DNA of 64,000 nucleotides, from the NCBI GenBank assembly GCA_037925075.1, contig JAXSNR010000001.1, positions 736,001 through 800,000 of the forward strand, in the 5' to 3' direction. The notes beneath the pieces were generated by a model. That model had not been told where the DNA came from, searched no databases, and worked only from the letters and a program-made list of their open reading frames with translations. The stretch is from Aquificaceae bacterium. Lineage in GTDB: Bacteria; Aquificota; Aquificia; Aquificales; Aquificaceae. Position 1 is the stretch's first letter; every line of letters begins with the position of its first letter. Positions 1 through 64,000 of the stretch are shown here, piece by piece. The translations under genes and the position numbers were made by a program.

Positions 1-2
1 AG

Positions 3-104
3 CTTCTATCTAACTTTAAGATAGACACACAAATTACGGGCTTTGCAAAAACAAATTCCGCCTTCATAAAACTTTTGAAGTTCCTCATTGGGCTTTTCAC
101 ATGA
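3..104 (+). CDS. 3' end of an upstream gene truncated by the window edge (...LLSNFKIDTQITGFAKTNSAFIKLLKFLIGLFT*), product unknown
   Basis: Open frame from position 3 to TGA 102-104, overlapping the next ATG as ATGA, typical of translational coupling. Confidence 0.55.
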   Translation, partial: LLSNFKIDTQITGFAKTNSAFIKLLKFLIGLFT

Positions 105-1579
105 AGAGGCTACCTTTGGCTCTTGCTCTTTTTTTGGTATCTTGCGGTGGTGGTGAGCAAAGCACAGAGGGGCGTATAAGCCTTAGCATAAAGGGGGAGG
201 TAAAGGTAGAATATTTTAGCAGGGTTTTTTTGAGGGTCTCTTACCCAGAGGGTGGACCATACCAAGAGGAAAGGTATGGGAGGTTTGCACCAGGTGATGT
301 GTTGGTGTTCAACGTGGAAATTCCAGAGGGCAGAGAACGCACCATTGAGGTTTTTCTCTTTGACCCGCAGAACAAGCCTGTATATTACCGTTCTCTTTTC
401 CTACCTGAGCTTTCAAAGAAGGATACCATAAATGTGGAACTCTTGCCTTCTGAAAAAAGCATCCAAACCTTTGAAATAAGGTCAGACGGCACCATAAAGA
501 CCAGTGCAAAGCTTGAGCTTTTGAGCGAAGACCTCTACTCTTCTAACGGTTTGTATGACCGCTATGTGGTGGGAAGGGCTATAAGAGAAGGTCAAAGGAT
601 TTTCTATGTAGACGCCTTACAGGATAAGGTTGAAGTTGAACTTGAAAGAAGGCAAGAGCTTGTGGTAAGCTCGCAAACACCTCTGTATGTGACGGGTAGT
701 GCGGAGGGCTTTGTAAGAGATAGCGTGCAGGTCAGCGTTAGCAGTTCAAAGCTCACCACCGAGGGCGAAGGTTTCCTATGTGCGGTAGATGGTAATTCCA
801 TATGGTATAGCCTTTCTAAGGCTTCCACCCTTGAACTTCAAAGGGCTTGTGTAGGAAGCACCTGCACCGCATACACCGTAAATTCACCTCAGGACTTTAC
901 CCTTGCGGAGGTTCTTATATTATACAAGGGTATAGCCTGCGTGGGTGGATATTTGGAAGCTCCAAACAGGGTGAGAGTGCTTGACCTACCTCAGACTCAA
1001 AAATATCTGGGTTTTAACTATGTGAGTGACCAACCTTGTAAAACCTACGGGAAGTTATACACGCCAATTAACAATGTGGAGTTTTCAAAAATGTTCTTTG
1101 AGGTCCCACCCTTATCTTCTTGGAGGGTGTATTCGGAGGATAGGCTTTATGAGATGAAGACCTCTTGCTTTGCTTCCTCTGGGGCTTCTTTTCTCTTGAT
1201 TCCCTCTTATAGGGGCAGGCTTTTTGTGGAGAAGTTGGAAGAGGGGAAAGCTTACGGAAAGTTTCTGGACTCTCGCAGATGGTCATGGGAAGGGCATGAT
1301 ATAAAGGGCGTAAGCATAAAGGACATAGGAGATTTGTTCCTTTTGAGCTTTGAGTTGGTTGGAAACTTTAAAAGCTGTGATATGAGATTATGGTCAGAAG
1401 AGGGTGAGCTTCACATAAAAGGCATACCCACATACAGAAGACATATAAAGCTTTCTAAGGCTCTTTTTGGGAAGCCGGAGGATATGAACTACGAGCTCAC
1501 ATGCTATTTTGAGGGGGGTTATGTAAAAAACAAGCAAGAAAAAGAACCTGTTTATGGCATCTACAACCCAGCGATGTAA
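101..1579 (+). CDS. Uncharacterised lipoprotein, beta-rich with several Cys
   Basis: 492-aa ORF; signal peptide MKRLPLALALFLVS-C followed by GGG (lipobox LVSC). Confidence 0.7.
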   Translation: MKRLPLALALFLVSCGGGEQSTEGRISLSIKGEVKVEYFSRVFLRVSYPEGGPYQEERYGRFAPGDVLVFNVEIPEGRERTIEVFLFDPQNKPVYYRSLFLPELSKKDTINVELLPSEKSIQTFEIRSDGTIKTSAKLELLSEDLYSSNGLYDRYVVGRAIREGQRIFYVDALQDKVEVELERRQELVVSSQTPLYVTGSAEGFVRDSVQVSVSSSKLTTEGEGFLCAVDGNSIWYSLSKASTLELQRACVGSTCTAYTVNSPQDFTLAEVLILYKGIACVGGYLEAPNRVRVLDLPQTQKYLGFNYVSDQPCKTYGKLYTPINNVEFSKMFFEVPPLSSWRVYSEDRLYEMKTSCFASSGASFLLIPSYRGRLFVEKLEEGKAYGKFLDSRRWSWEGHDIKGVSIKDIGDLFLLSFELVGNFKSCDMRLWSEEGELHIKGIPTYRRHIKLSKALFGKPEDMNYELTCYFEGGYVKNKQEKEPVYGIYNPAM

Positions 1580-1596
1580 TGTTATAATATAAACTT

Positions 1597-3567
1597 ATGA
1601 GGCTTACCCAAGAAAAGGTCTTGGAGACCTTTAACAAAAACGTGGATTTCCTTTCAAGATACTACCCTCAGCTGCTTGAAAAACTCAATATTCCCAAGGA
1701 CAGTATAAGGGTAAGCCTCGACCCACAGGGCAGGATCGACGCCTTTATTGGTAGTTTAATGGTGTATGGAGGAGACGCCTATAAAAAGTCCTTAGAGCAA
1801 GTGTATCGCTTTGATGCACTACCTATTAGGTTTATGCCAAACCTTCATATATCTTCTTCCGCAGACGAAAAGCTAATATCCTATAGGACTAAGGCAAAAA
1901 TGGAAAAAGTGGTGGGCACGGAAATAAAATTTCCCCAATACCCACCAGATAAAAACATCCCCCTTTTAATATCCATAGGCTTAGGCTTTGGGTTTCATAT
2001 AGATATGTTGAGAAAAATGTACAAAATACAGCACATGATCATCATAGACCTGCCCATTTTTGCACACCTAAGCCTATATACCATGGACTGGAAGGATTTA
2101 GTGGAGGAATTTAACAAACAGGATAAGAGCATCACCCTGTTTATAGGAGAAGACTTTTTCAAACCAGAAACCATAGATAATACAGTACAAGAGCTTATCA
2201 ATGCCTTTAATAGAATAGGTCCCATGTTGACTTATTGGGGGTACTACTTTGAACATTTGAAGTACAACCCACCCGTTAGATTTTCGGAGTTTTTGGCAAA
2301 GACGCCGGCTATCAGTCAGTTGTACAAAGGCTTTTGTGATGACGAGCTTTGGTCTCTTGAATGGACATTGGAAAAAATAGAACGTTCTATACCCGCATAC
2401 TATGGAGGCTACACCATCCCACGAGGCTATACCGCCTTTGTGTTGGGAGCAGGTCCATCTTTGGACAAAGCCATTGAATTTATACAACGTTATAAAGGCA
2501 AGGCGGTAATCTTTTCCTGTGGTTCCACAATAACCGCATTGGAAAGGGTTGGCATACTGCCAGACTATCATGTGGAGACAGAGAGGACAAAATACACTTA
2601 TGACATACTTGCTGAGGTTAACAGGGAATTTTTGAAGGACATCATCTTTATTACAAACAACCCAACATGGACGGAGTGCTTTGACCTGTTTAAGGAAGGT
2701 TATATGTTTTTAAAGCTTAACGATACGGGTGGCATACTTCTTGCCAAGTATGGTGGGGTTCCTATAAGGATACGGCATACGGGACCAACGGTAACCGCAG
2801 GGGGTGTTGCCCTTGCTGCGGAGTTTGGCTTTGAGGAAATCTACCTCTTTGGAGTAGATTTAGGTAAAAAAGCCACACAAGAGCACCACTCTAAACTGAC
2901 CAACTACTATAAGAGCAACAGCATGCTTTCAAAAATGGTGCCCGAGTTGGATATACCCTACGAGGCAGTTAATGGTGGCTTGGCTTATACAAACATTTGG
3001 TTTTTAGAAACTGCCCAAAGCATAGAGGCTATTGCCCGAAAATTCAATGTTAGAATATACAATGCCTCTGACGGAATAAATATAAGTGGGACTATTCCCA
3101 TAAGGCTGGAAGATATAAACATGGAAAGCAAGCCAGAAATTGACAAAGAATACATAAAAAGTGTTATAAGAAGCAATTTTAGTATGAATTATACGCAATA
3201 TATAAATAGGGAAAATATGGGATACATACTTACAAAAGTTATAGAACAAGTAGATGAGCTTATTGCAATTGCCAAGAGATATACGGAGATGGATTATAGG
3301 AACTATACAGATTTGTTATCTTACTTCACTATGTTTAACTACAGCCTTAAACATTGTGATGACGTACTATATCATCTGATATTCCACGATACGCACACTT
3401 GGACCACTGCGGTGGTGGGAGCTTCTGCGACCGTAGGACCTGAGGAAAGGGACAGGCTGGTAAAGGAGTTCTGGCATATATACATACAGTATCTAAGGGA
3501 GATAAAAGAATATTTAGAAGCTCTAAGGGGGAGGTTTGCCTATCAGGGTGCAAAGGCTATGGGTTGA
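1597..3567 (+). CDS. Motility-associated factor (Maf/DUF115, MAF_flag10) family glycosyltransferase
   Basis: Motifs IGLGFGFHI, AFVLGAGPSLD, IFSCGST..AL...GILPDYHVETER, GPTVT, FGFEEIYLFGVDLG and IYNASDG match the Maf flagellin glycosyltransferase family. Confidence 0.85.
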   Translation: MRLTQEKVLETFNKNVDFLSRYYPQLLEKLNIPKDSIRVSLDPQGRIDAFIGSLMVYGGDAYKKSLEQVYRFDALPIRFMPNLHISSSADEKLISYRTKAKMEKVVGTEIKFPQYPPDKNIPLLISIGLGFGFHIDMLRKMYKIQHMIIIDLPIFAHLSLYTMDWKDLVEEFNKQDKSITLFIGEDFFKPETIDNTVQELINAFNRIGPMLTYWGYYFEHLKYNPPVRFSEFLAKTPAISQLYKGFCDDELWSLEWTLEKIERSIPAYYGGYTIPRGYTAFVLGAGPSLDKAIEFIQRYKGKAVIFSCGSTITALERVGILPDYHVETERTKYTYDILAEVNREFLKDIIFITNNPTWTECFDLFKEGYMFLKLNDTGGILLAKYGGVPIRIRHTGPTVTAGGVALAAEFGFEEIYLFGVDLGKKATQEHHSKLTNYYKSNSMLSKMVPELDIPYEAVNGGLAYTNIWFLETAQSIEAIARKFNVRIYNASDGINISGTIPIRLEDINMESKPEIDKEYIKSVIRSNFSMNYTQYINRENMGYILTKVIEQVDELIAIAKRYTEMDYRNYTDLLSYFTMFNYSLKHCDDVLYHLIFHDTHTWTTAVVGASATVGPEERDRLVKEFWHIYIQYLREIKEYLEALRGRFAYQGAKAMG

Positions 3568-4334
3568 TCAAGACTTACCCTTTCGGGGTTTCTTTGTAGG
3601 TAGGCGTCTATAAGCCTTTTGTAGTTGTAGAGGGAATGCAGATGGTAGTATATGGCTCTTATATAACCCTTTTGTTCAAAATCCCTTAGGACTGTTTGGG
3701 GAAGCTCCATAAGGGCTTTCTCATCTACCGCATTGAAGGATACACTTATGCCCTTGTAGGTAAAGGTTCCGGGCCTTATAAGGTCATATTCAACCAAAGC
3801 TTGCACGAACAGGCGGGTTTGTTCATAGTCTTGTAGGAAGTTTATGCCCGGCTGTACAAAATGCACCATGAAAAGGGGGTTCATCTCCTCTTTTGACAGA
3901 AGCACGGGCTCACCCTCTACATCTGACCATCCGGGACAGGTGAGGTCTATGTTTACAAGGGTTCTTCCCGTTTGGTCCTTGACGGGGCTAAAGGGGTATT
4001 GCTTGCAAGATGTTGGCTTGTCTTCACCCAAGATGCACCCAAAGCCCTCTTTTAGATATACACAGCTTCCATCCACGTCTATGTCCAGTTTATAGAAAAG
4101 GTTCATCTCAAAGCTTGCGGGCTGGTCTTCACTGTACTTTATCAGGGGGAAGATTATGGGAAAGTAGAGAGATAGGTGACTTATCTCAGAAAAACCAACG
4201 GAGGACCTCACGGGCGCGTAGCAACAACTCTTTGGACAGCTTGCTCCCAAACATCTCCATTTGAGGTTTTTGTGCTTTTCCGTGTCAAGAAGTTCTGTTA
4301 TTTCAAAAAGCTTTTTTGAAGGCTTGTCGCTCAT
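3543..4334 (-). CDS. YkgJ/FliB-like cysteine-cluster protein (CxxCxxCC family)
   Basis: WRCLGASCPKSCC, CVYL...C...KPTSCKQYPF and IDLTCPG motifs; start moved to ATG 4334, which overlaps the upstream stop as ATGA. Confidence 0.75.
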   Translation of the reverse strand: MSDKPSKKLFEITELLDTEKHKNLKWRCLGASCPKSCCYAPVRSSVGFSEISHLSLYFPIIFPLIKYSEDQPASFEMNLFYKLDIDVDGSCVYLKEGFGCILGEDKPTSCKQYPFSPVKDQTGRTLVNIDLTCPGWSDVEGEPVLLSKEEMNPLFMVHFVQPGINFLQDYEQTRLFVQALVEYDLIRPGTFTYKGISVSFNAVDEKALMELPQTVLRDFEQKGYIRAIYYHLHSLYNYKRLIDAYLQRNPERVSLDQPIAFAP

Positions 4335-4732
4335 GGTATTATGTACCACCTCTCTTTTATTTTTACTGCAAAATTTTTGACCACCGTAGGCTCTCCCTTT
4401 GGAGTGTGCAAGCTTATTTCCAAAAGAACCACATCCTGACCGTGCGTGCTCTTTATAGTTTTGGCGACGGTGGCGGTTATGTTGATGGGTTTTGTGTACA
4501 GCCTTGTGTATTGTTCCTTTTTTTCGCAAAAGGTCTTTGCTTGCTCCTCCGAAGCGGGCATAAATATATTATATGCCTGAACCGCCAAATTGCTCTTGGC
4601 AAACTCCATACACCTCTGGGGCTCAAAAAACATCACCTGCCAGAAGGCAACCCCCAAGTCTTTTGGGTCCTCGTAGGCCTTTTGGGAACAGGCAAACATA
4701 AAAAAAGCAAAAAGCAACCAAAGCAATCTCAT
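4331..4732 (-). CDS. Small lipoprotein, hypothetical
   Basis: MRLLWLLFAFFMFA-C lipoprotein signal at ATG 4732; GGAGG SD upstream. Confidence 0.7.
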   Translation of the reverse strand: MRLLWLLFAFFMFACSQKAYEDPKDLGVAFWQVMFFEPQRCMEFAKSNLAVQAYNIFMPASEEQAKTFCEKKEQYTRLYTKPINITATVAKTIKSTHGQDVVLLEISLHTPKGEPTVVKNFAVKIKERWYIIP

Positions 4733-4743
4733 AGAAAACCTCC

Positions 4744-4771
4744 AAAAAAGAAAAAGCCCCCAAAAGGGGGC
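4744..4771 (-). terminator. Rho-independent terminator after the 736-aa lipoprotein gene
   Basis: On the minus strand a GCCCCC-TTTT-GGGGGC hairpin (4756-4771) is followed by TTTTTCTTTTTT, 7 nt after the stop codon. Confidence 0.85.
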
Positions 4772-4778
4772 ACAAGAC

Positions 4779-6989
4779 TTAGAACTTGATGAAGGGCACG
4801 CCAAGGGCGTTGTTAGGTCCTACACCGCCAGCACCATTGAAGCTATTAAAGACCTTAAAGCAAAGACCCACTTGAGAACCGCTTCCTGGAAACTGTAAGC
4901 TGTTGGCACCAAGAATAAGGTATTCCCAAGTGTTTCCAGAGGGGCAGAAGGATACAGTTCCTCTGTTGGCGGCAGAGTCAAGGTAGTTGTAAAGGGCGTT
5001 GTTGTTGTTGGCAACATCACCAAAGGTTGGAGGATTTATCCCTGCACCTGCACCCACTATATTAACAGGAGTAACCGCGTCTGTGTTGTAGTTGACGTAG
5101 TTGTAGGTAAAACCACCTGGACCGGGTACAGGGGGTACAGGGTTAACGCATGCCCGGTCTGTTGGGCTATATATCTGCACAAGTTGACCAGCAAAAGCAG
5201 CACCACCACAGTTGGCTCCGTTAAAGTGTGCCTCCAAAACAGCGTTTTTAGGCGTAGGTGCGGCGTTGTGAGTATAGTGGCGTAGATTATTAGCTCCTCT
5301 CCTAATTACAAAGGCGTTGGTGATATTTCTGTCAAGGTTGTTTGAGAATACATCACCAGCAAGAGCATCACTATCTTCACCTTGGATCAGACATGTTGGG
5401 TTTCCACCCACCACAAAGCTAATAGAGGCTACTTGGTTGTCGTTAGTAGCTGCTGCACCAAAGCGGCTATTAGTGCTTATCATACCGATCAGTATGCTGT
5501 TTGTCCTTGTGTTCTTTACTCTTACAACGCCATTGTTCAAAGACACTACAAAGCTTGCTGCCAAAGTCTCCGTGTTTCCTACATTGCAATTCTGAGCACC
5601 ACCAGGAAGAGCAGCGGCTCCAAAAACTACTGCTGTGTGAGCATTGCTAAGTGACCTCACCGTAAGGTTTGGTGCAAACTGGAAGTAGGCAATTGCGGTA
5701 CCATTGGCTCCCCCTATCGCAAGGGCTCCGTTGTCAAGACCTATAACACTAAACACTGGTGTGTTTACCGCATTTGCCACGTTAATTGGATATCCTGCTC
5801 CTTGAACTACGCCCATGTTGTTAAGGGCCGCAACAAAACCTGTAGCTGCTGATATATTAGTGCCACAACTTGTTGCTGTTGCGTTGCGTGCACCCACAAA
5901 TAGGTTGTTGTTGGCATCCACATCAAAGGCGGCGATGGATGAAACACCAATGTTCCCAACCCTTATTTCTATGCCAGCAGCACCGCATTGAAAGGTGTTA
6001 CCATTTACTTGGAACTGTGTAACTGTGTTGCCAGAAACATTAAAGGCGGTCAGTGCACATGATACTTGCTGACCGGCGAGTATACCAGCACCAGCTACTT
6101 CTGGTGAGTTCATCACAACAAGGTATGAGCCGTTTGGAGCTTTGTTTATGATGGTTCTGTTGCCAAATTGATTTAGAGGGGAGGTGAATACTTGGACTAA
6201 GTCTCCGTTATCTGTGACAAGGTGTATGGGAAGTGATTTTGTGTTATCACCCACAAGGAATGTGGTGTAGGAGCCCGCGGGTCTGGTGGCGGTAACGTTG
6301 TCTATGCGAACTACTGGGTTTTGTCCATTTGATATGGCTTGTGCAAAAGTGCCGTCGCTTTTTACCACAAAGACGTTGGGGTTTGTGGCAGCATCTCGCA
6401 CAATGGCATAAGCGTTGTTTATTGCAAAGACATTCTGCCCGTTGATATCTTGAGCAACTTCAATCTGTTGAAACTGTGTTGCGGAGACTTTCTTCGCGGT
6501 GCAGTCCTTTGTCACAACATATCCGCCGTCTGTGGCGTTCATGAGGAAGTAAGGCCTGTTACGTACAAGCTCGTTGGTTACGTTTGCATAAGCATGTCCT
6601 GCAAAGGTGAGGCTTAGGTCCTTGGCGGTGGCGTTTGAAGCATCAACGCAAAAGACTTGGTTGGTTGCGGTTCTTACCAGTAGGTTGCTGTTGTTAAACT
6701 GGTATAGGACTGCGGTTATGTCCTTGCCCGCAAGGTCTTTTACCTCCACCTTGTTGCCAGATCCGTCCACAAAGTAGTATCTGTCTTGTCCGGCTCCTGC
6801 GGGGGAAAGCCTTGTAAAGACCGCGGGAGTACCTAGGCTTCCAACCGTGGGGGTGGTTGTGGTTGGCGTAGTTGTGGATGGTGGTGGGGTTGTGGTGGCG
6901 CTAGCGGTTCCACCACCGCCTCCGCAAGAGGCAACGAGTGCCCCCAAGCTTAGCACTGCTGATGCTAAGAGTAGGCTTTTCTTGCTCAT
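4779..6989 (-). CDS. Large Asn/Gly/Ala/Thr-rich surface lipoprotein (candidate major surface or S-layer-like protein)
   Basis: Lipobox LVAS-C then GGGGG, Thr/Pro linker, long beta-rich low-charge body, strong SD AAGGAGG; function is inferred. Confidence 0.7.
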   Translation of the reverse strand: MSKKSLLLASAVLSLGALVASCGGGGGTASATTTPPPSTTTPTTTTPTVGSLGTPAVFTRLSPAGAGQDRYYFVDGSGNKVEVKDLAGKDITAVLYQFNNSNLLVRTATNQVFCVDASNATAKDLSLTFAGHAYANVTNELVRNRPYFLMNATDGGYVVTKDCTAKKVSATQFQQIEVAQDINGQNVFAINNAYAIVRDAATNPNVFVVKSDGTFAQAISNGQNPVVRIDNVTATRPAGSYTTFLVGDNTKSLPIHLVTDNGDLVQVFTSPLNQFGNRTIINKAPNGSYLVVMNSPEVAGAGILAGQQVSCALTAFNVSGNTVTQFQVNGNTFQCGAAGIEIRVGNIGVSSIAAFDVDANNNLFVGARNATATSCGTNISAATGFVAALNNMGVVQGAGYPINVANAVNTPVFSVIGLDNGALAIGGANGTAIAYFQFAPNLTVRSLSNAHTAVVFGAAALPGGAQNCNVGNTETLAASFVVSLNNGVVRVKNTRTNSILIGMISTNSRFGAAATNDNQVASISFVVGGNPTCLIQGEDSDALAGDVFSNNLDRNITNAFVIRRGANNLRHYTHNAAPTPKNAVLEAHFNGANCGGAAFAGQLVQIYSPTDRACVNPVPPVPGPGGFTYNYVNYNTDAVTPVNIVGAGAGINPPTFGDVANNNNALYNYLDSAANRGTVSFCPSGNTWEYLILGANSLQFPGSGSQVGLCFKVFNSFNGAGGVGPNNALGVPFIKF

Positions 6990-7021
6990 GTCTGTACCCT
7001 CCTTTAAAGGAATTTAAGACT

Positions 7022-7050
7022 ATTATAACAGAGCTTTTTTGCCCTGTCAA
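7022..7050 (-). promoter_or_regulatory. Consensus sigma70 promoter for the 736-aa lipoprotein
   Basis: Minus strand reads TTGACA-gggcaaaaaagctctgt(17 nt)-TATAAT, with an extended -10 TG. Confidence 0.85.
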
Positions 7051-7099
7051 GTAGTATGTGGCTTTTTTTGACCAAAAGGTTCATCTAAAATATTAGCCT

Positions 7100-8236
7100 A
7101 TGAGGTTGATAAGGCTAAAAGGGGACTTTTCGGGAAGACTTTTTGATGAGGAGGTGCAAGGGAGTTCTGGCGACCTTTTTTTGGTGTTTGATGACACCGC
7201 AGAAAACCTTTTGAAAACACCCTACTTTTCTTCTCTCAAAAAGTCCGAAGAGAAGTCCATACTCTCAAAGCTTTTTAGACCCTATGAGGGTGAGCCCTTG
7301 CACGGCAAAAGTCTTCTCCTTTTCTTTGGTAGTGCCCTTGGGGATACCCTTGTTTTTTTGCCCGTTATAAGAAGAATAAGGGAGTTGTATGGGAGCTGTA
7401 AGCTGTATGTAACCGTTAGGCCCTTTGAGACGCATTTTTATTATGGTGTAAGGGAGGTGGATGGGCTTTTAAACAGGGTGCTAAACCTTAGGGATCTGCC
7501 ACCGGTGGATTATGTGGTGGATTTTTCGGGAATGGCTGGGCATAGGGACTTTTTGGAGCTTGGTATGCAACAGTACTACTGCAAGAGGCTTTTTTTGGAC
7601 TGGGAGAGCGTCCAGCCCAAGCACTACAAACTACCCATAAAGCCAGAAGCGACAAAGTCCATCACAAAGCTTTTAAAGGGGCTAAAAGCCTCAAAAAAGC
7701 CCTTGCTTTTGGTTTGCCCAAGAAGCCCTGCCTGGGTTAGGAGGCTTCCCTTTGAACTCTTGAAAAAACTTCCGGAGCTTCTGCCCCAATACAGGCTTTT
7801 GGTCGCCCAACCTCCAAAAGACCAGCCCTACACCCGAAGGCTTGCCTCCTTTGGTTATGCGGACCTTACACCCCATATGGTACATCTTGACCACTTTAAG
7901 GCTTTGGTTTCTCTCGTGGATGTGGTGCTTAGCGTGGATACGGGTTGCTTTCATATTGCGGGTTCTTTGGAAAAGCCGGTGGTGGCTGTTTTTAACACCT
8001 TTGAGTGTTCTCATAGGAACTACTACCCAAAAGCCCTCTGCTATCAGGTTAGCTATAAGTCTTTTCTCTGTGAGTCCCCCTGTAAGATAAGCTTTGTGTC
8101 CGCCACAAAGGAAAACCCGGAGGGCATGTGCCAAACCGCCCTCCTAAACAGGCACGTCTACAAGGACGCACCCCCCTGTATGCACAGCATAGACCCAAAA
8201 GCCCTGGCGTCTATGATAGAGTCCTTAACTTCCTAA
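7100..8236 (+). CDS. Glycosyltransferase family 9 (heptosyltransferase-like)
   Basis: SALGDTLVFLPVIR, DVVLSVDTGCFHIAGSLEKPVVAVF and a C-terminal Cys cluster ending PPCMHSIDP. Confidence 0.85.
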   Translation: MRLIRLKGDFSGRLFDEEVQGSSGDLFLVFDDTAENLLKTPYFSSLKKSEEKSILSKLFRPYEGEPLHGKSLLLFFGSALGDTLVFLPVIRRIRELYGSCKLYVTVRPFETHFYYGVREVDGLLNRVLNLRDLPPVDYVVDFSGMAGHRDFLELGMQQYYCKRLFLDWESVQPKHYKLPIKPEATKSITKLLKGLKASKKPLLLVCPRSPAWVRRLPFELLKKLPELLPQYRLLVAQPPKDQPYTRRLASFGYADLTPHMVHLDHFKALVSLVDVVLSVDTGCFHIAGSLEKPVVAVFNTFECSHRNYYPKALCYQVSYKSFLCESPCKISFVSATKENPEGMCQTALLNRHVYKDAPPCMHSIDPKALASMIESLTS

Positions 8237-9956
8237 GGACTGCCATACCAAAAACAAAAAGCCAAGCCCATAGGTTGGAAGAAGCACCCGCATTACAACC
8301 ACCACCTCCACCGCTTTCAACGGGTGGGTTTAGGTTTTCAAGGATAACTATGGGGTCCTCTATAAATAGATCCGTGCTGTCAGCGTCGTAGATAGAGTTG
8401 TCGTATATCACAAAGGTTATGGTGGAGCCCAGTATGCTAACCTGGGATGTTATGTCGTAGATTTGATTTCCCACAAGTTTATAAACCCTGCTACCCGCGG
8501 GTATACGGGTTGGTAAAATCAACCTTACGGTGGCAAGGCGAGCTATATTAGCCACCTGAACCCTTATTCTAAAAGCAGGGTAGTTTATGGCATAGCCCGG
8601 TGGTGGGCTTACTGGCGGTTGAAAGCTCTCAAAGGCAAGTATGTTGGCGTCTGTTTGTAAAAGGATGCTACCTGCTGGTGAGGTTGTGCTGGAATAGTAT
8701 GGGAGTGGTGGTAGGTTGTCGGGTAGTGGTGGCGGTGGCTGGTTATCAGGTGGCGGCTGTTGGCTTTGAGATTGCTTGAACTTTGCGGTGCAGGTTTTGT
8801 CCGCGGCTATGTTTGTTAGTATGCATGTGGCGTTGGTGCAAGAAGAACAATCCCCAAGCCACCCGTCAAACTCATACCCAGAACTTGGATTGGCAGTAAG
8901 GCTAACATCTGCCCCATGCTCGTATTCTCCATCGCCTGATACGGTACCCGAGCCCGAGGGTTGGACGCCAACGGATACATTGTAAAGTGCCTCAAAGGCT
9001 CCTGCGTCGCATTTTTTGTTGTTTTTGTTCCTGTCTTTGCCCCTTTGGTCTTTGGTGATATCAACTACTAATATGTCCGTGCAATCTGTCACGGAGTTTA
9101 TAGCAACAGAAGATGAGTTTAGTTTGTAAACTCTTGTGCTTCCTCCATGATAGTCAAGCGTATCAAGGGCTAATTCCTGCTGTGTCTTTTGGGTAAAGCC
9201 CGTACATCCCCCTATACTTGTGCTATAAAGCACGCCAAAGCCTTGCACCGTGCCAGCACAAAGATTGCCCGTGTGGTCAAAGATGGAGTTTTTGACTTGC
9301 AAGGTGCCACCAGCTTGTGCCAAAGCGTCTGCGGAGTTCCCGCTTGCGGTGATAAAGGCTATTCGTGTTATCCCTGCGTTGTTATAGACTATACTGCCTG
9401 CGGGTGCGGTGTTGTTGGCAAAGGTGCAGTTGGTTATCTCCACAGTTCCCCCGTTGTTGTAGATGGTGCCGTTGCCTGTAGCGTTGTTGTAACCTATAAA
9501 GGAGTTTGAAATTTTGAGGGTCCGCCCTGAGCCAACCGCAACCACCGAGCCGTTGGTCGTACTACGCCCATTGATAAGGTTTAAGTTCCTTATCTCCAAA
9601 GTGCCACTGCCTGTTAGTGTAAAGAGCTGAACCGTATTATTCCCACTTATACTGACCCTTACACCAGAGCCATCAATGGTGAGATTGCCACCCGTAAAAT
9701 CGACTGACAAAGAAGATGAGAGCGTGATAACCTGCCCGTTTAGGCTTTGTGCAAAATTGATAGTATCATTTCCAAGAGTCCCTTGCACTTGACATTCTGT
9801 ATAGGTTGAAATACTGTTAGTGTTGGCGATTTTCAAAGCTTCCCTTAAATTGCATTTACCATCGCCGGGATTATCACTGTCCCCCGCATCATCAACGGTG
9901 ATGGTCGCAGAAAAGCTTATGGCTATCAAGCTTAGTAAGACAAGTAAGTATATCAT
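8211..9956 (-). CDS. Secreted CSLREA-domain / beta-helix adhesin-like protein with C-terminal Gly-rich Cys sorting signal
   Basis: Signal peptide from ATG 9956 (SD GGAGGTG); CNLREAL motif; choice-of-anchor-Q-like DQRG...CDAGAFE; bacterial repeat (TANPSSGYEFDGWLGDC); Pro linker; GGGGGCNAG-TM-RKLR tail. Confidence 0.8.
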   Translation of the reverse strand: MIYLLVLLSLIAISFSATITVDDAGDSDNPGDGKCNLREALKIANTNSISTYTECQVQGTLGNDTINFAQSLNGQVITLSSSLSVDFTGGNLTIDGSGVRVSISGNNTVQLFTLTGSGTLEIRNLNLINGRSTTNGSVVAVGSGRTLKISNSFIGYNNATGNGTIYNNGGTVEITNCTFANNTAPAGSIVYNNAGITRIAFITASGNSADALAQAGGTLQVKNSIFDHTGNLCAGTVQGFGVLYSTSIGGCTGFTQKTQQELALDTLDYHGGSTRVYKLNSSSVAINSVTDCTDILVVDITKDQRGKDRNKNNKKCDAGAFEALYNVSVGVQPSGSGTVSGDGEYEHGADVSLTANPSSGYEFDGWLGDCSSCTNATCILTNIAADKTCTAKFKQSQSQQPPPDNQPPPPLPDNLPPLPYYSSTTSPAGSILLQTDANILAFESFQPPVSPPPGYAINYPAFRIRVQVANIARLATVRLILPTRIPAGSRVYKLVGNQIYDITSQVSILGSTITFVIYDNSIYDADSTDLFIEDPIVILENLNPPVESGGGGGCNAGASSNLWAWLFVFGMAVLRKLRTLS

Positions 9957-9975
9957 AGTTGTCACCTCCCTTTCT

Positions 9976-10647
9976 TTATCTGCATTGGTCTTGTTCTCCG
10001 TAGTCCGCAAGTCTTATAGCAAGGCTGTATTTTATGGTTTTTTTCTTGCCAGAGTATATTTCCACCACATCAAACTCAAAGTTTGCCAAGGCATTGCAGA
10101 TGCTGGGGTATGAAGCTCTTTGAAGGAGTGTTGGACACCCATCTTGGTTTATGTATATGTAATTTATTATTTCCGTGATTGCTATTTTCATATCTTGTGT
10201 TATGGGCTGTATGGTCACGGTGGAATCGCCAGTAGGCTGTAAAACCGCACCTACGGGAAATTCATATATGCCGGGTATACAACCTGTAAAGCTAACCTTG
10301 TACTTTTCCACAAGGACTGGGGAGGGAAGTTCCACCACCGGCTCTCCTTTGACGTTTTTTAGAGGCTCAACATTAAAGGTAATATCCACGTTTTCTGCTC
10401 TGTATACCGCGCCAATACAAACATCGTTTGCGACTGCAATAGCGTTGCAACCTGTGGAAGGAGCAGAGAGGACTGGTGCCTGTACTGGTGTATGGATAAC
10501 CACATCGCTTTCCAGTGGGTTTGGTTGTGCGTTGGCTATAACCACCGTCACCGTGTCAAAGGTTGGGGTATAGTCGGACAGTCCTGTGCCACCGCAAGAA
10601 AAGGCACCTAAAACTATGGGCATGCTCGCAACCGCAAGCTTTTTCAT
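9976..10647 (-). CDS. Hypothetical lipoprotein
   Basis: MKKLAVASMPIVLGAFS-CGG lipobox; SD AGGAGG; several Cys. Confidence 0.7.
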   Translation of the reverse strand: MKKLAVASMPIVLGAFSCGGTGLSDYTPTFDTVTVVIANAQPNPLESDVVIHTPVQAPVLSAPSTGCNAIAVANDVCIGAVYRAENVDITFNVEPLKNVKGEPVVELPSPVLVEKYKVSFTGCIPGIYEFPVGAVLQPTGDSTVTIQPITQDMKIAITEIINYIYINQDGCPTLLQRASYPSICNALANFEFDVVEIYSGKKKTIKYSLAIRLADYGEQDQCR

Positions 10648-10680
10648 TTTTCCCTCCTTTTGCTATTATATGATTATAAT

Positions 10681-11766
10681 ATGTCACCTCAAGCTCTAAG
10701 CAAGGTCAAATATGGCAGTTTCCTAAAAGGCAATCTACTAAAAGGTAGGGTAGACCAGTACGAGCTTTCTCTGGTTTTGGTTGAGCTTTCTACCCTTATG
10801 GCTTCTGGGCTTTCCTTGATAAACGCCCTTAGGTTGATAAAAGACCAGACCTCCAACAGGGCTATAAAGGACGGCTTAGATAAGGTAATGCAGGAGATAG
10901 AGAAAGGCAGAAGCCTATACAGAGCCTTTTCTGAGGCTGGCATCTTTCCAGAGTTTTTTATTGAGATGTTAAGAACCGCAGAAAGCGGAGAAAACCTTAA
11001 ACAGGTGCTAAAAATAGCAGGCCAGTATCTTCAAAAAACAGTGGAAGCAAGAGCCAAGTTTTTTACAGCAATCGCCTATCCGATTTTTGTAATATTTGCA
11101 AGCCTCTTGGCAGTCCTTGTGGTGGTCAAGGTGGTGGTGCCAAAGATTGCCGGCGTCCTCGAAAGCCTTGGGAAAGAATTACCCCTTATAACAAAAGCCC
11201 TTGTGCTTTTTTCTGTTTTTCTTTCCTATTTTGTGTATCTTATCCCAATCCTTGCGGTGCTATATGTTTTCAGGCACAGGTTCATAAAAAAAGAGTTTTG
11301 GGATAGGTATATGCTTGGTGTCCCCATTCTTGGGAGGCTTTCCCTCTATTACAACCTTTCTCGTTTTGCAAGCAGTCTTTACATGTCCCTTTCTTCCAAC
11401 ATCCCCATTACAAGAGCCATAGCACTTAGCTTGGGTAGTATATCCAACGTCTATCTTAGGGCTTCTCTAATTGGTGTGGAGCAAGAGGTGGCAAAGGGAA
11501 AGAGCCTTAGCCTTGCCTTGAGGGAAAGGAGGGTGCTTCCTGAGACCTTTCTTAACCTTCTTGCCATGGGAGAGCGTAGCGGTGAGTTGGAAAAGAGCCT
11601 TATGATGATTTCTGAGCTTTATGAACGTCAGGCGGAGAGGGTGATTTCCTTTTGGCTTAGGTTTGCGGAGCCTTTGGCTATGCTTGTGGTGGGTGCCTTG
11701 GTGGCTGTGGTAGTCCTTAGCGTGGTTTTGCCCCTTTCCGAGATATCCGCGGGCGTAAGAAGATAG
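10681..11766 (+). CDS. gspF: Type II secretion system inner-membrane platform protein F (GspF/PilC family)
   Basis: Two T2SSF repeats (ELSTLMASGLSL...AESGENL; GERSGELEKSL...AEPL); first gene of the gsp cluster; start uncertain (TTG 10660 or ATG 10681). Confidence 0.9.
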   Translation: MSPQALSKVKYGSFLKGNLLKGRVDQYELSLVLVELSTLMASGLSLINALRLIKDQTSNRAIKDGLDKVMQEIEKGRSLYRAFSEAGIFPEFFIEMLRTAESGENLKQVLKIAGQYLQKTVEARAKFFTAIAYPIFVIFASLLAVLVVVKVVVPKIAGVLESLGKELPLITKALVLFSVFLSYFVYLIPILAVLYVFRHRFIKKEFWDRYMLGVPILGRLSLYYNLSRFASSLYMSLSSNIPITRAIALSLGSISNVYLRASLIGVEQEVAKGKSLSLALRERRVLPETFLNLLAMGERSGELEKSLMMISELYERQAERVISFWLRFAEPLAMLVVGALVAVVVLSVVLPLSEISAGVRR

Positions 11767-11781
11767 CCTTATAATTTTTCC

Positions 11782-12183
11782 ATGAGACAAAAAGGTTTTA
11801 CACTGATAGAGCTTTTGGTGGTTATCATCATCCTTGGCATCCTTGCGGCCATTGTGGTTCCCCGTATAACGGGCAGGGTGGATGAGGCAAAGGTAGAAGC
11901 CACAAGGGTACAGCTAAAAGCCGTAAAGGACGCCCTTGAACAGTACAAGCTGGACAACGGCTTTTATCCCACCACGGAGCAAGGGCTTAGGGCTCTTGTG
12001 GAAAAGCCCGCCACACCACCAAACCCCACAAGGTGGAGGCAGTACTTGGACAAGGTGCCAAAGGACTCATGGGACAGAGAGCTTATATACATGTCTCCGG
12101 GTATTGGAAGGCCCTTTGAGCTTAGGTCTATGGGTCCAGACGGTAAAGAGGGCACAGAGGACGACATAGATGTTTGGAAATAA
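11782..12183 (+). CDS. gspG: Type II secretion major pseudopilin G
   Basis: GFTLIELLVV prepilin motif, ALEQYKLDNGFYPTTEQGLRALV, PKDSW, SMGPDGKEGTEDDI. Confidence 0.95.
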   Translation: MRQKGFTLIELLVVIIILGILAAIVVPRITGRVDEAKVEATRVQLKAVKDALEQYKLDNGFYPTTEQGLRALVEKPATPPNPTRWRQYLDKVPKDSWDRELIYMSPGIGRPFELRSMGPDGKEGTEDDIDVWK

Positions 12184-12454
12184 GGGCTTTACACTTCTTG
12201 AGCTTATGGTTGCCATAGTGGTGCTTGCGGTGGGCTTTTCTGTGGTTTTTGAGGTCCTATCAAAGGCAAGGCTTGATTACGCACAGGCTAACAGCCTTGA
12301 AAGGGATATGATAGAGCTTAACAAGGCCCTTTTGGAGGGAAAAACGGAGGACCTCCTGTCTCAGGCAAGAACCCTTGAAGACTACCCACAGGTGGAGGAG
12401 GTCTCATACAGGCTTGGCTCTGCGGAGTTTTTCCTGTATGGGCTTAAAAAATGA
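12170..12454 (+). CDS. Minor pseudopilin (GspI-like)
   Basis: GFTLLELMVAIVVLAV N-methylation motif; short; follows gspG. Confidence 0.75.
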   Translation: MFGNKGFTLLELMVAIVVLAVGFSVVFEVLSKARLDYAQANSLERDMIELNKALLEGKTEDLLSQARTLEDYPQVEEVSYRLGSAEFFLYGLKK

Positions 12455-12933
12455 AAAGGGGCTTTACCCTTCTTGAGGTGCTTCTTGTGGTGGCCCTTAT
12501 GGGCGTGTTCTTTGGGGTGCTTTCTTATGGCTTTTACTCCTCTGTGAGAAACTCCTACCTCCTTATGGAGTCTGCGGAGGCAACAAGGGAAGAGGTAATG
12601 CTCTTTTGGAACCTTCAGAGAAAGCTAACCGGTGCCCAAGACCTTTATCTCAAAAGGGATGCCCTTTTTATGACCACCACCGCAGGGGACTACTACCAAG
12701 GGGTTGTAAAGTGTGCCTATCTGTACAAGGATGGCTGGCTTTACTACTATGAGTTCCCGTACCCTTACGGAGACATAACCTTTTACGAAGAGGACAAGCT
12801 TATAAGGCTTGGAAGGTTCAAAGAGCTGTCCTTTAGGGCCTTTGCGGGAGGGCAGTTTTTGGAGGAATTCAGGGGCAAGCCCAATTGGGTGGAGATAAAA
12901 GGTGAAGGAAGGGTCCTTATGGTAGCCCCTTAG
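12451..12933 (+). CDS. Minor pseudopilin (GspJ-like)
   Basis: MKRGFTLLEVLLVVAL prepilin motif; position in cluster. Confidence 0.75.
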   Translation: MKRGFTLLEVLLVVALMGVFFGVLSYGFYSSVRNSYLLMESAEATREEVMLFWNLQRKLTGAQDLYLKRDALFMTTTAGDYYQGVVKCAYLYKDGWLYYYEFPYPYGDITFYEEDKLIRLGRFKELSFRAFAGGQFLEEFRGKPNWVEIKGEGRVLMVAP

Positions 12934-12949
12934 GTTATAATATTATCAA

Positions 12950-13696
12950 ATGCGGATTTTCTACCCTCTATACTTGTTTTCCCTTGCTTTGCTTATGCTT
13001 GCGTATGTTTCCTTTGTAAGTAGCAGGGTGGAGGTACCTCAGCTTGTGAGGGAAGAGGTTCAAACCCAAAGCCTTTTTGCAAAGTTTGAAGGTTTGTATC
13101 CAAAGCAAGTAAAAGAGGAGGAAAAGGTGCCCACCGTAAGCCTGATCGCAACCGCCACTGGCTACGTCCCTCTTGCCCTTGCGGAGGTGGACGGACAGAC
13201 AAAAACCCTCAGAATTGGTTCTCAGGTGGGTGGCTACAAGGTGGCTTCCATAGAAAGAAACTATATATTGCTTTCAAAGGGTGAAAAGAAGCTTGCGGTG
13301 GGCTTTACCTTTGGTCCAAAACCCACTCCACAGCAAACCTCTTCTCAGGGAGCTTCTTTGCCGCAGGCAAGCAGAAGCCTTCAAGCAAGCCTTCCAAAGG
13401 GAGAGTTAGAACGCATAACCTCAGACCCCGGGATCATGTTTAGGATGATAAGGCTTGTGCCCTTTGTGCAAGAAGGAAGAACCAAAGGCTTCCTCTTTGA
13501 GTGGGTGGAGCCGGGTAGTATTTTTGAAAGGGCTGGCATAAAGGTTGGGGATGTTTTGCTTTCTATAAACAACCAAGAGATAAAAAGTGGTGAGGACGCC
13601 TTTAGGATCTTACAGGTGCTTAGAAACGAAAACAGTATAAAATTGAACCTACAAAGAGGAAATGAGATTTTAGAACTTTCTTTGAGGGTGGAATGA
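12950..13696 (+). CDS. gspC: Type II secretion protein C with PDZ domain
   Basis: N-terminal TM, HR domain, PDZ (PGSIFERAGIKVGDVLLSINN); directly upstream of the secretin. Confidence 0.85.
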   Translation: MRIFYPLYLFSLALLMLAYVSFVSSRVEVPQLVREEVQTQSLFAKFEGLYPKQVKEEEKVPTVSLIATATGYVPLALAEVDGQTKTLRIGSQVGGYKVASIERNYILLSKGEKKLAVGFTFGPKPTPQQTSSQGASLPQASRSLQASLPKGELERITSDPGIMFRMIRLVPFVQEGRTKGFLFEWVEPGSIFERAGIKVGDVLLSINNQEIKSGEDAFRILQVLRNENSIKLNLQRGNEILELSLRVE

Positions 13697-15660
13697 TGAA
13701 AAGGTTTGTGGTTTTCCTTGTGCTTTTTTTGGTGCTTGCACCCGTTGGTCATACTCAGACCGCGGAAGAGCTTCAAAGACAAGCTCAGGAACAAAAAAGA
13801 GCCGGAAAGGTCTTTCTCAACTTTCAGAACGCGGACATATCCTTGGTGGTCAAGTTTATGTCGGAGCTAACTGGCAAAAATATAATCCTTGACCCAAACG
13901 TAAAGGGAACCATTACCATAAGCTCCGCAAAGCCTGTTAGCCTAAGTCAGGCATGGGAGCTTTTTGTCATGTCTCTTACCCTTCAGGGCTATGGAGTGGT
14001 GGAAGAGAAAAACTTTGTGCGCATAGTACCCATAGCACAGGCTGTGCCCCTTGCGGAGCCAAGAAGGCCCTCCACTGGAGCGGACATAATCATATACCTC
14101 TATGGTGCGGAAAACACACAGGCAAGCCAGCTTCAGCAAGCCATTCAGCCCTTCCTTTCCCCCTTTGCAAAGGTGAGCATACACGCACAGTCCAACACTC
14201 TCATAATAGCGGACATAGCAAGGAACATAGAAAAGATAAAGGGCATAATAAAGGAGCTTGACTCTCCACAGAAGACCCTTAAGATAAAGCTCTACCCCCT
14301 CCAGAGGGCAAAGGCGGAAAACGTGCTTCAGAGTGTGCAGGCGGTTGTAAGCACCCTACAGCAACAGATAGGTATTCCGGGTGTAGCTACCATAAGCAAG
14401 GATGCCAACGCAATTATTGTGGTCGCCCGCGAGGATGTGCATGCTTTGGTTGAAGAGGTTATAAAAACCATAGACCAATCCACTCAGATTACAGAAGACA
14501 GGAGCTTTTATGTCCTACCTCTTAAGTTTATCTCCGCGGAGGAACTTCAAAAAAGCCTTCAGAGCCTTCTCTCTGGAGTAAGCCCGGTTATCACACAGCC
14601 CACCCCACCAACCCAACCGCAAGAGATAAGAGGTCTTGAGACACCCCTCAGAAAGGAGCCCACAGCTCAGCCCAAACAACCCCAGCCCATACCTGCCATA
14701 CAGACGAAGGAAGGCATGCGTATAGGCTTTGATAGAGGCACAAACTCCTTGCTTATATACGCAACTCCTCAGGAGTTTGAAGGACTAAAGGCTCTTGTGG
14801 AAAGGCTTGATGTGCGTAGAAGGCAGGTGCTTATTGCAGCCTCCGTGGTGGAGATGTCCACGAGCAAAGCCTTTGAGCTTGGAGTAAGATGGCAGGCCAT
14901 AGGCTCCAAGGGTGGTGCAGGCTTTGGTGTGGGAAGTGTTCAGGACCTGTACAGCTCCATACTAACTGGCAACTTTGTGCTTGGTTTTATAAACAACGTG
15001 GGAAGAACCATCACCATAGGTGGAGCGACCCTTTTCTTCCCAGACCTTGTGCTTCTTTTATCTCTTCTTGAGAAGGGCACCGGCTTTAATCTCATCTCAA
15101 ACCCAAAGGTGCTTACCCTTGACAACCAACCCGCGGAGATAAAGGTGGGTCAGGTGGTACCCTTTGCCTCTGGTGTAAAGTTTGACATAAACGGACAGCC
15201 CGTTATAACCTACGACTACAAGGAGGTGGGGCTTGACCTCAAGATTACACCCACCATAGCGGAAAACAACCTAAGGCTTATGATAGGCTTGCAGGTGCAG
15301 GAGATTGTGGATTTTATAAGGCCTCAGGTGGGACAGCTAAGCTATGCGGTGCCAGTGACCTCCAACAGACAGGTAAATTCAGATGTGGTGGTAGAAAACG
15401 GTCAGACCATAATCATTGGCGGGCTTGTTAGCACAAGAAGTATAAGCACTCAGGAGGGAGTGCCGGGTCTTAAGGATGTTCCCCTTTTTGGAAGGCTTTT
15501 CAGAAGGGATACCCAGACGGAAGATAAGGTTTCTCTGTTTATATTTATAACGCCCTATGTGGTAGAAAGCCCAGAAGAGCTTAGTAAGATAACCCAAGAA
15601 CATCAAAAGTTGGCGGAGGAGCTTAAAAAACTTATGGAAAAGCAGAAGAAGAATGAATAA
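13693..15660 (+). CDS. gspD: Type II secretion secretin D
   Basis: LNFQNADI N0 domain, N1-N3 repeats, LDVRRRQVLI, PKVLTLDNQPAEIKVGQ, VPGLKDVPLFGRLF. Confidence 0.95.
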   Translation: MMKRFVVFLVLFLVLAPVGHTQTAEELQRQAQEQKRAGKVFLNFQNADISLVVKFMSELTGKNIILDPNVKGTITISSAKPVSLSQAWELFVMSLTLQGYGVVEEKNFVRIVPIAQAVPLAEPRRPSTGADIIIYLYGAENTQASQLQQAIQPFLSPFAKVSIHAQSNTLIIADIARNIEKIKGIIKELDSPQKTLKIKLYPLQRAKAENVLQSVQAVVSTLQQQIGIPGVATISKDANAIIVVAREDVHALVEEVIKTIDQSTQITEDRSFYVLPLKFISAEELQKSLQSLLSGVSPVITQPTPPTQPQEIRGLETPLRKEPTAQPKQPQPIPAIQTKEGMRIGFDRGTNSLLIYATPQEFEGLKALVERLDVRRRQVLIAASVVEMSTSKAFELGVRWQAIGSKGGAGFGVGSVQDLYSSILTGNFVLGFINNVGRTITIGGATLFFPDLVLLLSLLEKGTGFNLISNPKVLTLDNQPAEIKVGQVVPFASGVKFDINGQPVITYDYKEVGLDLKITPTIAENNLRLMIGLQVQEIVDFIRPQVGQLSYAVPVTSNRQVNSDVVVENGQTIIIGGLVSTRSISTQEGVPGLKDVPLFGRLFRRDTQTEDKVSLFIFITPYVVESPEELSKITQEHQKLAEELKKLMEKQKKNE

Positions 15661-16291
15661 GGTAAGCCTTAGGTCAATTTTTATAAACTTGATTTTCCTT
15701 TTCCTTTTGCTGGTCCTTTTGGTGCTTTTAACTTTTCCAAAATTTCTTCTGCTTGAAAGAGAGCTTGCAAAGGCTGGGCTATACCTTACCGCAAGGGAAG
15801 TCAAAGAAGATATTAGGGGTATTACTCTAAAAGAGGTGAACCTTTACGATAAAAGTTCAAAGCTTGCCCGCTTTGACAGTCTTAGGATTGACCTTAGACC
15901 CTTTGGTGTGGGCATATCAGCCCTTTGTGAGGGCAAAGGTTTTTGGTTAGATTGGTCTATTACTTCAAAAAGGCTAAAAGCTCAAGACTTCACCTGCTTT
16001 TCTGTTGCTGAAAGTATAAGTGCAGATCTGGTCATAAAAGAGGGTTTATATGGCAAGATGTGGCTAAAGGGTATAAGGGTTCAGGATACAAAGGTGGAAG
16101 AGCTGTCCCTTGAGATGAAGGGAAGGGTCTTTACCGCAAAAGCTAAGGTTATGGGTTTTGAACTTGTTGGAGATGGGCAGGTGGTTTTTAACCCTTCTAA
16201 TTTCTTAGAGTCAAAGATAAACGGCAGGCTTTCTGGCGGTATGAACCTTACCATCTCCGGCACATTAGAAAAGATACAGCTTACAAGGTAG
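15653..16291 (+). CDS. GspN-like type II secretion accessory protein
   Basis: N-terminal TM with TFP motif, beta-rich periplasmic part ending LTISGTLEK; follows gspD. Confidence 0.5.
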   Translation: MNKVSLRSIFINLIFLFLLLVLLVLLTFPKFLLLERELAKAGLYLTAREVKEDIRGITLKEVNLYDKSSKLARFDSLRIDLRPFGVGISALCEGKGFWLDWSITSKRLKAQDFTCFSVAESISADLVIKEGLYGKMWLKGIRVQDTKVEELSLEMKGRVFTAKAKVMGFELVGDGQVVFNPSNFLESKINGRLSGGMNLTISGTLEKIQLTR

Positions 16292-16300
16292 AATTTTTAC

Positions 16301-16483
16301 ATGGAAGAAAAGGTGCGGATGCTTATAAATGGCAAAGAGGTCAAGCTAAAAGATTACCCAAAGAGGGTGCTGTACAACCTTTTGGTTGGCTATGTAAAGA
16401 GCCTTAACCTTGAAGAGGCACCCAAAGATATTCAGGTTTATGTTAGAGTTGAGGAAGAGGATATTAGAGAGCCTAAGCTTTGA
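16301..16483 (+). CDS. 60-aa hypothetical protein resembling the C-terminal module of MobB-type proteins
   Basis: LINGKEVKL..YPKRVLYNLLVGYVKSL pattern; fills the gap between genes; TAGAAT 6 nt upstream. Confidence 0.55.
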   Translation: MEEKVRMLINGKEVKLKDYPKRVLYNLLVGYVKSLNLEEAPKDIQVYVRVEEEDIREPKL

Positions 16484-17420
16484 ATTCAACGAAAGCTTTG
16501 AAGGGCTTAGACTTGACCAGTTTTTGGCAAAGGTATACCCTGACTTCTCAAGAAGCTATCATCAAAGGCTTATAGAGGAGGGCTATGTGTTTGTGGATGG
16601 GCTTGAGGTAAGAAAGCCCTCAAAAAGGCTTAGGAAGGGAAGCCTTATAACCTTGCTCATCCCAGAGCCAGAGCCGATTGATGTGCCTGCGGAGAATATA
16701 CCTATTGATATAGTTTATGAGGATGAGGAGGTTCTTGTGCTTGTAAAGCCTTGTGGGCTTGTGGTGCATCCTTCACCGGGCTACACCTCTGGAACGCTTG
16801 TAAATGCCCTTCTGTACCATGTCAAAAAGCTCTCCTCCATAGGAGGAGTGGAAAGACCGGGAATAGTCCATCGCCTTGACAAAAACACCATGGGACTTAT
16901 GGTGGTGGCAAAAAGTGATGTGGCACACAGGAGCCTTACAGAGCAGTTCAAAGAAAGAAGGGTAGAAAAGCTTTATAAGGCTTTGGTAAAGGGACTGCCA
17001 GACTGGGAGTACAAAAGCATCGAGGCACCCATAGGAAGGCATGCCTTTGACAGAAAAAGGTTTGCCATAAGAGAGGAGGGAAAGCCCGCAAAAAGTGAAG
17101 TATGGGTTCTAAAGCGTTTCCCACGTCAGGGTATAAGCCTTCTCAAGGTGAAGATACATACGGGCAGGACCCATCAGATAAGGGTGCATCTTTCCCATTT
17201 AGGCTTTCCCATTCTGGGAGACATAACCTACGGCTTTAAGAGGAGCTCCGTAGACAAAAAGCTTCTTGAGACTATGGGAGATTGCCATATGCTCTTTAGC
17301 TACCACCTTGCCTTTGAACATCCCACAAAAGGGCAAAAGCTTAGCTTTGAAATAGAAGACCCAGAACCTTTTAGAAGCACCTTAGCCCTCATAGAAAAGC
17401 TGGAGGAAGAGATTTCTTAG
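16440..17420 (+). CDS. rluD: RluA/RluD family 23S rRNA pseudouridine synthase
   Basis: S4 domain RLDQFLA, KPCGLVVHP, RPGIVHRLDKNTMG, TGRTHQIRVH; exact start uncertain. Confidence 0.9.
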   Translation: MLELRKRILESLSFEFNESFEGLRLDQFLAKVYPDFSRSYHQRLIEEGYVFVDGLEVRKPSKRLRKGSLITLLIPEPEPIDVPAENIPIDIVYEDEEVLVLVKPCGLVVHPSPGYTSGTLVNALLYHVKKLSSIGGVERPGIVHRLDKNTMGLMVVAKSDVAHRSLTEQFKERRVEKLYKALVKGLPDWEYKSIEAPIGRHAFDRKRFAIREEGKPAKSEVWVLKRFPRQGISLLKVKIHTGRTHQIRVHLSHLGFPILGDITYGFKRSSVDKKLLETMGDCHMLFSYHLAFEHPTKGQKLSFEIEDPEPFRSTLALIEKLEEEIS

Positions 17421-18488
17421 TCTTTGAAGGGCACCATCGCCACCAAGGGCATATCTGAGTCTTTTAAACTCCGACCTTTGCCTATCTTTCCAGTTTGGGT
17501 CTTTATCAAGCCTTAACAAAAAGCCACATAGCTCTTTTGGACTTTTCTGAAGAAGCTCCGGCACCACATCCCTTTGAAGTATCAGGTTTGTCAGGGCTAC
17601 ATTTTTGACCTTTACAAGAAGCCTTCCAAGCAAATAGGTAAAAGGGCTAACTCTATAAAAAACTACATGCGGAGAGTTCAAAAGGCTCGCTTCAAGCTCC
17701 GCTGTTCCACTGGCAAGAAGTGTAAAGTCCGCATAAGCCATAAGGTTATAGGAGGGTTTTTCGAGGTCTTTGGAGGTAAAAACCCTCACAGGTAAGCCCC
17801 TAAAGGTTTCCTCAAGATAAATCCTAAAGCTTTCAAAGGTGGGCACAAGAAAAGGAAGCTCTGGCTTTAGACACATAAGAAGCTCTCTCAGGTAGCTTGC
17901 ATGCCTTTTTATCTCACTCCAACGACTGCCGGGCAAGAGGGCTACATACCTTTCAAAGCCAGTTAGCCTGTTTAGCTCCTCCTTGCCAAGGGTAGGACTT
18001 GCCAAGTCCACGAGGGGATGTCCCACAAAATGCACCCGAAAGCCCTCCCTTACGTATTTCTTGTAAAAGTCCACCTCAAAGGGTAAAAGCACAATAAGGT
18101 GGTCCGCAAGCTCTGATATGAGCCTTGCCCTGTCCTCCTTCCATGCCCAAACCTGTGGTGAGATAAAGTAGATGACCTTTTTAACTTTACCCTTTGCCCT
18201 CTTGAGAAGGGGTAGGTTAAAGGCTGGTGCGTCGCACAGAACAAGCACATCTACCTCATTTAAAAGACTTTCAATCCTTTTCAAAAGCCTATATACATAG
18301 GGAATTTTGGGAATAGCCTCCGCAATGCCAACCACCGAAAGGTCTTCTATCTTTGCAATGCTTTCAAACCCTATGGATTCAAGCCTCTCATCCGTGATGC
18401 CTATAAAGTTTATACCTTTAACATCTTTGAATATGCTATAAACATAGTTGCTTGCGGACCTCTCACCTACGGAAAGGAAAACTCTCAT
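17382..18488 (-). CDS. lpxB: Lipid-A-disaccharide synthase
   Basis: SVGERSA, DAPAFNL, YFISPQVWAW, VGHPL, LLPGSRWSEI, ASGTAELE. Confidence 0.95.
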   Translation of the reverse strand: MRVFLSVGERSASNYVYSIFKDVKGINFIGITDERLESIGFESIAKIEDLSVVGIAEAIPKIPYVYRLLKRIESLLNEVDVLVLCDAPAFNLPLLKRAKGKVKKVIYFISPQVWAWKEDRARLISELADHLIVLLPFEVDFYKKYVREGFRVHFVGHPLVDLASPTLGKEELNRLTGFERYVALLPGSRWSEIKRHASYLRELLMCLKPELPFLVPTFESFRIYLEETFRGLPVRVFTSKDLEKPSYNLMAYADFTLLASGTAELEASLLNSPHVVFYRVSPFTYLLGRLLVKVKNVALTNLILQRDVVPELLQKSPKELCGFLLRLDKDPNWKDRQRSEFKRLRYALGGDGALQRLRNLFLQLFYEG

Positions 18489-18913
18489 CCAGACTTGGCA
18501 AACAGGCTAAAAAGCCCTTCCCCTTCCCTCTCAACCCTTACCTTCATGCCTTCCAAACTTACAAAAAGGGCATAAGAGACTTCAACCCTGCCTGAGCTTC
18601 TTATACTTACATACCTTTCCGCCCAGCAACCGTTGGCTTCATTCCTGAAGGTAGCCTTCAGATAGGCACCGTCGTGATGCTCCATAATCTCCGTAAAAAC
18701 CACCTCCATGTAGTTGTTTTCTTCCACCGCCTCCCGCCAAAGAGGGTCAAGCTTCTTCTCTTCTAACTCAAGCCTTATGCCAAACTCAAGGTCTTCTGGG
18801 TCTGTTTCACTTAGCATAGCTTTTATTCTGTCCTTTAGAACATGGCAAAAACCCTCAAGCTTTGACAGAGCCTTTTCTCTGTACTCTTCCTGTATTGGCA
18901 TGCAAAATATCAT
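18485..18913 (-). CDS. Hypothetical protein
   Basis: 142-aa ORF whose stop overlaps the lpxB start; no family recognised. Confidence 0.6.
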   Translation of the reverse strand: MIFCMPIQEEYREKALSKLEGFCHVLKDRIKAMLSETDPEDLEFGIRLELEEKKLDPLWREAVEENNYMEVVFTEIMEHHDGAYLKATFRNEANGCWAERYVSIRSSGRVEVSYALFVSLEGMKVRVEREGEGLFSLFAKSG

Positions 18914-18943
18914 AACCCATTTTCTGGCTTATATTTTTAACCT

Positions 18944-19576
18944 ATGGAAGAAAAGGTAGAAGAAAGGGTTGATAGACTTGAAAGAATTGCGGAACGTTTT
19001 ATGCAAGAGATGGCGGACTTTAAGGTATGGGTTGTAAAGTTTTTGGAAGATTACAGAAGGGAGATGGATAGGCAGATAAGGGAATACAAAGAGGAGACCG
19101 ACAGAAAAATAGAAGAGGGCAGAAAAGAATTAAGGGAAGCAAACAAGCGTTGGGGAGAAATAGCCAACAAGCTTGGGACAGTTGTAGAAGACATAATTTT
19201 TCCAGCCCTTAGGCCTGTGATAGAAAAATACTTTGGCTGTGAGATAAAAAGGCTTGCTATGAGGCTAACATACAGAGAAAAGGCAAAGGGCATTTATGAG
19301 GAGTTTGATGCGGTAGCGGAGTGCGAAGACAGAGTGTTTTTGGTGGAAGTAAAATCCACACCAAGAGAAAAACACATTGAGGAGTTCAAACTGAAAGGGG
19401 AAAGGTTTGTTAAGTATTTTCCAGCTTATTCCGGGAAAAAATTGGTGCTGATAATGGGAAGTTTGAGGTTTGAAGAAGATTTTATAAAGCTTTTATCCCA
19501 AGCTGGCATCTATGCCATGGCGTACAGGGAGTGGGAGTATATGGATATTCTAAACTTTGAGGAGGTTAAAACTTAA
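18944..19576 (+). CDS. Coiled-coil protein with C-terminal PD-(D/E)XK nuclease-like domain (DUF3782-like)
   Basis: E/R/K-rich heptads, WGEIANKLGTVVEDI, EFDAVA...FLVEVKS. Confidence 0.7.
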   Translation: MEEKVEERVDRLERIAERFMQEMADFKVWVVKFLEDYRREMDRQIREYKEETDRKIEEGRKELREANKRWGEIANKLGTVVEDIIFPALRPVIEKYFGCEIKRLAMRLTYREKAKGIYEEFDAVAECEDRVFLVEVKSTPREKHIEEFKLKGERFVKYFPAYSGKKLVLIMGSLRFEEDFIKLLSQAGIYAMAYREWEYMDILNFEEVKT

Positions 19577-20604
19577 TCCACCTTTAAAACCACCTTTCCA
19601 AAATGCTTTGATTCTTCCAAATACCTGTGGGCTTCTTGGACTTCCTCTAAGGGAAAGACCTTATCCACCATCGGCTTTAGCAGTCCCCTCTCAAAAAGCT
19701 CGGTGATTTTCAAAAGGTCAGCCCTTGGACCCATATACACACCAAGAAGCTCTATTTCGCGTACAAAGATGTACCTTATGTCTATCTGTGCCTCTGAACC
19801 TGTGGTGGTGCCAAAAAACACAAGCCTTCCACCCTTTCTTAGGCACTCCACACTCTTCCAAAAGCTTTTACTACCCACATGGTCCATAACCACATCCACA
19901 CCTTCTTTAAAGAGCTCTCTTACCCTCTTTACCACATCCTCCTCGTAATGGTTTATGACCACATCCGCACCAAGCTCAAGGCACCTTTTGGCTTTCTCTT
20001 TAGAGCCTGCGGTGGCTATCACAAAGGCACCGAAAAGCTTGGCAATTTGAATTCCCGCAACTCCAACACCCGATGAGCCTCCCCATATAAGGACCCTATG
20101 GTAAGGCTTTATACCTGCCTTATTCACCAATGCGTTCCAAACGGTTAGAAAGGTCAAAGGGTATGAGCTTGCCTCCTCAAAGCTGAGGTTTGAGGGTTTT
20201 TTTATCACATTCCTGACGGGCACCTTTACATACTGGGCGTAGCCACCCTTGGACTTAAGACCGAGAATATCGTAGTGCTTGCAGTGGTTGTCATGCCCCG
20301 ACTGGCAGTCATAACAGACTCCGCAGGAAAGTCCTGGAGCGAGTACCACCTCATCACCCTCTTTTACTCCCTCCACAAGGCTTCCCACCCTTTCCACCAC
20401 ACCGCTTATGTCTGAACCCAGTATATGTGGTAGCTCTGGCTTTACCGCAAGGGCTCCCATCCTTACCCATATGTCAAGGTGGTTTAGAGCTACCGCCTTC
20501 ACCCGCACGAGGACCTCATCCTCTTTTATCTGTGGCACTGGAAAGTCTTCCATAAGCCTTAGCTTTTCCACACCACCAAAACCCTCAAGGATAACCGCTT
20601 TCAT
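19573..20604 (-). CDS. Zinc-binding alcohol dehydrogenase / quinone oxidoreductase (MDR family)
   Basis: ALNHLDIW, PHILGSD, CGVCYDC...C structural Zn site, GGSSGVG, HFGKVVL. Confidence 0.9.
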   Translation of the reverse strand: MKAVILEGFGGVEKLRLMEDFPVPQIKEDEVLVRVKAVALNHLDIWVRMGALAVKPELPHILGSDISGVVERVGSLVEGVKEGDEVVLAPGLSCGVCYDCQSGHDNHCKHYDILGLKSKGGYAQYVKVPVRNVIKKPSNLSFEEASSYPLTFLTVWNALVNKAGIKPYHRVLIWGGSSGVGVAGIQIAKLFGAFVIATAGSKEKAKRCLELGADVVINHYEEDVVKRVRELFKEGVDVVMDHVGSKSFWKSVECLRKGGRLVFFGTTTGSEAQIDIRYIFVREIELLGVYMGPRADLLKITELFERGLLKPMVDKVFPLEEVQEAHRYLEESKHFGKVVLKVD

Positions 20605-20621
20605 GGTATGCTTATTATACT

Positions 20622-21902
20622 ATGCATATAGAAGACCTAAGGCATTCCGCATGGAGGTTTAACGAAAGGCTTAACTTCCTTAAAAACAGAGGGCAGTTTC
20701 TTGCGGAGGAGTATGAGCCAGCTGTAAAGGAGATAATACAAAGGGTTCAAAGGGAGGGCGACAAGGCTATTTTGGAATACACAAAGAGGTTTGACGGGGT
20801 GGAGCTCACTTCTGAGACTATGGAGGTTCCCTACGAGGAATTAGAAAGGGCATACAACGAAATAGAGGAGGACGTGAGGTCCGCCCTTGAGATTGCCCAT
20901 GAGAGGATAAGGAGGTTTCACGAAAAGCAGTTAGAGAAAAGCTTTTTTACAGAGGAGGAGGGCGTAATCCTTGGAAACAGGGTTTTACCCTTGGAAAGGG
21001 TCGGCATATATGTGCCGGGTGGAAAGGCGGCTTACCCTTCTACTGTGCTTATGAATACGGTGCCTGCGGTGGTGGCGGGCGTGCAAGAGGTCATAATGGT
21101 CTCTCCCAAGCCAAACCCCTATACTCTTGCCAGTGCCTTTATAGCTGGAGTGAGCAGGGTTTACCAAATTGGCGGTGCTCAAGCTATCGCAGGGCTCGCC
21201 TTTGGGACTGAAACGCTTCCAAAGGTGGATAAGATAGTGGGACCGGGCAACATATACGTAACCCTCGCCAAAAAGCTCCTGTACGGAGTGGTGGATATAG
21301 ACATGATAGCGGGACCTTCTGAGATACTTGTGATTGCGGATGGTACCGTGGACCCCAAATGGACAGCCTGCGACCTTCTTTCTCAGGCTGAACATGATGA
21401 GCTTGCTGGTGCCTTTATGATAACCACCGACGAAGAATACGCAAAAGAGGTTTCTTATTGGGTTAAAAGGCTTCTTGAGGACTTCCCAAGAAGAGATATA
21501 GCCCAAAAGTCCATAGAGAGGTTTGGAACCATCTTTTTGGTGGAAGACCTATACAAAGCCTGCGAGGTGGCAAACCACATAGCACCAGAGCACCTTGAGG
21601 TTTTGACAGAAGACCCCTTTTCTCTGCTTCCTTACATAAAGCACGCGGGTGCCATATTTCTTGGAAAGTATGCGACAGAACCCCTGGGAGATTATGTGCT
21701 TGGACCAAACCACACCCTTCCCACGGGGGGAACCGCAAGGTTCTTCTCACCTCTTGGAGTTTATCACTTTCTAAAAAGGGCTTCTGTAATATACCTTTCT
21801 AAAGAGGGCTTTGAAAAGGTTGCGGAACCCGCAGAAAGCATAGCAAAGGCTGAGGGGCTTTATGCCCACTACTATGCGGTTAGGGTAAGGAGGGAAACAT
21901 GA
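20622..21902 (+). CDS. hisD: Histidinol dehydrogenase
   Basis: [52 protein letters not shown]. Confidence 0.98.
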
Positions 21903-22444
21903 AAAGGCTACTTTTTCTTCCTTTTCTCCTGGCTTCCTGTGCTCCCCTTGTCTGCCCAGAGGGAGAAGAGATAAAAAGGGCTTATTCAGAGTTTAAGGCA
22001 CCTCAGTCTTACAGTGCGGACCTATCTCTTAGGTATGGGCTTTTGAGAGTCCCTATAAGCCTTAAAAAGTCAGAGGGCAGATTTACTATAAGCGGAGAGG
22101 GAAGAACCGCGGAAATCTCCCTTAACAACCTTTGCGTGGCGGGTACTTGTATAGACTTTCCCATAAGTCCAGATGGCATAATCTTTGGCATGGTGCTAGG
22201 GGGTGGTGAGAAGATGGGTTGCTCACCTTCTGGTGTGTATTTTGAAAGGGATGAGGGTATGTTCAAATCAAAATATATTTTCAAGGATGGAAAGCTAAGC
22301 CTTGCAGAGTTTTACGACACAAAAAGGGACAAAAAGCTTACCTTAAGCTACCTTGAGTGGTCAAAGGAAGGCTACGCCAAAGCCCTAAGGCTTCAAACGG
22401 AAAGCATGAGCCTTATCCTTACGGTGGATAGTTTAAAATTTTAG
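21899..22444 (+). CDS. Hypothetical lipoprotein
   Basis: [14 protein letters not shown] lipobox; lies between hisD and lgt. Confidence 0.65.
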
Positions 22445-22446
22445 CC

Positions 22447-23259
22447 ATGTACCCCCTTCTGATAGAAATATTTGGCATAAAGATATACACCTACGGTGTT
22501 TTGGTAGCTTTGGGAGCCCTAACTGCCTACTGGCTTTTGCTTAGGCTTGCAAAAAGGGAAGGCATAAACCCAAACCATGTGGAAAACACGCTTCTGCTTG
22601 CCCTTCTTCTTGGCATAGTGGGTGGTAGGGTCTCCTATGTAATAGAACATCCTGAGCAGGTTCAGAGCCTTACGGACATCTTTGCCATATGGAACGGTGG
22701 TATGAACTTTTTCGGTGGTCTTGGGGGTGGAGTGGTAGGTGCCTTGTTGGGAATTCTTAAATATCGCCTGCCCTTCTGGAAGAGTGCAGACATGGCGGTG
22801 GTAGCCCTAAGCATAGCCCATGCCTTGGGAAGGCTTGGATGCACTTCCGCAGGGTGCTGTTATGGAAAGCCCTTTCCAATAGAGGGTTCTACCTTTCCAG
22901 GAGTGCACTTTTCAGACAGGTTTCCCTTTTTTTATCTGGTCTTTCCGCCGGGTGCGGTCGCTCCACCTTATATGCCCTTATACCCCACTCAGCTTATGGA
23001 GTTTGTAGGTCTTGTTTTCATATTTTTAGTCCTCCTTTTTGCCTACAAGAAAAAGCCCTTTGATGGATCGGTGTTTTCCCTGTATATGCTTCTGTACGGT
23101 TTGCTTAGGTTTTCCCTTGAGTTTTTCAGAGGCGTCACACCCCCCATACAAAGCATAGGGCTTACATGGAACCAGCTTGTTGCCCTGACTATGATAATTA
23201 CTTCTATTGTCCTTGCCCTTTGGCTTTTAAGAGAGAAAAAGCATGGGAAGGTGGCTTAA
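22447..23259 (+). CDS. lgt: Prolipoprotein diacylglyceryl transferase
   Basis: [40 protein letters not shown]. Confidence 0.95.
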
Positions 23260-24088
23260 AAGAGCTTTCATCTTTGGCATAATAGTTCTTGTGCTGGGAT
23301 TTTTAAGCTCCTTGCTTTCAAGAGTGCCCTTAGGCGACAGGGTTGCGGTCATAAAGGTAAAGGGTGCCATAATTGAGCCAGACAGAGTTGTGTCAAGGAT
23401 CCAGCAGGCAAAGGAGGACAAAAGCGTCAAGGCCCTTGTACTCAGAGTGGATAGCCCCGGTGGTTCTGTGGGAGCGTCTCAGGAGATATACAGAGCCCTT
23501 GAGGACTTTAAGAGTTCTGGAAAGCCCCTTGTGGTATCCATGGGCAATGTGGCAGCCTCTGGAGGCTACTATATTTCAGCACCTGCAGACCTCATATTTG
23601 CCAATCCTGGCACCATAACGGGTAGCATAGGCGTCATCGTCCAGCATACGGAGCTAAAGGACCTCTTTGAAAGGCTTGGAGTAAGGACAACCGCTATAAA
23701 AACGGGAAAGTTCAAGGATACCCTTTCCCCTTTTAGAGAGCTTACCCCAGAGGAAAAGGAGTACCTCCAAAGGACCATACAGGATGCTTACGAACAGTTC
23801 CTTCAGGCTATTTTAAAGTACCGTTCAAAGAAGATAAGTGAGCAAAAACTCAGAGAAATAGCGGACGGAAGGGTCTTTACGGGAAGGGTTGCCAAGGACC
23901 TTGGTCTTGTGGATGAGCTTGGGAACCTTCTGGATGCCATAAACAGGGCAAAGCAGATGGCTGGAGTGCCGGACGCAAGGGTCTTTTATATGGAAGAAAA
24001 AAGAGGCCTTCTTAGGAGGCTGATGGAGGAGGACTTTAAGGGCTTTTTGGGAGAATATCCCTTGATGCTCTACTACCTTATGAAATAA
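23243..24088 (+). CDS. sppA: Signal peptide peptidase SppA (36K type)
   Basis: [31 protein letters not shown]. Confidence 0.95.
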
Positions 24089-24854
24089 AGGCATAGCCCC
24101 CATATCCTACCACCCTTCTTTTATCTCCAAAGCTGTCCGCGGATGTGCTGTAATCTACGAGGATTGCCTTGATTTTTTTATCCCTTGCGTAAAGGAGTGC
24201 TCCCTCTATACCCCTTTTGCCACAAGCTTGACATTTCTTTCCATCCTCTTCACTTCCTTTCAAGACCCACATATGGCAATGGCTGTCAAGCCTTCTTGTG
24301 GTTTGGTCATCATAGTAATGGCTAAGGTCAGAGCTTATCACAAAGAGAGTGTCTTCATCGCAGAAGTATTCAATGAGCTTTTTTATCTCCCGTGCCTCAA
24401 TTCTTCCATAAACTACGGGAATGAGCAAAAACTCTCCAAGGGCAAGCTGTAAAAAAGGTAATTGGACCTCAAGGGAGTGTTCCCAAAGATGGGGTTCATC
24501 GTAGAAAAGCTCTTTCCTTTTTTCTGCGTATTTCTCAATGCTTATTCTGTCTAAGGGTACCTTTCCGAGAGGTGTTTCAAAGGCTTCAAAGCTTCCAAAG
24601 GAATAGCCTTCAAAATCTACAAAGTGGGAAGGACCAATAAGGAGCACCCTTTTTATAGGCTTTCCCTTGACAAGGGCGTAAACCCTTCCTGCGGCTTTCC
24701 CTGAGTATTCGTACCCTGCATGGGGAGATATGAGCCCAACCACTTTACCCTCTGGCTCAAACCTCTTTTCCATAAGCCCTTCCACCTTTTTTCTTAACTC
24801 CTCCGGGTCTGAGGGATAAAAGTAGCCCGCTACCGCTGGTTTTCTAACCCTCAT
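24078..24854 (-). CDS. amrB: AmmeMemoRadiSam system protein B (MEMO1 family)
   Basis: RKPAVAGYFYP, PHAGYEYSG, GPSH, EHSLEVQLPFL, ISSDLSHY, VVGYG; start moved to ATG 24854. Confidence 0.95.
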   Translation of the reverse strand: MRVRKPAVAGYFYPSDPEELRKKVEGLMEKRFEPEGKVVGLISPHAGYEYSGKAAGRVYALVKGKPIKRVLLIGPSHFVDFEGYSFGSFEAFETPLGKVPLDRISIEKYAEKRKELFYDEPHLWEHSLEVQLPFLQLALGEFLLIPVVYGRIEAREIKKLIEYFCDEDTLFVISSDLSHYYDDQTTRRLDSHCHMWVLKGSEEDGKKCQACGKRGIEGALLYARDKKIKAILVDYSTSADSFGDKRRVVGYGGYAFIS

Positions 24855-24872
24855 GGGTTTAAATTTAGACCT

Positions 24873-25883
24873 GTGAAGGCTGTCGCATGGCTCAGTGAGA
24901 AGAAAGATGGGAAAATACTTTGCAAAGCTTGTTCTCAAAGGTGTTTGCTTGAGGAGGGAGAATACGGAAAGTGTGGCGTAAGGGTAAGGGAAGGTGATAG
25001 GCTTTACCTTACAGTCTACGGGCTTGTATCCGCCATAAATGCGGACCCTATAGAGAAAAAGCCCCTTTATCACTTTCTACCATCCACTTACAGCCTTTCC
25101 ATAGGCACTGTGGGATGTAATTTTTCCTGTCAGTTCTGTCAAAACTGGGAGATTTCTCAGTATCCTCAGACGCATAACTATGAGGTCTTTGGTGAAGAAA
25201 TAAGCCCAGAGGAGATAGTAAGACTTGCGGAGCTATACAAAACCCCTTCTATATCCTACACCTACAATGAGCCTGTTATCTTTTTTGAATTTGCCTACGA
25301 TGTGATGAAGTTGGCAAAGGAAAGGGGTATAAGGAACGTCTTTGTCACAAGCGGTTATGAAACACAGGAAGCCATAGATACAGCCCTTCCCTACCTTGAT
25401 GCCATGAACATAGACCTAAAATCCTTTTCTGATGATTTTTACAGGAAGATATGCGGAGCAAGGTTAAAGCCTGTCCTTAAAACCATTGAATACGCCTTTA
25501 AGAAGGGCATATGGATTGAGATAACCACCTTACTTATACCCGGATACAACGATTCAGAAAAGGAGATCAGGGAGTTAGCCAGATTTATAGCTGGGCTTTC
25601 AAAGGATATTCCTTGGCACATATCCAGATTCTTCCCAGCTTACAGGATGCTTGATGTTCCTCCAACCGCGGTGGAAAAGCTAAAAAGGGCTTACGAGATA
25701 GGGAAGGAAGAGGGTCTTAACTTTGTTTATGTGGGCAACTACTGGAATGAGGACCTTGAATCCACCTACTGCCCCAACTGTGGCAAAAAGGTCATAGAAA
25801 GGCTTGGCTACAGGACCACAAACAGGCTAAAAGAGGGAGCTTGTCCGCATTGCGGGTATAAACTGCCGGGTATCTGGATATAA
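24873..25883 (+). CDS. amrS: AmmeMemoRadiSam system radical SAM enzyme
   Basis: CKAC...C...G.CGVR, DPIEKKPLYHF, GCNFSCQFCQNWEISQ, YTYNEP. Confidence 0.95.
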   Translation: MKAVAWLSEKKDGKILCKACSQRCLLEEGEYGKCGVRVREGDRLYLTVYGLVSAINADPIEKKPLYHFLPSTYSLSIGTVGCNFSCQFCQNWEISQYPQTHNYEVFGEEISPEEIVRLAELYKTPSISYTYNEPVIFFEFAYDVMKLAKERGIRNVFVTSGYETQEAIDTALPYLDAMNIDLKSFSDDFYRKICGARLKPVLKTIEYAFKKGIWIEITTLLIPGYNDSEKEIRELARFIAGLSKDIPWHISRFFPAYRMLDVPPTAVEKLKRAYEIGKEEGLNFVYVGNYWNEDLESTYCPNCGKKVIERLGYRTTNRLKEGACPHCGYKLPGIWI

Positions 25884-25884
25884 A

Positions 25885-25958
25885 CGTGCCCGGGGGGACT
25901 TGAACCCCCGACCTTGGGTTCCGGAGACCCACGCTCTATCCAGCTGAGCTACGGGCAC
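25885..25958 (-). tRNA. tRNA-Arg (anticodon CCG), CCA not encoded
   Basis: Minus strand GTGCCCGTAGCTCAGCTGGATAGAGCGTGGGTCTCCGGAACCCAAGGTCGGGGGTTCAAGTCCCCCCGGGCACG folds as a cloverleaf with anticodon loop CT-CCG-GA and GGTTCAA T-loop. Confidence 0.97.
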
Positions 25959-25979
25959 TTAGAGGGATATAATATACAC

Positions 25980-27338
25980 ATGTTCAGAGAAAAGGTCAAA
26001 AGCTTCCACTTTGTGGGCATAGGTGGGATAGGCATGAGTGGTATAGCCCAGATACTCCTTGAACTGGGCTATGAGGTCTCCGGTTCAGACCTCAGGGAAA
26101 ACAAAAACATAGACCTCCTTAAAAAAAAGGGTGCGCGGGTATACATAGGACACTCTGAGGAAAATCTGAAGGGTGCTCAGGTAGTGGTCTATTCTTCTGC
26201 GGTTTCTGAGGACAACCCAGAGATAAAGAAGGCAAAGGAGCTGGGTATTCCTGTAATACCAAGGGGAGAGATGCTTGCGGAGCTTTTCAGGATTGGAGAA
26301 GGCATAGCGGTATGCGGTTCTCATGGAAAGACCACAACCACCTCCATGATAGCCCATGCCTTTCATGAGGCTGGGTATGACCCTACGGTGCTCATAGGTG
26401 GTGTGCTTCAAAGGTTTGGCTCTAACGCAAAGCTTGGCAAAGATAAGCTTATAATCTCTGAGGCGGACGAAAGCGATGGCAGTTTTCTAAAGCTTTTGCC
26501 CACCGTCGCTGTGATAACCAACATAGACAGGGAGCATATAGGCTTTTACAAGGATATTGAGGACATAAAACATGCCTTTCTTAGGTTTGCGGATGCGGTA
26601 CCCTTTTACGGCTTTGTGGTGCTAAACCTTGACGACGAAAACTGCAGGTGGGTTTTGGAGAAAACCCATAGGAAGGTGATAACCTTTGGTGTAGAACAGG
26701 CATCCAGCTACACCGCAAAAGGGCTTAGGCTTGTGGATGGCAAATACGCTTTTGAGGTTTGGCATGAGGGTAAAAGACTTGGTGAGGTATATCTTGGTGT
26801 GCCTGGTAGGCACAATGTGTATAATGCCCTTGCCTGCATGGCGGTCTGCATTGAGGCTGGGCTAAGCTTTGAGGATGTTAAAAGGGCACTTGAGAGCTTC
26901 AAAAATGCGGAAAGAAGGCTTGAGTTAAAAGGATACTATAGAGAAGCCCCAGTGTATGACGATTATGGGCACCACCCAACGGAGATAAGGGCTGTTATAA
27001 ATGCGGTGAGAGATATGCATCCCGAAAGGAAAATACTGCTTGCTTTTCAGCCCCATAGGTATTCAAGAACCTACCACCTTCTTGAAGAATTTGTAAATGT
27101 ACTAAGTGAAGTAGAGGAATGTCTTCTCACAGACATATATCCCGCGGGAGAGCAAAATCTGTATGGAGTGAGCTCAAAGGAGCTTGCCATAAGGTCTGGC
27201 TGTGTTTATTGTCCTACAAAGGATGAGCTTTTTGAAGCCTTAGAAGAAAGGGTTTCTGAGGACCATGTGGTCCTATTTATGGGTGCGGGTAGCATATCAA
27301 GGTGGTGTGAGGAGTTTCTGGAGTTAAAAAGGGCATGA
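25980..27338 (+). CDS. murC: UDP-N-acetylmuramate--L-alanine ligase
   Basis: HFVGIGGIGMSGIA, GSHGKTTTTSM, EADESDGSF, DDYGHHPTEI, FQPHRYSRT; start moved to ATG 25980, clear of the tRNA. Confidence 0.97.
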   Translation: MFREKVKSFHFVGIGGIGMSGIAQILLELGYEVSGSDLRENKNIDLLKKKGARVYIGHSEENLKGAQVVVYSSAVSEDNPEIKKAKELGIPVIPRGEMLAELFRIGEGIAVCGSHGKTTTTSMIAHAFHEAGYDPTVLIGGVLQRFGSNAKLGKDKLIISEADESDGSFLKLLPTVAVITNIDREHIGFYKDIEDIKHAFLRFADAVPFYGFVVLNLDDENCRWVLEKTHRKVITFGVEQASSYTAKGLRLVDGKYAFEVWHEGKRLGEVYLGVPGRHNVYNALACMAVCIEAGLSFEDVKRALESFKNAERRLELKGYYREAPVYDDYGHHPTEIRAVINAVRDMHPERKILLAFQPHRYSRTYHLLEEFVNVLSEVEECLLTDIYPAGEQNLYGVSSKELAIRSGCVYCPTKDELFEALEERVSEDHVVLFMGAGSISRWCEEFLELKRA

Positions 27339-28954
27339 ATGGAATCTCTGGAAAAGAATGGGTGCTCCTTAGCCATCTGATAAAGCCAGACAGCGACCTA
27401 TCTCAAAGGCTTGGTTTTTTCAAAGCTCAGCTCCTTGCCAACAGAAACCAAAGGGACCTTGAAAGCAGGCTCAATAGACTGATCCCACCCTCCGGCATTC
27501 CAAATATACAGGAGGCGGTTGAACTCATTGTAAGTTATGTCAAAAGCGGTAGAAGAATAGTGGTTTTTGGAGATTACGACGTGGATGGAATAACGGGTAC
27601 AGCCATCCTATATGACCTTCTAAAAAAGGCTGGTGCAAAGGTTTTTCCCCTTCTGCCTTCAAGAAAGAAGGGCTACGGGCTTACAAAGGAGCTTGTAATA
27701 AAACTCAGCAGGTATGCGGACCTTCTTATAACCGTGGATAACGGAAGCACAGCGGTGGAGGAACTGAGCTACTCCACCATACCTACCATAGTGCTTGACC
27801 ATCATAATGTAAGCGAAAATGTGCCAAAGGCTCTTGTGGTAAACCCAAAACTGGGAGAAGACAGGGAACTTAGACACATATCATCCTCTGGGCTTGCCTT
27901 TTATATGTCCATCCTTTTGAGTAAGAGTTTAGACCTTGATTTGGATGTGCGTAACTACCTTCATCTTGCCTCTATGGGAACGGTTGCGGACGTTATGCCC
28001 ATGAACCTCGTTAATAGAATAATTGTCTCCAACGGCATAAGGCTTTTGAACCATGTTCTCAAGGGTAGCCTTCATGCACCGGGTATAAGGCTTTTGATGG
28101 AAAGGTCAGGCATAAGGGAGGAAGTAACCTCAAGGGATATAGCCTTCTCTTTGGCACCTCGGCTTAACGCTCCCGGTAGGGTAGCCAAGCCCTATGTGGC
28201 CCTCAAGCTACTCCTTGAGACCAAAGAGGATAGGGCCAAGTCTCTTGTGGAGAGGATAGACAGGTTAAACCAGTACAGAAAACAGCTAAGCCAGATGGCT
28301 TTTGAGGAAGCTCTCAAGCAAGCTCAAAAGCAAAAGGACCATACTGTTATAATCACCAAACTTGAGGAATGGGCAGGGGGTGTTGCTGGCATAGTGGCGG
28401 GTAGGATATCCGCCCTGTTCGCAAAGCCTTCTGTGGTAATATCCTTAGGTAAGGAGTATTCAAGTGCGTCGGTGAGGGGGGTAGAAGGTACGGATGTGCA
28501 TTCCATCCTAAAAAGGATGTCCCATCTGTTCATAAAATGGGGTGGGCATTCCACCGCCGCAGGTTTTACCATAAGAACGCAGGATATATCCCACTTTGAA
28601 AGCCTCGCAAGGTACTTTTTCTCAGAGCTTCCCTCAGAGGAAGGCAAGCTGTACATAGACATGGCTCTTCCCTTGGCTTGTGTAAACCAAGAGCTCTACG
28701 ACGCCATAAGAGACCTTGAGCCTTACGGTGAGGGTTTTCCAGAACCTCTTTTTATGTCGGAGCCTTTGAACCTGAAGTTGGTAGGGGGTAGCAAGGAAAG
28801 AATGTGTTTAAAAGCGGACAATTTTAGCTTGCTTTCTTGGGATAGCATCATAAACGAGAAGCTTTACACTTTTAACTCAAAGCCCAGAAGAATAGTCTAC
28901 CAGTTAGACAGAAGAAGGCCCAACACGCTTGTGCTGGTGGATGTGGAGGCTTAG
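27335..28954 (+). CDS. recJ: Single-stranded DNA exonuclease RecJ (DHH family)
   Basis: GDYDVDG, ITVDNG, LDHH, GTVADV, APRLNA.GR, GGHSTAAG, LEPYGEG. Confidence 0.9.
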   Translation: MNGISGKEWVLLSHLIKPDSDLSQRLGFFKAQLLANRNQRDLESRLNRLIPPSGIPNIQEAVELIVSYVKSGRRIVVFGDYDVDGITGTAILYDLLKKAGAKVFPLLPSRKKGYGLTKELVIKLSRYADLLITVDNGSTAVEELSYSTIPTIVLDHHNVSENVPKALVVNPKLGEDRELRHISSSGLAFYMSILLSKSLDLDLDVRNYLHLASMGTVADVMPMNLVNRIIVSNGIRLLNHVLKGSLHAPGIRLLMERSGIREEVTSRDIAFSLAPRLNAPGRVAKPYVALKLLLETKEDRAKSLVERIDRLNQYRKQLSQMAFEEALKQAQKQKDHTVIITKLEEWAGGVAGIVAGRISALFAKPSVVISLGKEYSSASVRGVEGTDVHSILKRMSHLFIKWGGHSTAAGFTIRTQDISHFESLARYFFSELPSEEGKLYIDMALPLACVNQELYDAIRDLEPYGEGFPEPLFMSEPLNLKLVGGSKERMCLKADNFSLLSWDSIINEKLYTFNSKPRRIVYQLDRRRPNTLVLVDVEA

Positions 28955-29446
28955 GTGGCTCTCGGAAAAGGTCACGACTTTGTAAACCTCCTTGCCCTTC
29001 CCGCATGCCTTTACTTTGTGCCAAGAGAGTTTTTCTTTCCCTTTACCGCAGGGTATCTTGTAGGAACTTTCCTTTTGTCTCCAGACCTTGACCTTCCTTA
29101 CTCAAAGCCTTCCAGAAGATGGAAAACTCTAAAGTTTATCTGGATGCCTTATCAGGTTTTCTCAAGGCATAGAGGTGCATCTCATGTGCCAATTCTTGGA
29201 ACTTTCCTAAGACTTGCCTATTTTTCGTTGACTCTTTTGTTTCTTTACTTTGTCTTGCTTGGTTTTTCCTCCAAATATGTGCCTGCTCTAAAAGACCTTC
29301 TCCTTAGCTTTGACATCTTTGAGCTTTTCTCAAGGCTTGCCAAAAGGGAAGAAATCTTTTACTTTGCTCTTGGAGTTGTTATTTCTGAGGTTTTTCATGT
29401 TTTCCTTGACCTTTTGACTAGCTTGCTCAAAAGGTTTAAAATATAG
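28955..29446 (+). CDS. DUF2227-family putative metal-binding membrane protein
   Basis: GKGHD, LSPDLD, WMPY...HRGASH, final H..D motif. Confidence 0.8.
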   Translation: MALGKGHDFVNLLALPACLYFVPREFFFPFTAGYLVGTFLLSPDLDLPYSKPSRRWKTLKFIWMPYQVFSRHRGASHVPILGTFLRLAYFSLTLLFLYFVLLGFSSKYVPALKDLLLSFDIFELFSRLAKREEIFYFALGVVISEVFHVFLDLLTSLLKRFKI

Positions 29447-29448
29447 CT

Positions 29449-30003
29449 GTGAGACTTCTAATACTTGCCTCCCAATCAAAAAGGAGGGTTCAGATACTCA
29501 GCATGCTTGGTTTTAAGTTTCAAGTAGTGCCCTCCTATGTGGAAGAGGGACACAGTGGTAAGCCGGTGCTTACCGCAAGAAGACTTGCCTTCAAAAAGGC
29601 TTTCGCTGTATGGAAGGACTACAAGTTTGCCACCGTGCTTGGGGCGGACACGATAGTGGTCCTTGGAAGGGAGATACTTGGAAAGCCAAGGGATAGGGAG
29701 GAAGCCGTAGAAATCTTGGCCAAGCTATCGGGAAGATGGCACAGGGTCATAACTGGGGTTTGTGTGCTTTCTCCAAAGGGGAAGTATAGCTTTCATGATA
29801 CCGCATGGGTAAAGTTTAGACCCATGAGCCTAAGAGAAATCCAAAGCTATGTGGAAACGGGAGAGCCTATGGACAAGGCGGGGGCTTACGCGGTTCAAGG
29901 CATGGGTGCGCGGTTTGTGGAGAAGATAATAGGCGATTTTTACACGGTTATGGGGCTTCCCGCAAGCAAAACCTACGAGGTACTAAAGGATGTTTTGGAT
30001 TAG
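29449..30003 (+). CDS. maf: Maf/YhdE nucleoside triphosphate pyrophosphatase
   Basis: LILASQSKRR, GADTIV, GKP, LSGRWHRVITG, DKAGAY, VMGLP. Confidence 0.93.
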   Translation: MRLLILASQSKRRVQILSMLGFKFQVVPSYVEEGHSGKPVLTARRLAFKKAFAVWKDYKFATVLGADTIVVLGREILGKPRDREEAVEILAKLSGRWHRVITGVCVLSPKGKYSFHDTAWVKFRPMSLREIQSYVETGEPMDKAGAYAVQGMGARFVEKIIGDFYTVMGLPASKTYEVLKDVLD

Positions 30004-30109
30004 CTTGTTTATGCTGTTCTTGTGTGGTTGTTCCGCTGTGGTAAGTCAAAGGGAAGGAGATGTGGAAATAGGCGGAGGAGTTCAGATACAAATACAACAT
30101 AGGAGGTAA
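29990..30109 (+). CDS. 39-aa small lipoprotein absent from the ORF track (MFWISLFMLFLCGCSAVVSQREGDVEIGGGVQIQIQHRR)
   Basis: ATG 29990 to TAA 30107-30109; hydrophobic signal with LCG-C lipobox; GAGG upstream; fills the maf-redoxin gap. Confidence 0.6.
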   Translation: MFWISLFMLFLCGCSAVVSQREGDVEIGGGVQIQIQHRR

Positions 30110-30112
30110 GAT

Positions 30113-30613
30113 ATGCCCTTAAAGGTTGGAGAAAAGGCTAAGGACTTTGAGCTTTCTGATGTGGATGGAAGTTTTCACTCCTTGGCGGAGACGGAAGGTT
30201 ATAGGCTATTGGTTTTTTACAAGGTTACCTGTCCAACCTGCCAACTAACACTGCCCTTTGTGGAAAAGCTATACGGGCTTTACGGACATAAGATTACCTT
30301 CTGGGGCATAGCTCAAGACCCAGACCACGCGGTGCATGATTTTGCCAAGACCTACGGGCTTACCTTCCCACAGCTTATAGACTATCCAGACTATGCGGTA
30401 TCTGTGGATTACCATGTGCAGGTGGTACCGACCATATACCTGATAAACCCACAGGGAATTATAGAGTTTGTGAGCTACTCTTTTGTAAAGGCTGAAATCC
30501 AAAAGCTTACAGAAAAGTTGTCTCATATTGCGGAGAAGCCCTTTGAGGATGTTTTTTCAGGTCAGCGTGTGCCTGAATTAAAGCCCGGCTGAGGCTCAAG
30601 AAGTAGGCGTTAG
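30113..30613 (+). CDS. AhpC/TSA-TlpA family redoxin (CPTC), probably a selenoprotein with C-terminal KPG-U-GSRSRR after readthrough of TGA 30590-30592
   Basis: Thioredoxin fold (LKVGEKAKDFEL, CPTC, VPTIYLI); in-frame TGA followed directly by a long hairpin; next stop TAG 30611-30613. The CDS is secure; Sec recoding is inferred. Confidence 0.75.
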
Positions 30614-30629
30614 GCTAACGCTATGAGCT
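30593..30629 (+). promoter_or_regulatory. Candidate bacterial SECIS element
   Basis: GCTCA(30594-98) pairs with TGAGC(30624-28); upper stem GCGTT/AACGC closes an AGGCT loop 19 nt after the UGA. Confidence 0.65.
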
Positions 30630-31303
30630 GTGATAGGTTAAAGGAGGTAGAAGAGAGAATTCAATGGGCTTGCCAGCGTGCGGGCAGAAAAAGGGAAGAG
30701 GTATTGCTACTGGGAGCTTCAAAGTCTGTTCCGTCGGAAAGAATAAGGGAGTTTTTTAACTGTGGGCTTAAGGTCTTTGGTGAAAACCGAGTTCAGGAGT
30801 TTTTGAAAAAGTACGAGGACCTAAAGGACCTTCCCATAGACTGGCATTTTATAGGAAGGCTTCAGAGCAACAAGGTTAAATACATCATAGACAAGGTAAG
30901 CCTTGTGCATTCCCTTGACAGGGAAAGCTTGTTGGAGGAGCTTCAAAAAAGGGCTGAAGGGCTTGGAAAGGTCCAAGAGGTCCTCATAGAGGTCAATGTG
31001 GGGGGTGAGGAAACAAAGGGTGGCGTTGAGCCAAAGGCTCTAAAGGAATTCTTTGAAAAGTGCCTAAAGGCAAAAAATATTAAGGTGCTTGGTCTTATGT
31101 GCATTCCTCCTTACAGGAAAAACCCAGAAGAAGTACGTCCCTACTTTGCCCTTTTGAGAAGGCTCAGGCAAGAACTGGAGGAGGAGTTTAACCTAAGGCT
31201 TCCTCACCTTTCCATGGGCATGTCCCACGACTTTGAGACAGCAATAGAAGAGGGAGCCACCATAGTAAGAGTAGGAACTTTACTCTTTGGAAGCAGGGTT
31301 TAA
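30623..31303 (+). CDS. yggS: PLP homeostasis protein (YggS/PROSC)
   Basis: FGENRVQE, WHFIGRLQSNK, GLMCIPP, LSMGMSHDF..AIEEGATIVRVGT. Confidence 0.95.
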   Translation: MSCDRLKEVEERIQWACQRAGRKREEVLLLGASKSVPSERIREFFNCGLKVFGENRVQEFLKKYEDLKDLPIDWHFIGRLQSNKVKYIIDKVSLVHSLDRESLLEELQKRAEGLGKVQEVLIEVNVGGEETKGGVEPKALKEFFEKCLKAKNIKVLGLMCIPPYRKNPEEVRPYFALLRRLRQELEEEFNLRLPHLSMGMSHDFETAIEEGATIVRVGTLLFGSRV

Positions 31304-32296
31304 ATAAACCTCCCTTACTGGGAAGGGTATCCTTATGCCCTCCTCTTCGTATCTCCTTTTGAGCCTTTTTATAAACTCGTGCCTGAGAAGGTGCTGACTT
31401 TCAAAGTCTTTGGCCCTGAGTATCACGTTGAAGTTTATGGAAAAGTCTCCAAAAGAAGTGTATCGCACCCTTGGCTCAAAGTCTGGCACTCCCCCTTCCA
31501 CTTCTCTTTGTACCTGTCTTGCCACTTCAAGGGTAGTCCTTTCCACCTTTTCCAGATCGCTCTCATAAGATACACCTACCGGTACTATCACATTTAGCTC
31601 TGGCTGTGGCATATGAAAGTTGGTAATTATGGAGGTAGAAAGCTTGGAGTTGGGTACTATTATGAGGTTGTTAGTCGGATGGCGTAGTATGGTGTTCCTC
31701 CAAGTGATGTCTTCCACAAAGCCCTCTTCACCGCTCTGAAGCCTTATGTAGTCCCCTACCTTTATCTGCCTTGCGATAAGCACATGAAAACCCGCAAAGA
31801 GGTTTTCAAGGGTATCCCTCAGGGCAAGTGCCACAGCCAAGCCTCCCACACCAAGGGCTGTAAGGATAGGGGTTATAGCTATACCAATCTTGTCAAGAGC
31901 GACCAGAAAGCCTATAACATACACAAGAACACTAACAACCTGCACCACAAGAGAAGTTACCGGCAAATCTTCCCTGTATCTGCTTAGGTACAGTTTAATA
32001 AGGCCACCCAAGAGCCTTGAAAGAAAAAGGGTTAAAGATAGCACAAAGAGAACCCAAAGGACCTTGTCCTTAACCAGAATAATACCTCTTGGTAGTTTAA
32101 GCTCCTCTGAGATCAGATACAGTGCAATAAGTAAAGACCAGAGGGTGGGCATAAACCTAAGAGTGTCTATTAGTATATTGCCCCACTTCCAAGGGCTTCT
32201 TTCCGCGAGTTTTCTAAGTTTGTAAAATAGTACCCTTTCTACAACAAAGCCCAGTGCGGGTAATAAGATAAGTACCAAAAGCCAAATAAGGTCCAT
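31280..32296 (-). CDS. Small-conductance mechanosensitive channel (MscS family)
   Basis: LGVGGLAVALALRDTLENLFAG, GDYI, VPNS, VGVSYESDL, GIRIPFP; start moved to ATG 32296. Confidence 0.92.
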   Translation of the reverse strand: MDLIWLLVLILLPALGFVVERVLFYKLRKLAERSPWKWGNILIDTLRFMPTLWSLLIALYLISEELKLPRGIILVKDKVLWVLFVLSLTLFLSRLLGGLIKLYLSRYREDLPVTSLVVQVVSVLVYVIGFLVALDKIGIAITPILTALGVGGLAVALALRDTLENLFAGFHVLIARQIKVGDYIRLQSGEEGFVEDITWRNTILRHPTNNLIIVPNSKLSTSIITNFHMPQPELNVIVPVGVSYESDLEKVERTTLEVARQVQREVEGGVPDFEPRVRYTSFGDFSINFNVILRAKDFESQHLLRHEFIKRLKRRYEEEGIRIPFPVREVYLNPASKE

Positions 32297-32315
32297 GAGA
32301 TAAATTTTAAACGGG

Positions 32316-32333
32316 GGCGGGCGGGTGCCCGCC
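32316..32333 (-). terminator. GC-rich hairpin just after the bd-like operon, possible terminator
   Basis: GGCGGGC-N4-GCCCGCC perfect 7-bp stem 8 nt after the stop; the U-tract is weak and offset. Confidence 0.5.
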
Positions 32334-32341
32334 AAAAGGTT

Positions 32342-33664
32342 TTATATATAGTTTTTAGCAATGATAATCAGGCCTGTACCTATGAAGACAATAGCCCAAA
32401 GGATTACTATAAACACGGAGACTTCACCTAAATGGTGTTCTGTTTCATTTGCCTGATAGACCTCACCCTTTGGTGTTTTTCCTGCTTTGTATGCCATCCA
32501 CCAAGCGTAGGCATATAGGACAAGGCCTGTAAGGGTTGTTCCCAAAAAGAGCATTGGGCTAAGCCATTCAAGGCTTAGCTTGTATTCGTATATGGAATAG
32601 CCAAAGCGTGAGGTAGAAGCGACCCTTAAATATTCCCTAAAGACCGCTATAAGAAGGGTTGCGACAGTGCCGGCGACGAGGGAAGGGACCGCCATACCTA
32701 TTGGGTTTTTCTGGGCTATGGATATAACACCCGCACAGAGCAAGAGCCCAAGGACAGAAAGCCATGTAAAGATGCTACCTTTTGCCTGCCATTCGGTAGG
32801 TAGAGAAAGGATGTAAAGTATGTGAAAGGCTATCCATCCTATACCACCAAAGAGGGCAAGCCTTGCTCCAAGCCTTGCGGAAAAGTCTATATATTCTTTG
32901 TCAAAGTCAGGTCTTTTGCCAAAATGCCATGCATAAAGCGTCATAAACACGCCAACGACCGAGACTGAAGGAAAGACGAGCAGGGAAATGTATCTAAACA
33001 GATTAAAGGCGTATATGTTCCAACCGCTGTGGTTCATAGTGGTCCCGCCGGAGGTGTACCACTCCACCCACTTTTCTGGATACAAAGACTGATAATTGAC
33101 CACATGGATTATAAAGCCCACAAGAAGCAAAAAGACAACACCACCCACAGAGAAAAGGGTGGCAACCTGAGGCTTCATCCTTGTAAAGTACGCACCCCAT
33201 ATAAGGTAGTAGCCCACAAGGAGGGAAACTATAAACATCATATACCAACTGGCGGAAAGGTTGGCGGAGGCGTACCAAAGGGGGTCGTATATGACCTGAT
33301 AGAAAAGTAGCGGTGCCACACCCAAAACTATGGCGAGAGAAACAGAAACCTTTGAAAGCTCCAACATAGCCTTAGCAAGTCTTTGGTGTTTTTCATCCTT
33401 TTTTGTAAAGCCGTATATGGCATAAAAGAGCCCACCCACAGAAACCCAGACAAAAAGTATGTGTAAAGCCCATGTGAGAACCTGTAGGATTTGCATAACC
33501 ACTGGGAAGAAGGGGGAGCCGGCGGGGTCCGCCATAGCCTTTAGCATGGCACCCACCTCTGCGGGAGACTGCTTGGCAAAAACCAGCCTACCACCAAGAA
33601 GCATAAGAGCCAACACACTTAGCAAGAACCACCTTGTGAGGCTTTGATACATTGCCATGCCCAT
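32342..33664 (-). CDS. Cytochrome bd-superfamily second subunit (CydA'-like membrane protein)
   Basis: Multi-TM; LTWALHILFV, LGVAPLLFYQVIY and FREYLR echo the CydA fold; co-oriented with the upstream CydA-like gene. Confidence 0.65.
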   Translation of the reverse strand: MGMAMYQSLTRWFLLSVLALMLLGGRLVFAKQSPAEVGAMLKAMADPAGSPFFPVVMQILQVLTWALHILFVWVSVGGLFYAIYGFTKKDEKHQRLAKAMLELSKVSVSLAIVLGVAPLLFYQVIYDPLWYASANLSASWYMMFIVSLLVGYYLIWGAYFTRMKPQVATLFSVGGVVFLLLVGFIIHVVNYQSLYPEKWVEWYTSGGTTMNHSGWNIYAFNLFRYISLLVFPSVSVVGVFMTLYAWHFGKRPDFDKEYIDFSARLGARLALFGGIGWIAFHILYILSLPTEWQAKGSIFTWLSVLGLLLCAGVISIAQKNPIGMAVPSLVAGTVATLLIAVFREYLRVASTSRFGYSIYEYKLSLEWLSPMLFLGTTLTGLVLYAYAWWMAYKAGKTPKGEVYQANETEHHLGEVSVFIVILWAIVFIGTGLIIIAKNYI

Positions 33665-33676
33665 GTTTATACCTCC

Positions 33677-35083
33677 TTATTTTTGTACTGTATATGCAGG
33701 CACCTCTATCTTGGCGGAGACTCTTCCGCCTTTGGACATCATGTCCGCAATATAGGCGGATAGGGCTTTGAGTTCTTCATCTGTGCCTACAAAGTAGGGC
33801 ATGTATGGAGGATGTGCCTGAGGTGTAAGGTAGTTGGAAAGGAAGCCATAGACCGCATCCTCTGAGGTCATTCCCTCAAACTTCTTACCAAAGGGTCTTA
33901 GACCGGAGCTACCGGTCACATTGTGGCATCCAGAACATTGTAGTATGGCAACGGCTTTACCAGCCATTATCTTGTTTTCCGGTGTTATGGTTTTTAGACC
34001 CTCGGGCACAAAGGGATTTACCTTTAGAAAGCCCTTTTCCTTTATTGTGCTTACCTCAGATTTTATACCCTTTGCGGGTACATCCCTTGCTATAACCTGA
34101 TTGACCCAAATAAACTCACCAGCCACGTAGGGCTTACGAAGGGTTTCTCTTATCTTCTCTTCAGGATACACACCCATGAAGAAGATAAGTGCATACACAG
34201 GATAGGCTATGTACGGCTTTGCAAAGGTTGGTCTTATGGTGGTTATCATAAAGTGTGCCAAAAGCACCAAAAGTATGGCAAATATAAGTCCATAATACCA
34301 CTTGGGAACTATTCCAGAGAGCATTAACAGGCTTCTTTCTGGTAGTGTGGATACGTACCATGCAAAAAACATACTTCCAAACACAATACCGCCAATGCCC
34401 CAGTAGGACATGGTTTTGACTATGTCCTTATAGACCTTTTCGGGCACATCCCTTTTCATAAGGCTTGCTATGGCTATGCCTATGGTGCCCGCTAAGGCAA
34501 TCATGAAGGAGCTTCTCATAAGAAGGTGTGGGAAGTAGTTTTTGTTATAAAAGGCGTCAAGTATGCTTCCTGTAACAAACCATTTTTCATGCCCCGGTGA
34601 GAGCATAAAGGAGAGTATCCCAACTATTATGTACATGGTTGCCCAAGAGCCTATAGCAAAGGTCCAAGCAAGCCTTAGCCAGCTCCTCTGGTCAATCCTA
34701 CCAAGAGTGTAGTAGAGTATATAAACGAGAGTGACCTCCGCAATAAACCATATCCACTCCGCAGCCCAGACCCAGACAAAGTTGTGAATGAGAGCGGAAA
34801 TGCCCCTTGGGTTTGCGACTGTTGCGGAAAACCATATACCGGGACCTGTGATGGAACCAGAAACGTAGGAAAAGACCAGAAGCGCCAAAAGATACCTCTT
34901 GATGTAGTCGTAGATCTGTGGGATGTTTTCCCGGTAGGCTTTTGTCGCAAGGTATGCCAGCAAAATGGACGCACCCACAGAAGTGTGGGAAGCCAAGACG
35001 TGAAAAGAGGCTATGATGGCGATGACGGACGCACTACCTATAACGGGCACGTACCACATGGGCTGAAAGCCAAGCACATCCAT
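33677..35083 (-). CDS. Cytochrome bd subunit I-like protein fused to a C-terminal c-type cytochrome
   Basis: FHVLASHTSVG, WAAEWIWFIAE, PHLLMR, EKIRETLRKPY, and heme c motif CSGCH with distal YMP. Confidence 0.8.
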   Translation of the reverse strand: MDVLGFQPMWYVPVIGSASVIAIIASFHVLASHTSVGASILLAYLATKAYRENIPQIYDYIKRYLLALLVFSYVSGSITGPGIWFSATVANPRGISALIHNFVWVWAAEWIWFIAEVTLVYILYYTLGRIDQRSWLRLAWTFAIGSWATMYIIVGILSFMLSPGHEKWFVTGSILDAFYNKNYFPHLLMRSSFMIALAGTIGIAIASLMKRDVPEKVYKDIVKTMSYWGIGGIVFGSMFFAWYVSTLPERSLLMLSGIVPKWYYGLIFAILLVLLAHFMITTIRPTFAKPYIAYPVYALIFFMGVYPEEKIRETLRKPYVAGEFIWVNQVIARDVPAKGIKSEVSTIKEKGFLKVNPFVPEGLKTITPENKIMAGKAVAILQCSGCHNVTGSSGLRPFGKKFEGMTSEDAVYGFLSNYLTPQAHPPYMPYFVGTDEELKALSAYIADMMSKGGRVSAKIEVPAYTVQK

Positions 35084-35122
35084 GTTTGCACCTCCTGTGA
35101 AACTTTTGTTTAACTTAACATT

Positions 35123-35150
35123 AATATAACATGATATTTATCATTGTCAA
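35123..35150 (-). promoter_or_regulatory. Sigma70-type promoter of the bd-like operon with a palindromic operator in the spacer
   Basis: Minus strand TTGACA-16 nt-TATATT; spacer contains the inverted repeat ATGATA-TT-TATCAT (35131-35144). Confidence 0.6.
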
Positions 35151-35170
35151 GGGGTTTGTATAATAACCTT

Positions 35171-36604
35171 ATGAAAAGACAGGCGGGCATTCTTCTTCAC
35201 ATAAGCTCACTACCTTCTCCCTACGGCATAGGAGACTTAGGTCCTACCGCCCATAGGTTTGTGGACCTTTTGGCGGAGTTTAGACAAAGCCTTTGGCAGG
35301 TGCTACCCCTTAGCCCCACAGAACCAGAGCACGGAAACTCCCCCTATTACTCCTCTTCCCTCTTTGCGGGAAATTTTCTCCTTATAAGCCCAGAGCTTTT
35401 ATACCAAGAAGGGCTTATTGACAAAGAGGTCCTCGAAAGCCTTAAGGTAGAGGCTTCCCACAGGATAGATTACCGCAGGGTTTACATTCTAAAAGAGTTT
35501 ATGTTGCAAAAGGCTTTGGAAAACTTCAAGGAGAGTGAAGACTTTTATAGTTTTTGTAAAGAAGAGGCTTACTGGCTTGAGGACTACGCAAAGTTCAGTC
35601 TGGCAAAGAAAAAATTAAAAAAGCCTTGGTGGAGGTGGGAGGAGTTTCCCAAGCTTTCAAAGGAGGAAATTTTAGGGGAAAAGGCGGTTCAGTTTCTCTT
35701 TTTTAGGCAGTGGAGGGCTTTAAAGGACTATGCAAATTCAAAGGGGGTGAGCCTTGTGGGAGATATGCCCATGTATCCCGCACCGGACAGTTGCGACCTT
35801 TGGGCAAACAGGGAGATTTTTAAGCTAAGAGAAGATGGGCTTCCGGAGGTTGTCGCAGGCGTACCACCCGATTACTTTTCAAAAACGGGACAGCTTTGGG
35901 GAAATCCCGTTTATAGATGGGAGAGGTTAAAGGAGAGGAACTTTGACTGGTGGCTTTCCAGAATAAGGCATGCCCTTAAACTCTTTGACCTTGTGAGGCT
36001 TGATCACTTTAGAGGCTTTTCCGCCTTCTATCAGGTGCCCTACGGAGAAAAGACCGCAGAAAGGGGATGGTGGGAAAGGGCACCCGGCTATGAGCTTTTT
36101 GGCGCCATAAGGAGGGAATTTCCCCACATGCCCTTTATAGCGGAAGACCTTGGCACAATAGACCAAGAAGTTATAAGCCTTAGGGACCACTTTGGACTAC
36201 CCGGTATGAGGGTTTTAGCCTTTGCCTTCTTTGATAAAAATTCAGAGCACCTACCCCACAACCACACCTACAACTCTGTGGTTTATACCACTACCCACGA
36301 CAACATGCCCATAAAGGGCTGGTTTTTCCAAGAGTTGAACCAAGAGCAAAGAGCAAGGGTTTTGGACTATCTTGGATACGTGCCCGAAAGTATAAGCCAA
36401 GCCCTTGTTCGCCTTGCTTATATGTCCGTGGCAAAGTACTGCATAATTGCCATGCAAGACCTTCTTGGACTTGGTGAGGAAGGAAGGATGAACACCCCCG
36501 CAAAGACAGAAAGAAACTGGGAGTGGAAGCTAAAGGAGATGCCCAAAAAAGAGCTTTGGGAATGGATAGACTTTTTATGCGAGCTGTATGGGAGGAGAGT
36601 ATAA
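35171..36604 (+). CDS. malQ: 4-alpha-glucanotransferase (amylomaltase, GH77)
   Basis: GILLHISSLP, GVPPDYFSKTGQLWGNP, RLDHFRGF, IAEDLG, THDN; start at ATG 35171. Confidence 0.95.
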   Translation: MKRQAGILLHISSLPSPYGIGDLGPTAHRFVDLLAEFRQSLWQVLPLSPTEPEHGNSPYYSSSLFAGNFLLISPELLYQEGLIDKEVLESLKVEASHRIDYRRVYILKEFMLQKALENFKESEDFYSFCKEEAYWLEDYAKFSLAKKKLKKPWWRWEEFPKLSKEEILGEKAVQFLFFRQWRALKDYANSKGVSLVGDMPMYPAPDSCDLWANREIFKLREDGLPEVVAGVPPDYFSKTGQLWGNPVYRWERLKERNFDWWLSRIRHALKLFDLVRLDHFRGFSAFYQVPYGEKTAERGWWERAPGYELFGAIRREFPHMPFIAEDLGTIDQEVISLRDHFGLPGMRVLAFAFFDKNSEHLPHNHTYNSVVYTTTHDNMPIKGWFFQELNQEQRARVLDYLGYVPESISQALVRLAYMSVAKYCIIAMQDLLGLGEEGRMNTPAKTERNWEWKLKEMPKKELWEWIDFLCELYGRRV

Positions 36605-36613
36605 TAAGGGCTT

Positions 36614-36883
36614 ATGGAAGACATTAAGCAAAGGCTGAGGGAGATGGGATATGAGGGCTTTTACCTGTGGTATGACCCACCGGGCACATACTACCATTGG
36701 CACACCCATCCAGAGGATGAGGTACGATTTGTCCTTGAAGGAGAGATCACCATAGGCACAGAGGAAGAGGTGTATCATCTCAAGGCTGGGGACCTGTTGG
36801 AGGTGAAGGCTGGCACAAGGCACTGGGCAAGGACGGAAAAGGGAGTAAGGTATCTCTGTGCAAGCAGGAAGGTGTTAAAATAA
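36614..36883 (+). CDS. Cupin domain protein
   Basis: WHTHPEDEVRFVLEGEI...GDLLEVKAGTRHWA. Confidence 0.85.
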   Translation: MEDIKQRLREMGYEGFYLWYDPPGTYYHWHTHPEDEVRFVLEGEITIGTEEEVYHLKAGDLLEVKAGTRHWARTEKGVRYLCASRKVLK

Positions 36884-36888
36884 AACAG

Positions 36889-38544
36889 GTGAAGAGGTTT
36901 TTAGAAGGGCTTTTAAAGGCTGTAGTAAAGGAGCTGTACTTTTTTGAGGTAAATTCCTTTAGCCTTGAACCACCAAGGGAAGAAGCCTACGGAGACTATG
37001 CCACCAACATAGCCTTTATCCTTTCAAAGCATCTAAAGAAAAACCCACAAGAGATAGCCCAGCAGGTGGCAGGCAGGCTATGTGGAGACCTTCTCAATGC
37101 CCAAGCCATTAAGGGATTTGTCAATATAAGACTAAGTGAAAGCCTTCTCAAGGAGGAGTTTAAAAGGCTTTTGAAGGAAAAGGAAGGCTACTTTTTTGAA
37201 CCTGTGGAAAAGCCCCTGTACTTTCAAGTGGAGTTTGTCAGTGCCAATCCCACAGGACCCCTTCATGTGGGACACGGAAGGGGTGCGGTTGTGGGTGATG
37301 TGCTATCAAAGATCCTTCAGAGGTTTGGGCATAGGGTGGTAAGGGAATACTACATAAACGATGCAGGCAACCAAGTTTATATGCTTGGGCTTTCCGTCCT
37401 TTATAGATACTACGAGCTTTTTGGAAAGGAGGAGCCACATTTAAAGGAGCTTTTTGAAAAGGAAGGCTACAAGGGCAAATATATAGTAAGGCTTGCCAAG
37501 GACCTAAAAGCCTTTTACGAGGATAAGCTTTTTGACCTTGACAGAGAAACAGCCATAAACCTTGCAAAAGAGTACGCCCACAAAAGGCTTCTTGAGGATA
37601 TAAGGGAGACCCTTGACCTTTTGGGTGTTTCTTTTGATAGTTGGTTTAGTGAAAAAAGCCTTTATGAAAAGGGGCTTGTGGATAAGGTTATAAGGCTATT
37701 GGAGGAGAAGGGATACCTTTACGAAAAGGATGGTGCCCTTTGGTTTAAAAGCACAGCCTTTGGAGATGACAAGGACAGGGTGGTCAGAAAATCCGATGAG
37801 TCCTTTACCTACTTTGCTTCGGACATAGCGTACCACTACGAGAAGTTCAGTAGAGGCTTTGATAAAGTTATAAACCTATGGGGTGCGGACCATCATGGAT
37901 ACGAAAGGAGGCTTATGGGAGCCCTGAAGGCTCTTGGAATTGGTGAGGACTGGCTAAAGGTGGAGTTTGTGCAGATGGTAAGGCTTATAAGCGGTGGGCA
38001 AGAGGTGCGTATGTCCAAAAGAACCGGTGAGTTTATCACCCTTCAGGAGCTTGTGGAAGAGGTGGGAAAGGATGCGGTAAGGTTTGTCTTTCTTACAAAG
38101 GACAGCGACACACCCCTTGACTTTGACATGGACCTTGTAAAGAAAAACACCTCAGAAAACCCCGTCTTTTATGTGCAGTATGCCCATGCAAGGATAAGGG
38201 GAGTTTTCAGGGAGGTAAGGGAAAGGTACGGTATAAACCCGGACGAGGAGGACCTAAGGGAGTTTGTGAAGCACCTTAACTTGGAGCCGGACCTTAGGCT
38301 TATAAAGAGATGCCTTTACATGAAGGACACATACGAGGGCGTTCTTCAAAGCCTTTCTCCGCACCTTATAACTTACTCCTTGCTTGAGCTTGCAAAGGAC
38401 TTTCACCACTACTATAACCACCACAGGGTTATGGTAGAAGACAAAAATCTTATGCTTTCAAGGCTTGCCCTTTTTAAAGGAGTGGAAATAACCTTAAAGA
38501 CCTCCTTTGAACTGTTGGGAATAGAAGCTCCAGAGAGGATGTAA
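36889..38544 (+). CDS. argS: Arginine--tRNA ligase
   Basis: EFVSANPTGPLHVGHGR, WGADHHGY, MSKRTG, YVQYAHAR, APERM. Confidence 0.98.
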   Translation: MKRFLEGLLKAVVKELYFFEVNSFSLEPPREEAYGDYATNIAFILSKHLKKNPQEIAQQVAGRLCGDLLNAQAIKGFVNIRLSESLLKEEFKRLLKEKEGYFFEPVEKPLYFQVEFVSANPTGPLHVGHGRGAVVGDVLSKILQRFGHRVVREYYINDAGNQVYMLGLSVLYRYYELFGKEEPHLKELFEKEGYKGKYIVRLAKDLKAFYEDKLFDLDRETAINLAKEYAHKRLLEDIRETLDLLGVSFDSWFSEKSLYEKGLVDKVIRLLEEKGYLYEKDGALWFKSTAFGDDKDRVVRKSDESFTYFASDIAYHYEKFSRGFDKVINLWGADHHGYERRLMGALKALGIGEDWLKVEFVQMVRLISGGQEVRMSKRTGEFITLQELVEEVGKDAVRFVFLTKDSDTPLDFDMDLVKKNTSENPVFYVQYAHARIRGVFREVRERYGINPDEEDLREFVKHLNLEPDLRLIKRCLYMKDTYEGVLQSLSPHLITYSLLELAKDFHHYYNHHRVMVEDKNLMLSRLALFKGVEITLKTSFELLGIEAPERM

Positions 38545-38834
38545 TTCTTCTTGGTAAAGCTGGTCGTCGGAAAGGGAAAGTTCATGCCCGTTTATTTCCA
38601 TAAAGTATTCAAAGGCAACCACCCCAGTCCTTTGTTGCCAATGGCTGATTCCACAAGGTTTTTGTCCCTTAAGCCAAAAACCCCCTTATGCTCCTTCATT
38701 ATAACCCTGTTGATCTCTATGATTTCTTCCGCGGTTGGTAATATAAGGTCCTTTTCCGAAAGTTTTAGAAGTAGTTCTTTTCTGCGATTGAGAATAACCT
38801 CAAGCTTTCTGTAGAAAAGGGGGCTAAGTTCCAT
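38545..38834 (-). pseudogene. Degraded death-on-curing (Doc/Fic) toxin gene
   Basis: PTAEEIIEIN...GLRDKNLVESAI is joined directly to GNK; a shifted frame continues RTGVVAFEYFMEINGHEL; the HPFxD part is missing. Confidence 0.75.
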
Positions 38835-38851
38835 GCTTTAAAATATAAGCC

Positions 38852-40153
38852 ATGAGGCTAACGGTAGTTGGAGGAGGATACGTAGGACTTACCACGGGCG
38901 TATGCTTTGCACACTTAGGGCACAAGGTTATGGTAGTGGAAAAGATTCCTCAAAAGGTGGAGCTCCTTAGGTCTGGAAAATCTCCTATCTACGAGCCGGG
39001 GCTTGAGGAGCTTTTGCAGGAAAACCTAAGGGAAGGTAGAATAAGCTTTACCACAGACCTAAAAGAAGGGATTGATTTTTCAGAGGTTATATTCATCTGT
39101 GTTGGCACGCCTCAAAAAACCGACGGCTCTGCGGACCTCTCTCAGGTGGAAGAGGTAGCACGACAGACCGCAAAGCTTATGAAAAGCTACAAACTTCTCG
39201 TAGAAAAATCCACTGTACCAGTAAACACCCACCAGCTTATAAAGAAGACGGTACAGAGGTACATAAAAGACCCAAACATTCCTTACGATGTGGCATCAAA
39301 CCCTGAGTTTTTAAGGGAAGGCTCCGCCATAGAGGACTTTCTAAAGCCCGACAGGATAGTGGTAGGTGTAGAAAGCGAGAGGGCTAAAAAGATTTTTGAA
39401 GAGCTGTACAAGGACTTTGACTGTCCCATAATCTTCACAGACCCAGCGACCGCAGAACTTATAAAACATGCCAGCAACTCCTTTCTCGCCATGAAGATAT
39501 CCTTTATAAACATGATCGCAGACCTGTGTGAAAAAACGGGGGCGGATGTGAAGCTTGTCGCAGATGGTATGGGCTATGACAAAAGGATAGGGAGGGCTTT
39601 TTTAAATGCGGGCATAGGGTACGGAGGCTCATGCTTTCCAAAGGATGTGAGGGCTTTTATAAGGATAGCCCAAGACTATGGGCTTGACTTTGGGCTTTTG
39701 AGGGAGGTGGAAATGATAAATCAGGAAAGACCTGTAAAGTTTGTTGAAAAGGTAAAGGGTGTTCTTTGGAGTCTAAGGGATAAAAAGCTTGCGGTTTGGG
39801 GGCTTTCTTTTAAGCCCAACACGGACGACATAAGGGAAGCACCTTCCATAAAGATTGTGAATATGCTCCTCAAGGAAGGTGCAACTGTAAGCCTTTATGA
39901 CCCAAAGGCTATGGAAAACTTTAAGCTTCTTTATCCTGAAGGAAAGCAGGTAATCTACGCAAGGGACATGTACTCAGCGGTGGAAGGTGCCAGTGCCCTT
40001 CTTATACTTACCGAGTGGGATGAGTTTGTAAAGGCTGACCTAAAAAGGGTCAAGGACCTTATGGAGCTTCCTATAGTGATAGATGGAAGAAACATATACG
40101 AACCGCAGGAGGTCAGGGCTTTAGGCTTTGAGTACTATCCTGTTGGAAGATGA
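38852..40153 (+). CDS. ugd: UDP-glucose 6-dehydrogenase
   Basis: GGGYVGL, ICVGTP, KSTVP, SNPEFLREG, GYGGSCFPKD, FKPNTDDIRE. Confidence 0.95.
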   Translation: MRLTVVGGGYVGLTTGVCFAHLGHKVMVVEKIPQKVELLRSGKSPIYEPGLEELLQENLREGRISFTTDLKEGIDFSEVIFICVGTPQKTDGSADLSQVEEVARQTAKLMKSYKLLVEKSTVPVNTHQLIKKTVQRYIKDPNIPYDVASNPEFLREGSAIEDFLKPDRIVVGVESERAKKIFEELYKDFDCPIIFTDPATAELIKHASNSFLAMKISFINMIADLCEKTGADVKLVADGMGYDKRIGRAFLNAGIGYGGSCFPKDVRAFIRIAQDYGLDFGLLREVEMINQERPVKFVEKVKGVLWSLRDKKLAVWGLSFKPNTDDIREAPSIKIVNMLLKEGATVSLYDPKAMENFKLLYPEGKQVIYARDMYSAVEGASALLILTEWDEFVKADLKRVKDLMELPIVIDGRNIYEPQEVRALGFEYYPVGR

Positions 40154-41082
40154 GGGTCCTTATAACTGGTGTAGCGGGTTTCATAGGCTCCCACTTGGCT
40201 GAAAGGTTCCTAAAAGAGGGTTTTTATGTGATAGGTATGGATAACTTCCTTACGGGCAGTCCCGATAACATAGCCCAGCTCTTTGAAAACAAAAACTTCC
40301 ACTTTATCCACTACAACGTGGTCAATTACATATACGTGGAAGGTCCTGTGGACCTTGTGGTCCATCTGGCTTGCCCCGCCTCGCCTGTGGATTATATGAA
40401 CCATCCCATACACACCATGAAGGTGGACTCCCTTGGCACCCTAAACACCCTGGGCTTTGCCAAACTAAAGGGTGCAAGGTATGTTTTTGCGTCCTCTTCA
40501 GAAGTTTATGGCTCCGCTCAGATGCATCCACAACCGGAGGAATATTGGGGCTATGTAAACCCAGTGGGTCCCAGAAGCGTGTACGATGAGGCTAAGAGGT
40601 TTTCTGAAGCTCTCTGCATGGCTTACCACAGAGAACACGGGCTTGATGTGAGAATAGCCAGAATCTTCAACACCTACGGTCCACGTATGAGAAGAAAGGA
40701 CGGAAGGGTCATACCCACCTTTATAGAGAAAGCCCTCAAGGGAGAACCGCTTCCCATATACGGTGATGGCTCTCAGACGAGAAGCTTTTGTTACATAGAT
40801 GACCTTGTGGAAGGACTTTTTGGACTATCTGTCAAACAAGGACTTGCGGGCACGGTGGTGAACCTGGGAAACCCAGAGGAGGTATCTATCTTAGAGCTTG
40901 CAAAGAGGATCATTGAACTTTCTAATTCTTCTTCAAAAATTGAATTTCTTCCACCTAGACCTGACGACCCACCAAGAAGATGCCCCGATATCCACAAGGC
41001 AAAGAATTTATTGGGTTGGCTTCCAAAGACCCCCCTTGAAGAAGGATTAAAAATAACCCTAAGATGGTTTGCGGGGTTATAA
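40150..41082 (+). CDS. UDP-glucuronate decarboxylase (UDP-xylose synthase)-like SDR
   Basis: TGVAGFIGSHL, HLACPASP, SSEVYG, YWGYVNPVGPRSVYDEAKR, RIFNTYGPRM. Confidence 0.9.
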   Translation: MRVLITGVAGFIGSHLAERFLKEGFYVIGMDNFLTGSPDNIAQLFENKNFHFIHYNVVNYIYVEGPVDLVVHLACPASPVDYMNHPIHTMKVDSLGTLNTLGFAKLKGARYVFASSSEVYGSAQMHPQPEEYWGYVNPVGPRSVYDEAKRFSEALCMAYHREHGLDVRIARIFNTYGPRMRRKDGRVIPTFIEKALKGEPLPIYGDGSQTRSFCYIDDLVEGLFGLSVKQGLAGTVVNLGNPEEVSILELAKRIIELSNSSSKIEFLPPRPDDPPRRCPDIHKAKNLLGWLPKTPLEEGLKITLRWFAGL

Positions 41083-41104
41083 TAATCTCTAAAGGAGGGT
41101 AATC

Positions 41105-41683
41105 GTGAAAAGAGAAAGGCTCATAATACTTCTCGGAGTGCTTGTTGCCCTTGTGTTTTTTTACCTTGGTTTGAACGAATGGCTAAAGACCAAGGAGGAA
41201 CAGGCTCAGCCACTGCCCATCGTAGTTAAGCCCTCACCTCAGAAACAACAGGAAGCACAACCTCAGGCTCCTTCTCCTGCGCCAGCAAAGGAAACCCCTC
41301 CAAGTTTAGAGAAAAAGCCAGAAGTAAAAGAAGCTCCAAAAAGTAAAGAAAAAGACCTGATAGCCCAAAAGATAAAGGAGGAGAAGAAAACGGAAAAGCC
41401 TGAGATAAAGGAGAAGAAGGAAGCTGAAAAGCCTCAGGAAGCCAAGAAGGTTGAAAAGGCCAAAAAAGCACCTTTGAAAACCTACACAGTTCAAATAGGA
41501 GCCTTTAAGAGCAAAGATGGTGCGGACAAAGTCGCAGAAAGGGCAAGAAGGATGGGATACAGGGTAAACATAGTGGAGGAGGATAACTTTTACAAGGTTA
41601 GGATTTCCCTAGGCACTGAAAACATAAAGGATGAACTGAAAAAGCTGAGGGCAGCTTTTGGCGGTGCAATACTAAAGCAATGA
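41105..41683 (+). CDS. Membrane-anchored SPOR domain protein (FtsN/DedD-like architecture)
   Basis: N-terminal TM, Pro/Lys/Glu-rich linker, YTVQIGAF SPOR motif. Confidence 0.8.
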   Translation: MKRERLIILLGVLVALVFFYLGLNEWLKTKEEQAQPLPIVVKPSPQKQQEAQPQAPSPAPAKETPPSLEKKPEVKEAPKSKEKDLIAQKIKEEKKTEKPEIKEKKEAEKPQEAKKVEKAKKAPLKTYTVQIGAFKSKDGADKVAERARRMGYRVNIVEEDNFYKVRISLGTENIKDELKKLRAAFGGAILKQ

Positions 41684-42774
41684 AGGGATTTTTTCTACTC
41701 TTTTTGCTTTTTACACTTTTTTCCTGTGCGCCAAAGCAGGAAGAGACCAATAAGGCCCAGTGGCAGTATTTTTATGACCTTGGTATGTCTTCTTACATTG
41801 CCAAAAACTACTCAGAGGCAATAGCCAACTTCTTCAGGGCTTCACAGCTTGCCCCAAACGAGCCAAAGGTATGGAATGCCCTCGGAAACGCCTATATGGA
41901 GGTGCAAGAATACCAAAAGGCGGAAAACGCCTTTCTTAGAGCCCTTCAAGTGGACAAAACCTATACGGAAGCTAAGCTTAACTTAGGAGTCCTCTACTAC
42001 CGACAGAAGGAGTATGAAAGTGCTCTAAAAGCCCTTAGAGAGGTTATAGAAGATGAGGCCTTCCCTCAGAAACACTTGGCATTTTATTTTCTGGCAAAGG
42101 TCTATCAGTCCATGGACAGGCGCAAGGAATATCTTACTAACCTGCTTAAGGCGGTTGCCTACAATCCCATGTTCCTTGACGCCCAGCTTGAGCTTGCACA
42201 ATCTTACGAGGAGGACGGAGATTATAGGTCTGCGGTGGATGTTTATCGGCGTCTGGTGAACAACGGTATAGTAAACCATTCCATATACCTAAGCATGGCT
42301 AGAGTGGAATACAAACTAGGCAACTATTCCTCCGCAAAGGATTACATAAGGAGGGTCATTGAAGACAAGCAGACTGTGCCTCAACTCAAATCTCAGGCCT
42401 ATGAGCTTCTTAGTCTCATACTCATAGCGGAACAGAGAGCACAGAGCACACCAACGCCTCAGGAAAAAACGGACACACAAACAAAAGCTACCTATTCCGA
42501 AAGTAAAATGGACACACAACTAAAGGAAACTGAGCATCCCCAACCAACTGGCAAGTTTTACAGAATACAGGTCGGTGCCTTCTCTTCCGCAAGCTCCGCA
42601 AAGGCATGGAGAGAAAGGCTTGAAAGGGAGCTGAACCTCAAAGATGTGGTTGTGGTGGAAAGTGTAGGTGTGTTCAGGGTTTTTTATGGTAGGTTTGAAA
42701 GCAGAGAAGAAGCTCGCAAACAGCTTGAAAGGCTTCGGAGTATAAACCTGTATGGTTTCATAGTTTACGAGTAA
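41680..42774 (+). CDS. TPR lipoprotein (PilF/PilW-like) with C-terminal SPOR domain
   Basis: LFS-C lipobox, several TPRs (WNALGNAY, LNLGVLY), YRIQVGAF SPOR motif. Confidence 0.8.
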   Translation: MKGFFLLFLLFTLFSCAPKQEETNKAQWQYFYDLGMSSYIAKNYSEAIANFFRASQLAPNEPKVWNALGNAYMEVQEYQKAENAFLRALQVDKTYTEAKLNLGVLYYRQKEYESALKALREVIEDEAFPQKHLAFYFLAKVYQSMDRRKEYLTNLLKAVAYNPMFLDAQLELAQSYEEDGDYRSAVDVYRRLVNNGIVNHSIYLSMARVEYKLGNYSSAKDYIRRVIEDKQTVPQLKSQAYELLSLILIAEQRAQSTPTPQEKTDTQTKATYSESKMDTQLKETEHPQPTGKFYRIQVGAFSSASSAKAWRERLERELNLKDVVVVESVGVFRVFYGRFESREEARKQLERLRSINLYGFIVYE

Positions 42775-43353
42775 TTATAGGCTTTCCTTTGTGGAGGGTA
42801 TGACCCCACCTGTAAGGCTTACCGCCTGTCTGAGGCTCAGTGCAAGCCCCTTAAAACAAGCCTCCGCCACATGATGAAGAATCTTACCAGAAAGAACCCT
42901 TATGTGAAGTGTGCTTTTGCTCTCTAAAGCAAAGCCCTTGAAAAACTCCCATATGAGTTCAAAGTCAAAGTCTGTTATCTTACCCCGTAGGTTCAAATCC
43001 TCGTAGAAAAGCAAAGGTCTTCCAGAGAGGTCTATGCTTACCAGCGAAAGGGCTTCGTCCATGGGCACTATAGCGTATCCGTAGCGGTTTATACCCCTTT
43101 TGTCCACCAAGGCTTGCAAAAAAGCCATGCCTAGCACTATGCCCACATCCTCCACCGTGTGGTGATGGGAAACGTGCACATCCCCTTCCGCATACAGCTC
43201 TATGTCAAAGTGTCCGTGCCTTGCAAGAGTCTCCACCATGTGGCTTAAGAAGCCTACAGGCGTCTCCACCTTGTAGCTTCCCGTGCCCTCAAGGTTCAGG
43301 AATAGCTCTATCTTCGTTTCCCGTGTCTGCCGGGTAATGTGCGCCTTCCTCAT
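42775..43353 (-). CDS. hisB: Imidazoleglycerol-phosphate dehydratase
   Basis: [42 protein letters not shown]. Confidence 0.97.
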
Positions 43354-44332
43354 TTAGCATGTATTCTATCACAAATTTCCTTAGGGCTTGTTCAGGTTCT
43401 GAATAGTAGACCTTTATGCCTATGTCCAGTAGGTAAAGCCTTCTGAGTAGCAAGCTAAGGTCTTCAAGGGAGTTATGAGAAAGGTATCTTTTAAAGCTTA
43501 AGGCCTGAAACTTGTGCTTTATGTCCACTTCAAGGAGGGCTTTTTCCACATTACATCCCTCTTGAGTTAGCCTTTGGGCAGTGTATAGCTTAAGGGTGTA
43601 GTTAAGGAGAAAGGTGAGAATCTGTAGTGGGTGTGTGCCAGACCTAAGAAGAGAATTAAGGGAATTAAGGGCTTTTTCGTAGTCTTTGAGAAACAACCCA
43701 TCCGCCAAATCAAAGATACTAAGCTCAGGCTCAGCAAGCACTATGGACTTTACATCCTCAAGGGTTATGTTCTTTTTCCCGTAAAGTATCAGCTTGTCGG
43801 TTTCACCTTTTAGAGTCATGAGTTGATAAGAGGTGGCTTCCAGAAGATACTCAAGGGCTTCCTCCTCTATGCTTATACCTTCCCTTTGCAATTTGTTTTT
43901 TACAAGGTCTCTTATCTTTTTCTTATCCAGCCTGCCCGCATATATAACATCGCCCAGCTTTGAAAGGCTAAGGAACGGGTCCTTTTCAAGCTCCTTCTCG
44001 CCAAGCTTATAGCCCACGTAAAAAAAGACCTTTTTGCCCCTTGCCCTTTCAAGATAGGTTATGAGGTTTTTGTGAGTCTTTACACCCTTTAGGAACTCTT
44101 CAGCCCTGTATATAAAGAGGGCTTCTTCCTTTGCAAACATACCAGTTGTGCTTATGACAGCTATAAAATCCTCAAAACTCAATTCATCACCCCAGAGAAT
44201 TTTCAAACTCATTGCTTCTTTGAGCTTGTCAAGGAGGCTCTTTACGAGGTACTCTTCTTCGCCATGTATGAGGTTTACCGGCTTTATACGTTCTCTTCTG
44301 AGGTTTTTCTGATATTCAAGGAGGCTTATCAC
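43289..44332 (-). CDS. holA: DNA polymerase III delta subunit
   Basis: [17 protein letters not shown]...[21 protein letters not shown]. Confidence 0.85.
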
Positions 44333-45615
44333 GAGTGCATAGCCTTTAAGAAGTCTTTGTTAGTTTTGAACTTTTTAAGTTTATCAAGGAGAAACTCCAT
44401 AGCTTCTATTGGGTCCATTGTCGCAAGAAATTTTCTTAAAACCCATATCCTCTGAAGTTCCCAGTCCTCGAGGAGAAGCTCTTCCTTTCTTGTGCCTGAT
44501 TTCTCTATATTTATTGCTGGGAATATCCTCCTTTCCATAAGCCTACGGTCTAAGTGTATTTCCATGTTTCCTGTACCCTTGAACTCCTCGTATATAACAT
44601 CGTCCATCTTGGAGCCTGTCTCTATAAGGGCTGTGGCTATTATGGTAAGAGAGCCACCCTCTTCTATGTTCCGTGCCGCACCGAAGAATTTTTTGGGTCT
44701 TTGGAGGGCGGTTGCCTCTATACCACCGGTCAGCACCCTTCCTGTGGGAGGAGTAACTGCGTTGGATGCCCTTCCAAAACGTGTCATGGAGTCCAAAAGA
44801 ATTACCACATCCTGCTTTAGCTCCACGAGCCTCTTTGCCTTTTCCACCACAAGCTCTGCCACCTGCATGTGCCTCTCTGGAGGCTCGTCAAAGGTGGACG
44901 CGACCACTTCAGCACCCTCTCCCACTATCCTACGCATCTCTGTAACCTCTTCTGGCCTTTCATCTATGAGTAGTATGATGAGATACACCTCTGGGTGGTT
45001 CGCTATGAGAGCCTTTGCTATCTTCTGCAAAAGCACCGTCTTTCCCGCCTTTGGAGGTGCCACTATCATACCCCTCTGCCCTTTGCCTATGGGTGCTATG
45101 AGGCTTATTACCCTTGTAGATAACTCTGTGGGAGATGTTTCAAGGTTGAACCTCTCCGTTGGATGGTAAGGGGTGAGCTTTTCAAACTGAGCCCTTGCCC
45201 TTAGTACTTCTGGGTCTGGTGGCAGTCCATTGACGGACTCTATCTTTATAAGGGCTTGGTATTTTTCCTTTTCCTGTGGAGGTCTTGCAAAGCCTACTAT
45301 GGTATCGCCCGTTCTAAGCCCAAACCTTTTTATCTGGGAAGGTGCCACATAAATATCTGTGTAGCTTGGCATGTAGTTGTTCTCAGGGCTCCTTATAAAA
45401 CCGTAGCCCTCGGGCAGTATTTCCAGCACGCCCTTTACAAAGTTTAGCCCCTCCTCCTTTGCCTGCACTGTGAGTATTTTTTCTATGAGCTCTTCCTTCC
45501 TTAGCCCCGTTACCCTTGAAAGCTCAAGATCTTTGCCTATTTTTTGCAATTCCTGAAGGGATAGCTTTTTTAGCTCTTCAAGGGTATAGATCTTTTTCTC
45601 TTGCACCTGCTCCAT
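44329..45615 (-). CDS. rho: Transcription termination factor Rho
   Basis: [51 protein letters not shown] spacing favours ATG 45615. Confidence 0.98.
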
Positions 45616-45630
45616 ACTCAAAAACCTCCT

Positions 45631-46983
45631 TTATTTTCCTATACAGAACCTTGAAAATATGCTTCCTAAAACATCCTCCGTACTTACGACTCCAAGAATT
45701 TCTTCCAAATAGCTAAGGGCTTCCCTCAAATCAAGCATGAGTATCTCTGGAAACAGCTCTTCTCTCTCCAGTCTGTGTATTAATGATTTTAACACCTCTG
45801 AGGATTTTTTCAAGAGGTTTTCGTGCCTGACGGTAATGTAAACCTGCATTCCATTGCTTACATGAAGACCCAACCTTTGCAGGATGCTTTCTTTTAGCTC
45901 TTCCAGTCCATACCCGGTGAGGGCACTTACCTTCATGGCTTGAGGGAAGACCTGAAGAACCTCCTTCTCTATACCTTGGTCCACTTTGTTAGCCACTACA
46001 ATATGCTCAAGCTCCTTAACCATGGAGTGTATGCTCATGTCCTCTTCCTCAAGGGGTCTGCTGGCGTCTACCACAAAAAGGACCATGTCAGAGGTTTTGA
46101 GCCTCTGGATGCTTCTTTCTACTCCTATCTTTTCTACAGGGTCCTCGGTATGTCTTATGCCTGCGGTATCTATGAGGTTTACCGGTATGCCCTTTAGGGT
46201 CAGGTTTTCTTGCAAGAAGTCCCTTGTGGTTCCCGGGATGTCTGTAACTATGGCTCTTTCCTTACCAAGCAAGGCATTAAAGAGAGAAGATTTCCCCACG
46301 TTGGGCTTTCCCACTATGGCAAGGTTTATGCCCCTTCTGAGAAATTCTCCGGTTCTTACCGTTGAGAGCAGTAGCTGTATGTCCCTAAGGATATCTCTGA
46401 GTAGGTTTATCAGTTGCCCCTTACTGAGGGTGGGTATGTCTTCTTCTGAGAACTCTATGTCCGCCTCCACGTAGGCAAGGAGTTCAAGGATCCTGTCTCT
46501 TAGGGATTTTATCAGAGCGGATAGCTCTCCCTGTAGCCTTTTTTGTGCGGATTTAAGGCTTAGCTCAGACCTTGCACCTATTAGGTCTCCCACCGCCTCT
46601 GCCTGAAGAAGGTCCAGCTTTCCGTTCAGAAACGCCCTCTTGGTAAACTCCCCGGGCTCTGCAAGCCTTATACCTCTGGAGAGGAAAAGCTCAAGGGCTT
46701 TTTTTAATATAAGAGGGTTTCCATGAAGGAAAAGCTCCACCATGTCCTCGCCCGTGTAGCTTTTTGGAGATGGATAGAAGATAAAAATCCCCTCATCAAG
46801 CACACTACCGTCCTTGTCCCTAAGCTTTACAAAATGGGCATACCTTGCCTTTAGACTTCCTCTAAAAGTCAAAAGGTCCCTTATCCTTTCTAAAACACCA
46901 AGACCGGACAACCTTATGGCTCCAATGGCACTTTCACCAAAGGGCGTTGCTATGGCTACGATGGGTTCTCTTTGTTTTACCAT
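45631..46983 (-). CDS. mnmE: tRNA modification GTPase MnmE (TrmE)
   Basis: IVAIATP, SYTGED, GKPNVGKSSL, GTTRD, DTAGIR, FSRFCIGK. Confidence 0.98.
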   Translation of the reverse strand: MVKQREPIVAIATPFGESAIGAIRLSGLGVLERIRDLLTFRGSLKARYAHFVKLRDKDGSVLDEGIFIFYPSPKSYTGEDMVELFLHGNPLILKKALELFLSRGIRLAEPGEFTKRAFLNGKLDLLQAEAVGDLIGARSELSLKSAQKRLQGELSALIKSLRDRILELLAYVEADIEFSEEDIPTLSKGQLINLLRDILRDIQLLLSTVRTGEFLRRGINLAIVGKPNVGKSSLFNALLGKERAIVTDIPGTTRDFLQENLTLKGIPVNLIDTAGIRHTEDPVEKIGVERSIQRLKTSDMVLFVVDASRPLEEEDMSIHSMVKELEHIVVANKVDQGIEKEVLQVFPQAMKVSALTGYGLEELKESILQRLGLHVSNGMQVYITVRHENLLKKSSEVLKSLIHRLEREELFPEILMLDLREALSYLEEILGVVSTEDVLGSIFSRFCIGK

Positions 46984-47004
46984 GGTTTTTAGAAAATAAA
47001 TTAT

Positions 47005-47904
47005 TTAGTCCAAGATAAGCGTCAAGTTTTTGGCATGCTCAAGGGCTTTTTTGTATTCCTCTTTGCTTACTTTCCTTGAAAGCTCAGGATACTTATAGGC
47101 TTGGTAGTGGGGCATGTACTGGTCCATCAGGTTGACCGCCATGCGTGGGGAGATGGCTCTTAGTTCTTCCATTATGGTTTGCGTTTTGGCTAAATCCTGC
47201 GGTAGAACAAGGTGTCTTATGAGGACGCCTTTTATGGCTATACCCTCTTCGTTTAGCTCAAGGTCTCCCACCTGACGGTACATTTCTCTTATGGCTTGCA
47301 AGGCTACCTTATGGTAGTCTTTTACCTTTGAATACTTTCTGCCCATGTGGTCATCTCCGTACTTGAAGTCTGCCAAGTATATGTCCACTATGCCATCAAG
47401 TAGCCTAAGGCTTTCTAGGCTGTCATAAGAAGAAGTGTTATACACTATGGGAATTCTTAGCCCACCCTTTACCGCTATGTGGAGGGCTTGAAGTATTTGA
47501 GGAACCACGTGGGATGGGCTTACAAGGTTTATGTTATGACAGCCAAGCCTCTGAAGGCTCAAGAAAACCTTCGCAAGCTCTTCGGGTCTTAGCTCCTCAC
47601 CTTCTCCCAGATGGCTTATGGTGTAGTTCTGACAGTAAACGCATTTCATGTTGCAATGGGAGAAAAAGACCGTACCTGAGCCTCTTTTGCCCCTTATGGG
47701 CTTCTCTTCTCCCCTATGGGGAAAGTAGTCCGCCACCACTACATGCCTTCCAGTTTTGCAGTAGCCCTTTTCATCTTCCAGTCTATTAACGCCGCACCTG
47801 TGAGGGCAAACTTCACAGCTTTTTAGCATCTCAAGGGCCTTATTTATACGTTCAGTCCACTCCTCTTCGCTTAGATTCAGATAGGAAGGGTATTTCCTGT
47901 CCAT
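47005..47904 (-). CDS. PflX-like radical SAM protein
   Basis: CEVCPHRCGVNR, HRGEE, GSGTVFFSHCNMKCVYCQN, GVLIRHLVLP; start moved to ATG 47904. Confidence 0.88.
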   Translation of the reverse strand: MDRKYPSYLNLSEEEWTERINKALEMLKSCEVCPHRCGVNRLEDEKGYCKTGRHVVVADYFPHRGEEKPIRGKRGSGTVFFSHCNMKCVYCQNYTISHLGEGEELRPEELAKVFLSLQRLGCHNINLVSPSHVVPQILQALHIAVKGGLRIPIVYNTSSYDSLESLRLLDGIVDIYLADFKYGDDHMGRKYSKVKDYHKVALQAIREMYRQVGDLELNEEGIAIKGVLIRHLVLPQDLAKTQTIMEELRAISPRMAVNLMDQYMPHYQAYKYPELSRKVSKEEYKKALEHAKNLTLILD

Positions 47905-47931
47905 ACCGGCTACTGGGTTATAATATATGCC

Positions 47932-49017
47932 ATGAAACTCAAGATAGACAGAGAGGAATTTCTGTCCGCCCTTCAAAAGGCGAAGAACGCCACAGAGAAG
48001 AAGTCTGCTCTGCCCATACTTAACAACTTCCTTCTGAGTGCGGAAGATGGATTTCTCAGCTTAAGGGCAACTGACCTTGAAAATTTCCTTTCCCTACGCA
48101 TAGGGGCTGAGGTGGAAGAGGAGGGCAAAACCGCGGTCAGTGCTGACAAGCTCACCAATGTGGTAAAGAGCCTTGCAAGTGCTACGGTTTCAATTGAGCT
48201 CAGAGAGGACCGGTTGGTGGTGGGAGGAGGAAGAAGCACCTTTAGACTTACAACCCTTGACACAGAAGATTTTCCAGAGTTTCCAAAGCCCGAAACCTCC
48301 GCAGAGCTATCTTCTGCAGACCTTGTAAGGGCAATAGACAAGGTGGAATACGCCATATCAAAGGATGACAGCCGTTATGCCCTTCAAGGCTTGTATGTTC
48401 ATGAGGTGGATGGAAGGACACACTTTGTAGGTTCAGATGGACACAGGCTTGCCCTCTTTTGGAAGAACTCTTCCTTTCCTATGGAGCTTCTCATACCAAG
48501 AAAGAGCCTCAAAGTAATTCAAGGTCTTATGAAGGAATACCTTGGATCTGTTAAATCTGGCAAGGACGAATCCTTTGCCCATTTTACCGGTGAGGACTGG
48601 AGCCTGTCTGTGAGACTGTTAGAGGGTGAGTATCCAGACTACATGGCGGTTATACCCAGAAGCTTTAACCACGAGGTGCTAATAAATAGAGTGGACTTTC
48701 TTGAAAGCCTCAAAAGGTTGTCCGCCATAGCGGAGTCCTCCGCCTTTCCCGTAAAGGTGAGCTTTTCTGACCACATGGCCCTTTTTGAGATATCCGACCC
48801 AGAGTATGGAGAGGGAAAGGATGAGGTGGATGTGGACTACACGGGCGAGCCTGTGGATGTGGGCTTTAACGGCAAGTACCTTATAGAAGCCTTAGACAGC
48901 TTTGATGTAGGGAGGGTCTGGATAAGGATAGTGGACCCAGACAGTGCTGTGGTTATTGAGTCTGATGATACGGAAAAGGACCCCTACCTTTGTCTTGTTA
49001 TGCCCATGAGGCTCTAA
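47932..49017 (+). CDS. dnaN: DNA polymerase III beta sliding clamp
   Basis: ATDLE, SDGHRL, LEGEYPDY, GFNGKYL, LVMPMRL. Confidence 0.97.
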   Translation: MKLKIDREEFLSALQKAKNATEKKSALPILNNFLLSAEDGFLSLRATDLENFLSLRIGAEVEEEGKTAVSADKLTNVVKSLASATVSIELREDRLVVGGGRSTFRLTTLDTEDFPEFPKPETSAELSSADLVRAIDKVEYAISKDDSRYALQGLYVHEVDGRTHFVGSDGHRLALFWKNSSFPMELLIPRKSLKVIQGLMKEYLGSVKSGKDESFAHFTGEDWSLSVRLLEGEYPDYMAVIPRSFNHEVLINRVDFLESLKRLSAIAESSAFPVKVSFSDHMALFEISDPEYGEGKDEVDVDYTGEPVDVGFNGKYLIEALDSFDVGRVWIRIVDPDSAVVIESDDTEKDPYLCLVMPMRL

Positions 49018-50434
49018 GGACAGGTTTTCTGTTTGCCTCTGCTTCCTTTATCCTCTTTACCTGCGTCCCATGTGGTGAGGACCTGAGAAGTTGAGGGTTT
49101 TCCTGTGCGGTCCTTACTATCTCCCTTAGGGCTTGGGCAAACCTCTCAAGGGTCTGAGGGCTTTCCGTTTCTGTGGGCTCTATCATGAGAGCCTCTTTTA
49201 CGGTAAGGGGAAAGTATACGGTGGGTGCATAAAAGCCCATGTCCAACAGAGCCTTTGCCACATCCATAGCCCTTATGTCCCCTTTTAGGAGGTTTTGAGC
49301 TGACAGGACAAACTCGTGCATGCAAGGGACATGCTCATAAGGATCAAGGAGAAGGTCCTTAAGGAGCTTTCTCAGGTATCTTGCGTTAAGAATCGCATAC
49401 TTTGCCACCTTGTCTATCTCCGAGCCATAAGAGAGTATGTATGCTAAAGCCCTTACAAAAACGCCCACATGCCCGTAGAAGGCAAGGACTTTACCCACGC
49501 TTTTGGGTCTGTCCCAGTCTAACCTGTACTTTCCATCCTCAAAGACCACATGAGGAACGGGAAGGTAGGCTTCGAGCCTTTCTGAAACACCAACCGCACC
49601 ACCACCGGGACCTCCCCCTCCGTGGGGTGTTGAGAAGGTCTTATGGAGGTTAAAGTGCATCACATCCACACCCCACTCCCCGGGTCTTGCAACTCCCACA
49701 AGGGCGTTCATGTTGGCACCATCCATGTAAAGGAGTGCATCCTTTTCATGAAGCGTCTGAGCTATATCCCTTATCCTTCTTTCAAATATGCCCAGAGTGT
49801 TTGGGTTTGTTAGCATAAGGCATGCGGTATTGTCGCTTAACTTCTTCTGAAAATCTTCCCAGTCAAGCTCTCCCTTCTCGTTGCTTTTAACCGTTATAAC
49901 CTCAAAACCACACAGAGATGCGGTCGCGGGATTTGTACCATGGGAGGTGTCTGGCACAAGGACCTCCCTCTTGTGGAAATTCCCCCTGTCCCTGTGGTAA
50001 GAGAGTATCATCAAAAGCCCCAAAAGCTCACCATGAGCCCCAGCTGCGGGCTGTAGAGAAACCTCCTTAAAGCCCCCTATCTCCTTAAGAAGCTCCTTCA
50101 ATTGGTACATGAGCTCTAAGGTGCCCTGTGCGTAATCTTCTGGTGTCATGGGATGTAGGCCTAAAAAACCTTCAAGGCTTGCAAGCTCTTCGTTGATCCT
50201 TGGGTTGTATTTCATGGTGCAGGACCCAAGGGGAACCATGGTGGTGTCTATGGCGTAGTTAAGCTGGGAAAGTTTTGTGTAGTGCCTTACCACATCAAGC
50301 TCAGAAACCTCTGGAAACTTAAGGTCTTCTCTGTAGTATTCCCTTAGGTATTCTTTCAGGTCTAACTCTTCCACATCCAAATCTGGCAGTCTATAGCCTC
50401 TTCTTCCCTTTGAAGAAAGCTCAAAGATTAGCAT
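48998..50434 (-). CDS. gcvPB: Glycine dehydrogenase (decarboxylating) subunit 2
   Basis: PLGSCTMKYNP, QPAAGAHGE, SHGTNPA, NLHKTFSTPHGGGGPG, EPTETES. Confidence 0.97.
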   Translation of the reverse strand: MLIFELSSKGRRGYRLPDLDVEELDLKEYLREYYREDLKFPEVSELDVVRHYTKLSQLNYAIDTTMVPLGSCTMKYNPRINEELASLEGFLGLHPMTPEDYAQGTLELMYQLKELLKEIGGFKEVSLQPAAGAHGELLGLLMILSYHRDRGNFHKREVLVPDTSHGTNPATASLCGFEVITVKSNEKGELDWEDFQKKLSDNTACLMLTNPNTLGIFERRIRDIAQTLHEKDALLYMDGANMNALVGVARPGEWGVDVMHFNLHKTFSTPHGGGGPGGGAVGVSERLEAYLPVPHVVFEDGKYRLDWDRPKSVGKVLAFYGHVGVFVRALAYILSYGSEIDKVAKYAILNARYLRKLLKDLLLDPYEHVPCMHEFVLSAQNLLKGDIRAMDVAKALLDMGFYAPTVYFPLTVKEALMIEPTETESPQTLERFAQALREIVRTAQENPQLLRSSPHGTQVKRIKEAEANRKPVLRASWA

Positions 50435-50527
50435 TTTTTACATTATAACCTTTTATAGATACTATAAAAATCCTTTATTGACCAAGGGCATAAGGGAAGT
50501 ATATTAAAGCTAAGGAGGTGGTGGGAA

Positions 50528-51937
50528 ATGATAGAACTGATCCTTAACAAACAAACCCTTTCCAACAAGGAGAAGCTTGCCCTTTTTAGGAGCCTTCTGA
50601 GGTCTGAGATGGAGGTTCTCAACGAATACTGCACTGCGGACCACATGCCAAAGAGGTACATGTTGGAACTGTGTCATCTCCAAAACATAAAAAAGGTGAA
50701 CATAGCCAGACTTCTGAGCATAATTGAGTTCTACGACCCAGAGTTTATAAAGACCCTTGCCCTGACGGACCCAAGAGTGAGAAAATTTTTAGGTTATTAC
50801 TTTGATTTTCTTAGAACAAACCCCTACGGATACGAAGCCATAGAGCCCCAAAACCTTTTTGGAAACTGGGACTTTATAAAATACAAGCTAAAGGTACTTT
50901 TACCAGAGCTAAGCCTTGATGAAATAGAGAGGTTTAAGTTCAAAAGAAAAGAGTTTGTTGAATACGCAAGAAAAAGGACCGGTGAAAGCGAGGAGGTGAT
51001 AGAGTCAAAGCTCAACAAGGCAACGTGGTATGAGAGCATCCCATACCTTGAGCTTGAGGAGGAGATGTCTAAACAATGGCATCCCGAGCCCATAATGACC
51101 GACGAGGACTGGAAGTTTATAAAGAGGCATATAAAAGGCAGGAAGAATGTGGTGATCTTTCAGGATGGAAAGGAAAAGCTTGTTTATGTGGATGTGGATA
51201 TACCAAGCGAGGAGCTTGACAAATACAGAAAAGATAGAGAAGGGCTTAAAAAACTTCTGATGCATAGGTATAACCTTCCCGAAGAGGGTGCGGAGCAGAT
51301 ACTTAGAAAAGCCGGCTGGGAGTCCGAAACCTACCACATAGTACCACCCATTCATAGCGATGTGGTCTTAGATTACGGAGAGCTTGAAAAAGAGGTAAAG
51401 GAAGAAGGGGAGGAAGAGAGCAATGTGAGCTACCATGAGCTTTCTAACTTTATAAGATACTTGGGAGGTCTTGAATTGGAAGAGCTTAACTACTTTGAGC
51501 TTGCATACGACAAGGTGGAGCCAGAGGTACAGAACATCCTTGACCAGATAATAAGAACCCAGAGGAGGATATTGGGCAAGCTCTTTGGCATCTTCTACAC
51601 CGTTGACCCACTAATGGCGGAAGCCATACTAACCATAAAGCCAGAAAGGCTTGAGTTCCTAAAATCCCTGACGGTAAGCGAGACAGTAAGAGGGAAGGAG
51701 TTTAATCTTTATTCTAACCTTGCAGCGTGGAACACGGTAAAGGAGAGGATAATCTCCCGTTTTCCCGAAGTAAGCTACGAAGAGATAGAGGAGTTCAAGG
51801 GTAGAAGACAGGATTTTGTTAGGTTTTTGGCACAGAGGACAGGAAGGTCGGAGGAGGCGGTAGAAAGAGGGCTTGAGGAATGTGGATGGCTAAGAACCGA
51901 GGAGATACCACCTTTCCTTAGACAGATAGGGCCATAA
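50528..51937 (+). CDS. Hypothetical protein with two degenerate ferritin-like segments and three CsbD/YjbJ-like repeats
   Basis: Strong SD AAGGAGGTG; internal repeats recognised by eye (see findings). Confidence 0.6.
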   Translation: MIELILNKQTLSNKEKLALFRSLLRSEMEVLNEYCTADHMPKRYMLELCHLQNIKKVNIARLLSIIEFYDPEFIKTLALTDPRVRKFLGYYFDFLRTNPYGYEAIEPQNLFGNWDFIKYKLKVLLPELSLDEIERFKFKRKEFVEYARKRTGESEEVIESKLNKATWYESIPYLELEEEMSKQWHPEPIMTDEDWKFIKRHIKGRKNVVIFQDGKEKLVYVDVDIPSEELDKYRKDREGLKKLLMHRYNLPEEGAEQILRKAGWESETYHIVPPIHSDVVLDYGELEKEVKEEGEEESNVSYHELSNFIRYLGGLELEELNYFELAYDKVEPEVQNILDQIIRTQRRILGKLFGIFYTVDPLMAEAILTIKPERLEFLKSLTVSETVRGKEFNLYSNLAAWNTVKERIISRFPEVSYEEIEEFKGRRQDFVRFLAQRTGRSEEAVERGLEECGWLRTEEIPPFLRQIGP

Positions 51938-51956
51938 GCTGTTAAAATCTTAACCT

Positions 51957-53174
51957 ATGCTGGAGGGTCTGGTTTTAAAAAACAGTACTAAGATACTTTT
52001 GGTGGTGCTTGATGGACTGGGTGGCCTTCCAGTAAAGGAGGGCAAGACGGAGCTTGAACTTGCCAACACTCCAAACCTTGACGCCTTGGCCAAAAGGTCT
52101 GCCCTTGGCATGCATATACCAGTGGATTATGGCATAACGCCCGGTAGTGGTCCCGGACATCTTGGTATCTTTGGCTACAATCCTATGGAGCACAAGATCG
52201 GTAGGGGTGTATTGGAGGCTCTTGGGCTTGGGCTTGAGGTAAAAGATACGGACATAGCCATAAGGGGAAACTACGCCACGGTGGAGAAGGTAAACGGCAA
52301 AAGGGTGGTAATAGATAGAAGGGCTGGAAGGATTCCCACCGAAGAAAACAGGAGGATAACCAAAAGGCTTTCGGAGGCTATAAGGGAAGTGGATGGCGTG
52401 AAGGTCTTCTTTGCACCGGGCATGGAGCATAGGGTCGCACTGCTTTTGAGGTTTCCAGAGCCTCTTCCAGAAGGAAGCGACCTTATAAAAGATACAGACC
52501 CACAAAAGGAAGGCTTAGAGCCCATACCACCGCAGGGCATAAACCAAGCGTCAGAAAGGGTTGCACGGGTATTAAGGGAGCTTTTGGGGAGAATAGAGGA
52601 GGTGCTTGGCGATGAGCCAAAGGCTAACTACATGCTCCTGCGGGGCTTTTCTCAAAAGCCCAAGATGGAAAGCTTTGAAAAAAGGTTTGGCCTAAAAGCC
52701 TGTGCCATTGCGGTCTATCCCATGTACAAGGGCCTTGCAAGCCTTGTAGGAATGGAGCTTATAGAATTTGAGGGGCAATCCATAAAGGATGAAATTATGG
52801 CTCTTAAAAGAGTGTGGCAGGACTATGACTTTTTCTTCTTGCACATAAAGAAGACAGATTCCTACGGAGAGGATGGAAACTACGAAGGAAAGATAAGGGT
52901 AATAGAGGAGTTTGACCAACACCTGCCAGAACTTTTGGAGCTAAAGCCAGATGTATTGGTTATAACGGGAGACCATTCTACCCCATCGGTTTTAAAGGGT
53001 CATTCTTGGCATCCTGTGCCGGTGCTTTTGCACTCCCCTTACGTGCTTGGTGGGACTTCAGAAAGGCTTACAGAAAGGGAATGCCTCAAGGGTGAGCTTG
53101 GCCTTTTCCCCGCGGAAAAGCTCATAAACCTTATGCTGGCGCACTCTCTTAGACTTGCCAAGTTTGGAGCCTAA
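51957..53174 (+). CDS. apgM: 2,3-bisphosphoglycerate-independent phosphoglycerate mutase (ApgM type)
   Basis: [42 protein letters not shown]. Confidence 0.92.
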
Positions 53175-53189
53175 ACTATATTCTTAGGC

Positions 53190-54266
53190 ATGAAAACCCA
53201 TGTGCAAGTATACGATAAGGTTCTTGAGGGTGAAAGGCTAAGCCCTGAGGAAGCCCTTAGCCTTTTTGAAGAGGACCTTTCAAGTCTTGGCTTCCTCGCC
53301 AACGAGGTGAGAAAAAGACATCATCCCGAAAACATAGTCACCTTTGTTATAGACAGAAACATAAACTACACCAACCTGTGCGTGGCAGGGTGCAAGTTCT
53401 GTGCCTTTCAGAGAAAGGTGGGCTCGCCAGAGGGCTACGTGCTTCCAAAGGAGGAGATACTCAAGAAGGTGCAGGAGCTGGTAGATTGGGGCGGGACCAC
53501 GCTTCTCATGCAGGGTGGTCTAAATCCAGATCTGGGAATAGAATACTACGAGGACCTCATAAGCTCCATAAAGGAGAAGTTTCCACAGGTGCAAGTCCAC
53601 TCCTTCTCCGCACCAGAGATAGTTTACCTTGCAAGGATAGAAAGGCTAAGCATAAGGGAAGTTTTGAAAAGGTTAAAGGAAGCTGGGCTTGATTCTTTGC
53701 CGGGTGGTGGTGCGGAGATCCTATCTCAGGAGGTAAGAAGTTTTTTAAGCCCGGGCAAGTGCACCGTGGAAGAGTGGGAGCTTGTGCACAAAACCGCCCA
53801 CGAGCTTGGCATGACCTCCACCGCCACCATGATGTTTGGGCATGTGGAGAAACCAGAGCATATAGTGGAACACTTGGAAAGGGTCAGAAGCATACAAGAC
53901 CAGACAGGTGGCTTTACCGCCTTTATACCTTGGACCTTTAAGAAGGGCAACACACAGCTTGACATGGTGGAAGAAGCACCATCTATCTATTACCTTAAGG
54001 TGCTTGCCATATCAAGGATATACCTTGACAACTTCAAAAACATACAAAGCTCTCATGTAACACAGACCATGCAAATAGGCACCGTAGGGCTTCACTTTGG
54101 TGCCAACGACCTTGGCAGTGTGATGATGGAAGAAAATGTTATATCTTCCACCTCCTACAAGGTAAGCATACCAAAGGTGGAGAATATGGTGGAAGCCATT
54201 AGGTCCGCAGGCTTTATACCAGCCCAGAGGGATACCTACTATAGGATAGTAAGGGTTTTCAACTAA
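53190..54266 (+). CDS. mqnC: Cyclic dehypoxanthinyl futalosine synthase (radical SAM)
   Basis: DRNINYTNLCVAGCKFCAF, PGGGAEIL, TATMMFGHVE, FTAFIPWTF, GANDLGSVMMEENV. Confidence 0.9.
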   Translation: MKTHVQVYDKVLEGERLSPEEALSLFEEDLSSLGFLANEVRKRHHPENIVTFVIDRNINYTNLCVAGCKFCAFQRKVGSPEGYVLPKEEILKKVQELVDWGGTTLLMQGGLNPDLGIEYYEDLISSIKEKFPQVQVHSFSAPEIVYLARIERLSIREVLKRLKEAGLDSLPGGGAEILSQEVRSFLSPGKCTVEEWELVHKTAHELGMTSTATMMFGHVEKPEHIVEHLERVRSIQDQTGGFTAFIPWTFKKGNTQLDMVEEAPSIYYLKVLAISRIYLDNFKNIQSSHVTQTMQIGTVGLHFGANDLGSVMMEENVISSTSYKVSIPKVENMVEAIRSAGFIPAQRDTYYRIVRVFN

Positions 54267-54291
54267 CTTAGATGCTAAAATTATAAACCTC

Positions 54292-54897
54292 ATGCACGCG
54301 GAGATATCTGAACTGATAGAGATAGGAAGGCTTTTGCATTCAAGGGGTTGGTTGCCTGCAAGCGGTGGAAACCTGTCTGTAAGGCTACAAGAGGACAAGG
54401 TTCTCATCACAGCGTCAGGAAGCCACAAGGGGCACCTCACAAGGGAAGACTTTGTGGTTGTTAGCTTGGAGGGTGGTCTTCTGGAAGGCTCAAAAAAACC
54501 CTCCGCGGAGACGCTCCTTCATCTTGTGGTGTATAGGACCTTTCCACAGGTCAAGTCAGTCCTCCATGTACATTCCATCAACTCCACTCTACTGTCAAGG
54601 TTGGCAGAGGGAGATATAGAGCTTGCGGGCTATGAGCTCCTAAAGGCTTTTGAGGGCATAAGGACTCACGAAACAAGCATATCTGTTCCCGTTTTTGAAA
54701 ACTCTCAGGACATGAAAGAGCTTTCTCAAAAGGTTGAAAACAGGCTTAAGGGGGGCAACTTTTATGGCTTTCTTCTCAGGTCCCATGGTCTTTACACATG
54801 GGGTAGTAGCATAAGGGAGGCTTACATAAGGCTTGAAGCTTTTGAGTTTCTTTTTGAGTGTGAGCTAAGATTATTAAAATTAGGAGGTCCAAAATGA
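54292..54897 (+). CDS. mtnB: Methylthioribulose-1-phosphate dehydratase
   Basis: GWLPASGGNLS, ITASG.HKG, PSAETLLH, HVHS, HGLYTWG. Confidence 0.92.
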   Translation: MHAEISELIEIGRLLHSRGWLPASGGNLSVRLQEDKVLITASGSHKGHLTREDFVVVSLEGGLLEGSKKPSAETLLHLVVYRTFPQVKSVLHVHSINSTLLSRLAEGDIELAGYELLKAFEGIRTHETSISVPVFENSQDMKELSQKVENRLKGGNFYGFLLRSHGLYTWGSSIREAYIRLEAFEFLFECELRLLKLGGPK

Positions 54898-55448
54898 GCT
54901 TGCTTGCGGTCTATGACCAAGAAGGAAGGCTTTTGGAGGTTGAGAGGGATTACGAAAAAATAGCCCAGAAGCTTGCTTCCATAGGTGTGCGTTTTGAAAG
55001 ATGGGAAGCAAAGGCAGAGCTTCCTTGGTCTGCAAGTCAAGAAGAGGTGCTTAGGGCTTACAAGGAGGAAGTGGATAGGATCATAAAGGAGTTTGATTTC
55101 AAGTCCATTGATGTGGTAAGCCTCACGCCCGACCATCCAAAGAAGGAGGAGCTAAGGAACATGTTTCTCTCGGAGCACACCCATTCGGACTTTGAGGTGA
55201 GGTTTTTTGTTGACGGCTGTGGGACCTTTTATCTTCATCCAGAAGACAAGGTTCATGTGGTCCTGTGTGAAAAAGGGGACTTTATAAGCGTGCCCGCAAA
55301 CACAAAGCATTGGTTTGATATGGGCACAAAGCCCTTCTTCAAGGCGATAAGGTTTTTCTCCATACCTGAGGGTTGGGTGGCAAACTTTACGGGTTCTAAC
55401 ATATCCGAAAGGATACCAACCCACGACGAGATCCTAAAACTTCTATGA
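54894..55448 (+). CDS. mtnD: Acireductone dioxygenase
   Basis: FLSEHTHSDFEVRFFVDG, SVPANTKHWFDMG, GWVANFTG. Confidence 0.95.
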   Translation: MSLLAVYDQEGRLLEVERDYEKIAQKLASIGVRFERWEAKAELPWSASQEEVLRAYKEEVDRIIKEFDFKSIDVVSLTPDHPKKEELRNMFLSEHTHSDFEVRFFVDGCGTFYLHPEDKVHVVLCEKGDFISVPANTKHWFDMGTKPFFKAIRFFSIPEGWVANFTGSNISERIPTHDEILKLL

Positions 55449-56128
55449 TAAGGGCGGTCATAACCGACATTGAGGGGACAACCTCGTCCCTATCATACGT
55501 GAAAGAGGTTATGTTTCCTTATTCAAAGAAGAAGCTTAGGAGCTTTCTACAAGCCCATTGGCAGGAGGACAAGGTAAGGAATATAATACTCAGCCTTGAA
55601 AAAAGGCTTGGCATTAGCCTTGACCTTGACCTTGCGGTAAGGACCTTTGAGGAATGGATAGACAGAGACCTAAAGGAGCCACTTCTTAAGGAGCTTCAGG
55701 GACATATATGGGAAGAAGGGTTCCTTTCAGGGGAGCTAAGGGGGCACCTCTACGAGGATGCCTACAAAAGGCTTAAAGAGTGGAAGGAAAAGGGCTACAG
55801 GCTTTATGTGTACTCCTCGGGCTCTGTAAAGGCTCAAAAGCTCTTTTTTGGAAATACGGACTATGGAGACATCACAAGCCTCTTTGATGGCTTTTTTGAT
55901 ACATCCGTGGGGAACAAAAGGGAAAGAGAATCTTACTTAAGGATAGCGAACCTTATAAACCTTAAGCCTCAAGAGTGCCTGTTTATATCCGACATGGAGG
56001 AGGAGCTAGATGCGGCAAGGTCCGCAGGGATGAAAACTATAAGGGTTGTGAGAGACATGGAAAATATAAGTTCAAAGCACAAGGTGGTAAGGGACTTCTA
56101 CCAAGTGGGTGACCTCTCAAGCCTGTAA
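55445..56128 (+). CDS. mtnC: Enolase-phosphatase E1 (acireductone synthase)
   Basis: TDIEGTT, LKELQGHIW, VYSSGSVKAQKLFF, LFISD..EELDAA. Confidence 0.95.
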   Translation: MIRAVITDIEGTTSSLSYVKEVMFPYSKKKLRSFLQAHWQEDKVRNIILSLEKRLGISLDLDLAVRTFEEWIDRDLKEPLLKELQGHIWEEGFLSGELRGHLYEDAYKRLKEWKEKGYRLYVYSSGSVKAQKLFFGNTDYGDITSLFDGFFDTSVGNKRERESYLRIANLINLKPQECLFISDMEEELDAARSAGMKTIRVVRDMENISSKHKVVRDFYQVGDLSSL

Positions 56129-57436
56129 GTTCCTACCTGAAAGGACCCTTAAGGAGTAGAGAACAAAGATCACACCACCCGCAACCGCAAGAAGCGTACC
56201 AACACCCATAAGGCTCAAAGATAGTAGCACAAGTGGGTCATCGGTAAAACCCGTGCCATAGGTCTTTCTTGGTGCACCCTTCAGACCTGCAAAGAACAAA
56301 CCAAGTACAAAAAGCACCATACCAGTGCCATAAAGATAGACCTGAGACAAGGATATTTTACTGAGCCTTTGGCTATAGCCCAACTCTTTAAAAAGATGGT
56401 AGGCAACCGCCATAAAGGCAAGGGTCTGACTGGTTATAACCCCGTGGTAGTGAGCTGGTATGCTTAAGCTTGACTTCATGCCCATATATCCTTCGGATGG
56501 GTTAAGAAAATAGGAAAGCAAAGAAGGAAGAACCCCGGCGTAGGCTATTAGAACGCCAAGCAGGTACAGAATAAGGGAGATGGAAAAGGCGGTAGAATAA
56601 AGGTCTCTACCGGGCTTGAAGCTTCTGAGCATTAAAAGTATGTGGAAAAAGATGGGAAGACCAAGTCCTACCGCATAGCCAAGGTCTGTAAGCCTTCTTG
56701 CACCTTCGGAGACAGGGTCTGCAAAGATTATGGGTATGAACACATACATAAAGCAAAAGGAAAGAAACAGAAAGCTAAAATACCTAAGCCTTTGTAGTTG
56801 AAGCCTTATGCCCCTTGTCTCAAGTAGGTAATACCAAGCGTAAAGTAGCATAACACCGTTTATAAACTGATGGATATGCCCCGGAGCCCAGTATAGCCTC
56901 TCATAGAAAAGGTATAAGTCTTCCTTTGAGCCGGCTTTTGGTATGGAGGTAAGGAAGGCAAGGAACATAAGAATAGAAAGTAAGATAGAAAGGGATGCCA
57001 AGTGTTCTCTCGGGTTTTCCGAGAATATGCCCTTTTCCGCTTTTGCCAAAAGCCCAAAGCCACCAAGCCAGAAACCAACAAAAAAGAGCAAGGCACCAAG
57101 CCAGAAAAGGGGATGGTCTATGGTGGGAAGATAGTTGTTGGGCACCCCTTTACCAACCCCAAGAAGAGAAACAAGGGCTATAAAGAAAACACCACCCAGA
57201 GATAAGTAGAAGGAGCCTTTTAGGTGCTCTTTGAAGGTCCATTGCCAAAGGAGAAGGCTAAAAGTAAGGAAAAAGCCCACTATGGCAAGGTCCACATGAC
57301 CTATGATGGAGTGATAGAAATATCCGGGTGGGACAAGCTTATAGACCGCCGGAGTTCTTGCCACCGCAGCCACAAGGGCAAGCAAACCACCAAGACCCAA
57401 GGAAACTATAGAAAGCAAAAGCCATATTCTGTACAC
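56117..57436 (-). CDS. Heme-copper oxidase subunit I-like membrane protein lacking the CuB His pair
   Basis: About 12 TM; GHVDL (helix II His), YWAPGHIHQF (helix VI), PAHYHG (helix X); no HH motif; GTG start. Confidence 0.7.
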   Translation of the reverse strand: MYRIWLLLSIVSLGLGGLLALVAAVARTPAVYKLVPPGYFYHSIIGHVDLAIVGFFLTFSLLLWQWTFKEHLKGSFYLSLGGVFFIALVSLLGVGKGVPNNYLPTIDHPLFWLGALLFFVGFWLGGFGLLAKAEKGIFSENPREHLASLSILLSILMFLAFLTSIPKAGSKEDLYLFYERLYWAPGHIHQFINGVMLLYAWYYLLETRGIRLQLQRLRYFSFLFLSFCFMYVFIPIIFADPVSEGARRLTDLGYAVGLGLPIFFHILLMLRSFKPGRDLYSTAFSISLILYLLGVLIAYAGVLPSLLSYFLNPSEGYMGMKSSLSIPAHYHGVITSQTLAFMAVAYHLFKELGYSQRLSKISLSQVYLYGTGMVLFVLGLFFAGLKGAPRKTYGTGFTDDPLVLLSLSLMGVGTLLAVAGGVIFVLYSLRVLSGRNLQA

Positions 57437-57439
57437 AGC

Positions 57440-58318
57440 CTATCTCCTCATGTCAAAGACCATTATGGAAAATAGAAGTGCTATGTATAGAACCGAGTAG
57501 AAAAACAAAAACATACCGTTGGGCTTTTTAGAAAAGACAAACCTTATGGTTAGAAGTACATAAACACCGCTTAGCACAAGTGCGGAAAAAAAGTACACAT
57601 GCCCTGCAAGCCCGTACATGGAGGGCAGAAGGCTTAGGGGTAAAAGCCCTGCGGTGTATATGAGGGTCTTTATCTTTGTATGCTCCACTCCTTTTGAGAC
57701 AGGGAGAGTTGGAATTCCTGCCCTTTTGTAGTCTTCTAAGTACTTTATGGCAAGGACCCAAAAGTGTGGCGGTTGCCACAGGAACATGATAAGAAAGAGT
57801 ATGAGGGCTTCAAAGCCCACCTCCCCTCTAACCGCCGCATAACCTATTACAGGTGGAAGGGAGCCAGAAATCCCACCTATCTCCGTTGCCAAAGGGCTTC
57901 TCCTCTTTAGAGCGAGGGTATACACCACCACATAAAAAAAGGAAGCCAAGAAAACAAAAAAAGCGGTAAGTAAGTTCAATTTAAGAAGGACTACCACCGC
58001 AGATAAAGCAAGCAAAGAAAGACCAAAGACCATGGCATTGGTGGGGGGTATGCTTCCGCTTGGCAGGGGTCTGTCCTTTGTCCTGCTCATAAGGGCGTCC
58101 AAGTCTTTGTCAAAGAACTGGTTTAGAACCGCAGAGCCCGCAGAGGCAAGACCCGTCCCAAGAAGTGTCCAGAACACCAACCAAGGGTCTGGGAATCCTC
58201 TTTTTGCAAAGTACATGCCCGTCAAGGTGGTTATAAGGACAAGAAGCACTATACCCGGCTTTGTGAGAACTATATAGTCCCTTATAAGATTGCTATATGC
58301 GACCGCTCTATTTACCAT
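57440..58318 (-). CDS. ctaB: Protoheme IX farnesyltransferase (heme o synthase)
   Basis: LTKPGI, DALMSRTKDRPLPSG, YTLALKR, WQPPHFW, DYKRAGIP. Confidence 0.96.
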   Translation of the reverse strand: MVNRAVAYSNLIRDYIVLTKPGIVLLVLITTLTGMYFAKRGFPDPWLVFWTLLGTGLASAGSAVLNQFFDKDLDALMSRTKDRPLPSGSIPPTNAMVFGLSLLALSAVVVLLKLNLLTAFFVFLASFFYVVVYTLALKRRSPLATEIGGISGSLPPVIGYAAVRGEVGFEALILFLIMFLWQPPHFWVLAIKYLEDYKRAGIPTLPVSKGVEHTKIKTLIYTAGLLPLSLLPSMYGLAGHVYFFSALVLSGVYVLLTIRFVFSKKPNGMFLFFYSVLYIALLFSIMVFDMRR

Positions 58319-59181
58319 GCAGGCTTTATCCCTAATTCTTGAGTTTTTCTAAGCTGTAGGTTGTATGTGAGCCATGCAAAAAGGAAAAAGCCCATCGCGG
58401 TATCAAGGAAGACAAAGGGTAGAAAGAACCCAGACACCACCATGGATATGGCAAAGAGGAACTGTATGTTTATAAGGATAAAGGCGGTAAGGGTCGTTCT
58501 GTTAAAGTTAGAAACCATAGCCAAAAGAAAGGCAAGCCATGTGATGTAGGATATATTTCTGTGAGCAAACTGAAGGGCGGTCTGCCAGTTAGCAAGGTCT
58601 GGTATTAGCTGGCCGTTGCACAGGGGCCACTGGTGCCCACAGGCTTCACCAGAGCCCGTATACCGTACAAGTACACCAGTTATCATGGTGGTGATGGCAA
58701 AAGCATAAGCCCACCAAGGTACACCTGAACCTTCACCACCCTCCCTATGAAGGAACCTGTAGGTGAGCACAAGGGCACCCATTATGATCATGGATTCGTA
58801 TATATGAAGGGACTCAAGAAGCATGTGGGATACATACTTTAGGTTGGGTGCCTCAGACTTTATCATTTTCATACCGGTGAGCCCGGCAGAAAGGGTAAAG
58901 ATAAAAGCCACAAGGGAGGCGATCTTTGCACCTTTTGATGCTGTTTTGTACCTAAACCAGAGCAAGGAAAAGGTAAGAAACACAAAAAGCCCTGCCAGAC
59001 CGCTTACGGTCCTGTGTCCCATCTCCAACTTTGCGGATGTGTCCTTTGGTGGTTGAAAGTTGCCATAGCACAGGGGCCAGTCTGGACAGGCAAGCCCTGA
59101 GTCCGTTGACCTTACAGCCCCTCCCCATATCATCACGATGTAGGTAAAGAGTATGGCAAGCCCTAAGAATAGCCTAAGCAT
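58312..59181 (-). CDS. ctaA: Heme A synthase (COX15/CtaA)
   Basis: GGAVRSTDSGLACPDWPLC, EMGHR, second loop ACGHQWPLC, FAHR. Confidence 0.9.
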   Translation of the reverse strand: MLRLFLGLAILFTYIVMIWGGAVRSTDSGLACPDWPLCYGNFQPPKDTSAKLEMGHRTVSGLAGLFVFLTFSLLWFRYKTASKGAKIASLVAFIFTLSAGLTGMKMIKSEAPNLKYVSHMLLESLHIYESMIIMGALVLTYRFLHREGGEGSGVPWWAYAFAITTMITGVLVRYTGSGEACGHQWPLCNGQLIPDLANWQTALQFAHRNISYITWLAFLLAMVSNFNRTTLTAFILINIQFLFAISMVVSGFFLPFVFLDTAMGFFLFAWLTYNLQLRKTQELGIKPAW

Positions 59182-59193
59182 AATGGTTATAAA

Positions 59194-60072
59194 TTATACC
59201 TCAGTGGGTTCTTTTGTGAGTTCTCTGATGTACTTGAGCAAGCCTTCTCTGAGGTCTTCCCTTTGAAGGGAAAACTCTAAGATGGTTTGTATGTATCCCA
59301 TGGGTGTTCCCGTGTCGTACACCCTTGAGTCAATCTTTATGGCGTAAACCGCCTCTTCCTCAAGCAGTAGCCTTATGGCGTCCGTGAGCTGTATTTCGCC
59401 ACCCTTGCCAGGGGGTGTTATCTTGAGCTTTTCAAATATGCGAGGTGTAAACAGGTACCTTCCCACTATGGCAAGCCTTGAAGGAGCCTCTTCAGGCTTT
59501 GGTTTTTCCACAAGGTCGTCTATTATGTATATGTCCTTTTCAATGTGCCTTCCATCTATGATGCCGTATTTTGACACATCCTTCTTTTCCACCTCAAAGA
59601 CCGCTATAACGCTTTTGCCAAATTTCCTGTAGACATCCATCATCTTTCTTAGCACGTTGTCTTCATCTTTGAGTATCACATCTCCAAGACAAACTATGAA
59701 GGGCTCATAACCCACCACAGGCTCCGCCACCAACACCGCATGCCCAAGCCCAAGCTGTTCCTTCTGCCTTATGTATATGGGATTTATAAGCCTGCTTATT
59801 TCCATTATGCTTTTGAGAAGGTCAGTTTTTCCACACTGCTCAAGATGCTTTTCAAGGTCTGTATTTATGTCAAAATGGTGTTCAATTGGTCTTTTGTGCC
59901 TTCCTGTGACAAATATGATATTGTCAATGCCCGCTTCAAGACACTCCTCCACTATAAATTGGATAACGGGCTTATCAATCACAGGAAACATCTCCTTTGG
60001 CATGGCCTTTGTTGCGGGCAAAAACCTTGTCCCCCATCCAGCGACAGGTAAAACCGCCTTTCTCACCTCCAT
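59194..60072 (-). CDS. galU: UTP--glucose-1-phosphate uridylyltransferase
   Basis: KAVLPVAGWGTRFLPATKAMPKEM, LGLGHAV, VEKP, GEIQLTDAI. Confidence 0.97.
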   Translation of the reverse strand: MEVRKAVLPVAGWGTRFLPATKAMPKEMFPVIDKPVIQFIVEECLEAGIDNIIFVTGRHKRPIEHHFDINTDLEKHLEQCGKTDLLKSIMEISRLINPIYIRQKEQLGLGHAVLVAEPVVGYEPFIVCLGDVILKDEDNVLRKMMDVYRKFGKSVIAVFEVEKKDVSKYGIIDGRHIEKDIYIIDDLVEKPKPEEAPSRLAIVGRYLFTPRIFEKLKITPPGKGGEIQLTDAIRLLLEEEAVYAIKIDSRVYDTGTPMGYIQTILEFSLQREDLREGLLKYIRELTKEPTEV

Positions 60073-60085
60073 GTTTATTACCTCC

Positions 60086-60445
60086 TTAAAGTAGATTTCT
60101 TTCCCTTAAGAATTGTGCAAGCTCCTCATCCACCTCTTTGATTTTATCCTCAAAGGGTCTTACCATGGTCCTCCTGTCCCATATGGCAAAGCCTATGGTT
60201 AGCGCGGTGATGCTGGCAAACAACCCTGCAGGTATGCCCATAAAAACAACAATCATTTCAATTTTGTGGTTCATGTCTTCAAACCTTTTGTCCACATGCT
60301 CAAACCTCTTTTTCGTCTGTTCCATGAAAAGCTTCAGCGTTGCCTTGATCTCCGCCACATATTTGAGTAGCTGTTTTTCTTCATCAGGTGTTAGGGCAAA
60401 GGATGTATTTAGTAAAAAAAGCAGGGCAAGGATCAATTTTTTCAT
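60086..60445 (-). CDS. Hypothetical membrane-anchored coiled-coil protein
   Basis: Signal-like N-terminus, KRFEHVDKRFEDMN heptads, TM, WDRRTMVRP. Confidence 0.65.
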   Translation of the reverse strand: MKKLILALLFLLNTSFALTPDEEKQLLKYVAEIKATLKLFMEQTKKRFEHVDKRFEDMNHKIEMIVVFMGIPAGLFASITALTIGFAIWDRRTMVRPFEDKIKEVDEELAQFLRERNLL

Positions 60446-61506
60446 ACACCCTCCTCTTTTAGAATATACTTTTGCATTTCCTCACAAGCAAGGGGGTTGG
60501 CAAAGAGCCTTATGTTTTGAGAAAATGCTTTGTAATCAGCCATAAGCCTTTCAATTCCTTGAATTACTTTTTCTACATTGGCTGCCTCTTGCCTAAGGAC
60601 AAGACCACCCCCAAGATCTTCTATCTCTTTGGCGTTGTAGAACTGATGGTCTGCTACCGCATGCGGAAAAGGGACAAAGATGGCTGGTATGCCATACAAG
60701 GATAGCTCCGTTATGGTGCTTGCACCCGCCCTGCTTAGGGCAACGGTACTGGCTTTGTATATAAGCTCCATCTCATGGCTAAAGGGTAAAACAAGCACCC
60801 TTAATCCCTTTGCCTTATAAAAGTCCCTTATGCTCTCGTAGTCCCTATCACCGGTGATATGCACACCTTGCCAGTCCATTTTTGGGAAGATTTCCAAGGC
60901 TAAACGGTTTAGAAAGCTTGCCCCCTGACTTCCCCCTATCACAAGGAGCGTGTTTTTGTTTTCCAAACCAAGCTTACGAAGAGCCTCTTCTCTGCTTAGC
61001 TTGAGTCCTTCAAGCAAAGACCTTCTTACGGGTAGCCCGGTTTTCACCACCTTTTCCTCTGGGAAGAACTTCTTTGAAAACTCAAAGGTTATGAAGACCT
61101 TTTTTGCAAACCTCATAAAAAGCCTGTTGGTCCTGCTCGGTATGGAGTTCTGCTCATGAAGGTACAAGGGAGTGCCTTTTAGAAGACAGGCAATACCAAG
61201 AGGAAGGCTTGCATAACCGCCAAAGGTTATAGCCCTGTCTTTCCTTGTTATAAGCTTTGCGACCCTGAGGGCTTCCATCAGGTTTTTGTAGGTGGAAAAA
61301 AGCTTGTCCTTTAGGCTCATACCCATAAAGGGATAAGATTTGAAAAAGTAGCTTTCAACGGGAATCCTATCTCTAAGCCTTTTTTCTATGCCCCTTTCTG
61401 AACCCACAAAAACCGTGTTTATTTGCCTTTCGAGGAAACATTCTATAAGGGCAAGGGCTGGGAAGAAATGCCCACCTGTGCCACCACCGGATACGAAAAC
61501 CTTCAT
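60442..61506 (-). CDS. murG: Undecaprenyl-PP-MurNAc-pentapeptide N-acetylglucosamine transferase
   Basis: GGGTGGHFFP, FGGYAS, HEQN, GGSQGA, SRAGAST, DHQFYNA. Confidence 0.97.
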   Translation of the reverse strand: MKVFVSGGGTGGHFFPALALIECFLERQINTVFVGSERGIEKRLRDRIPVESYFFKSYPFMGMSLKDKLFSTYKNLMEALRVAKLITRKDRAITFGGYASLPLGIACLLKGTPLYLHEQNSIPSRTNRLFMRFAKKVFITFEFSKKFFPEEKVVKTGLPVRRSLLEGLKLSREEALRKLGLENKNTLLVIGGSQGASFLNRLALEIFPKMDWQGVHITGDRDYESIRDFYKAKGLRVLVLPFSHEMELIYKASTVALSRAGASTITELSLYGIPAIFVPFPHAVADHQFYNAKEIEDLGGGLVLRQEAANVEKVIQGIERLMADYKAFSQNIRLFANPLACEEMQKYILKEEGV

Positions 61507-62711
61507 TTAGAAGCATTATAAAGAGGGCTAAGCCCGAAGTAAAGAAGAGAACCCTTAAGTATAGAGTAGAAGAGAAGAAGGCTGAGAAATAGATGTATGA
61601 GTATGGGAAGGAGTTCAAGCTTAGTTATGGGTAGCGAATACAGGCTAAGGGATAGAAGAATGCTCAGGACAAGGCAGGACTTTATCAGCCTCTGGTCTAT
61701 AACCTCAGACATAAGGGGAATGTGAGAAGACCCTTCACTGCTTAGGTGAAACCAGACAAGAAAGGGAATGATCCTAAACATCATACCCATTATGAGGGTT
61801 GAAAAGAAAAGGCCAAAGGCGATCAAAAAGGGCACTTCAAAACCATAAAAGATGAAAAGCAACATGGCTAAAAGGAGGTTGGCATGGGAAACATACCAAA
61901 AGTAGAGGCTCTTTTCCGCAACTTTTCTCCTTCTTGTAAAAAGCCTGTGTAAGGTCAGAAGTGCATGAAACATTACAAGCACGGTAAGGGGAAGCCTTGA
62001 GATTTTAAACTCCAAAAGACCTATAAAAAGGGTTGGGATCAAAAGGTAGGGAAAATTAAAGGCATAAAAAGGGGGATAAGGCTTTGTTACAAAGAACATC
62101 TCCACAACCTGAAAGGAAACACTTGCCACAAGGGAAAAGACCCAACCAAAAAGCATGAGGAGCATATGCGTCCTTAAGAGATATCCCGTGTGGGGAATAT
62201 AGCCGGCGTAAGACAAAACTACAAGAAATCCAAAAAAGGCACCAAGAAGAAGGAAAAAGAGGGCAAACTTCATCCCTTTTGAGGTGGGTGTATAGCTTTT
62301 GATTTTTAAAAGCTTGCTAAGCATAAGAAGGCTTGTGTAGAGAATGGCCACAAGGAGCAAAAGGGCACCAAAAAGAAGAAGATAAAGGTCCTTCAGGTAA
62401 AAGCCCAGTATAAAGGGTATATAGCCAAGGAGCATGAGGATCCACGACAGTAAAGCCTTTTCCTTTGGCTTGTCTATAACCGCACCCGCCACAACGGGTA
62501 GCATCTGAAAGAGGGCACCAAACATGGTAAACAGGGCAAAGCCAAGGGTTGTTATGTGAACGAAAAGGGGAAGACTGAGCCTATCTGTAAAGAAGGCAAC
62601 CAGTTCAACCAGAGAGCCTAAAAACCACAAAAAGCAGGCGGTTATGAAAAAACCAGATACAACAATAAAGGGGGGAGCCTGTAGCAGAGAGAGCCCTCTT
62701 GGAAGGTTCAT
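61503..62711 (-). CDS. Polytopic His-containing membrane protein (NnrS/HCO-like), coupled to the hemerythrin gene
   Basis: About 12 TM; HITTLGF..FTMFGALFQMLPV, THMLLMLFGW, IIPFLVWFH; start overlaps the hemerythrin stop. Confidence 0.6.
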   Translation of the reverse strand: MNLPRGLSLLQAPPFIVVSGFFITACFLWFLGSLVELVAFFTDRLSLPLFVHITTLGFALFTMFGALFQMLPVVAGAVIDKPKEKALLSWILMLLGYIPFILGFYLKDLYLLLFGALLLLVAILYTSLLMLSKLLKIKSYTPTSKGMKFALFFLLLGAFFGFLVVLSYAGYIPHTGYLLRTHMLLMLFGWVFSLVASVSFQVVEMFFVTKPYPPFYAFNFPYLLIPTLFIGLLEFKISRLPLTVLVMFHALLTLHRLFTRRRKVAEKSLYFWYVSHANLLLAMLLFIFYGFEVPFLIAFGLFFSTLIMGMMFRIIPFLVWFHLSSEGSSHIPLMSEVIDQRLIKSCLVLSILLSLSLYSLPITKLELLPILIHLFLSLLLFYSILKGSLLYFGLSPLYNASK

Positions 62712-63136
62712 AGGGCTTCCATCTTCTGAATCACCTCTGATGGGTCAAGATGCTGGTCACACATGGGATAGAGTATCTGCTCTTCCTTCATGTTGTGCTG
62801 TTGAATCAGGATCATAAAGGTTTCTCCCGTGGATAGAAGGGTTTTCTTATCCCTCCTTTCCAAAGCCTGTTCCATCCTCTGTATAAGCTCTCTTGCCTGA
62901 GCATGCTCCATCCTCATGACCTGCGTAGGTCCCATGACAATGCCCGTCCTTCCCTCAAACTCAGGGAATAGCACATCCTCCTCTCTTTGGAAGTGTTTGA
63001 GGGTCTCAGTTTTAAAGCTCTCAAAAGCCTTCTTTGCTTCCTCCCAGTTTTCCGCACTTACAAGCTCTTCCATCTTTGCGTAGAGCTCATCACATTCTCT
63101 ATGCTCCTCTGTCAAATATTCGGTGATGGTAAACAT
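62708..63136 (-). CDS. Hemerythrin (HHE cation-binding) domain protein
   Basis: EHRECD, HFQREEDVLFP, MRMEHAQ, QHNMKEEQILYP. Confidence 0.92.
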   Translation of the reverse strand: MFTITEYLTEEHRECDELYAKMEELVSAENWEEAKKAFESFKTETLKHFQREEDVLFPEFEGRTGIVMGPTQVMRMEHAQARELIQRMEQALERRDKKTLLSTGETFMILIQQHNMKEEQILYPMCDQHLDPSEVIQKMEAL

Positions 63137-63163
63137 GCATGACCTCCTTTCCGTGATAGTATA

Positions 63164-63192
63164 TATATACTTACTTTCCTTGTCCCTGTCAA
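63164..63192 (-). promoter_or_regulatory. Probable sigma70 promoter of the hemerythrin operon
   Basis: Minus strand TTGACA-17 nt-TATATA, then SD AAGGAGGT. Confidence 0.5.
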
Positions 63193-63210
63193 GGTCTAAA
63201 TTAAAATGAA

Positions 63211-64000
63211 ATGAAGGTCTCCCTTATAACCCTTGGATGCAGGAGCAATACCTTTGATACTGAGCTGATGGCAAACCGCTTTATGTCAAAGGGGTATGAG
63301 CTTGCGGGTGATGAAGAGCTGGCGGACATTTACATAATAAACACCTGCAGCGTTACATCAGAGGCGGACAGGTCTTCCCGTCAGGCAATCCACAGGGCAA
63401 AAAGAAAAAACCCAAGGGCGGTGGTGGTGGCAACTGGATGCTACGCACAGGTAAACCCAGAGGCACTAACAAGCATGCGGGATGTGGATATAGTGGTAGG
63501 AAACTCTCACAAGCACAGAATAGTGGAAGTGGTTGAGGAGTTTCTACAAAGCAGGGGAAAGAACCTCTTTGTGGATAACATATTCCGCCAGTCAAGGTTG
63601 GAGAGCTTTGACCTTATAACCTTTTTTGAAAAGGCAAGACCCTTTATAAAGGTTCAGGAAGGGTGCAACCGCTTTTGTACCTTTTGCGTAATACCCTATG
63701 CAAGAGGGAAGGTCAGGAGCGTCCCCTCTCAGAAGGTAATAAAAGAAGTAGAGCTTTTGGCACAAAAGGGCTTCCAAGAGATTGTGCTAACAGGCACACA
63801 GCTTACACAGTATGGCTGGGACATGGACACAAACCTTTATGAGCTTCTGAGGGAGCTTATAAAGATCAAGGGCATTGAGCTTATAAGACTTTCCTCCATG
63901 TACCCTTCTGAGATAGATGGAGAGCTTTTAGACCTCATAACCTCAGAAGAGAAGATTGCACCCCATTTTCACCTTTCACTTCAGAGCGGTTCCGACAGAA
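63211..64000 (+). CDS. mtaB: tRNA t6A37 methylthiotransferase MtaB (partial, runs off the window; absent from the ORF track)
   Basis: MKVSLITLGC, IINTCSVT.EADRSSRQ, TGCYAQ, KVQEGCNRFCTFCVIPYARG, PHFHLSLQSGSD. Confidence 0.93.
   Translation, partial: MKVSLITLGCRSNTFDTELMANRFMSKGYELAGDEELADIYIINTCSVTSEADRSSRQAIHRAKRKNPRAVVVATGCYAQVNPEALTSMRDVDIVVGNSHKHRIVEVVEEFLQSRGKNLFVDNIFRQSRLESFDLITFFEKARPFIKVQEGCNRFCTFCVIPYARGKVRSVPSQKVIKEVELLAQKGFQEIVLTGTQLTQYGWDMDTNLYELLRELIKIKGIELIRLSSMYPSEIDGELLDLITSEEKIAPHFHLSLQSGSDR

Follow-up and report, generated by a model that had tools for sequence, protein, structure and literature searches.

Within 16 kb of the window, the 64,000-nucleotide stretch of Aquificaceae DNA analysed here, enzymes of the kind that modify flagellin are encoded among lipoproteins and genes of a type II secretion system (T2SS). 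On which protein do they act? The earlier note proposed the exported 736-residue lipoprotein, here called LP736, and that interpretation is partly supported. It is very probable that this is a T2SS cargo locus. The fuller reading, that LP736 is the likely main cargo and that the Maf, GT9, and SapC/FliB-like proteins are flagellin-type modifiers that decorate it rather than flagellin, is one that we would accept about as readily as doubt. The argument for it is that spare, diverged flagellin-type modifiers lie beside a T2SS and the gene, variable and with a strong promoter, of an exported surface lipoprotein, and therefore likely decorate that protein.

All the genes listed in the earlier note were found in place. 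The block opens with lp492 (101–1579, + strand), encoding a lipoprotein of no assigned family; in relatives it goes with the major-cargo slot and with the ECF sigma/anti-sigma pair that here lies upstream, with homologues (25–33%) in G107, G124, G126, G095, G025, and G053. A sigma-70-like promoter (1560–1588, +; 10/12, with a TG extension) precedes maf (1597–3567, +), whose ATG lies 9 nt downstream and is without a Shine-Dalgarno sequence. On the opposite strand, the start of the sapC-family gene (3543–4334, −) overlaps the stop of lp133 (4331–4732, −), which encodes a small lipoprotein with relatives (hhalign 93%) located after a large lipoprotein gene in G124 and G109 and before sapC in G101. 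The LP736 gene (4779–6989, −) comes next, and the GT9 gene (7100–8236, +) diverges from it. The genes for a CSLREA-like adhesin (8211–9956, −) and the lipoprotein lp223 (9976–10647, −) then lead to the gsp genes; lp223 relatives stand before Cys-tailed proteins in G095, G025, and G053 and adjoin one in G107. The count of four lipoproteins in the earlier note holds, as lipobox-like signal peptides, read from the sequence, open the ORFs starting at 101, 4732, 6989, and 10647. Probable starts were revised to 4334 (263 residues), 4732 (133), and 9956 (581), with a clear Shine-Dalgarno sequence at two of the three. Upstream of the window, the locus continues with gspE, L, M, and K, the ECF sigma/anti-sigma pair, and genes for a CPBP protease and for a subtilase that shares the tail of the adhesin; these names were read from the sequence, with later BLAST and NCBIfam searches on orthologues. 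At 9 kb upstream there is a sigma-28 (fliA-like) gene. Since two studies provide four additional DNA runs with contigs that are 99+% alike and cover pieces of the stretch, it is not an assembly artefact.

The T2SS core within the window, all on the + strand, consists of gspF (10660–11766; N-terminally short, like most same-genus orthologues), gspG for the major pseudopilin (11782–12183), gspI-like and gspJ-like genes for minor pseudopilins (12170–12454 and 12451–12933), gspC with a PDZ domain (12950–13696), the secretin gene gspD (13693–15660), and a gspN-like gene (15653–16291); gspE, L, M, and K lie upstream, and gspH was not identified. The gspFGIJCDN assignment made earlier stands fully for gspG and gspD, which exceed NCBIfam cut-offs, and less firmly for gspF, C, and N, which match below cut-off, and for gspI and J, recognised by the prepilin motif only. 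The gene lpxB lies 1 kb beyond gspN.

The adhesin has choice-of-anchor Q, choice-of-anchor U, and InlB-B-repeat domains above cut-off. It has a CNLREA motif, the CSLREA model scoring below cut-off (15 vs 25 bits), and its Gly-Cys tail, described earlier, reads GGGGGC-TM-basic. Sorting by the GlyGly-CTERM route did not hold up: the tail is of a Cys type, accompanied by a CPBP protease, and no CTERM model matched, whether JDVT-, MYXO-, Synerg-, or GlyGly-CTERM. Tails with an invariant Cys, a TM helix, and a basic cluster are carried by three proteins of this genome (G000), and 10 more distinct tails were found in relatives. A CPBP orthologue is present in 49 of the 51 genomes with a gspF orthologue, and the gspF orthologue is absent from 12 of 13 CPBP-negative same-family genomes. 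This organization is much like the MYXO-/JDVT-/Synerg-CTERM systems with myxosortase and T2SS (10.1101/2023.06.07.544157; PMC11980579), which likewise have a single invariant Cys, TM helix, and basic tail, a gsp operon that encodes a CPBP protease with EExxFR/FxxxH/HxxxN, and co-occurrence with T2SS. In contrast, the GGGGC motif here is without the JDVT Asp-Pro, and the protease falls under all Mrt cut-offs (for the G022 orthologue, 39 vs 100 with Mrt_core and 37.7 vs 75 with MrtJ). Aquificae are not named in the main text of that work (10.1101/2023.06.07.544157; PMC11980579). We suggest that the protease may be myxosortase-like and serve the three GGGGC-tailed proteins.

LP736 is a hypervariable lipoprotein with a Thr/Pro-rich linker and a predicted beta-propeller. 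Its promoter (7022–7050, −) is a perfect sigma-70 promoter, TTGACA-17-TG-TATAAT, matching the consensus at 12/12 and followed by a GGAGG Shine-Dalgarno sequence, and the gene has its own terminator, an intrinsic terminator-like hairpin (4756–4771, −) of six G-C pairs and a T run, 8 nt past the stop. The slot genes examined, which belong to two families and are not independent, have near-consensus promoters in 14 of 14 cases (11–12 of 12), against a G000 background of 39 of 1580 genes. The N+T+S+A+G share of LP736 is the genome's highest among proteins over 250 aa and exceeds that of flagellin; codon bias does not single LP736 out (rank 167 of 889; flagellin, 62). Promoter, Shine-Dalgarno sequence, and terminator are signals for strong expression, and the abundance is what we infer from them. 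LP736 is probably abundant and surface-exposed, and is likely the major surface protein. The predicted fold gives a generic beta-propeller match (best Z 10.9, rmsd over 5 Å), no S-layer protein is among the fold and sequence matches of LP736, and the available part of the report on a related type strain describes no regular surface layer; that LP736 forms a crystalline S-layer is doubtful. Eight other genomes have a clear LP736-family gene, with an adjacent maf in none of the eight. The slot gene of G109 matches the family weakly (E 7e-5, hhalign 42%).

The Maf passes the Pfam cut-offs for Maf_flag10_N and PF01973, that is, a GT-A core plus the Maf N-terminal domain, and matches the solved Maf 5MU5 across residues 13–528 (E 1.6e-38), in agreement with the earlier identification. 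The accompanying argument, that flagellar genes are lacking from the window, loses its force in a flagellated genome. No nearby flagellin explains the Maf, and flagellin has its own Maf elsewhere. Three Mafs are encoded: one beside fliC with pse genes, one inside the pilMNOQ-pilA-pilY1 cluster, and the window Maf, which lies outside the flagellin locus, where another paralogue holds the place. A donor pathway is provided by pseI, pseB, pseC, and pseF-like genes, read from the sequence, adjoining fliC. The window Maf and five other full-length proteins, 50–62% identical, form a 100%-supported clade separate from the flagellin and pilin clades; this clade is old, intact, and long kept. The catalytic core is intact, with 62% identity to the GT-A cores of flagellin-locus Mafs, whereas the C-terminal domain has diverged to 20–23% identity, compared with 63% inside the flagellin group. 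In Shewanella Maf-1 and FlmG, according to the portions of the reports available, accessory domains bind the acceptor.

A slot of the same type is occupied by a different Maf clade in G109; G037, G051, and G057 have this other clade there too, in tandem pairs. The latter three have NeuB/PseI and no match to flagellin or FliG, G051 being one contig and 99% complete; pili are still present in them. Joining the window clade with this other cargo-slot clade is rejected by the AU test (p 5e-36). Maf joined the cargo slot on two or more occasions, also in three genomes that have no flagellin, and it recurs beside genes for secreted major proteins. The window Maf shares with known Mafs (Magnetospirillum 5MU5; Aeromonas, Campylobacter, Geobacillus, Clostridium, Shewanella) the three-domain layout, the intact GT-A core, and a CMP-Pse pathway in the genome. 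It differs from the known flagellin Mafs as an extra, diverged paralogue off flagellin and next to a Sec lipoprotein, with a sister paralogue in the pilin cluster and relatives in flagellin-free genomes. In the literature searched, no natural dedicated acceptor of a Maf of the secreted-lipoprotein type was found. The consulted portions of published work describe Mafs as flagellin-specific, with acceptor determinants an open question; they describe a C. botulinum Maf that requires flagellin-like loops in folded form and does not accept a non-cognate flagellin, and report Pse on FliH, Maf3, Hup, and FtsA of C. jejuni. The window Maf would be predicted to O-glycosylate Ser/Thr of its acceptor. 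That this acceptor is not flagellin seems to us quite likely; that it is LP736 is evenly poised.

The GT9 identification is upheld by a score above the Pfam GT9 cut-off. The closest relatives adjoin fliC in G007, G029, and G115, all without Maf; two genomes from other phyla have further relatives close to fliC or csrA/fliW, while others directly follow pilA in G041, G114, and G133. Matches to the fliC/pilA-adjacent relatives range from E 1e-30 to 1e-11, versus 4e-4 at best for the genome's own three other GT9s, and none of 24 other same-genus genomes searched (g1) has a match at E 1e-12. In all 10 rows of the alignment, ALGD, which contains the catalytic Asp of the GT9 GD motif, is invariant, as are the four Cys of a metal motif. 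A similar Cys motif is also found in ordinary GT9s. An identity as the LPS core heptosyltransferase WaaC/WaaF/WaaQ was rejected (best 33.5 vs an equivalog cut-off of 185 bits), as was a role as LPS enzyme, the closest relatives adjoining fliC or pilA and the genome having three other GT9s. Structure matches of the profile are of WaaC/WaaF type only, and TibC/Aah are absent from the PDB and NCBIfam matches of both the single GT9 and the 10-row profile. The BAHT enzymes AAH and TibC, acting on AIDA-I and TibA, are described in the available part of PMC4358343 as GT-B enzymes with a four-Cys C-terminal motif, each a soluble glycosyltransferase dedicated to a Sec-exported surface protein whose gene adjoins its own; in these respects they resemble the window GT9. 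The latter differs in having no sequence match to TibC or the family model and in its Cys spacing. HMW1C acting on HMW1 is presumably of the same kind, a dedicated soluble glycosyltransferase for an exported adhesin. Adhesin glycosylation by AAH/TibC and HMW1C is cytoplasmic. The cargo here, unlike theirs, would be a T2SS lipoprotein and not an autotransporter.

The Cys protein first called FliB/YkgJ-like does have a FliB-type CX4CX3CC motif and eight Cys. Its sole above-cut-off family, however, is SapC (PF07277), a whole-model match (E 1.5e-25; 90.6 vs 28.9 bits gathering); CxxCxxCC and PF03692 fall under cut-off, and no NCBIfam FliB model matches at E 0.05. FliB is about 400 aa long. With 263 aa, a whole-model SapC match, no FliB model match, and no flagellin linkage, the protein was rejected as a FliB. 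The motif and Cys number remain a likeness to the FliB flagellin lysine methylase (PMC8598068), against which LP736 contains only 2.2% Lys. SapC accompanies this GT9 type at flagellin loci and the cargo slot (G024, G019, G091, G101) and adjoins highly made exported proteins; the window form retains an Fe-S-type Cys set absent from the flagellin-locus SapCs. The gene after sapC is unrelated in G101 and G089. A second Cys-SapC stands in a housekeeping context, after frr. The family presumably includes SapC of the Campylobacter fetus S-layer locus, for which we know of no role.

We propose the following course of events. The consensus promoter would yield high-level LP736 from a mostly monocistronic message. 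Before Sec export, Maf would place CMP-activated pseudaminic acid, supplied by the genes beside fliC, on Ser/Thr of LP736; GT9 would add a second sugar, heptose being available; and the Cys-SapC may be an Fe-S modifier or helper. LP736 would be lipidated, folded in the periplasm, and placed on the surface by the T2SS, and the GGGGC-tailed adhesin, subtilase, and third protein would be cut by the CPBP protease encoded after gspK and take the same export route. The proposal gains from the grouping of GT9 with flagellin/pilin-adjacent enzymes, while the acceptor is what we infer. Against LP736 as acceptor, Maf is cytoplasmic and the C. botulinum enzyme needs folded loops, whereas LP736 would not yet have folded at the stage before export.

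Alternatively, flagellin or the type IV pilin might still be what the third Maf, GT9, and SapC modify, yielding a second glycoform that could, for instance, protect from phages; the genes would then be merely parked in a variable surface-gene island. The genome encodes both targets, the window Maf arose inside the same-genus flagellin/pilin radiation, all known GT9 relatives point to fliC or pilA, and several Mafs are kept for flagellin in Campylobacter, according to the part of the literature consulted. Yet one Maf lies next to flagellin and another next to pilin, the C-terminal domain has diverged as described, and three flagellin-free genomes keep two Mafs by a secreted gene with NeuB/PseI, though pili are present, so that we consider this unlikely. 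It is distinctly unlikely that the enzymes are non-flagellar with another cargo as acceptor, either the Ser/Thr-rich GGGGC-tailed adhesin and subtilase or the pseudopilins. The adhesin, with 19.5% Ser+Thr, abuts GT9, the Mafs of G037, G051, and G057 sit among gspH/I/J/K-like genes, and both enzyme families occur beside pilA elsewhere; but in G109 and the g5 genomes the neighbour of maf, or the gene one away, is the major-slot gene and not a Cys-tailed protein, and the pseudopilins are 8 kb from the window Maf.

A lipid-linked glycan or LPS variant made by Maf and GT9, with no direct protein modification, would solve the topology problem. The Maf core is similar to that of GT42 sialyltransferases, GT9 is a family of LPS heptosyltransferases whose structures this profile matches, lpxB is close by, a Wzy_C/WaaL-type ligase is encoded in the genome, and an ABC-exported glycan locus serves the slot in G095 and G025. 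We find this improbable, since three other GT9s are available for LPS, the GT9 subfamily tracks fliC and pilA and not LPS genes, a flippase or polymerase gene is absent from the locus, and the characterised Mafs, in the accounts as far as available, all transfer to Ser/Thr. The conserved linkage of the whole block suggested earlier is not seen: maf is in none of 41 gspF neighbourhoods of other genomes (many contigs being short), the block is unique to G000 among the genomes examined, and T2SS genes are reshuffled across the family. These facts, with the atypical codon use of maf (rank 830 of 889), would suit a strain-specific pile-up of unrelated surface genes at an insertion hotspot, with no functional link. 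That is highly improbable given that the Maf clade is old and intact and that a core cassette (ECF pair, lp492, strongly promoted cargo, small lipoprotein, Cys-tailed protein, lp223, and sapC) recurs in several genera and in two families. The modifiers are optional add-ons that vary between strains.

It is tempting to propose, though tentatively, that the Aquificaceae have an interchangeable cytoplasmic toolkit of Maf, four-Cys GT9, and SapC that is dealt to any abundant surface protein in need of decoration, be it flagellin, the type IV pilin, or a major surface lipoprotein exported by the T2SS. Maf would be a general O-transferase of nonulosonic acids, its acceptors being chosen among Sec-exported proteins by the C-terminal domain; GT9 would be a glycosyltransferase, of a kind not yet described, for flagellin, pilin, and lipoprotein; and SapC would have a fold related to FliB, with Fe-S-bearing and Cys-less forms. 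A genome whose three close Maf paralogues adjoin flagellin, pilin, and secreted-lipoprotein genes would amount to a natural experiment on acceptor specificity, and thermostable non-flagellin sialyl-type O-transferases would be of use in glyco-engineering. SapC and the unnamed GT9 subfamily are offered a testable role, Cys-tail/myxosortase sorting would be extended to Aquificota, and a candidate major surface protein is named for hot-spring Aquificaceae.

The open reading frames claimed by the earlier note are present as described, and family scans confirmed the Maf protein, the GT9 glycosyltransferase, the adhesin domains, and the T2SS genes. The locus is real. The window (C1:736001-800000; C1 and C2 are contigs of the source genome, G000, other G numbers are relatives' genomes, and L numbers are loci read around genes) belongs to a 1.6 Mb genome with a completeness of 99.95%, and parts of the stretch are covered by near-identical contigs from four other DNA runs in two studies. 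Read from sequence, the locus goes on upstream with gspE, L, M, and K, a 161-aa CPBP protease, and a subtilase with a GGGGC tail. C1:732029-735480, just upstream of the window, contains this subtilase gene, an ECF sigma/anti-sigma pair immediately 5′ of the lipoprotein gene lp492, and a degenerate subtilase-like gene. The ECF pair follows the cargo cassette in many relatives and is possibly a regulator. Also upstream, C1:722320-723790 holds three tandem paralogues of a family of 160–210 aa; a coiled-coil/nuclease-like ORF at window positions 18944-19576 has paralogues elsewhere.

The earlier note joined the modifying enzymes, the 736-aa lipoprotein LP736, and the T2SS in one system, and as a whole block this does not recur. 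Orthologues of gspF, identified by protein query (the TIGR02120 profile confounded gspF with pilC), are present in 51 of 121 genomes, and 41 of the 50 other gspF neighbourhoods were read, up to 20 kb. A maf gene is in none of these 41 neighbourhoods and their T2SS genes are reshuffled, so a conserved 16-kb operon was rejected. What did hold is the placement of Maf beside cargo in flagellin-free genomes of genus g5, and a looser cassette of the ECF pair, lp492, a slot gene (LP736 in G000), a small lipoprotein, a Cys-tailed protein, lp223, and sapC, seen in G107, G124, G126, G145, G024, G095, G025, G053, G019, and G091. The glycosylation add-on to this cassette differs: it is Maf in G000, G109, and g5; in G107, and probably in G145 across a contig break, it is a PF13524 enzyme whose gene diverges from that of the lipoprotein; and in G095 and G025 it is an ABC-exported glycan locus. 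No add-on was seen in the remaining cassettes examined. Next to the cargo cassette of G095 and G025 (L036, L037) lies a second, divergent T2SS, along with glycan export of the ABC type, a number of glycosyltransferases, a GNAT protein, and an initiating sugar transferase.

A C-terminus of the form GGGGC-x-TM-basic is found in three G000 proteins and ten in relatives. The third G000 protein, GGGC-tailed (C2:709092-710717), is unlinked to the T2SS and apparently lacks a signal peptide at its first start. The CPBP protease encoded after gspK carries the motifs EExxFR, FxxxH, and HxxxN; an orthologue has Mrt_core and MrtJ as best matches, below cut-off. The protease is present in 69 of 121 genomes, among them 49 of the 51 with this gspF. 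In two single-contig genomes without a gspF orthologue, shortened CPBP frames of about 125 aa (G001 C1:1260552; G004 C1:1355018) are possibly products of decay after T2SS loss. The GGGGC-tail system works like MYXO-/Synerg-CTERM sorting to the T2SS but fits none of the named CTERM models, and the GlyGly-CTERM/rhombosortase label was rejected. Aquificae are unnamed in the main text of the preprint by Haft (10.1101/2023.06.07.544157). The T2SS here has a lineage-specific Cys-tail sorting system.

Members of the LP736 family, found in 9 of 148 genomes and often cut by contig ends, are 16–66% identical; their termini are conserved, and the middle varies. A metagenome scan with its alignment returned no relative, and an atlas search no match at or above 0.9. 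The structure predicted from 15 sequences (pLDDT 65, pTM 0.73) is nearly all beta, its matches being generic beta-propellers (best Z 10.9); a model from only four sequences was unusable (pLDDT 40). Perfect promoter sites number 17 in the genome, that of LP736 among them; a GGAGG lies 5′ of the gene, and a terminator follows directly after the stop; codon-bias ranking was uninformative. The slot is occupied by two unrelated families, LP736-like lipoproteins and secreted proteins of 320–406 aa, and all 14 slot genes with a scored 5′ end (seven of each) have promoters matching 11–12 of 12 positions, 29–41 nt upstream. The background is 39 of 1580 genes in G000, a possible undercount since first in-frame starts were used. 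The evidence supports LP736 as a major surface protein; a lattice is less probable. PMC3035279 reports no regular surface layer for a Thermocrinis type strain, and the open-access literature yielded nothing on Aquificae surface layers. A proposed likeness of lp133 to the C-terminal domain of 570–590-aa lipoproteins was unsupported (hhalign <4%).

Flagellin is present in G000, along with three PF01973 (Maf) genes whose products are 38–43% identical: one divergent from fliC at the head of the pse genes, one within a pilMNOPQ-pilA-pilA2/pilX-W-V-fimT-pilY1 cluster, and the window copy. Above-cut-off Mafs occur in 31 of 121 genomes of the order, and the protein query matched in 4 of 27 further genomes; every Maf-positive genome found, save G104, was read for context. 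Maf lies beside fliC in 18 genomes, G000 among them; in pilin clusters in G000, G043, G095, G101, G134, and three metagenome contigs; beside a secreted-cargo gene in G000, G109, G037, G051, and G057; with pse genes, fliC not being adjacent, in G069, G089, and G101; in a housekeeping context in five genomes of family f2; and at a contig edge or broken in G097, G116, and G140. Trees made with quick and FastTree methods sort by genomic context. The pilin-cluster clade comprises G000 C2:617903-619837 (L003) and copies in L009, L013, L017, L120, and L099-L101; no description of cytoplasmic, Maf-type pilin glycosylation was found in the literature searched. The metagenome scan gave the three pilin-cluster Mafs, one short stray match, and no copy of the window type.

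The window Maf and its homologues P0027-P0031, full length and 50–62% identical, form a clade with 100% support, and it is therefore an old, retained paralogue. P0027 and the SapC orthologue P0020 have longest contigs of the same length, a hint of linkage that was left out of the tally. The cargo-slot Mafs of G109 and g5 form a separate clade; a tree constrained to unite the two is worse by 79.6 log-likelihood units in an AU test of 22 rows (p-AU 5e-36), with clades named only after the first Maf tree had been seen. Against flagellin-locus Mafs, the window Maf has 62% identity in the core and 23% in the C-terminal part, compared with 85% and 63% among flagellin-locus Mafs themselves. The tandem Mafs of G051 have identical cores in the aligned stretch and different C-termini. 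In L019-L021 (e.g., L020:7983-12963), from flagellin-free genomes, tandem Mafs adjoin a secreted protein of 336 aa that belongs to no known family. Flagellin is matched in none of seven g5 genomes and FliG in none of the three with Maf, all three of which have NeuB/PseI. In G069, a 99% complete draft with no flagellin or FliG match, a flagellin-type maf is split over two frames (L011:8015-9948) and the pse genes are retained.

The window GT9 is matched at E 1e-12 in 11 of 147 other genomes, all from other genera. All 10 alignment rows share the ALGD motif and the four cysteines near the C-terminus. In the tree, it joins, on a long branch and with 99% support, relatives associated with fliC or pilA, apart from the three other GT9s of G000, and the LPS heptosyltransferase label was thus rejected. 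Three genomes without Maf, G007, G029, and G115, have a Cys-less SapC together with a GT9-methyltransferase fusion in the fliC-adjacent place; loci with this replacement are L136:8430-11253, L137:8112-11155, L138:7811-10654, and L163:5878-9582, the last with an extra gene, sulfotransferase-like on reading, between the two. The pair is a candidate for an undescribed flagellin glycosylation module. In eight genomes of genus g6 the GT9 match is of the sapC-GT9-methyltransferase type, and the pair was seen in all five loci read (G049, G085, G033, G041, G114). A longer GT9-PF13524 fusion of about 980 aa lies directly 3′ of pilA in G041, G114, and G133, also of g6 (L140:10195-13161, L143:7616-10555, L142:2772-4026). 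Scanning GTDB brought in two more loci, one near fliC in Thermodesulfatator and one behind csrA/fliW-like genes in Nitrospiraceae. Since the window GT9 has no match to TibC, it resembles BAHT (PMC4358343) in logic and not in membership. An HldE domain is encoded in G000, so ADP-heptose is a possible donor.

The Cys-cluster protein, called FliB-like in the earlier note, matches SapC end to end, which removed it from FliB. It aligns over its full length with Cys-less SapCs (21–26% identity) and retains CX4CX3CC and eight cysteines, described as the [4Fe-4S] signature of FliB in PMC8598068. Orthologues follow lp133 in G101 and stand in the cargo loci of G024, G019, and G091; a sapC remnant lies inside the T2SS cluster of G022. 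In G034 (L146:8552-19901), a Cys-less sapC sits between a tpsB-like gene and a gene of >3,000 aa. A second Cys-SapC (G000 C1:459933-460637), after tsf-pyrH-frr and kept in most congeners, has no surface context, which weakens a specific reading of the window copy. No solved structure, no usable atlas match, and nothing on SapC function in the open-access literature was retrieved. The window protein may be an Fe-S modifier of, or helper for, exported structural proteins.

Substrates of TibC/AAH and HMW1C are modified before Sec export. The same would be required of LP736, because Maf-type enzymes are described in 10.1101/2022.03.25.485807 as soluble and acting in the cytoplasm. According to PMC11339370, CbMaf requires folded loops and refuses non-cognate flagellin, which counts against pre-export modification of LP736; the same paper has it accepting grafts on an unrelated beta-sandwich. 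A few C. jejuni proteins other than flagellin are reported to carry Pse (10.1101/2025.07.13.664564). Further literature consulted comprises 10.1101/2020.06.03.131540 and 10.1101/2023.12.03.569772. The open-access literature searched gave no Maf that serves pilin or T2SS cargo specifically and no non-flagellin Maf locus. The acceptor of the window's modifiers is proposed from neighbourhood and divergence only. Maf, the GT9 subfamily, and SapC recur as neighbours of flagellin and pilin genes and of the gene for a major secreted protein.
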